Notes under the pieces: model-generated
What the model was told of the DNA's origin: nothing
The model's database searches: none
The model's input: the letters and a program-made list of their open reading frames with translations, nothing else
NCBI GenBank assembly: GCA_965235115.1
Contig: OZ249436.1
Location: 12,030,001-12,094,000, forward strand
Direction: 5' to 3'
Length of the DNA stretch: 64,000 nucleotides
Source of the DNA: Laetmonice hystrix
Lineage: Eukaryota
Part shown: piece after piece, positions 1 to 64,000 of the stretch
How positions within the stretch are numbered: position 1 is the first letter of the stretch
How the letters are laid out: each line of letters begins with the position of its first letter
Made by a program: the position numbers and the translations under genes

Positions 1-1672
1 CAGTAATGACTAAAACAGGTGTGACTCATGGTAACCATCTGTCACAAACTTAGAGTTTATCACGCAAGTCGGAATCTTTAGGGCCTAATGAACTTGACAA
101 CGTGTTGATGTTTGAGATCGGGGTTGAGATTTCTTGCAACTTTTTCAGGGCCAGAGATACGAGAACGAGTCGGACTTGGTGGTACCGTTGGGTGGATAGT
201 TTGGTATTCAGTTACACACCACAGCTACCACAGATAACACTGTCAGCTGACCCATTTATCATTCGCGTGTATATTTGAACTTTTTTCGCCAGAAGACATC
301 TGGAAGCAATTCCCCGTTCTTAAAGATGAGGCAAGAAAGGGGAATCACCCCATATAAAGAATGTCGGACTTTTCTAAATAATGACATCATTTATCATAAA
401 TCAAAAGGCCTCATAACGTCAAGTGGCAGTTTTGTCTGTGGCTCTGTGTCAAATAATGGCCAGATGATTTCTTGTTTGGGACGGAGATCTGTTGGTAGTT
501 CACGTTGACCGTTTTACCATATATCACCAGAAGACGCATCTCGCCTTTCCGGCTCGTGTCCACCCATGTCTGTCCAATTTATTCTTCCAAGAACGACTAC
601 CGAGTTCGGTTATATTCATAGATTCGACCAGTCGTGACCAATTGACTCAAAGAATAAAAGTTTGTTTGATTCCTTAAAAAGGCGCCCGATTTTATTTTTA
701 CTAAAATGTATATGCATCAATGGGTCAACAGTGTTAGTAAATGGCTAAGATAGGGTTCCCGGTGACCGGATATGTTATTTGTGGAGTTATGTCTGAGGTT
801 AAATACTTCGTCAGTCAGTCACTGGCTGGGATATTTCCTGACCGTGGCAAAATGCTATGAGGAAATATGGTTACTGGAAGATTACAAGTCTTAATCATCG
901 ACTTAGACATATGGAAGCTGTTAAAATGTTTTTACTCTTCCCCCACCAACCACAGAAAAAAAAGGCGGAAATGAATCCGGGTCCCAGCGGAGTAGTCAAG
1001 GATTTGGCATACATGTACTGATACTTAAAAAAGTGCTGATATTAATTTGACACGATTGGAAGTGCACTTCGAAAAAAAAGTTGTCATTTTATTGCGCCCC
1101 CCCCCCCGTGTACGTGGCCGTTGGTTGACGTACATGTATATCGTCCCGCGTACAATCACTTGGCACTCGGTAACAACCCAAACCCTATGTACACCAAGGT
1201 GTGTCAAGAAGTGACTGTCTTTGAAAGCAAGGAAGATCGCGACCTTTTGTCGGAAATTAATTATTTAATTGGACATTTTTGACCTTTAACCACAAAGACT
1301 GCTTCACAGGCATCTTTAGTCTAAGTGACTGGATTGCGAGAGTAAAATGGAAAATGAAGTTAATTCGGTTCTCCTGGAGAATTTAAAACATGATCAGCAG
1401 GCTGTGCAACCGGCAAAATAATGTGGACCTGCAAACTGTCTCCTGGAATGAGATCTAGGCTGCTATTGTCGGTACAGCCTTCCGTTGGGTATACTGTCTA
1501 TAAGGTGGAAATTCGGGAGACATACAACGGTTCACTGTGTTACACGGTGGACTACTCTAAAGTAGCGGTCATAAAAGGTGCCTATTGTAAAGCTGGCTAT
1601 ATGGCACAACGGCACACAGTTTGACGACAATAACGTATCATTGAAGGGTTGATTCATGCAGTTATATACAGT

Positions 1673-1951
1673 CAGTGACCGAGCCATCATAGGGCGTACC
1701 CGGCGTACGCCCCCCCCCCCTTGTTGGACCAGCGTTTGTAAAATGTACTGGGCTCATGCATTAAATATGTGCTAAAACATACCTTGAAATATTATTGTTT
1801 GCAGAATGCATCAGATAGCATGAAGTAGGATCCTACATTTCAAAAACTTTCGGGGGGGGGGGGGCATACCTGCCCCCCTCTCGAGATTAGGTGTACCTTT
1901 GGCACCCTTATTACCCCCCCCCCCTTTGGTGGATTCCTAGCTATGTCACTG
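1673..1951. mobile_element. MITE, possibly hAT-derived, with CAGTGAC...GTCACTG termini
   Basis: Inverted termini cagtgaccgagc / gctatgtcactg; internal poly-C/poly-G tracts; no clean TSD. Confidence 0.6.
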
Positions 1952-3569
1952 ATGCAGGGATACCGAAATTATGGAGGGACCTTTTTCTCCATCCATGACC
2001 ATAGGAGGAGTTAGAATGCCTTTGTTTCTGTGTGATTAAAACAATTAAGGTTGTTTTCGTGTTATTTTCTGATCGGTATCCGAGTGCACTTGTGGTTAAA
2101 GACGTCGTAAGTCGGTGAAGGAGCCCGACATGCTACCAGTAACGTTTTCAGATCAGGGCAGGTCACCAGTCCTGCCAACTAGTGCAGAAACAACCGGATT
2201 CACTTGAACGACCACGCTGCCCCGCCATGCCATGTGATACAGTGGTCGTGTTGTTCACATGTGTTTGTAACCCAGCATAATGTCAGTGTGGAGGTCATTA
2301 TGGGAATACATTGTAGTACAGTGGAAGTGATAATTTTATCAAACCTGGTCAAATTGGTTGGGGTGAAGTTGCACCAGGACCTGTCGAGACTTGCCCCCCA
2401 TTGCTCACGGTAATCGCCCCATTTTCAGTGGGACTATTATAGGGTCTCTTGATGGAGGTCTCCTAAATAACAATAGTACCCTACAGGCATTACATTATAT
2501 GTCTACCCAGCATGCTAGAACATATATATATAGTACCGGTGGATAGTATCAAGTGGGAGGGATTACTAGAAGGGACAAACAAGGGCCCTAGAACCCCGGG
2601 AATCGATACACCATACAAAGACCCCCACCCCTCCTTCCTACCGACACACAGACCTACAACAATCATTATGGACCATGATAATACAACCACATTGTTTACC
2701 GCACAGTATAGGGTGGGAGGTCGACATCTTAATTTAGAAAGTGTAGAGGATAAACATACATTAGCATAGGCCAACGACTTTCTTTTTTGAAGTACACAAT
2801 GTATTATGTAGGCCTACATCTCTTTAGTGATAAAAGCTTCTATAGGTTTTAGGTTCGACCCGCTGTCCTTTTTCTATCGTCATGTACTTGGTTGGCACCA
2901 ATTACAGTATTTCGGAAAAAGTCTAGATCATTTATTCCAATATAGGCCTTGTTTTAAACATCCAGTTTACACTACTTTCGACTTAAAATGTCCAAATATG
3001 GCAACAGCAGGTGTCTGGCCAGGAATGTCTCGCCGTGACCACCAGATAAAATGCCTATTTTCTGTTTGGTTCCTGTTGGGATAATGCTAATTTTAGTCCA
3101 TGGTCAAGTCTGTGTGAGTGTGTAGTGCCGTACCGTGGCAGAATGCCTGACATACCTTTGGTGGCAGGGTCAGACGGTGCTGGCCTGGGCAGGACCGCCA
3201 TCAGGACGGGGGGGGGGGAGGGGGGCGGCGCTGGGCCGTAACCATGTCTCTCCAGGTACGGTCACGGAGGCACCCAGCCATCTTTCTCTCCATGCTCTCT
3301 TTATTTCGTCCTCATTTTCAGCCGTATTAATATTTATCCCCATTTCAAACTTCCATATTTCTCCAGTTTTGGTGGTGACAATAAAGTCATTATTGTCTTC
3401 CTTTATTGTCGTTTTCGTTTATTTCACCCCCCCCCCCCCCCCCCCGTGGCTTCTTCTTTCTTTTTCTGTCTTACTGCAGCTCACCCCCCCCCCCCCAATC
3501 ATGCATACAACATGAAGGTTATGTAACTCACTTATAAATTAAAAAACGGCCAAAGCTTGGGGTCAGGTA

Positions 3570-3688
3570 TATAGACTTCCTTGAATTTCACCGACTGAGT
3601 TAGTTACCTTTTTCTCGCCCTGAAATAGCTGAACTACTGCTGACTGGGCGTTAAACACCAACTACTCACTCACTATAGACTTCCTTGA
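3570..3688 (+). mobile_element. 5'-truncated SINE/LINE 3' tail (3585-3673) with 15-bp target-site duplication
   Basis: TATAGACTTCCTTGA at 3570-3584 and 3674-3688; insert ends ...ggcgttaaacaccaactactcactcac, an (ACTC)n tail. Confidence 0.8.
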
Positions 3689-6600
3689 CCACGCCACCCC
3701 TCAGACAACAAGGGGTACCGTTGTGCGGACACACCCTGAGATATTTTTATACCACCACCCACGGCCATACCAAATGGAACCGGTAACGACCGCAGGACAA
3801 TCATCTGGTGAAAGTCTGTTAAACTACCGGAATCCTCTCAATGACCGTGTTAATATGTGGTTTTTATTTTTAATATTGATTATAGCCACAAGTAGAATAT
3901 TATGCGATGTAGAAATAATCCAGTAATAGTGTTGTGACAGTGCTAATCATTATGATTCCTCATATTTTTGGACCTGTCTAATATTTCGCGATAGACTATT
4001 TCATAGTTTCTCGTAGTAAATAAAACCATGTACCAGATTTTGAAGTAAAAAAATAGAGGTAATACAAAGGGGAACGAAGAGTTCAAATTAAGTTCATTAC
4101 CAAGTCGGTGTGTTTGAAATGAAGCCCACGTGCAGTAAGACGGAACCCTTGTCTAACTCAAAGCCCTTATCATTACCATCATTGGTAAGTGGGGACCTCC
4201 AGTACTAATGAGAATGGGGGTGTAAGGGGGTCTAGAATTGTGATATAACATTGTCTATTAGGTGGAGTCATTAGTATAAATTAGTAAAAATTAGTATGAT
4301 TAGGTGAGAATAATCTTAATGCTAATTGTAATGGCTCAGGACAAAATATGGGTCGGGCAGAGGTCAGAGGTCATTCCTGTTAGTGACCTTCCTGTTGGAA
4401 GTAAACGCCGAGCTGTCATAGGATTACTCCCCTCAGTTAATGTTAGTGCTTCATTTTAAGGTGAAGAAATTAATATGTAACATCAATAATCTTAAATTAA
4501 GTGAACTTTCATGTTTCCGTTAAACCTCTGACGGTATCAACGGCCCGAATTAAGCAAAGGTTGGCTTGGTTAAAGAGTTTGTCCCACTTTCATCTGGACC
4601 TGTTTATTTAGCTACTTTGACAGGATTAAGATGTTGTTTCGCGGATAGTGCTTATTTAGACCGACATAGTTCACCCGTTTATGGAGTCAAAAATTGGTGA
4701 TTTATTAGCTGCCACTTCTCGCCGTGGAGTGCAGCAGCAGCACCCTGCTGTCAGTTTTAATAGAGAAAGGATTACAGCTGCTATCTAAACGGATGCAGCC
4801 ATGAAGTACCACAGGGCAGACCTCTGACTTCTTTAAGAGATGGTGAAAGATGATGGTGCGAATTACAACTGTTTACACCGTTATCGGATGTAAACAGACG
4901 GTCAGTTTGTGACTCGATGCCCTTATATCATACGGCACAGGACGGGGAGTGAACTGATAGACTCTGTAGTCGCCCTCTACTCTGACCCCTACCTCCCACC
5001 GACCACACTCATTGCGTGACAAAGCCTATTACCGGGTATAACGCCTTGAAAATTTAGATCATGTTTGCCATCCTAGCAGGGTGCTGTTGAGTCAGTGGTC
5101 TCCTCCTAAGTGGTCATATTTCACTCTCCAGGTCTTTTTTAAAAGAAAAACAAGTAACGTGAGAAGTAGTAAAAGTTGTTGCTGACGGGCTATCTGAGTG
5201 GAGATAACCTAGAACTATAGAAGTTGTTGCTGACGGACGAGCTGGGTGGAGATAAACTATTTCCACATATCACATGCTACGGACAGGAATTCTGGGTGGA
5301 CCTTAAAAACTGCGGGGAATGGAGCGGGTTGGGTACAAGTATTGGTTCCACCATGTCAACAATAGAAGGATCTCCACATTGTGTAGGATGTGGTTGGGTT
5401 TTTACTATCATCTAGTGTCATAGTCACTGGTTTCCACATTGTTGACCGTAGCATGACCAGGTCTATGACCGTAGTCTGTCCCTAATCATGTGGGACATTA
5501 GACTCAGTTAATGGAGTCTTTCAATCCAGAAATCAGTGTATCGGGTGGGATTTCAGAGATTCCTATGCTTTTCCTGGTTTTCTAAGGATAAATAGAAATA
5601 CGCAGGAAATAGTGAGTTTATCTGCCGTTTACACAAGGTTTAAGCTGTGATTTGATTGACCAGTCTGTGTTGATGCTCCGTATTTGACCAATATGTCCTG
5701 ATTACTAGGTGCATGTTGCCGAGTTGTCCCTGTCTGAGTCGGTCTCCAAGCCACCAGTCCCAGTGGCAGGTGTGATATTGGACATGGACTGGTATAGGAC
5801 GGACCCCGGCTCACATACGGTCTTACATCAGTGCGGCAAACATAAAACAATGTAGAATGACGACACCATACGTGACCTGATGATAAGACTGCCAGGAATC
5901 TCAAGGCCGCCACATGAACTACTTGGGAGTTGACTCTGTAAGCCAGTATACCTGCGAGCTTAACCTACTTCAAGTACTTGATCAAAGGAAGTGACCAACC
6001 AGGATGTACGGTCGCAGACAATTAGATAAGATCACTTAAGTCAATATGATTCCAGTCGCGATAAAAGTAGGTGAGGCACCTATATATAAATAGGAACCCA
6101 TATAAAATAAGGGGATATCAGTTGTTTATAGGTACTAGTCTTGTTAATTAAAGAGGTGGTGTGGAGAGCACTTGGCTCATTCCAACCAGGTGTCAACTAA
6201 CCAGGTGTTTAGGAGTATGTGTTAATTATTCACCTAATCAACGTTTGATGCCAGGTATGGGGGCCCATCCTGCCTTGGGCTGTGGCGAAGTGTTACAAGG
6301 CAAGGTCTCGGTCAATTATGGATACGCTAGGATGGACAGAGTAGGGAAGTGGGCTGTTAGGATGACAGGAAACTGACAATGTAACTCTACCTTTTCGTGA
6401 AACCAGGGATATTGAAATAAAAAAAGTTGTTTGTCGTGTCGTCATAACCAGTGTACATGTACATGGGAATTTAAAAGTGCACCCTACTTATTAACTTGGT
6501 GAATGTAGAGGGCTAAGACGTAATTGGTTCGGAGACTCTTGTATGAATGCAAAGATCTTCTGGTTTATACTACTGTGCCTGTGAGAATAAAAAGTTCTGA

Positions 6601-6885
6601 AGGTCACGTTTTGTGAATCACAGGGACCCGCTGTCTTCCTAAAAAGGATACAGACATGTTCGTACTGTATGGTCACATGGTGCGCCAGCGAGCGTGCCGA
6701 GGTTTGAGTCAAGTCAGACACCGACTCGGCCAGTACAGACATAGATCTCTCTCCTGGTACAGTTGTAGTAAGTCATTCTGGTTACCAACGGGTCGTCCCA
6801 TGAACCCGTGATCCCTGATCTTCGACCCCTGGTACATTGACCGAGGGCGACAGGTAGAAAACCCAGCGCGGCCCGGACACTGACC

Positions 6886-6909
6886 GGGGGCGGGGGCGGG
6901 GGCGGGGGG
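6886..6909 (+). repeat. (GGGGGC)n tract with G-quadruplex potential
   Basis: Four G5-6 runs separated by single C. Confidence 0.7.
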
Positions 6910-7785
6910 CATCAGGAAGCATGAGATTGAGCGTGATGACATGCACCCAAAATATACAGCTGTATAAGAAATACACACATCTTCAACTGTGTTCATGAGG
7001 AAGAAGAACTGTCACTCTTCTACGGAATTAAAGTGGAATTGAAGCGTTTTATATTTGAAGAAAAAGTTATTCAGAGGCCAAACAGTGAACATGGAATTGG
7101 GTCATTAGAGTAAAAGATCATGGACGTTAAAGAACATGTCCAGGCACTGTCTCTTCCCCTTTGTCTGCCGCAGGGCCATCACACAATGCTGACCTCACCG
7201 CATCCTATTATCAGTTTGCCCCAGGGGCAAAGAACGAGTGCGAAACTGTTCTTTTCTGTTCCTTTAAAATGATATTGTAGGTCTTTATTCTGCCCGTCAT
7301 TAGTGCTATTTGTTGTGTCGAGTTAATGATTAAAATAATTGAATTACTGAAGGTGATTATAATTCTAGCTTTCTTGAGAGGCTTTCGAGATATTTTCGCT
7401 TGAGCCACTTGCAATAGTAAACCTGATTGATGATGTTTTAGAAGAATCGTATTGCTGTTTGAGGGAGTAACCCGGAGGTGAGGTGAATGTACATCCCAGG
7501 TCTGTCAAACAAACCAGCGGGTTCACTTAGAAGGTTATGTGTTGTCAGCCGTAGAAATTAGAACATCGCCTGGTCGTCTCCATGAGCGTACATTGAAGGT
7601 TCTTTTATCTGTTCTCTGTGGGACAAGGTGAACGGGTCTCACGACGTTCACAACCAAAACACACTGGCGCTTGCTTTAGATCTCAGACGAATTTGTAATA
7701 AATCTACTATTTGAGATGTTAGAGATGTTGATAATAATATTATCATATTATATCATATGCATATTATGTATGTGGCCACAGACAT

Positions 7786-7912
7786 GGGGGTGTTTCAATA
7801 AGCGCGTCGGACCGTTCGACCGGCAACGGACCAAAAATTACAGGCCCTACAACCAAGCGACGGACTATCCGTCGCCGGTCGGACGGTCCGACGCGCTTAT
7901 TGAAACACCCCC
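7786..7912. mobile_element. Palindromic MITE (about 127 bp, about 45-bp inverted arms)
   Basis: gggggtgtttcaataagcgcgtcggaccgt...acggtccgacgcgcttattgaaacaccccc. Confidence 0.85.
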
Positions 7913-8142
7913 CAGAAGTCGGGTCACCCAAGTTAACATTTACCGTAACCATGAGGAATTCACTACATACTGAGGACGTAAGACTTTCATCTCCTTCTGT
8001 TTACTGTTGTAAGGTTGTATTCCAGTAAATTTGTAAGGTCTGAGACTCGTAGCGAGTTGTGCTATAGGCATGTCCCACGACCTTTCTGAATGGTTATAAT
8101 GTGAGTTATATTAATGTGGATGTTTTCTTGCTCTCCTTGCAG

Positions 8143-24862
<16,720 letters not shown>

Positions 24863-27800
24863 CCATGGCTACTCTCACGCTACCCTAGCAATTATCCTGT
24901 AGTCTGCGCCACCATAACCCTCCATGTAAACAGTGGTGAAATCTTGGGCTGTGGAGTCACCAACTAAATTCAAAGGTTTTACGGTCAGCCAAAATCTTAT
25001 ATCTCTGGCATTTCACCGTCTTCTTTTCAGATAATGATGGGTGAAATACCCATGCAATCTTTTCTTTGATTTTTATTTATTTATTTTCTGAAGATTAGAT
25101 ATGAATGAGCTGGACTCTCAACACAGTAAACTTTTCTGTGATTAGTGATGGTATATAAATTATTGTATTGATCGGTGCTTCATGGTAACCAGACGTAATA
25201 TTAAATCGCTGTCAGAATATGTTTGAAAAATCATAAGGAAGAATTCCTAATTCGTGTTTCAAGTATCAACAATGTTGACTCTCTTATTGGCTTGTATACT
25301 GGGACATAATATTGTATGCATTATTTGGAAACGAGACAGTAACAATGGAGACGTAATACACTTTTAAGGTTTTCTAGCCGAGATTCTGTATTTTGTCCTG
25401 ACTGTGACTTATTTGTTGGACGTTCAGTACATTATGGGATCATGGATTAGGGTGTAGTCGTGATTTGAATAGGGTTTTTTTTTCTGTAGACAACGTCACA
25501 AAAGCAGGCCACAGTAGTGATAGGACTGATCCACATTTGCGCCTTTTTCCATGTACAAAAGCTTTGGTTGTGAGTCGGAATTCTTGCTGGAGCAATGCCG
25601 AGGGATCAAGTCAGTAGTAAGTCCACACACGTCTGTGATTTAGAAACCATTCAGTCAGAGTTGGAATGAATATAATGTATGCGGTCTGTAAATGTAGATT
25701 TTACGGTGTACTGATCAGTGGAGAATTGAGTGTAATATGAAGAACTGTGTGTATATATGTATTCGTATATCTATCAAATCAGCAGACCACACTCTTACAG
25801 AGAGTCCCAGATATAAACAAATACTTTACCTGGTGGAATGCATAGAGAACGGTTTGCACGAGGAGACAAGGCATTACCAAACAGAACCAGTAGGTGGCGT
25901 TATTGTAGTTATTTAGTTCGTATTCCCAGCAGATGGCGCTAGTATAAAAAGGGCTGCGAACGTGGCAGACAGTACCGGTGTACAGAATGGTATGATGTTA
26001 AAGCTTGTCATCAATGACTCGCATGTGATTACGTAATGTAGTATGATGATGATGATGATGATTACTATGCTTATTATTACTTACAAATAATTCCAGTGAA
26101 ATCGCAGTCAGAATCGCAGTGCATGTCGTGTTGTGGTAAACATAAAATCGTGTCTATGGAGTATGCATAATTCCAGTAATATGAGCACTACTGTGCACTC
26201 TAGTCAGAGAGTCTGTTTCAAGTAGGAGGTACTCTAGTGAAAATGTCTAGTGTGTATAATGTGCTTGATTTATGAATGACTATAACGTGAAGACATGAAA
26301 GGTAATAAAAATGATGAGGGAAATATTAAAACAACTTCGTGGATAGAATTTGGGATTAAAACAATCGTTGACTGTTTGAAAAAAAGGAGATGCTGAATGA
26401 AAAAGACAAAGAAAGTGCATACAATATGCATTGGTTTTTTTTAACATTTAGTGGCGATACATATTTTACTATAACTTACAGTAAGAGTGACCGTCTACAC
26501 TGTATGTGAACAAAGAACAGCTACAGAGTAGGCGTCAGGTTACTGAAGACTGTAGAGAAATGTCACTGAAGGACTGTACCGCCCACTGTGTGTCCTGACT
26601 GATATTTATTGGTGTAACCAGAATTGTAGCATGATGAAAGACGGCAGATACGTCTGGACAGTGATATTATTAGCAGATCTCTAACAGAATACCAGAAATT
26701 TATGAAAGGAGGTAGGGGCCATTTAAAAGTTGAGAAAATGCTACCAGCACAGCACATACCTGGTTCTTTGATAGTAGTTCCTTCCGACACATTGCCCAAA
26801 TGCCATTAGAAAAGGTATTGATCACAAGTTCAATACATGTTGAAAAATAGATGTATCGGTACACCTCAACAGTTTTCAGTGTATTTGAAAACCATTTAAA
26901 AGACTATCAATACCGGTAATTACATTGTGTTTGTGTGCGGTTTCTTCTTTTTTCTCCGAAATTTAAATAGGTAATGTTTTAGCTTTGTTTGGTTTGAACC
27001 AGAATTAGACGTGGTCTAGTCTCTTGATGAAAACCAGGATGAGAGTCACAAACAAGGTTACTTCGTATTTAGCTCAGCTATTTATTATACATAAGTACAG
27101 CGCTTATCGGTTATTAAAGTTCCAGCATTGTTTATAGCATACGTGATCACACATTTCAACCATTAATGTGCAATAAAATACCATTTAAGTATTTTTTGGT
27201 AGGTGCTCTGAATGATTGCTAATTATTATGTATATAGCCAAATGAATTCTAAAGAAAAAAACCGCATATGGTGTACATATGTACAATGGTAGGAGCTTAT
27301 TTAAATGGCTTTGTTTGATTCATCTCAAGGTATATTTGGCGGACATTTTCTCTCTGAGTTTTGTTTTACAGTAGTTTAATTATTCGATTATGGGAGATAT
27401 TTTAACAAAAGGATTATTTAAATCTTGTAGTATTAAATACCAGTACCAGTGTAAGACTTCATCCACCATTTTTGGCATTTATGAAGTGTCAATGTAACAG
27501 TATTTATTTGTACTTTTTACTCCCAAGTACCAGACACGTGAGGGAAAGTTGTGCCATTTATGTACTCAAGTACAGTTGCGGGCTGTTATATGCAGTATGA
27601 CCTCTAAGTTATAAATACGATGTTTTGTTTCATTGTCTTACTTTGCAAGTTGAGACATTAGTGACCAAGTGTTATTTCTCTGTCAGTGTTAAGTCTTGAC
27701 GCCACAAATGCTGAGCATGAACACGGAATGTGGGGACATGTATTCCGTACTGAATAATGAATGTTTCTTTGGAAGACAGTCTAAACAAAGACATTAAAAC

Positions 27801-29180
27801 ACGAATATAAACAAATCCGTCTTAATTTAAAACCTGTAAGTTATATTAAAAAATGTAGATACTGATATTACAAGATGCATTATTCGAACCGGCTACATGG
27901 ACGTCATCAAGCAGGTCCTGGCAACAAGCTCATTTGACTCTGATCAGTTTCGAAAACGTAGGAGCAGGGTAGTACAAGTGAAAGGATGAGAAATGTTTTA
28001 CTACTGAAAAACTACTGTTGTCAGTTGCGTGTGTATATACGTATATATATATAGAAGAAGTAACAAAGTGATGTGATTACATGTACGTGTGTAGCGTGTT
28101 GTGCAGTCGGTGTATTTCTTTATGCTTTGTGTCACATTGGACATCTTCACCAACGTCGTCAGGTGACGTGGCAAGTCGGCAAACAAATAACTGAAAGGAT
28201 AGAGCTGAACACAAAATTAGGTTGGCACATTCAGAGAGTATTTGGTGTTGGTCCTAACACAGCTGGAGATGAGGGAATGGACTGGCGTGAGTGTTCAAAG
28301 CTTGGAAATGTAAGCAAAGCCAGCCTGGGTGGAGTCCAGTAGTAAACCGTAGATTCTGGTAGGCGATGTGACGTCATGATGACGTCATTACATAGAATGG
28401 GAGAACATACCGTAGTTAGTGTTGTAGGGTAGCTGTCGTCAGTGGTGCACGACCCTCATGGACTACGCACGTAGTCAACCAAACACATACACCCAACATT
28501 GTGCCGTTTATTTTGTAGAGCTCTACATCTATGCAACTGCAGTACGTACTTTAGTTTCACCTTGGCCTAATGTCTGGCAGATGCAAAGTTTGGGGAAACT
28601 TTAGAATTCCATGAGTCCGCATGTTACCGTGACAACCGTTTAAAGGCCATGGGATATGGAAGAAATGTTGCAATAAATAGAGCCTAAAGATTGAGCTAAG
28701 ACTTGATGATTTGAAATTTATCTTCATGCCATGCTTGCATCTGGTTGTCCGAGCAAGATGTGTCAAGATTGTTATGTCACCGGTGTGAGGAAGAAGTCAA
28801 TTGACTTTATGTATAGTGTATAAAAACGTAGTGTAAAGAGGTGGTGCAGTATCCCAAAATGTTGGATTCCGTGAGTGCAGATCTTGTAGCGATGGGTTGG
28901 ACATTTCCAAGAAATGCTTCAGCTATAATGTATCGAAGTACTGTTTAGTTGATTAAGGACTGTAGCTTGCTTGTAGGGAGGTAAATCTGTACGTAGGTGT
29001 TCTCAAAAGATCATGTGCAACTCATGATGGCAAGGTGCAGTTAGTTTGGCTTAAGCATGCGCCTTCTATGACTGTAAATATCTACGGGCAGTGTTTGAAG
29101 CAAGATGGGCGCCTTGATGTAGTGCTATGATTATGTAGAATATATTTAAATGAAATAAAGACAACACCTTTTAAAGATAT
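24863..29180 (+). other. Probable long 3' UTR with candidate poly(A) signals (AATAAA at 26304, 27172, 29154)
   Basis: AT-rich, no convincing ORF or obvious TE until about 29200; the true end cannot be determined. Confidence 0.45.
25887..25941 (+). promoter_or_regulatory. Two co-oriented CTCF-like motifs
   Basis: CCAGTAGGTGGCGT (25887) and CCAGCAGATGGCGCTA (25926) versus consensus CCRSYAGRKGGCRS. Confidence 0.55.
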
Positions 29181-29462
29181 ACGTGTTTAATTATCGTTGA
29201 TAACGTACATTTACCCATCCCTGCTTACACCCTAGCCTGGTCCCCAGGTCTATATTGACTGCTACGTATATCTGGTAGGCAGGGGACCAAGCTATGAACA
29301 CCCCTCTAGATTCTTTGTTTACTTTCAACAATTTATTTACATAAGAAGTTAATTTTGTGTCTAGAACTCCTTGGTTTCTTTCGAGAAAAAATAATCAACC
29401 GAGGGGGTTTATTGATAGCAACACGAGGAAAAACAGGATTTCAACCGTGCAAGATACAAGTT

Positions 29463-29540
29463 CCAAGCGTGGCCGAATGGGCAGAGACGCAGACCTATGA
29501 TCAGGACATCCACGGTTCGAATCCCACCAGCAGCGGCCAA
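29463..29540 (+). mobile_element. tRNA-derived SINE head / pseudo-tRNA
   Basis: A box TGGCCGAATGG (29470-29480) and B box GGTTCGAATCC (29514-29524); acceptor and anticodon stems do not pair well. Confidence 0.7.
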
Positions 29541-30349
29541 AAAGCATACTGGTCGCTGAGTCAGTAACTACTCAACCATGGCGGCGATATCATGGCTAAA
29601 ATAAAATTGAAATATCCACGTGGATTACTCTTTTAAATTACATACAGGGGTATTCCACGGGTCATATCCACGTGTATTCCACGGGAAATCCATGAGTTTT
29701 GCCTGCTGGGTATTAACCAAAATAATGGTTGTGATGACGGTGCATATTGGTCAACAAACGACCAATCCACATTTGGTCAATAGGGTAACAATATTGGATT
29801 GGTTATTTTGACCATGAGATTGATTGGACACATATCCATGCAGAAGATTGGTTGATTTTAACCAGGATCTTGGTTGTTTTAACCAATCTGTTTTTAGAGT
29901 GTACATGCAGAGAGCCCTCACTGTAGTGTTTGCTCCAGTATGACGCCAATCAACAAAATGCCAACAGATGGAAGTAGTCATATTACATGGTTTTGATAGA
30001 GAAATACTTCGATGCACCTTAAACAGTGAAGTCTGAGTGCTCTCTTTTCTATGAGCGAACGTACGTGACGAATACTATGCGAAAATTCTAGTAGCGAATT
30101 ACAATACCAGATATGCATACAAACATTGCAATAATGACCTAATATTCTGAAAACAGATGTATAGGCGTTTTAAATCGTTCCCTGACCAGTACAAGCTTAT
30201 TTGTGCACAGTGAAGAAGGTAGCAATTAATGACATTCATAGGAAAAATGTCAATTTGGCACTCTCAGCTTCTCAAAGCAGACAGAAACGTGGACATGTTG
30301 GAATAAAACGTGCTCTTTCTGTACACATACACCATAATTATTAATGTCA

Positions 30350-30700
30350 CCTCATTTCATGTTTCCATGCCTTTACTGTCTAGGAGGCAGGCGATACGTT
30401 TAGTCGATCATTTTCTGCCATCTAATCTGTTTCCCGTGCAGACTGTCTGTAAGCGTCCGACCACGTTATCAAGTAGTCCCAATGGCAATTTGCCGTAAAG
30501 GTTTAATTAACAATGGCAAATGAAACGGTCGTACGCCTTTTCTACATCAGATATCCCATCCCCAAGTATAAAGGTTACAGAAATGTTGCAGGCAAACGCC
30601 GCCGTGCTGTACTGAGGCGGCGCCTTCGACTACACTGCCACCTTCCGGCTTCCGATGGAATCTCCAAATTTTCCTGGCCGGACCGGGCGCCCGGAGGCAC
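30350..30700 (-). repeat. Inverted, diverged partial monomer of the 853-bp satellite
   Basis: tcatgtttccatgcc..., tttgccgtaaaggtttaattaacaatg, atcagatatcccatcccca and cactgccaccttccggc are reverse complements of array motifs. Confidence 0.88.
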
Positions 30701-30911
30701 AAGTCAGCGTATGCCCATAAAGTCCATGTGGCTTCACTTCCTAGGTCGAAAACCACTTCACCACCGCTTTAAAAAGCTATCTAATTCTCAGAATAATCAC
30801 CGGAACGTCTCCATATTCAGAGAAAGTGTTAGCCTCTAGGCCTGGTACAACATACTAAAAGATAAAGTTGATACCTCAAAAGCTGACTAACTTGGGCTGG
30901 AATCTGTTTTG

Positions 30912-32781
30912 CTTAAGCCTTTACGGCAAACATGGGTCTACCATACAACGTTGTCGGACGCTTACAGGTGGTCAGTAGGGGACACAGATTACATGGGAGT
31001 AAATGATGGACGAAACGGATGGCCTGCCTCTTGGACAATAAAGGCATGGAAACATGAATAATGAGGCGTCCCGATATTACTAGCTAAGGTTGTATAGAAG
31101 CAAACAGTAAAGTGAGGCCAAAGAGTACAGGGAGGCCAAACAGAACAGTGAGAAATCCCTACAAGGTACTGCCTTACCTAATACCCAAGCAAACACTGGA
31201 GTGAGGCCGAACAGTACCGTGAGGCCAAACAGTATACTGTGAGGCCAAGCACTATGAGAGGCCAAACAGTACACTGAGAAGTCTTATCGGCTGGCCTACT
31301 ACCCATTCAAACAGTTCAGTGAGGTAGTCGAAATGAAAGGTAGGCCTATAGGCGAGGGGCATCTAATGTTAAAATTTGGAGAAGATACTCAAATGGGAAG
31401 TAGACATATCACAACCATTTATCTCTAGCGAACGTACGAGACCTATACGGTTGACAGTTATACATCTGGCCTAACAATCATAATTTTGGGGGCGTAATTT
31501 CAATTTGACGTATCAAAAATGCAGCCATTTTTCGCTTATCATTGCATAAACCTGTCTCTTCCTTAAGCGCCATAGGTGCCTGCCAGCCCGGCCAGGTTTT
31601 AGGTGGTGATTACATCGGTAGCCGGAAGGTGGAAGTGCAGTCGGAGGGGACCGCTTCAGCACCGCACCCTGGTGTTTGCTTCCAACATCTCTGTCATTTG
31701 TTTCTACTTGGGGATGGGATATCTTATATAGAATGGCGAACAACGTCATTTGCCATTGTTAATTAAGTCTTTACGGCAAACATCCACTGGGTCTACCATA
31801 CAACGTTGTCGGACGCTTACAGGTGGTTAGTAGGGGACACAGATGACATGGGAGTAAATGATGGACGGAACGGATGGCCTGCCTCTTGGACAATAAAGGC
31901 ATGGAAACATGAAACATGAGGCGTCCCTATATTACTAGCTACAGTTGTATAAAAGCAAACAGTACAGTGAGGCCAAAGAGTACAGGGAGGCCAAACAGTA
32001 CAGTGAGAAATCCCTACAAGGTACTGCCTTGCCTAATACCCAAGCAAACACTACAGTGAGGCGGAACAGTACCGTGAGGCCAAACAGTATACTGTGAGAC
32101 CAAGCACTATCAGAGGCCAAACAGTACACTGAGAAGTCTTATCGCCTGGCCTACTACCCATGCAAACAGTTTAGTGAGGTAGTAGAAATGAACGGTATAG
32201 GCGAGGGGCATCTAATGTTAAAATTTGGAGAAGATACCCAAATGGGAAGGAGACATAGATCTATCACAACCATTTATCTCTAGCGAACGTACGAGACCTA
32301 TACGGTTGACAGTTATACATCTGGCCTAACAATCATAATTTTGGGGCCGTAATTTCAATTTGACGTATCAAAAATTCAGCCATTTTTCGCTTATTATTGC
32401 ATAAACCTGTCTCTCCCCTAAGCGCCATAGGTGCCTGCCAGCCCGGCCAGGTTTAAGGTGGTGATTACATCGGTGGCCGGAAGGTGGCAGTGCATTCGGA
32501 GAGGACCGCTTCAGTACCGCACCCTGGTGTTTGCTTGCAACATCTCTGTCATCTGTTTCTACTTGGAATATCTGATATAGAAAGGCGAACAAGGTCATTT
32601 GCCATTGTTAATTAAGTCGTTACGGCAAACATCCACTGGGTCTACCATACAACGTTGTCGGACGCTTACAGGTGGTCAGTAGGGGACACAGATTACATGG
32701 GAGTAAATGATGGACGAAACAGATGGCCTGCCTCTTGGACAATAAAGGCCTAATACCCAAGCAAACACTACAGTGGCCTGG
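30912..32781 (+). repeat. About 2 diverged edge monomers (about 855 bp) of the satellite
   Basis: ORF offsets 31080/31935 and 31513/32368 = 855; many substitutions relative to the core monomers. Confidence 0.9.
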
Positions 32782-35700
32782 GTATGGCCTGCCTCCTGGA
32801 CAATACAGGCATGGAAACATGAAACATGAAGCGTCCTTATACTACTGGCTACTGTCGTATAGAAGCAAACAGTACAGTGAGGCCAAAGAGTACAGGGAGG
32901 GCAAAGAGTACTGTGAGGAATCCCTGCTAACCTAGTACCCAAGCGAACACTACAGTGAGGCCGAGCGCTACAGTGAGGCTAAACAGCATACTGTCGGGCC
33001 AAGCAGTGTGGGAGGCCAAACAGTACAGTGAGGACTCCCTACATCTTACCGGCTGGCCTAGTACCAAAGCAAACAGTACAGTGAGAAAGTGGAAATGAAA
33101 GGTACAGACGAGGAGCATCTAATGTTAAAATTTTGAGAAAATACTGAAATGTGAAGTATACAGATCACAACCATTTCAGTATTTTCTCCAAAGCGAACGT
33201 ACGAGACCTATGCGGTTGACCGTTATACATCTGGCCTAAGAATCATAATTTTGGGGCCGTAGTTTCAATTTGACGTATCAAAAATGTAGCCAATTTTCGC
33301 TTATAATTGCATTAACCTGTCTTTCGCCTAAGGGTCACATGTGCCTGCCAGCCCGGCCAGGTATACGTGGTGATTCCACCGGTAGCCGGAAGGTGGCAGT
33401 GCAGTCGTAGCCGACGCTTCAGTACAGTACCCTGGCGTTTCCCTACAACATCTCTGTAATCTTTTTTTAGTTGGGGATGGGATATCTGATATAAGAAAGG
33501 CGTACAAGGTCATTTGCATTGTTAATTAAACCTTTACGGCAAACAGCTATTTAGACTACCTGACAACGTTGTCGGGCGCTAACAGATGGTCTGTAGTGGA
33601 CAGACATTAGATGGGAGTAAATGATAGACCAAACGTATGGCCTGCCTCCTGGACAATACAAGCATGGAAACATGAAACATGAAGCGTCCTTATACTACTG
33701 GCTACTGTCGTATAAAAGCAAACAGTACAGTGAGGCCAAAGAGTACAGGGAGGGCAAAGAGTACTGTGAGGAATCCCTGCTAACCTAGTACCCAAGCGAA
33801 CACTACAGTGAGGCCGAGCGCTACAGTGAGGCTAAACAGCATACTGTCGGGCCAAGCAGTGTGGGAGGCCAAACAGTACAGTGATACTCCCTACATCTTA
33901 CGGCAACCCTAGTACCAAAGCAAACAGTAGAGTGAGGCAGTAAAATTGAAAGGTACAGACGAGGAGCATCTAATGTTAAAATTTTGAGAAAATACTGAAA
34001 TGTGAAGTATACATATCACAACCATTTCAGTATTTTCTCCAAAGGGGACGTACGAGACCTATACGGTTGACCGTTATACATCTGACCTAAGAATAATAAT
34101 TTTTGGGCCGTAGTTTCAATTTGACGTATCAAAAATGAAACCATTTTTCGCTTATAATTGCATTAACCTGTCTTTCGCCTAAGGGTCGTAGGTGCCTGCT
34201 AGCACGGCCAGGTATACGTGGTGATTCCACCGGTAGCCGGAAGGTGGCAGTGCAGTGGCAGCCGACGCTTCAGTACAGTACCCTGGTGTTTCCCTGCAAC
34301 ATCTCTGTAATCTTTTTTTTAGTTGGGGATGGGATATCTGATATAAGAAAGGCGGACAAGGTCATTTGCATTGTTAATTAAACATTTACGGCAAACAGCT
34401 ATTTGGACTACATGACAACGTTGTCGGGCGCTTACAGTTGGTCTGTAGGGGACAGACATTTGATGGGAGTAAATGATAGAGCAAACGTATGGCCTGCCTC
34501 CTGGACAATACAGGCATGGAAACATGAAACATGAAGCGTTCTTATACTACTGGCTACTGTCGTATAGAAGCAAACAGTACAGTGAGGCCAAAGAGTACAG
34601 GGAGGGCAAAGAGTACTGTGAGGAATCCCTGCTAACCTAGTACCCAAGCGAACACTACAGTGAGGCCAAGCACTACAGTGAGGCTAAACAGCATACTGTC
34701 GGGCCAAGCAGTGTGGGAGGCCATACAGTACAGTGATACTCCCTACATCTTACGGCAACCCTAGTACCAAAGCAAACAGTACAGTGAGGCAGTGGAAATG
34801 AAAGGTACAGACGAGGAGCATCTAATGTTAAAATCTTTGAGAAAATACTGAAATGTGAAGTATACATATCACAACCATTTCAGTATTTTCTCCAAAGCGA
34901 ACGTACGAGACCTATACGGTTGACCGTTATACATCTGACCTAAGAATAATAATTTTTGGGCCGTAGTTTCAATTTGACGTATCAAAAATGAAACCATTTT
35001 TCGCTTATAATTGCATTAACCTGTCTTTCGCCTAAGGGGCGCAGGTGCCTGCCAGCACGGCCAGGTATACGTGGTGATTCCACCGGTAGCCGGAAGGTGG
35101 CAGTGCAGTCGCAGCCGACGCTTCAGTACAGTACCCTGGTGTTTCCCTGCAACATCTCTGTAATCTTTTTTTAGTTGGGGATGGGATATCTGAAATAAGA
35201 AAGGCGTACAAGGTCATTTGCATTGTTAATTAAACATTTACGGCAAACAGCTATTTGGACTACCTGACAACGTTGTCGGTCGCTTACAGATGGTCTGTAG
35301 GGGACAGACATATTAGATGGGAGTAAATGATAGAGCAAACGTATGGCCTGCCTCCTGGACAATACAGGCATGGAAACATGAAACATGAAGCGTCCTTATA
35401 CTACTGGCTACTGTCGTATAGAAGCAAACAGTACAGTGAGGCCAAAGAGTACAGGGAGGGCAAAGAGTACTGTGAGGAATCCCTGCTAACCTAGTACCCA
35501 AGCGAACACTACAGTGAGGCCAAGCACTACAGTGAGGCTAAACAGCATACTATCGGGCCAAGCAGTGTGGGAGGCCAAACAGTACAGTGAGGACTCCCTA
35601 CATCTTACCGGCTGGCCTAGTACCAATGCAAACAGTACAGTGAGAAAGTGGAAATGAAAGGTACAGACGAGGAGCATCTAATGTTAAAATTTTGAGAATA

Positions 35701-38700
35701 TACTGAAATGTGAAGTATACAGATCACAACCATTTTAGTATTTTCTCCAAAGCGAACGTACGAGACCTATACGGTTGACCGTTATACATCTGGCCTAAGA
35801 ATCATAATTTTGGGGCCGTAGTTTCAATTTGACGTATCAAAAATGTAGCCAATTTTCGCTTATAATTGCATTAACCTGTCTTTCGCCTAAGGGTCACATG
35901 TGCCTGCCAGCCCGGCCAGGTATACGTGGTGATTCCACCGGTAGCCGGAAGGTGGCAGTGCAGTCGTAGCCGACGCTTCAGTACAGTACCCTGGCGTTTC
36001 CCTACAACATCTCTGTAATCTTTTTTTAGTTGGGGATGGGATATCTGATATAAGAAAGGCGTACACGGTCATTTGCATTGTTAATTAAACCTTTACGGCA
36101 AACAGCTATTTAGACTACCTGACAACGTTGTCGGGCGCTAACAGATGGTCTGTAGTGGACAGACATTAGATGGGAGTAAATGATAGACCAAACGTATGGC
36201 CTGCCTCCTGGACAATACAAGCATGGAAACATGAAACATGAAGCGTCCTTATACTACTGGCTACTGTCGTAAAAAAGCAAACAGTACAGTGAGGCCAAAG
36301 AGTACAGGGAGGGCAAAGAGTACTGTGAGGAATCCCTGCTAACCTAGTACCCAAGCGAACACTACAGTGAGGCCGAGCGCTACAGTGAGGCTAAACAGCA
36401 TACTGTCGGGCCAAGCAGTGTGGGAGGCCAAACAGTACAGTGATACTCCCTACATCTTACGGCAACCCTAGTACCAAAGCAAACAGTAGAGTGAGGCAGT
36501 GAAAATGAAAGGTACAGACGAGGAGCATCTAATGTTAAAATTTTGAGAAAATACTGAAATGTGAAGTATACATATCACAACCATTTCAGTATTTTCTCCA
36601 AAGCGAACGTACGAGACCTATACGGTTGACCGTTATACATCTGACCTAAGAATAATAATTTTTGGGCCGTAGTTTCAATTTGACGTATCAAAAATGAAAC
36701 CATTTTTCGCTTATAATTGCATTAACCTGTCTTTCGCCTAAGGGTCGCAGGTGCCTGCCAGCACGGCCAGGTATACGTGGTGATTCCACCGGTAGCCGGA
36801 AGGTGGCAGTGCAGTCGCAGCCGACGCTTCAGTACAGTACCCTGGTGTTTCCCTGCAACATCTCTGTAATCTTTTTTTAGTTGGGGATGGGATATCTGAA
36901 ATAAGAAAGGCGTACAAGGTCATTTGCATTGTTAATTAAACATTTACGGCAAACAGCTATTTGGACTACCTGACAACGTTGTCGGTCGCTTACAGATGGT
37001 CTGTAGGGGACAGACATATTAGATGGGAGTAAATGATAGAGCAAACGTATGGCCTGCCTCCTGGACAATACAGGCATGGAAACATGAAACATGAAGCGTC
37101 CTTATACTACTGGCTACTGTCGTATAGAAGCAAACAGTACAGTGAGGCCAAAGAGTACAGGGAGGGCAAAGAGTACTGTGAGGAATCCCTGCTAACCTAG
37201 TACCCAAGCGAACACTACAGTGAGGCCAAGCACTACAGTGAGGCTAAACAGCATACTATCGGGCCAAGCAGTGTGGGAGGCCAAACAGTACAGTGAGGAC
37301 TCCCTACATCTTACCGGCTGGCCTAGTACCAATGCAAACAGTACAGTGAGAAAGTGGAAATGAAAGGTACAGACGAGGAGCATCTAATGTTAAAATTTTG
37401 AGAATATACTGAAATGTGAAGTATACAGATCACAACCATTTTAGTATTTTCTCCAAAGCGAACGTACGAGACCTATACGGTTGACCGTTATACATCTGGC
37501 CTAAGAATCATAATTTTGGGGCCGTAGTTTCAATTTGACGTATCAAAAATGTAGCCAATTTTCGCTTATAATTGCATTAACCTGTCTTTCGCCTAAGGGT
37601 CACATGTGCCTGCCAGCCCGGCCAGGTATACGTGGTGATTCCACCGGTAGCCGGAAGGTGGCAGTGCAGTCGTAGCCGACGCTTCAGTACAGTACCCTGG
37701 CGTTTCCCTACAACATCTCTGTAATCTTTTTTTAGTTGGGGATGGGATATCTGATATAAGAAAGGCGTACACGGTCATTTGCATTGTTAATTAAACCTTT
37801 ACGGCAAACAGCTATTTAGACTACCTGACAACGTTGTCGGGCGCTAACAGATGGTCTGTAGTGGACAGACATTAGATGGGAGTAAATGATAGACCAAACG
37901 TATGGCCTGCCTCCTGGACAATACAAGCATGGAAACATGAAACATGAAGCGTCCTTATACTACTGGCTACTGTCGTAAAAAAGCAAACAGTACAGTGAGG
38001 CCAAAGAGTACAGGGAGGGCAAAGAGTACTGTGAGGAATCCCTGCTAACCTAGTACCCAAGCGAACACTACAGTGAGGCCGAGCGCTACAGTGAGGCTAA
38101 ACAGCATACTGTCGGGCCAAGCAGTGTGGGAGGCCAAACAGTACAGTGATACTCCCTACATCTTACGGCAACCCTAGTACCAAAGCAAACAGTAGAGTGA
38201 GGCAGTGAAAATGAAAGGTACAGACGAGGAGCATCTAATGTTAAAATTTTGAGAAAATACTGAAATGTGAAGTATACATATCACAACCATTTCAGTATTT
38301 TCTCCAAAGCGAACGTACGAGACCTATACGGTTGACCGTTATACATCTGACCTAAGAATAATAATTTTTGGGCCGTAGTTTCAATTTGACGTATCAAAAA
38401 TGAAACCATTTTTCGCTTATAATTGCATTAACCTGTCTTTCGCCTAAGGGTCGCAGGTGCCTGCCAGCACGGCCAGGTATACGTGGTGATTCCACCGGTA
38501 GCCGGAAGGTGGCAGTGCAGTCGCAGCCGACGCTTCAGTACAGTACCCTGGTGTTTCCCTGCAACATCTCTGTAATCTTTTTTTAGTTGGGGATGGGATA
38601 TCTGAAATAAGAAAGGCGTACAAGGTCATTTGCATTGTTAATTAAACATTTACGGCAAACAGCTATTTGGACTACCTGACAACGTTGTCGGTCGCTTACA

Positions 38701-41700
38701 GATGGTCTGTAGGGGACAGACATATTAGATGGGAGTAAATGATAGAGCAAACGTATGGCCTGCCTCCTGGACAATACAGGCATGGAAACATGAAACATGA
38801 AGCGTCCTTATACTACTGGCTACTGTCGTATAGAAGCAAACAGTACAGTGAGGCCAAAGAGTACAGGGAGGGCAAAGAGTACTGTGAGGAATCCCTGCTA
38901 ACCTAGTACCCAAGCGAACACTACAGTGAGGCCAAGCACTACAGTGAGGCTAAACAGCATACTATCGGGCCAAGCAGTGTGGGAGGCCAAACAGTACAGT
39001 GAGGACTCCCTACATCTTACCGGCTGGCCTAGTACCAATGCAAACAGTACAGTGAGAAAGTGGAAATGAAAGGTACAGACGAGGAGCATCTAATGTTAAA
39101 ATTTTGAGAATATACTGAAATGTGAAGTATACAGATCACAACCATTTTAGTATTTTCTCCAAAGCGAACGTACGAGACCTATACGGTTGACCGTTATACA
39201 TCTGGCCTAAGAATCATAATTTTGGGGCCGTAGTTTCAATTTGACGTATCAAAAATGTAGCCAATTTTCGCTTATAATTGCATTAACCTGTCTTTCGCCT
39301 AAGGGTCACATGTGCCTGCCAGCCCGGCCAGGTATACGTGGTGATTCCACCGGTAGCCGGAAGGTGGCAGTGCAGTCGCAGCCGACGCTTCAGTACAGTA
39401 CCCTGGTGTTTCCCTGCAACATCTCTGTAATCTTTTTTTTAGTTGGGGATGGGATATCTGATATAAGAAAGGCGGACAAGGTCATTTGCATTGTTAATTA
39501 AACATTTACGGCAAACAGCTATTTGGACTACCTGACAACGTTGTCGGGCGCTTACAGATGGTCTGTAGGGGACAGACATTTGATGGGAGTAAATGATAGA
39601 CCAAACGTATGGCCTGCCTCCTGGACAATACAAGCATGGAAACATGAAACATGAAGCGTCCTTATACTACTGGCTACTGTCGTAAAAAAGCAAACAGTAC
39701 AGTGAGGCCAAAGAGTACAGGGAGGGCAAAGAGTACTGTGAGGAATCCCTGCTAACCTAGTACCCAAGCGAACACTACAGTGAGGCCGAGCGCTACAGTG
39801 AGGCTAAACAGCATACTGTCGGGCCAAGCAGTGTGGGAGGCCAAACAGTACAGTGATACTCCCTACATCTTACGGCAACCCTAGTACCAAAGCAAACAGT
39901 AGAGTGAGGCAGTGAAAATGAAAGGTACAGACGAGGAGCATCTAATGTTAAAATTTTGAGAAAATACTGAAATGTGAAGTATACATATCACAACCATTTC
40001 AGTATTTTCTCCAAAGCGAACGTACGAGGCCTATACGGTTGACCGTTATACATCTGACCTAAGAATAATAATTTTTGGGCCGTAGTTTCAATTTGACGTA
40101 TCAAAAATGAAACCACTTTTCGCTTATAATTGCATTAACCTGTCTTTCGCCTAAGGGTCGCAGGTGCCTGCCAGCACGGCCAGGTATACGTGGTGATTCC
40201 ACCGGTAGCCGGAAGGTGGCAGTGCAGTGGCAGCCGACGCTTCAGTACAGTACCCTGGTGTTTTCCTGCAACATCTCTGTAATCTTTTTTTTAGTTGGGG
40301 ATGGGATATCTGATATAAGAAAGGCGTACAAGGTCATTTGCATTGTTAATTAAACCTTTACGGCAAACAGCTATTTGGACTACCTGACAACGTTGTCGGG
40401 CACTTACAGTTGGTCTGTAGGGGACAGACATTTGATGGGAGTAAATGATAGAGCAAACGTATGGCCTGCCTCCTGGACAATACAGGCATGGAAACATGAA
40501 ACATGAAGCGTTCTTATACTACTGGCTACTGTCGTATAGAAGCAAACAGTACAGTGAGGCCAAAGAGTACAGGGAGGGCAAAGAGTACTGTGAGGAATCC
40601 CTGCTAACCTAGTACCCAAGCGAACACTACAGTGAGGCCAAGCACTACAGTGAGGCTAAACAGCATACTGTCGGGCCAAACAGTGTGGGAGGCCAAACAG
40701 TACAGTGAGGACTCCCTACATCTTACCGGCTGGCCTAGTACCAATGCAAACAGTACAGTGAGAAAGTGGAAATGAAAGGTACAGACGAGGAGCATCTAAT
40801 GTTAAAATTTTGAGAATATACTGAAATGTGAAGTATACAGATCACAACCATTTCAGTATTTTCTCCAAAGCGAACGTACGAGACCTATGCGGTTGACCGT
40901 TATACATCTGGCCTAAGAATCATAATTTTGGGGCCGTAGTTTCAATTTGACGTATCAAAAATGTAGCCAATTTTCGCTTATAATTGCATTAACCTGTCTT
41001 TCGCCTAAGGGTCACATGTGCCTGCCAGCCCGGCCAGGTATACGTGGTGATTCCACCGGTAGCCGGAAGGTGGCAGTGCAGTCGTAGCCGACGCTTCAGT
41101 ACAGTACCCTGGCGTTTCCCTACAACATCTCTGTAATCTTTTTTTAGTTGGGGATGGGATATCTGATATAAGAAAGGCGTACAAGGTCATTTGCATTGTT
41201 AATTAAACCTTTACGGCAAACAGCTATTTAGACTACCTGACAACGTTGTCGGGCGCTAACAGATGGTCTGTAGTGGACAGACATTAGATGGGAGTAAATG
41301 ATAGACCAAACGTATGGCCTGCCTCCTGGACAATACAGGCATGGAAACATGAAACATGAAGCGTCCTTATACTACTGGCTACTGTCGTATAGAAGCAGAC
41401 AGTACAGTGAGGCCAAAGAGTACAGGGAGGGCAAAGAGTACTGTGAGGAATCCCTGCTAACCTAGTACCCAAGCGAAATCTACAGTGAGGCCAAGCACTA
41501 CAGTGAGGCTAAACAGCATACTATCGGGCCAAGCAGTGTGGGAGGCCAAACAATGCAGTGATACTCCCTACATCTTACGGCAACCCTAGTACCAAAGCAA
41601 AGAGTACAGTGAGGCAGTGGAAATGAAAGGTACAGAGGAGGAGCATCTACTGTTAAAATTTTGAGAAAATACTGAAATGTGAAGTATACATATCACAACC

Positions 41701-44700
41701 ATTTCAGTATTTTCTCCAAAGCGAACGTACGAGACCTATACGGTTGACCGTTATACATCTGGCCTAAGATTAATAATTTTTGGGCCGTAGTTTCAATTTG
41801 ACGTATCAAAAATGTAGCCAATTTTCGCTTATAATTGCATTAACCTGTCTTTCGCCTAAGGGTCACATGTGCCTGCCAGCCCGGCCAGGTATACGTGGTG
41901 ATTCCACCGGTAGCCGGAAGGTGGCAGTGCAGTCGCAGCCGACGCTTCAGTACAGTACCCTGGTGTTTCCCTGCAGCATCTCTGTAATCTTTTTTTAGTT
42001 GGGGATGGAATATCTGGTATAAGAAAGGCGTACAAGGTCATTTGCATTGTTAATTAAACCTTTACGGCAAACAGCTATTTAGACTACCTGACAACGTTGT
42101 CGGGCGCTAACAGATGGTCTGTAGTGACCAGACATTAGATGGGATTAAATCATAGACCAAACGTATGGCCTGCCTCCTGGACAATACAAGCATGGAAACA
42201 TGAAACATGAAGCGTCCTTATACTACTGGCTACTGTCGTATAGAAGCAAACAGTACAGTGAGGCCAAAGAGTACATGGAGGGCAAAGAGTACTGTGAGGA
42301 ATCCCTGCTAACCTAGTACCCAAGCGAACACTACAGTGAGGCCAAGCACTACAGTAAGGCTAAACAGCATACTGTCGGGCCAAGCAGTGTGGGAGGCCAT
42401 ACAGTACAGTGATACTCCCTACATCTTACGGCAACCCTAGTACCAAAGCAAACAGTACAGTGAGGCAGTGGAAATGAAAGGTACAGACGAGGAGCATCTA
42501 ATGTTAAAATTTTGAGAAAATACTGAAATGTGAAGTATACATATCACAACCATTTCAGTATTTTCTCCAAAGCGAACGTACGAGACCTATACGGTTGACC
42601 GTTATACATCTGACCTAAGAATAATAATTTTTGGGCCGTAGTTTCAATTTGACGTATCAAAAATGAAACCATTTTTCGCTTATAATTGCATTAACCTGTC
42701 TTTCGCCTAAGGGTCGCAGGTGCCTGCCAGCACGGCCAGGTATACGTGGTGATTCCACCGGTAGCCGGAAGGTGGCAGTGCAGTCGCAGCCGACGCTTCA
42801 GTACAGTACCCTGGTGTTTCCCTGCAACATCTCTGTAATCTTTTTTTAGTTGGGGATGGGATATCTGAAATAAGAAAGGCGTACAAGGTCATTTGCATTG
42901 TTAATTAAACATTTACGGCAAACAGCTATTTGGACTACCTGACAACGTTGTCGGTCGCTTACAGATGGTCTGTAGGGGACAGACATATTAGATGGGAGTA
43001 AATGATAGAGCAAACGTATGGCCTGCCTCCTGGACAATACAGGCATGGAAACATGAAACATGAAGCGTCCTTATACTACTGGCTACTGTCGTATAGAAGC
43101 AAACAGTACAGTGAGGCCAAAGAGTACAGGGAGGGCAAAGAGTACTGTGAGGAATCCCTGCTAACCTAGTACCCAAGCGAACACTACAGTGAGGCCAAGC
43201 ACTACAGTGAGGCTAAACAGCATACTATCGGGCCAAGCAGTGTGGGAGGCCAAACAGTACAGTGAGGACTCCCTACATCTTACCGGCTGGCCTAGTACCA
43301 ATGCAAACAGTACAGTGAGAAAGTGGAAATGAAAGGTACAGACGAGGAGCATCTAATGTTAAAATTTTGAGAATATACTGAAATGTGAAGTATACAGATC
43401 ACAACCATTTTAGTATTTTCTCCAAAGCGAACGTACGAGACCTATACGGTTGACCGTTATACATCTGGCCTAAGAATCATAATTTTGGGGCCGTAGTTTC
43501 AATTTGACGTATCAAAAATGTAGCCAATTTTCGCTTATAATTGCATTAACCTGTCTTTCGCCTAAGGGTCACATGTGCCTGCCAGCCCGGCCAGGTATAC
43601 GTGGTGATTCCACCGGTAGCCGGAAGGTGGCAGTGCAGTCGTAGCCGACGCTTCAGTACAGTACCCTGGCGTTTCCCTACAACATCTCTGTAATCTTTTT
43701 TTAGTTGGGGATGGGATATCTGATATAAGAAAGGCGTACACGGTCATTTGCATTGTTAATTAAACCTTTACGGCAAACAGCTATTTAGACTACCTGACAA
43801 CGTTGTCGGGCGCTAACAGATGGTCTGTAGTGGACAGACATTAGATGGGAGTAAATGATAGACCAAACGTATGGCCTGCCTCCTGGACAATACAAGCATG
43901 GAAACATGAAACATGAAGCGTCCTTATACTACTGGCTACTGTCGTAAAAAAGCAAACAGTACAGTGAGGCCAAAGAGTACAGGGAGGGCAAAGAGTACTG
44001 TGAGGAATCCCTGCTAACCTAGTACCCAAGCGAACACTACAGTGAGGCCGAGCGCTACAGTGAGGCTAAACAGCATACTGTCGGGCCAAGCAGTGTGGGA
44101 GGCCAAACAGTACAGTGATACTCCCTACATCTTACGGCAACCCTAGTACCAAAGCAAACAGTAGAGTGAGGCAGTGAAAATGAAAGGTACAGACGAGGAG
44201 CATCTAATGTTAAAATTTTGAGAAAATACTGAAATGTGAAGTATACATATCACAACCATTTCAGTATTTTCTCCAAAGCGAACGTACGAGACCTATACGG
44301 TTGACCGTTATACATCTGACCTAAGAATAATAATTTTTGGGCCGTAGTTTCAATTTGACGTATCAAAAATGAAACCATTTTTCGCTTATAATTGCATTAA
44401 CCTGTCTTTCGCCTAAGGGTCGCAGGTGCCTGCCAGCACGGCCAGGTATACGTGGTGATTCCACCGGTAGCCGGAAGGTGGCAGTGCAGTCGCAGCCGAC
44501 GCTTCAGTACAGTACCCTGGTGTTTCCCTGCAACATCTCTGTAATCTTTTTTTAGTTGGGGATGGGATATCTGAAATAAGAAAGGCGTACAAGGTCATTT
44601 GCATTGTTAATTAAACATTTACGGCAAACAGCTATTTGGACTACCTGACAACGTTGTCGGTCGCTTACAGATGGTCTGTAGGGGACAGACATATTAGATG

Positions 44701-47700
44701 GGAGTAAATGATAGAGCAAACGTATGGCCTGCCTCCTGGACAATACAGGCATGGAAACATGAAACATGAAGCGTCCTTATACTACTGGCTACTGTCGTAT
44801 AGAAGCAAACAGTACAGTGAGGCCAAAGAGTACAGGGAGGGCAAAGAGTACTGTGAGGAATCCCTGCTAACCTAGTACCCAAGCGAACACTACAGTGAGG
44901 CCAAGCACTACAGTGAGGCTAAACAGCATACTATCGGGCCAAGCAGTGTGGGAGGCCAAACAGTACAGTGAGGACTCCCTACATCTTACCGGCTGGCCTA
45001 GTACCAATGCAAACAGTACAGTGAGAAAGTGGAAATGAAAGGTACAGACGAGGAGCATCTAATGTTAAAATTTTGAGAATATACTGAAATGTGAAGTATA
45101 CAGATCACAACCATTTTAGTATTTTCTCCAAAGCGAACGTACGAGACCTATACGGTTGACCGTTATACATCTGGCCTAAGAATCATAATTTTGGGGCCGT
45201 AGTTTCAATTTGACGTATCAAAAATGTAGCCAATTTTCGCTTATAATTGCATTAACCTGTCTTTCGCCTAAGGGTCACATGTGCCTGCCAGCCCGGCCAG
45301 GTATACGTGGTGATTCCACCGGTAGCCGGAAGGTGGCAGTGCAGTCGCAGCCGACGCTTCAGTACAGTACCCTGGTGTTTCCCTGCAACATCTCTGTAAT
45401 CTTTTTTTTAGTTGGGGATGGGATATCTGATATAAGAAAGGCGGACAAGGTCATTTGCATTGTTAATTAAACATTTACGGCAAACAGCTATTTGGACTAC
45501 CTGACAACGTTGTCGGGCGCTTACAGATGGTCTGTAGGGGACAGACATTTGATGGGAGTAAATGATAGACCAAACGTATGGCCTGCCTCCTGGACAATAC
45601 AAGCATGGAAACATGAAACATGAAGCGTCCTTATACTACTGGCTACTGTCGTAAAAAAGCAAACAGTACAGTGAGGCCAAAGAGTACAGGGAGGGCAAAG
45701 AGTACTGTGAGGAATCCCTGCTAACCTAGTACCCAAGCGAACACTACAGTGAGGCCGAGCGCTACAGTGAGGCTAAACAGCATACTGTCGGGCCAAGCAG
45801 TGTGGGAGGCCAAACAGTACAGTGATACTCCCTACATCTTACGGCAACCCTAGTACCAAAGCAAACAGTAGAGTGAGGCAGTGAAAATGAAAGGTACAGA
45901 CGAGGAGCATCTAATGTTAAAATTTTGAGAATATACTGAAATGTGAAGTATACAGATCACAACCATTTCAGTATTTTCTCCAAAGCGAACGTACGAGACC
46001 TATGCGGTTGACCGTTATACATCTGGCCTAAGAATCATAATTTTGGGGCCGTAGTTTCAATTTGACGTATCAAAAATGTAGCCAATTTTCGCTTATAATT
46101 GCATTAACCTGTCTTTCGCCTAAGGGTCACATGTGCCTGCCAGCCCGGCCAGGTATACGTGGTGATTCCACCGGTAGCCGGAAGGTGGCAGTGCAGTCGT
46201 AGCCGACGCTTCAGTACAGTACCCTGGCGTTTCCCTACAACATCTCTGTAATCTTTTTTTAGTTGGGGATGGGATATCTGATATAAGAAAGGCGTACAAG
46301 GTCATTTGCATTGTTAATTAAACCTTTACGGCAAACAGCTATTTAGACTACCTGACAACGTTGTCGGGCGCTAACAGATGGTCTGTAGTGGACAGACATT
46401 AGATGGGAGTAAATGATAGACCAAACGTATGGCCTGCCTCCTGGACAATACAGGCATGGAAACATGAAACATGAAGCGTCCTTATACTACTGGCTACTGT
46501 CGTATAGAAGCAGACAGTACAGTGAGGCCAAAGAGTACAGGGAGGGCAAAGAGTACTGTGAGGAATCCCTGCTAACCTAGTACCCAAGCGAAATCTACAG
46601 TGAGGCCAAGCACTACAGTGAGGCTAAACAGCATACTATCGGGCCAAGCAGTGTGGGAGGCCAAACAATGCAGTGATACTCCCTACATCTTACGGCAACC
46701 CTAGTACCAAAGCAAAGAGTACAGTGAGGCAGTGGAAATGAAAGGTACAGAGGAGGAGCATCTACTGTTAAAATTTTGAGAAAATACTGAAATGTGAAGT
46801 ATACATATCACAACCATTTCAGTATTTTCTCCAAAGCGAACGTACGAGACCTATACGGTTGACCGTTATACATCTGGCCTAAGATTAATAATTTTTGGGC
46901 CGTAGTTTCAATTTGACGTATCAAAAATGTAGCCAATTTTCGCTTATAATTGCATTAACCTGTCTTTCGCCTAAGGGTCACATGTGCCTGCCAGCCCGGC
47001 CAGGTATACGTGGTGATTCCACCGGTAGCCGGAAGGTGGCAGTGCAGTCGCAGCCGACGCTTCAGTACAGTACCCTGGTGTTTCCCTGCAGCATCTCTGT
47101 AATCTTTTTTTAGTTGGGGATGGGATATCTGATATAAGAAAGGCGGACAAGGTCATTTGCATTGTTAATTAAACATTTACGGCAAACAGCTATTTGGACT
47201 ACATGACAACGTTGTCGGGCGCTTACAGTTGGTCTGTAGGGGACAGACATTTGATGGGAGTAAATGATAGAGCAAACGTATGGCCTGCCTCCTGGACAAT
47301 ACAGGCATGGAAACATGAAACATGAAGCGTTCTTATACTACTGGCTACTGTCGTATAGAAGCAAACAGTACAGTGAGGCCAAAGAGTACAGGGAGGGCAA
47401 AGAGTACTGTGAGGAATCCCTGCTAACCTAGTACCCAAGCGAACACTACAGTGAGGCCAAGCACTACAGTGAGGCTAAACAGCATACTATCGGGCCAAGC
47501 AGTGTGGGAGGCCAAACAGTACAGTGAGGACTCCCTACATCTTACCGGCTGGCCTAGTACCAATGCAAACAGTACAGTGAGAAAGTGGAAATGAAAGGTA
47601 CAGACGAGGAGCATCTAATGTTAAAATTTTGAGAATATACTGAAATGTGAAGTATACAGATCACAACCATTTTAGTATTTTCTCCAAAGCGAACGTACGA

Positions 47701-50700
47701 GACCTATACGGTTGACCGTTATACATCTGGCCTAAGAATCATAATTTTGGGGCCGTAGTTTCAATTTGACGTATCAAAAATGTAGCCAATTTTCGCTTAT
47801 AATTGCATTAACCTGTCTTTCGCCTAAGGGTCACATGTGCCTGCCAGCCCGGCCAGGTATACGTGGTGATTCCACCGGTAGCCGGAAGGTGGCAGTGCAG
47901 TCGTAGCCGACGCTTCAGTACAGTACCCTGGCGTTTCCCTACAACATCTCTGTAATCTTTTTTTAGTTGGGGATGGGATATCTGATATAAGAAAGGCGTA
48001 CACGGTCATTTGCATTGTTAATTAAACCTTTACGGCAAACAGCTATTTAGACTACCTGACAACGTTGTCGGGCGCTAACAGATGGTCTGTAGTGGACAGA
48101 CATTAGATGGGAGTAAATGATAGACCAAACGTATGGCCTGCCTCCTGGACAATACAAGCATGGAAACATGAAACATGAAGCGTCCTTATACTACTGGCTA
48201 CTGTCGTAAAAAAGCAAACAGTACAGTGAGGCCAAAGAGTACAGGGAGGGCAAAGAGTACTGTGAGGAATCCCTGCTAACCTAGTACCCAAGCGAACACT
48301 ACAGTGAGGCCGAGCGCTACAGTGAGGCTAAACAGCATACTGTCGGGCCAAGCAGTGTGGGAGGCCAAACAGTACAGTGATACTCCCTACATCTTACGGC
48401 AACCCTAGTACCAAAGCAAACAGTAGAGTGAGGCAGTGAAAATGAAAGGTACAGACGAGGAGCATCTAATGTTAAAATTTTGAGAAAATACTGAAATGTG
48501 AAGTATACATATCACAACCATTTCAGTATTTTCTCCAAAGCGAACGTACGAGACCTATACGGTTGACCGTTATACATCTGACCTAAGAATAATAATTTTT
48601 GGGCCGTAGTTTCAATTTGACGTATCAAAAATGAAACCATTTTTCGCTTATAATTGCATTAACCTGTCTTTCGCCTAAGGGTCGCAGGTGCCTGCCAGCA
48701 CGGCCAGGTATACGTGGTGATTCCACCGGTAGCCGGAAGGTGGCAGTGCAGTCGCAGCCGACGCTTCAGTACAGTACCCTGGTGTTTCCCTGCAACATCT
48801 CTGTAATCTTTTTTTAGTTGGGGATGGGATATCTGAAATAAGAAAGGCGTACAAGGTCATTTGCATTGTTAATTAAACATTTACGGCAAACAGCTATTTG
48901 GACTACCTGACAACGTTGTCGGTCGCTTACAGATGGTCTGTAGGGGACAGACATATTAGATGGGAGTAAATGATAGAGCAAACGTATGGCCTGCCTCCTG
49001 GACAATACAGGCATGGAAACATGAAACATGAAGCGTCCTTATACTACTGGCTACTGTCGTATAGAAGCAAACAGTACAGTGAGGCCAAAGAGTACAGGGA
49101 GGGCAAAGAGTACTGTGAGGAATCCCTGCTAACCTAGTACCCAAGCGAACACTACAGTGAGGCCAAGCACTACAGTGAGGCTAAACAGCATACTATCGGG
49201 CCAAGCAGTGTGGGAGGCCAAACAGTACAGTGAGGACTCCCTACATCTTACCGGCTGGCCTAGTACCAATGCAAACAGTACAGTGAGAAAGTGGAAATGA
49301 AAGGTACAGACGAGGAGCATCTAATGTTAAAATTTTGAGAATATACTGAAATGTGAAGTATACAGATCACAACCATTTTAGTATTTTCTCCAAAGCGAAC
49401 GTACGAGACCTATACGGTTGACCGTTATACATCTGGCCTAAGAATCATAATTTTGGGGCCGTAGTTTCAATTTGACGTATCAAAAATGTAGCCAATTTTC
49501 GCTTATAATTGCATTAACCTGTCTTTCGCCTAAGGGTCACATGTGCCTGCCAGCCCGGCCAGGTATACGTGGTGATTCCACCGGTAGCCGGAAGGTGGCA
49601 GTGCAGTCGTAGCCGACGCTTCAGTACAGTACCCTGGCGTTTCCCTACAACATCTCTGTAATCTTTTTTTAGTTGGGGATGGGATATCTGATATAAGAAA
49701 GGCGTACACGGTCATTTGCATTGTTAATTAAACCTTTACGGCAAACAGCTATTTAGACTACCTGACAACGTTGTCGGGCGCTAACAGATGGTCTGTAGTG
49801 GACAGACATTAGATGGGAGTAAATGATAGACCAAACGTATGGCCTGCCTCCTGGACAATACAAGCATGGAAACATGAAACATGAAGCGTCCTTATACTAC
49901 TGGCTACTGTCGTAAAAAAGCAAACAGTACAGTGAGGCCAAAGAGTACAGGGAGGGCAAAGAGTACTGTGAGGAATCCCTGCTAACCTAGTACCCAAGCG
50001 AACACTACAGTGAGGCCGAGCGCTACAGTGAGGCTAAACAGCATACTGTCGGGCCAAGCAGTGTGGGAGGCCAAACAGTACAGTGATACTCCCTACATCT
50101 TACGGCAACCCTAGTACCAAAGCAAACAGTAGAGTGAGGCAGTGAAAATGAAAGGTACAGACGAGGAGCATCTAATGTTAAAATTTTGAGAAAATACTGA
50201 AATGTGAAGTATACATATCACAACCATTTCAGTATTTTCTCCAAAGCGAACGTACGAGACCTATACGGTTGACCGTTATACATCTGACCTAAGAATAATA
50301 ATTTTTGGGCCGTAGTTTCAATTTGACGTATCAAAAATGAAACCATTTTTCGCTTATAATTGCATTAACCTGTCTTTCGCCTAAGGGTCGCAGGTGCCTG
50401 CCAGCACGGCCAGGTATACGTGGTGATTCCACCGGTAGCCGGAAGGTGGCAGTGCAGTCGCAGCCGACGCTTCAGTACAGTACCCTGGTGTTTCCCTGCA
50501 ACATCTCTGTAATCTTTTTTTAGTTGGGGATGGGATATCTGAAATAAGAAAGGCGTACAAGGTCATTTGCATTGTTAATTAAACATTTACGGCAAACAGC
50601 TATTTGGACTACCTGACAACGTTGTCGGTCGCTTACAGATGGTCTGTAGGGGACAGACATATTAGATGGGAGTAAATGATAGAGCAAACGTATGGCCTGC

Positions 50701-53700
50701 CTCCTGGACAATACAGGCATGGAAACATGAAACATGAAGCGTCCTTATACTACTGGCTACTGTCGTATAGAAGCAAACAGTACAGTGAGGCCAAAGAGTA
50801 CAGGGAGGGCAAAGAGTACTGTGAGGAATCCCTGCTAACCTAGTACCCAAGCGAACACTACAGTGAGGCCAAGCACTACAGTGAGGCTAAACAGCATACT
50901 ATCGGGCCAAGCAGTGTGGGAGGCCAAACAGTACAGTGAGGACTCCCTACATCTTACCGGCTGGCCTAGTACCAATGCAAACAGTACAGTGAGAAAGTGG
51001 AAATGAAAGGTACAGACGAGGAGCATCTAATGTTAAAATTTTGAGAATATACTGAAATGTGAAGTATACAGATCACAACCATTTTAGTATTTTCTCCAAA
51101 GCGAACGTACGAGACCTATACGGTTGACCGTTATACATCTGGCCTAAGAATCATAATTTTGGGGCCGTAGTTTCAATTTGACGTATCAAAAATGTAGCCA
51201 ATTTTCGCTTATAATTGCATTAACCTGTCTTTCGCCTAAGGGTCACATGTGCCTGCCAGCCCGGCCAGGTATACGTGGTGATTCCACCGGTAGCCGGAAG
51301 GTGGCAGTGCAGTCGCAGCCGACGCTTCAGTACAGTACCCTGGTGTTTCCCTGCAACATCTCTGTAATCTTTTTTTTAGTTGGGGATGGGATATCTGATA
51401 TAAGAAAGGCGGACAAGGTCATTTGCATTGTTAATTAAACATTTACGGCAAACAGCTATTTGGACTACCTGACAACGTTGTCGGGCGCTTACAGATGGTC
51501 TGTAGGGGACAGACATTTGATGGGAGTAAATGATAGACCAAACGTATGGCCTGCCTCCTGGACAATACAAGCATGGAAACATGAAACATGAAGCGTCCTT
51601 ATACTACTGGCTACTGTCGTAAAAAAGCAAACAGTACAGTGAGGCCAAAGAGTACAGGGAGGGCAAAGAGTACTGTGAGGAATCCCTGCTAACCTAGTAC
51701 CCAAGCGAACACTACAGTGAGGCCGAGCGCTACAGTGAGGCTAAACAGCATACTGTCGGGCCAAGCAGTGTGGGAGGCCAAACAGTACAGTGATACTCCC
51801 TACATCTTACGGCAACCCTAGTACCAAAGCAAACAGTAGAGTGAGGCAGTGAAAATGAAAGGTACAGACGAGGAGCATCTAATGTTAAAATTTTGAGAAA
51901 ATACTGAAATGTGAAGTATACATATCACAACCATTTCAGTATTTTCTCCAAAGCGAACGTACGAGGCCTATACGGTTGACCGTTATACATCTGACCTAAG
52001 AATAATAATTTTTGGGCCGTAGTTTCAATTTGACGTATCAAAAATGAAACCACTTTTCGCTTATAATTGCATTAACCTGTCTTTCGCCTAAGGGTCGCAG
52101 GTGCCTGCCAGCACGGCCAGGTATACGTGGTGATTCCACCGGTAGCCGGAATGTGGCAGTGCAGTGGCAGCCGACGCTTCAGTACAGTACCCTGGTGTTT
52201 TCCTGCAACATCTCTGTAATCTTTTTTTTAGTTGGGGATGGGATATCTGATATAAGAAAGGCGTACAAGGTCATTTGCATTGTTAATTAAACCTTTACGG
52301 CAAACAGCTATTTGGACTACCTGACAACGTTGTCGGGCACTTACAGTTGGTCTGTAGGGGACAGACATTTGATGGGAGTAAATGATAGAGCAAACGTATG
52401 GCCTGCCTCCTGGACAATACAGGCATGGAAACATGAAACATGAAGCGTTCTTATACTACTGGCTACTGTCGTATAGAAGCAAACAGTACAGTGAGGCCAA
52501 AGAGTACAGGGAGGGCAAAGAGTACTGTGAGGAATCCCTGCTAACCTAGTACCCAAGCGAACACTACAGTGAGGCCAAGCACTACAGTGAGGCTAAACAG
52601 CATACTGTCGGGCCAAACAGTGTGGGAGGCCAAACAGTACAGTGAGGACTCCCTACATCTTACCGGCTGGCCTAGTACCAATGCAAACAGTACAGTGAGA
52701 AAGTGGAAATGAAAGGTACAGACGAGGAGCATCTAATGTTAAAATTTTGAGAATATACTGAAATGTGAAGTATACAGATCACAACCATTTCAGTATTTTC
52801 TCCAAAGCGAACGTACGAGACCTATGCGGTTGACCGTTATACATCTGGCCTAAGAATCATAATTTTGGGGCCGTAGTTTCAATTTGACGTATCAAAAATG
52901 TAGCCAATTTTCGCTTATAATTGCATTAACCTGTCTTTCGCCTAAGGGTCACATGTGCCTGCCAGCCCGGCCAGGTATACGTGGTGATTCCACCGGTAGC
53001 CGGAAGGTGGCAGTGCAGTCGTAGCCGACGCTTCAGTACAGTACCCTGGCGTTTCCCTACAACATCTCTGTAATCTTTTTTTAGTTGGGGATGGGATATC
53101 TGATATAAGAAAGGCGTACAAGGTCATTTGCATTGTTAATTAAACCTTTACGGCAAACAGCTATTTAGACTACCTGACAACGTTGTCGGGCGCTAACAGA
53201 TGGTCTGTAGTGGACAGACATTAGATGGGAGTAAATGATAGACCAAACGTATGGCCTGCCTCCTGGACAATACAGGCATGGAAACATGAAACATGAAGCG
53301 TCCTTATACTACTGGCTACTGTCGTATAGAAGCAGACAGTACAGTGAGGCCAAAGAGTACAGGGAGGGCAAAGAGTACTGTGAGGAATCCCTGCTAACCT
53401 AGTACCCAAGCGAAATCTACAGTGAGGCCAAGCACTACAGTGAGGCTAAACAGCATACTATCGGGCCAAGCAGTGTGGGAGGCCAAACAATGCAGTGATA
53501 CTCCCTACATCTTACGGCAACCCTAGTACCAAAGCAAAGAGTACAGTGAGGCAGTGGAAATGAAAGGTACAGAGGAGGAGCATCTACTGTTAAAATTTTG
53601 AGAAAATACTGAAATGTGAAGTATACATATCACAACCATTTCAGTATTTTCTCCAAAGCGAACGTACGAGACCTATACGGTTGACCGTTATACATCTGGC

Positions 53701-56700
53701 CTAAGATTAATAATTTTTGGGCCGTAGTTTCAATTTGACGTATCAAAAATGTAGCCAATTTTCGCTTATAATTGCATTAACCTGTCTTTCGCCTAAGGGT
53801 CACATGTGCCTGCCAGCCCGGCCAGGTATACGTGGTGATTCCACCGGTAGCCGGAAGGTGGCAGTGCAGTCGCAGCCGACGCTTCAGTACAGTACCCTGG
53901 TGTTTCCCTGCAGCATCTCTGTAATCTTTTTTTAGTTGGGGATGGAATATCTGGTATAAGAAAGGCGTACAAGGTCATTTGCATTGTTAATTAAACCTTT
54001 ACGGCAAACAGCTATTTAGACTACCTGACAACGTTGTCGGGCGCTAACAGATGGTCTGTAGTGACCAGACATTAGATGGGATTAAATCATAGACCAAACG
54101 TATGGCCTGCCTCCTGGACAATACAAGCATGGAAACATGAAACATGAAGCGTCCTTATACTACTGGCTACTGTCGTATAGAAGCAAACAGTACAGTGAGG
54201 CCAAAGAGTACATGGAGGGCAAAGAGTACTGTGAGGAATCCCTGCTAACCTAGTACCCAAGCGAACACTACAGTGAGGCCAAGCACTACAGTAAGGCTAA
54301 ACAGCATACTGTCGGGCCAAGCAGTGTGGGAGGCCATACAGTACAGTGATACTCCCTACATCTTACGGCAACCCTAGTACCAAAGCAAACAGTACAGTGA
54401 GGCAGTGGAAATGAAAGGTACAGACGAGGAGCATCTAATGTTAAAATTTTGAGAAAATACTGAAATGTGAAGTATACATATCACAACCATTTCAGTATTT
54501 TCTCCAAAGCGAACGTACGAGACCTATACGGTTGACCGTTATACATCTGACCTAAGAATAATAATTTTTGGGCCGTAGTTTCAATTTGACGTATCAAAAA
54601 TGAAACCATTTTTCGCTTATAATTGCATTAACCTGTCTTTCGCCTAAGGGTCGCAGGTGCCTGCCAGCACGGCCAGGTATACGTGGTGATTCCACCGGTA
54701 GCCGGAAGGTGGCAGTGCAGTCGCAGCCGACGCTTCAGTACAGTACCCTGGTGTTTCCCTGCAACATCTCTGTAATCTTTTTTTAGTTGGGGATGGGATA
54801 TCTGAAATAAGAAAGGCGTACAAGGTCATTTGCATTGTTAATTAAACATTTACGGCAAACAGCTATTTGGACTACCTGACAACGTTGTCGGTCGCTTACA
54901 GATGGTCTGTAGGGGACAGACATATTAGATGGGAGTAAATGATAGAGCAAACGTATGGCCTGCCTCCTGGACAATACAGGCATGGAAACATGAAACATGA
55001 AGCGTCCTTATACTACTGGCTACTGTCGTATAGAAGCAAACAGTACAGTGAGGCCAAAGAGTACAGGGAGGGCAAAGAGTACTGTGAGGAATCCCTGCTA
55101 ACCTAGTACCCAAGCGAACACTACAGTGAGGCCAAGCACTACAGTGAGGCTAAACAGCATACTATCGGGCCAAGCAGTGTGGGAGGCCAAACAGTACAGT
55201 GAGGACTCCCTACATCTTACCGGCTGGCCTAGTACCAATGCAAACAGTACAGTGAGAAAGTGGAAATGAAAGGTACAGACGAGGAGCATCTAATGTTAAA
55301 ATTTTGAGAATATACTGAAATGTGAAGTATACAGATCACAACCATTTTAGTATTTTCTCCAAAGCGAACGTACGAGACCTATACGGTTGACCGTTATACA
55401 TCTGGCCTAAGAATCATAATTTTGGGGCCGTAGTTTCAATTTGACGTATCAAAAATGTAGCCAATTTTCGCTTATAATTGCATTAACCTGTCTTTCGCCT
55501 AAGGGTCACATGTGCCTGCCAGCCCGGCCAGGTATACGTGGTGATTCCACCGGTAGCCGGAAGGTGGCAGTGCAGTCGTAGCCGACGCTTCAGTACAGTA
55601 CCCTGGCGTTTCCCTACAACATCTCTGTAATCTTTTTTTAGTTGGGGATGGGATATCTGATATAAGAAAGGCGTACACGGTCATTTGCATTGTTAATTAA
55701 ACCTTTACGGCAAACAGCTATTTAGACTACCTGACAACGTTGTCGGGCGCTAACAGATGGTCTGTAGTGGACAGACATTAGATGGGAGTAAATGATAGAC
55801 CAAACGTATGGCCTGCCTCCTGGACAATACAAGCATGGAAACATGAAACATGAAGCGTCCTTATACTACTGGCTACTGTCGTAAAAAAGCAAACAGTACA
55901 GTGAGGCCAAAGAGTACAGGGAGGGCAAAGAGTACTGTGAGGAATCCCTGCTAACCTAGTACCCAAGCGAACACTACAGTGAGGCCGAGCGCTACAGTGA
56001 GGCTAAACAGCATACTGTCGGGCCAAGCAGTGTGGGAGGCCAAACAGTACAGTGATACTCCCTACATCTTACGGCAACCCTAGTACCAAAGCAAACAGTA
56101 GAGTGAGGCAGTGAAAATGAAAGGTACAGACGAGGAGCATCTAATGTTAAAATTTTGAGAAAATACTGAAATGTGAAGTATACATATCACAACCATTTCA
56201 GTATTTTCTCCAAAGCGAACGTACGAGACCTATACGGTTGACCGTTATACATCTGACCTAAGAATAATAATTTTTGGGCCGTAGTTTCAATTTGACGTAT
56301 CAAAAATGAAACCATTTTTCGCTTATAATTGCATTAACCTGTCTTTCGCCTAAGGGTCGCAGGTGCCTGCCAGCACGGCCAGGTATACGTGGTGATTCCA
56401 CCGGTAGCCGGAAGGTGGCAGTGCAGTCGCAGCCGACGCTTCAGTACAGTACCCTGGTGTTTCCCTGCAACATCTCTGTAATCTTTTTTTAGTTGGGGAT
56501 GGGATATCTGAAATAAGAAAGGCGTACAAGGTCATTTGCATTGTTAATTAAACATTTACGGCAAACAGCTATTTGGACTACCTGACAACGTTGTCGGTCG
56601 CTTACAGATGGTCTGTAGGGGACAGACATATTAGATGGGAGTAAATGATAGAGCAAACGTATGGCCTGCCTCCTGGACAATACAGGCATGGAAACATGAA

Positions 56701-59700
56701 ACATGAAGCGTCCTTATACTACTGGCTACTGTCGTATAGAAGCAAACAGTACAGTGAGGCCAAAGAGTACAGGGAGGGCAAAGAGTACTGTGAGGAATCC
56801 CTGCTAACCTAGTACCCAAGCGAACACTACAGTGAGGCCAAGCACTACAGTGAGGCTAAACAGCATACTATCGGGCCAAGCAGTGTGGGAGGCCAAACAG
56901 TACAGTGAGGACTCCCTACATCTTACCGGCTGGCCTAGTACCAATGCAAACAGTACAGTGAGAAAGTGGAAATGAAAGGTACAGACGAGGAGCATCTAAT
57001 GTTAAAATTTTGAGAATATACTGAAATGTGAAGTATACAGATCACAACCATTTTAGTATTTTCTCCAAAGCGAACGTACGAGACCTATACGGTTGACCGT
57101 TATACATCTGGCCTAAGAATCATAATTTTGGGGCCGTAGTTTCAATTTGACGTATCAAAAATGTAGCCAATTTTCGCTTATAATTGCATTAACCTGTCTT
57201 TCGCCTAAGGGTCACATGTGCCTGCCAGCCCGGCCAGGTATACGTGGTGATTCCACCGGTAGCCGGAAGGTGGCAGTGCAGTCGCAGCCGACGCTTCAGT
57301 ACAGTACCCTGGTGTTTCCCTGCAACATCTCTGTAATCTTTTTTTTAGTTGGGGATGGGATATCTGATATAAGAAAGGCGGACAAGGTCATTTGCATTGT
57401 TAATTAAACATTTACGGCAAACAGCTATTTGGACTACCTGACAACGTTGTCGGGCGCTTACAGATGGTCTGTAGGGGACAGACATTTGATGGGAGTAAAT
57501 GATAGACCAAACGTATGGCCTGCCTCCTGGACAATACAAGCATGGAAACATGAAACATGAAGCGTCCTTATACTACTGGCTACTGTCGTAAAAAAGCAAA
57601 CAGTACAGTGAGGCCAAAGAGTACAGGGAGGGCAAAGAGTACTGTGAGGAATCCCTGCTAACCTAGTACCCAAGCGAACACTACAGTGAGGCCGAGCGCT
57701 ACAGTGAGGCTAAACAGCATACTGTCGGGCCAAGCAGTGTGGGAGGCCAAACAGTACAGTGATACTCCCTACATCTTACGGCAACCCTAGTACCAAAGCA
57801 AACAGTAGAGTGAGGCAGTGAAAATGAAAGGTACAGACGAGGAGCATCTAATGTTAAAATTTTGAGAATATACTGAAATGTGAAGTATACAGATCACAAC
57901 CATTTCAGTATTTTCTCCAAAGCGAACGTACGAGACCTATGCGGTTGACCGTTATACATCTGGCCTAAGAATCATAATTTTGGGGCCGTAGTTTCAATTT
58001 GACGTATCAAAAATGTAGCCAATTTTCGCTTATAATTGCATTAACCTGTCTTTCGCCTAAGGGTCACATGTGCCTGCCAGCCCGGCCAGGTATACGTGGT
58101 GATTCCACCGGTAGCCGGAAGGTGGCAGTGCAGTCGTAGCCGACGCTTCAGTACAGTACCCTGGCGTTTCCCTACAACATCTCTGTAATCTTTTTTTAGT
58201 TGGGGATGGGATATCTGATATAAGAAAGGCGTACAAGGTCATTTGCATTGTTAATTAAACCTTTACGGCAAACAGCTATTTAGACTACCTGACAACGTTG
58301 TCGGGCGCTAACAGATGGTCTGTAGTGGACAGACATTAGATGGGAGTAAATGATAGACCAAACGTATGGCCTGCCTCCTGGACAATACAGGCATGGAAAC
58401 ATGAAACATGAAGCGTCCTTATACTACTGGCTACTGTCGTATAGAAGCAGACAGTACAGTGAGGCCAAAGAGTACAGGGAGGGCAAAGAGTACTGTGAGG
58501 AATCCCTGCTAACCTAGTACCCAAGCGAAATCTACAGTGAGGCCAAGCACTACAGTGAGGCTAAACAGCATACTATCGGGCCAAGCAGTGTGGGAGGCCA
58601 AACAATGCAGTGATACTCCCTACATCTTACGGCAACCCTAGTACCAAAGCAAAGAGTACAGTGAGGCAGTGGAAATGAAAGGTACAGAGGAGGAGCATCT
58701 ACTGTTAAAATTTTGAGAAAATACTGAAATGTGAAGTATACATATCACAACCATTTCAGTATTTTCTCCAAAGCGAACGTACGAGACCTATACGGTTGAC
58801 CGTTATACATCTGGCCTAAGATTAATAATTTTTGGGCCGTAGTTTCAATTTGACGTATCAAAAATGTAGCCAATTTTCGCTTATAATTGCATTAACCTGT
58901 CTTTCGCCTAAGGGTCACATGTGCCTGCCAGCCCGGCCAGGTATACGTGGTGATTCCACCGGTAGCCGGAAGGTGGCAGTGCAGTCGCAGCCGACGCTTC
59001 AGTACAGTACCCTGGTGTTTCCCTGCAGCATCTCTGTAATCTTTTTTTAGTTGGGGATGGAATATCTGGTATAAGAAAGGCGTACAAGGTCATTTGCATT
59101 GTTAATTAAACCTTTACGGCAAACAGCTATTTAGACTACCTGACAACGTTGTCGGGCGCTAACAGATGGTCTGTAGTGACCAGACATTAGATGGGATTAA
59201 ATCATAGACCAAACGTATGGCCTGCCTCCTGGACAATACAAGCATGGAAACATGAAACATGAAGCGTCCTTATACTACTGGCTACTGTCGTATAGAAGCA
59301 AACAGTACAGTGAGGCCAAAGAGTACATGGAGGGCAAAGAGTACTGTGAGGAATCCCTGCTAACCTAGTACCCAAGCGAACACTACAGTGAGGCCAAGCA
59401 CTACAGTAAGGCTAAACAGCATACTGTCGGGCCAAGCAGTGTGGGAGGCCATACAGTACAGTGATACTCCCTATATCTTACGGCAACCCTAGTACCAAAG
59501 CAAACAGTACAGTGAGGCAGTGGAAATGAAAGGTACAGACGAGGAGCATCTAATGTTAAAATTTTGAGAAAATACTGAAATGTGAAGTATACATATCACA
59601 ACCATTTCAGTATTTTCTCCAAAGCGAACGTACGAGACCTATACGGTTGACCGTTATACATCTGACCTAAGAATAATAATTTTTGGGCCGTAGTTTCAAT

Positions 59701-62700
59701 TTGACGTATCAAAAATGAAACCATTTTTCGCTTATAATTACATTAACCTGTCTTTCGCCTAAGGGTCGCAGGTGCCTGCTAGCACGGCCAGGTATACGTG
59801 GTGATTCCACCGGTAGCCGGAAGGTGGCAGTGCAGTCGCAGCCGACGCTTCAGTACAGTACCCTGGTGTTTCCCTGCAACATCTCTGTAATCTTTTTTTA
59901 GTTGGGGATGGGATATCTGAAATAAGAAAGGCGTACAAGGTCATTTGCATTGTTAATTAAACATTTACGGCAAACAGCTATTTGGACTACCTGACAACGT
60001 TGTCGGGCGCTTACAGATGGTCTGTAGGGGACAGACATATTAGATGGGAGTAAATGATAGAGCAAACGTATGGCCTGCCTCCTGGACAATACAGGCATGG
60101 AAACATGAAACATGAAACATGAAGCGTCCTTATACTACTGGCTACTGTCGTATAGAAGCAAACAGTACAGTGAGGCCAAAGAGTACAGGGAGGGCAAAGA
60201 GTACTGTGAGGAATCCCTGCTAACCTAGTACCCAAGCGAACACTACAGTGAGGCCAAGCACTACAGTGAGGCTAAACAGCATACTATCGGGCCAAGCAGT
60301 GTGGGAGGCCAAACAATGCAGTGATACTCCCTACATCTTACGGCAACCCTAGTACCAAAGCAAAGAGTACAGTGAGGCAGTGGAAATGAAAGGTACAGAG
60401 GAGGAGCATCTACTGTTAAAATTTTGAGAAAATACTGAAATGTGAAGTATACATATCACAACCATTTCAGTATTTTCTCCAAAGCGAACGTACGAGACCT
60501 ATACGGTTGACCGTTATACATCTGGCCTAAGATTAATAATTTTTGGGCCGTAGTTTCAATTTGACGTATCAAAAATGTAGCCAATTTTCGCTTATAATTG
60601 CATTAACCTGTCTTTCGCCTAAGGGTCACATGTGCCTGCCAGCCCGGCCAGGTATACGTGGTGATTCCACCGGTAGCCGGAAGGTGGCAGTGCAGTCGCA
60701 GCCGACGCTTCAGTACAGTACCCTGGTGTTTCCCTGCAGCATCTCTGTAATCTTTTTTTAGTTGGGGATGGAATATCTGGTATAAGAAAGGCGTACAAGG
60801 TCATTTGCATTGTTAATTAAACCTTTACGGCAAACAGCTATTTAGACTACCTGACAACGTTGTCGGGCGCTAACAGATGGTCTGTAGTGACCAGACATTA
60901 GATGGGATTAAATCATAGACCAAACGTATGGCCTGCCTCCTGGACAATACAAGCATGGAAACATGAAACATGAAGCGTCCTTATACTACTGGCTACTGTC
61001 GTATAGAAGCAAACAGTACAGTGAGGCCAAAGAGTACATGGAGGGCAAAGAGTACTGTGAGGAATCCCTGCTAACCTAGTACCCAAGCGAACACTACAGT
61101 GAGGCCAAGCACTACAGTAAGGCTAAACAGCATACTGTCGGGCCAAGCAGTGTGGGAGGCCATACAGTACAGTGATACTCCCTACATCTTACGGCCACCC
61201 TAGTACCAAAGCAAACAGTACAGTGAGGCAGTGGAAATGAAAGGTACAGACGAGGAGCATCTAATGTTAAAATTTTGAGAAAATACTGAAATGTGAAGTA
61301 TACATATCACAACCATTTCAGTATTTTCTCCAAAGCGAACGTACGAGACCTATACGGTTGACCGTTATACATCTGACCTAAGAATAATAATTTTTGGGCC
61401 GTAGTTTCAATTTGACGTATCAAAAATGAAACCATTTTTCGCTTATAATTACATTAACCTGTCTTTCGCCTAAGGGTCGCAGGTGCCTGCTAGCACGGCC
61501 AGGTATACGTGGTGATTCCACCGGTAGCCGGAAGGTGGCAGTGCAGTCGCAGCCGACGCTTCAGTACAGTACCCTGGTGTTTCCCTGCAACATCTCTGTA
61601 ATCTTTTTTTAGTTGGGGATGGGATATCTGAAATAAGAAAGGCGTACAAGGTCATTTGCATTGTTAATTAAACATTTACGGCAAACAGCTATTTGGACTA
61701 CCTGACAACGTTGTCGGGCGCTTACAGATAGTCTATAGGGGACAGACATATTAGATGGGAGTAAATGATAGAGCAAACGTATGGCCTGCCTCCTGGACAA
61801 TACAGGCATGGAAACATGAAACATGAAGCGTCCTTATACTACTGGCTACTGTCGTATAGAAGCAAACAGTACAGTGAGGCCAAAGAGTACAGGGAGGGCA
61901 AAGAGTACTGTGAGGAATCCCTGCTAACCTAGTACCCAAGCGAACACTACAGTGAGGCCAAGCACTACAGTGAGGCTAAACAGCATACTATCGGGCCAAG
62001 CAGTGTGGGAGGCCAAACAATGCAGTGATACTCCCTACATCTTACGGCAACCCTAGTACCAAAGCAAAGAGTACAGTGAGGCAGTGGAAATGAAAGGTAC
62101 AGAGGAGGAGCATCTAATGTTAAAATTTTGAGAAAATACTGAAATGTGAAGTATACATATCACAACCATTTCAGTATTTTCTCCAAAGCGAACGTACGAG
62201 ACCTATACGGTTGACCGTTATACATCTGACCTAAGAATAATAATTTTTGGGCCGTAGTTTCAATTTGACGTATCAAAAATGAAACCACTTTTCGCTTATA
62301 ATTGCATTAACCTGTCTTTCGCCTAAGGGTCGCAGGTGCCTGCCAGCACGGCCAGGTATACGTGGTGACTCCACCGGTAGCCGGAAGGTGGCAGTGCAGT
62401 GGCAGCCGACGCTTCAGTACAGTACCCTGGTGTTTCCCTGCAACATCCCTGTAATCTTCTTTTAGTTGGGGATGGGATATCTGATATAAGAAAGGCGTAC
62501 AAGGTCATTTGCATTGTTAATTAAACCTTTACGGCAAACAGCTATTTGGACTACCTGACAACGTTGTCGGGCGCTTACAGTTGGTCTGTAGGGGACAGAC
62601 ATTTGATGGGAGTAAATGATAGAGCAAACGTATGGCCTGCCTCCTGGACAATACAGGCATGGAAACATGAAACATGAAGCGTCCTTATACTACTGGCTAC

Positions 62701-64000
62701 TGTCGTATAGAAGCAAACAGTACAGTGAGGCCAAAGAGTACAGGGAGGGCAAAGAGTACTGTGAGGAATCCCTGCTAACCTAGTACCCAAGCGAACACTA
62801 CAGTGAGGCCAAGCACTACAGTGAGGCTAAACAGCATACTGTCGGGCCAAGCAGTGTGAGAGGCCAAACAGTACAGTGATACTCCCTACATGTAACGGCA
62901 ACCCTAGTACCAAAGCAAACAGTACAGTGAGTCAGTGAAAATGAAAGGTACAGACGAGGAGCATCTAATGTTAAAATCTTTGAGAAAATACTGAAATGTG
63001 AAGTATACATATCACAACCATTTCAGTATTTTCTCCAAAGCGAACGTACGAGACCTATACGGTTGACCGTTATACATCTGACCTAAGAATAATAATTTTT
63101 GGGCCGTAGTTTCAATTTGACGTATCAAAAATGAAACCATTTTTCGCTTATAATTGCATTAACCTGTCTTTCGCCTAAGGGTCGTAGGTGCCTGCCAGCA
63201 CGGCCAGGTATACGTGGTGATTCCACCGGTAGCCGGAAGGTGGCAGTGCAGTCGCAGCCGACGCTTCAGTACAGTACCCTGGTGTTTCCCTGCAACATCT
63301 CTGTAATCTTTTTTTAGTTGGGGATGGGATATCTGAAATAAGAAAGGCGTACAAGGTCATTTGCATTGTTAATTAAACATTTACGGCAAACAGCTATTTG
63401 GACTACCTGACAACGTTGTCGGGCGCTTACAGATGGTCTGTAGGGGACAGACATATTAGATGGGAGTAAATGATAGAGCAAACGTATGGCCTGCCTCCTG
63501 GACAATACAGGCATGGAAACATGAAACATGAAGCGTCCTTATACTACTGGCTACTGTCGTATAGAAGCAAACAGTACAGTGAGGCCAAAGAGTACAGGGA
63601 GGGCAAAGAGTACTGTGAGGAATCCCTGCTAACCTAGTACCCAAGCGAACACTACAGTGAGGCCAAGCACTACAGTGAGGCTAAACAGCATACTATCGGG
63701 CCAAGCAGTGTGGGAGGCCAAACAATGCAGTGATACTCCCTACATCTTACGGCAACCCTAGTACCAAAGCAAAGAGTACAGTGAGGCAGTGGAAATGAAA
63801 GGTACAGAGGAGGAGCATCTAATGTTAAAATTTTGAGAAAATACTGAAATGTGAAGTATACATATCACAACCATTTCAGTATTTTCTCCAAAGCGAACGT
63901 ACGAGACCTATACGGTTGACCGTTATACATCTGACCTAACAATAATAATTTTTGGGCCGTAGTTTCAATTTGACGTATCAAAAATGAAACCACTTTTCGC
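32782..64000 (+). repeat. Homogeneous about 853-bp tandem macrosatellite (about 36.5 monomers, runs off the window) with higher-order repeats
   Basis: Near-identical ORF-track entries recur every 851-855 bp; the monomer contains about 18-bp subrepeats (aaacagtacagtgaggcc). Confidence 0.98.

Follow-up and report, generated by a model that had tools for sequence, protein, structure and literature searches.

Centromeric arrays of satellite monomers organised into higher-order repeats (alpha-satellite type; bioRxiv 10.64898/2026.09.17.752431; Melters et al. PMC4053949) consist of head-to-tail monomers, dimers and larger units, with diverged edges and very high abundance, and lie interstitially beside ordinary genes; 103 of 263 families fall between 201 bp and 5 kb in the accessible part of the centromere atlas (bioRxiv 10.64898/2026.09.17.752431). 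Amplification has multiplied a CTCF motif in human alpha-satellite higher-order repeats, gamma satellite and teucer (bioRxiv 10.64898/2026.07.18.739380), and that report describes CTCF motifs in the active alpha-satellite repeats of chromosomes 18, 20 and X at which DiMeLo-seq detects no significant binding. The DXZ4 and ICCE macrosatellites (PMC3218863, PMC6125249) are likewise tandem arrays with co-oriented CTCF motifs, and a macrosatellite unit measures 2 to more than 12 kb (PMC3218863). Judged by title or abstract, the papers listed on CTCF motifs in centromeric satellite monomers have human subject matter, and a search covering few subscription papers found none on CTCF and satellite DNA in annelids.

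The locus described here, in a window of 64,000 nucleotides (the whole stretch of DNA analysed), shares all of these features of the centromeric arrays, and is unlike them in its 852-bp monomer with 18-bp subrepeats, in a 14-mer seen only twice, and in a centromeric role that is putative. The locus is probably the left boundary of a major satellite array whose location is most likely (peri)centromeric; the host is probably an annelid, and the CTCF-like motif carried by each monomer would be largely a passenger. In contrast to the human satellites with CTCF motifs, every monomer here has one, and the host is an invertebrate; the motif density is about 1,150 per Mb, whereas gamma satellite has 80 and teucer 5,023 per Mb, figures obtained with different thresholds and thus not strictly comparable.

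Table 1. Coordinates of the features in and beside the satellite array (window positions; bit scores from a CTCF matrix modelled on JASPAR MA0139.1).
Feature	Position	Strand	Remarks
WDFY3/ALFY, 3' part	17787..24862	+	PH-BEACH, BEACH, WD40, FYVE exons
Two single-copy CTCF-like sites	25884..25941	+	16.7 and 20.7 bits; 3' of WDFY3 stop
Second, related multi-copy repeat family, one copy	29905..30912	-	shares ~340-bp motif module; own flanks; inferred limits
Inverted module homologous to monomer	30350..30686	-	78-81% identity
Reversed CTCF-like motif	30633..30651	-	15.2 bits
Two diverged edge monomers	30913..32619	+	14-18% from core, 5% from each other
Extra CTCF-like sites, edge monomers	30969; 31660; 32515	+; -; -	14.9, 12.9 and 13.1 bits
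Transitional 914-bp monomer	32620..33533	+	edge-type start, ~60 bp internal duplication, core-type remainder
Extra CTCF-like site, transitional monomer	32673	+	14.9 bits
CTCF-like motif, example copy	33383..33401	+	found once in each monomer (about 1,150 per Mb)
Best-conserved block GTCATTTGC[C]ATTGTTAATTAA, example copy	33509..33529	+	common to core, edge and inverted copies
Homogeneous core array	33534..64000	+	851-860-bp monomers, 0-5.5% apart; extends past window end
Internal 18-bp subrepeats, CAAAGAGTACAGTGAGGC type, example copy	33719..33771	+	
Hairpin, 20-nt arms, example copy	34836..34895	.	core monomers; degenerate in edge monomers
14-monomer higher-order unit, 11,937 bp	35315..59061	+	seen twice; A/B dimers, 6- and 8-mers as building blocks

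The array starts with TTAA at 30913-30916 and spans at least 33 kb, in which monomers of about 852 bp (range 849-914 bp) follow one another head-to-tail; the core has 36 monomers, the last of them partial, and core monomers are 94-100% identical. At a lag of 11,937 there are mismatch-free stretches of 4,821 and 6,909 bases, and the order of monomer types agrees with the 14-mer. Higher-order structure together with diverged edges agrees with what has been reported of centromeric arrays (bioRxiv 10.64898/2026.09.17.752431). The monomer has a GC content of 0.453 and 30 CpG dinucleotides (observed/expected 0.69), and its core copies show no sign of CpG decay, with transitions at 2 of 58 CpG bases versus 25 of 326 other C/G bases, so that methylation may not block the CTCF-like site. 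The hairpin folds with a z of -8.4 in one core copy versus -0.8 in one edge copy.

Abundance was assessed from summed contig depth in four sequencing runs (X1-X4) of one sample from one study. In three of the four runs the depth at 31425 is 76,000-145,000 times that of single-copy sequence; X4, where satellite depth is raised only about 7-fold, speaks against the centromeric reading. Summed depth is itself no copy number, and dividing it by a worst-case 31-fold unitig overlap gives, by our own estimate, a rough floor of about 2,500-4,700 copies.

A search for GCCGGAAGGTGGCAGTG on both strands with no more than two mismatches returns 39 matches where 0.00 are expected, 38 on the plus strand and one on the minus strand at 30633-30649, in keeping with the preliminary description of about 38 co-oriented motifs and one reversed. 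That description also quoted the 19-mer at 33383-33401 accurately, as missing its CTCF consensus at one position, and its account of individual copies stands: one change in the first edge monomer (C>A at 31621), an intact motif in the second (at 32476), and a G>T change in the core monomer at 52152. Scored with a CTCF count matrix modelled on JASPAR MA0139.1, the 19-mer obtains 17.6 bits out of 28.3 (site p 5.9e-7); when one monomer was dinucleotide-shuffled 5000 times this score was reached 14 times, and 5 of 5000 column-permuted matrices reached it as well. The match that had been proposed for checking is thus not weak and lies above background, but an equal or better site is present in 2 of 35 non-array 855-bp tiles of the real flank. 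All of the high-information matrix positions are matched and the match covers the full CTCF core, while the upstream bases, corresponding to the module for zinc fingers 9-11, fit the consensus partially by eye. Of the four changes observed in the motif, three weaken the match (one of them by 8.5 bits) and are tolerated; at position 31633 the consensus C accounts for 1,072,070 of 1,072,225 of the summed depth in X1. The approximately 36 core copies are not independent, given the near-identity of the core monomers. Indeed, the presence of the motif in every monomer is expected, as every monomer keeps nearly every base, and a head-to-tail array automatically gives all the motifs one orientation; they are products of repeat amplification. 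Folding of the motif itself into a hairpin is ruled out by fold z values of -1.1, 0.6, and -0.1.

The preliminary description had proposed excess conservation of the motif over its flanks as a check, and an excess is seen in one comparison and not clearly in the other. Compared with the inverted copy, the 17-bp core shows 1 change versus 7.6 expected (P 0.004; equalled by 7 of 313 windows), and for the 19-mer the figures are 3 versus 8.5 (P 0.03), with both P values uncorrected, the motif limits set after the data were seen, and the expectation inflated by end gaps; the excess points to some constraint. Over the whole monomer there is no clear excess: 118 of 839 17-bp windows are as good as the motif in the edge/core comparison (P 0.07), as are 386 of 837 19-bp windows among the 18 core types, and invariant runs of 23, 21, and 19 bases are located outside the motif. 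The best-conserved block has 20-21 invariant reference columns, one single-base indel being uncounted, and TTAATTAA within it occurs 38 times in the array. Metagenomes yielded 0 loci with relatives of either the motif in its context or the TTAATTAA block.

The reversed motif that adjoins the array lies in a copy that is heavily diverged with an intact motif core, as had been noted, and this copy belongs to a second multi-copy family. The depth at 30254-30310 is 113-1662 times single-copy (X1), and diverged contigs cross the junction at 30350, spanning 30265-30478 with 35 other letters (X1-X3) and 30259-30581 (X4). The second-family copy matches the 18-bp subrepeat of the monomer at 29905-29946, and the spacer at 30682-30912 cannot be clearly aligned to the monomer, with a best score of 33.5 versus a shuffle maximum of 33. 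We also observed short matches to the monomer at 29970-30163 (E 0.05-0.9), which are not counted. Because the reversed copy is part of another repeat family, the 'divergent pair' in which the preliminary description saw a domain boundary is probably incidental; nor is the arrangement cleanly divergent, as the edge holds further sites in both orientations and stronger ones occur at 25884 and 25923.

We favor the centromere-type satellite, in which a ~340-bp module that already contained the CTCF-like 19-mer would have been joined into the 852-bp monomer, the same module surviving in the more diverged multi-copy family. Amplification and homogenisation by unequal exchange and conversion may then have given rise to the dimers, the 6- and 8-mers and the 14-mer, with the outermost monomers left behind by homogenisation and the reversed site representing the related-family copy that adjoins the array. 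The data establish the anatomy of the array and its higher-order structure, its very high abundance, the score of the motif and the shared module; we infer the centromeric role, this order of events, and the largely passenger status of the motif. CTCF occupancy of some copies, most plausibly at the edge, and without being the purpose of the array, is possible if somewhat doubtful. A motif with a function in a (peri)centromeric satellite seems unlikely. CTCF bound to monomers of one orientation in their thousands would there stall cohesin or set the phase of nucleosomes, and at the edge it would shield WDFY3 from heterochromatin, a role proposed for human gamma satellite; against this, there is no conservation peak across the whole monomer, and CTCF motifs in Dimorphilus are mostly at promoters and without directional arrangement. 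We regard as decidedly unlikely that a major centromeric satellite was built around a selected CTCF site, whose thousands of co-oriented copies would stop cohesin and shield neighbour genes; the human higher-order arrays, which are without cohesin enrichment, present the reverse. If true, it would give CTCF an architectural role, undescribed in the literature searched, at a satellite of a spiralian.

The remaining readings concern the origin of the array and the identity of the conserved element. The preliminary description took the array for a macrosatellite of the DXZ4 kind, specific to one locus, with divergent CTCF sites forming a domain boundary beside WDFY3; one motif per monomer, a reversed site at the edge, and a good matrix score all speak for it, but a DXZ4-type array is GC/CpG-rich (61-65% GC), with units of 3 kb present at one or two loci in tens of copies (12-100 units), whereas the monomers here measure 849-914 bp (typically 852 bp) with 45% GC and number in the thousands, above a floor of about 2,500. 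Higher-order structure, a reversed site that derives from another repeat family, interleaving of both site orientations at the edge, and conservation extending outside the motif also argue against it, and we consider this model highly improbable. That the array is a tandem non-autonomous transposon, either a Helentron/HINE or a TTAA-targeting element of Kolobok or piggyBac type, in which the motif belongs to the element and the reversed copy inserted separately, is very unlikely: it would account for the exact start at TTAA, the TTAATTAA in the best-conserved block of each monomer, and the module common to the related multi-copy family, a likeness to the spiralian transposon satellites (KolobokP multimers, PMC9587614, and, from the accessible part of PMC7492417, Helentron-borne repeats of oyster). 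Kolobok and KolobokP elements, however, have a TTAA target, 5'-RR...YY-3' ends, and terminal inverted repeats (TIRs) of 11-18 bp (PMC9587614), and HINEs and Helentrons have subTIRs of 12-15 bp, a 3' palindrome, and a T-rich target (PMC4067079), whereas TTAA-cut units of this array begin with GC, GT, or AC and end with TG, a TIR is absent, there is no subTIR pair with a 3' palindrome (arms within 120 bases), and the inverted copy spans the TTAA and does not end there. Those termini rule out a Kolobok tandem despite the TTAA; minus-strand self-BLAST finds no long inverted pair in the monomers, and we found neither Kolobok termini or TIRs nor an LTDR-INT layout or HINE ends. Barely conceivable is the idea that the conserved element is the site of another factor, of ETS type at CCGGAAG or binding the TTAATTAA block, and that the resemblance to CTCF is incidental. 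The block is better conserved than the motif and CCGGAAG does lie inside an invariant run, GCCGGAAGGTGG; the next base is a G, however, a poor fit to the ETS consensus, and the match runs over the full CTCF core. A tandem non-coding RNA gene (snRNA, 5S, tRNA, or ribozyme) was rejected, as the best Rfam match has an E of 0.48 and is below the gathering score; ARAGORN finds no tRNA in the array.

The locus marks what may be the edge of a centromere, with a candidate centromeric satellite, in a host that is probably an annelid. Centromere data from annelids are scarce; 'annelid' has 0 occurrences in the accessible part of the 325-genome atlas listing, and the satellite might already be included in Supplementary Table 2 of that work (bioRxiv 10.64898/2026.09.17.752431). 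If CTCF binds, the array offers a simple, high-signal test of an architectural role for spiralian CTCF, which reviews call open (PMC10658182, in the available text), and could show whether CTCF can be titrated by the expansion of a satellite; without binding, this is an ordinary satellite.

The expectation that the host is a bilaterian is borne out: it is probably an annelid, given that the best named match of the WDFY3 part is from Paralvinella (78%), and annelids are a group with CTCF orthologues (PMC10658182, PMC7854359). Homologues that carry a name are annotated as WD repeat and FYVE domain proteins, Pfam matches occur in 4 of the 10 frames scanned, and translation of the last exon runs to a stop codon at 24860-24862. 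The CTCF-like sites at 25884 and 25923 point towards the array in sequence of single-copy depth, and one of them outscores the satellite motif. At 15 bits or more the unique flank contains 4 CTCF-type sites versus 0.16 in shuffles, an enrichment that an active CTCF in this species would lead one to expect. We note that in X4, an unlabelled run that may be an RNA library and is not used as evidence of transcription, the last coding exons are uncovered and a contig ends at 29167, just past an AATAAA at 29154; ARAGORN calls a tRNA-Val at 3760-3848.

The satellite array begins at a TTAA (position 30913) and continues past the end of the window; when divided at a constant anchor sequence it yields 39 monomers of about 852 bp, the last of them partial, of 22 distinct types. 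The two edge monomers differ from the core by 14–18%, a single transitional monomer is 914 bp long, and core monomers differ from one another by 0–5.5%. They are arranged in A/B dimers, 6-mers, 8-mers and an 11,937-bp 14-mer that is present twice, its copies sharing mismatch-free runs of 4,821 and 6,909 bases; the repetition may reflect a recent duplication or, alternatively, an assembly duplicate. Every monomer contains 18-bp subrepeats, and core monomers carry a hairpin with 20-nt arms (for example 34836–34895) whose counterpart in edge monomers is degenerate. A comparison of a single fold from each of the two zones, strong in the core copy, suggests that the expanding lineage may have perfected it. 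The array monomers encode no RNA family and no tRNA.

Contigs from four sequencing runs of one sample (X1–X4) were placed on 24250–31770. The unique flank has a depth of 33–76 in X1–X3, where the summed depth at 31425, within a monomer, is 76,000–145,000 times that of the flank; in X4 the monomer depth is just about 7-fold. Summed contig depth is not copy number, but even after division by 31, the highest overlap that unitigs can have, about 2,500–4,700 monomer copies are left as a rough floor. Centromeric arrays likewise combine high abundance with higher-order structure and edges that have diverged (PMC4053949; bioRxiv 10.64898/2026.09.17.752431). We favor, with moderate confidence, the reading that the array serves as (peri)centromeric chromatin and that its CTCF-like motif gained its many copies and their shared orientation incidentally: a motif-bearing module would have been incorporated into the 852-bp unit, and the unit would then have been amplified and homogenised via unequal exchange and conversion, while the diverged units at the edge were left behind.

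The preliminary description had reported one CTCF-like 19-mer per monomer (for example 33383–33401), and the inventory holds: when up to two mismatches are allowed, its 17-bp core matches at 39 places, of which 38 lie on the forward strand and one is reversed (30633–30649), against none in shuffled sequence, and the single changes noted at 31621 and 52152 are present. The fit to the CTCF consensus is likewise confirmed, the core 19-mer reaching 17.6 bits out of a possible 28.3, with a site p of 5.9e-7, on a CTCF count matrix after JASPAR MA0139.1 that underlies all bit scores here. This score is reached by only 14 of 5000 monomer shuffles and 5 of 5000 column-permuted matrices. Because sites equal to or above it also occur in 2 of 35 monomer-length tiles from the non-array part, and the left 29.2 kb holds four sites of at least 15 bits (0.16 in shuffles), the satellite motif is a good CTCF match, though of a quality that is not unusual in this genome. 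The window's strongest CTCF-like sites lie outside the array; they are the 21.4-bit site and the single-copy pair listed in the table, and are better candidates for real CTCF sites than the satellite motif.

Features of the array edge and its left neighbourhood (bit scores from the same CTCF count matrix)
Feature	Coordinates	Strand	Details
tRNA-Val(aac), ARAGORN call	3760–3848	-	may be spurious
CTCF-like site	11429–11447		21.4 bits
53-bp minisatellite in WDFY3 intron	15029–15171	+	CTCF-like site on + in each unit (12.7, 12.9, 10.4 bits)
162-bp tandem duplication	20708–21025		takes in splice acceptor and start of a WDFY3 exon
23-bp minisatellite	23854–24137		12.3 copies; begins just inside WDFY3 intron, after donor
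WDFY3 stop codon	24860–24862
Two single-copy CTCF-like sites	25884–25941	+	16.7 bits at 25884, 20.7 at 25923; 39 bp apart
Stack of other multi-copy elements	29233–29900		separates unique flank from array
Small inverted repeat in this stack	29233–29294		single-copy contigs end at 29242
tRNA-like head	29470–29525		in region at 10^4 depth
Match to monomer subrepeat	29905–29946
Reversed copy	30350–30686	-	78–81% identity to monomer
CTCF-like site, array edge	30969	+
CTCF-like site, array edge	31660	-
CTCF-like site, array edge	32515	-
CTCF-like site, array edge	32673	+

The reversed copy forms its own long branch. Its left junction is bridged in X1–X3 by contigs differing in about 16% of letters, and by a further contig in X4, and the depth immediately to its left is 113–1662 times single-copy (X1); the junction thus belongs to a second multi-copy family that has a module of about 340 bp in common with the satellite, and is not a unique inversion. 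The subrepeat match suggests that this second-family copy reaches to about 29905, and its orientation beside the array may be chance. Nor is there a clean divergent pair at the array edge, as had been supposed: extra edge sites lie in both orientations, and the single-copy pair downstream of the WDFY3 stop is aimed at the array. Contigs of X1–X3 (depth about 580–1,110) reach 30666 and then return to 30633, so the motif region may be doubled in some second-family copies.

The excess conservation expected of the motif is seen relative to the reversed copy and not across the whole monomer. Over 329 common columns, with uncorrected P values, motif limits set after viewing the data and end gaps scored as changes, 1 change is seen in the 17-bp core for 7.6 expected (P 0.004; 7 of 313 windows do as well), 3 in the 19-mer for 8.5 (P 0.03; 22 of 311) and 1 in the 14-bp core for 6.2 (P 0.014; 13 of 316). 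Between edge and core, whole-monomer comparisons give no significant excess (1 change for 4.3 expected, P 0.07, 118 of 839 windows; 2 for 4.8, P 0.14, 174 of 837), and among the 18 core types 1 of 19 motif columns varies for 2.0 expected, a level that 386 of 837 windows equal or better. Outside the motif there are invariant runs of 23, 21 and 19 bases; three of the motif's four observed changes reduce the score (-2.4, -3.2, -8.5) and one increases it (+1.7). These comparisons hint at constraint at depth. The block best conserved relative to the reversed copy is another one, around TTAATTAA (for example 33509–33529, in every monomer). In core monomers a one-base deletion in this block yields ATTTGCAT, which we take to be an octamer-like word and which is missing from the edge and reversed copies.

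The main alternative, a functional CTCF-bound satellite acting as a cohesin stop or barrier, draws on the motif score, the conservation relative to the reversed copy, the lack of CpG decay in the core array and the gene stop 6 kb away; we consider it unlikely. The higher-order repeats (HORs) of human alpha satellite offer a precedent for a motif-rich satellite without detected CTCF binding, those of chromosomes 18, 20 and X being CTCF-motif-enriched with no significant DiMeLo-seq signal (bioRxiv 10.64898/2026.07.18.739380); cohesin is enriched at pericentromeres and not at HOR arrays (PMC10692335). The DXZ4-like macrosatellite first proposed fared poorly in comparison and is hardly credible, since the array fits it neither in unit size nor in copy number nor in GC content; DXZ4 has 12–100 units (PMC3287207), far below our estimate, and an island of conservation at its CTCF site (PMC3218863 and PMC6125249) that is not apparent at the satellite motif.

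A tandemly repeated transposon is suggested by the start at TTAA, but neither Kolobok termini and TIRs (as defined in PMC9587614) nor, in a scan for arms within 120 bases, HINE ends (PMC4067079) were found, and this origin is very doubtful. On the favored (peri)centromeric reading, the array would be a centromere-type satellite with a CTCF motif, a kind already known. The literature covered held nothing on CTCF and annelid satellite DNA, and for CTCF motifs in centromeric satellite monomers the matches listed were human studies; metagenome scans found no relatives. If CTCF binding and selection were true of it, this would be a spiralian centromere satellite founded on CTCF sites and of much greater interest, which we regard as rather improbable.

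The gene left of the array is WDFY3, with PH-BEACH, BEACH, WD40 and FYVE matches in 4 of 10 scanned frames; for one 80-residue WD40 exon the best named homologue is from the annelid Paralvinella (78%), followed by the snail Lymnaea (73%), and by this exon the host is probably an annelid. Annelids have CTCF orthologues (PMC10658182). In Dimorphilus no motif is more abundant in open chromatin than that of CTCF, which sits mainly at promoters and shows no directional arrangement (PMC7854359). The 53-bp minisatellite, which terminates in a 17.4-bit CTCF-like site on the minus strand, is a second example of a repeat multiplying such a motif. The tRNA-like head between gene and array contains what we take to be A- and B-box-like stretches, and is probably a SINE fragment.
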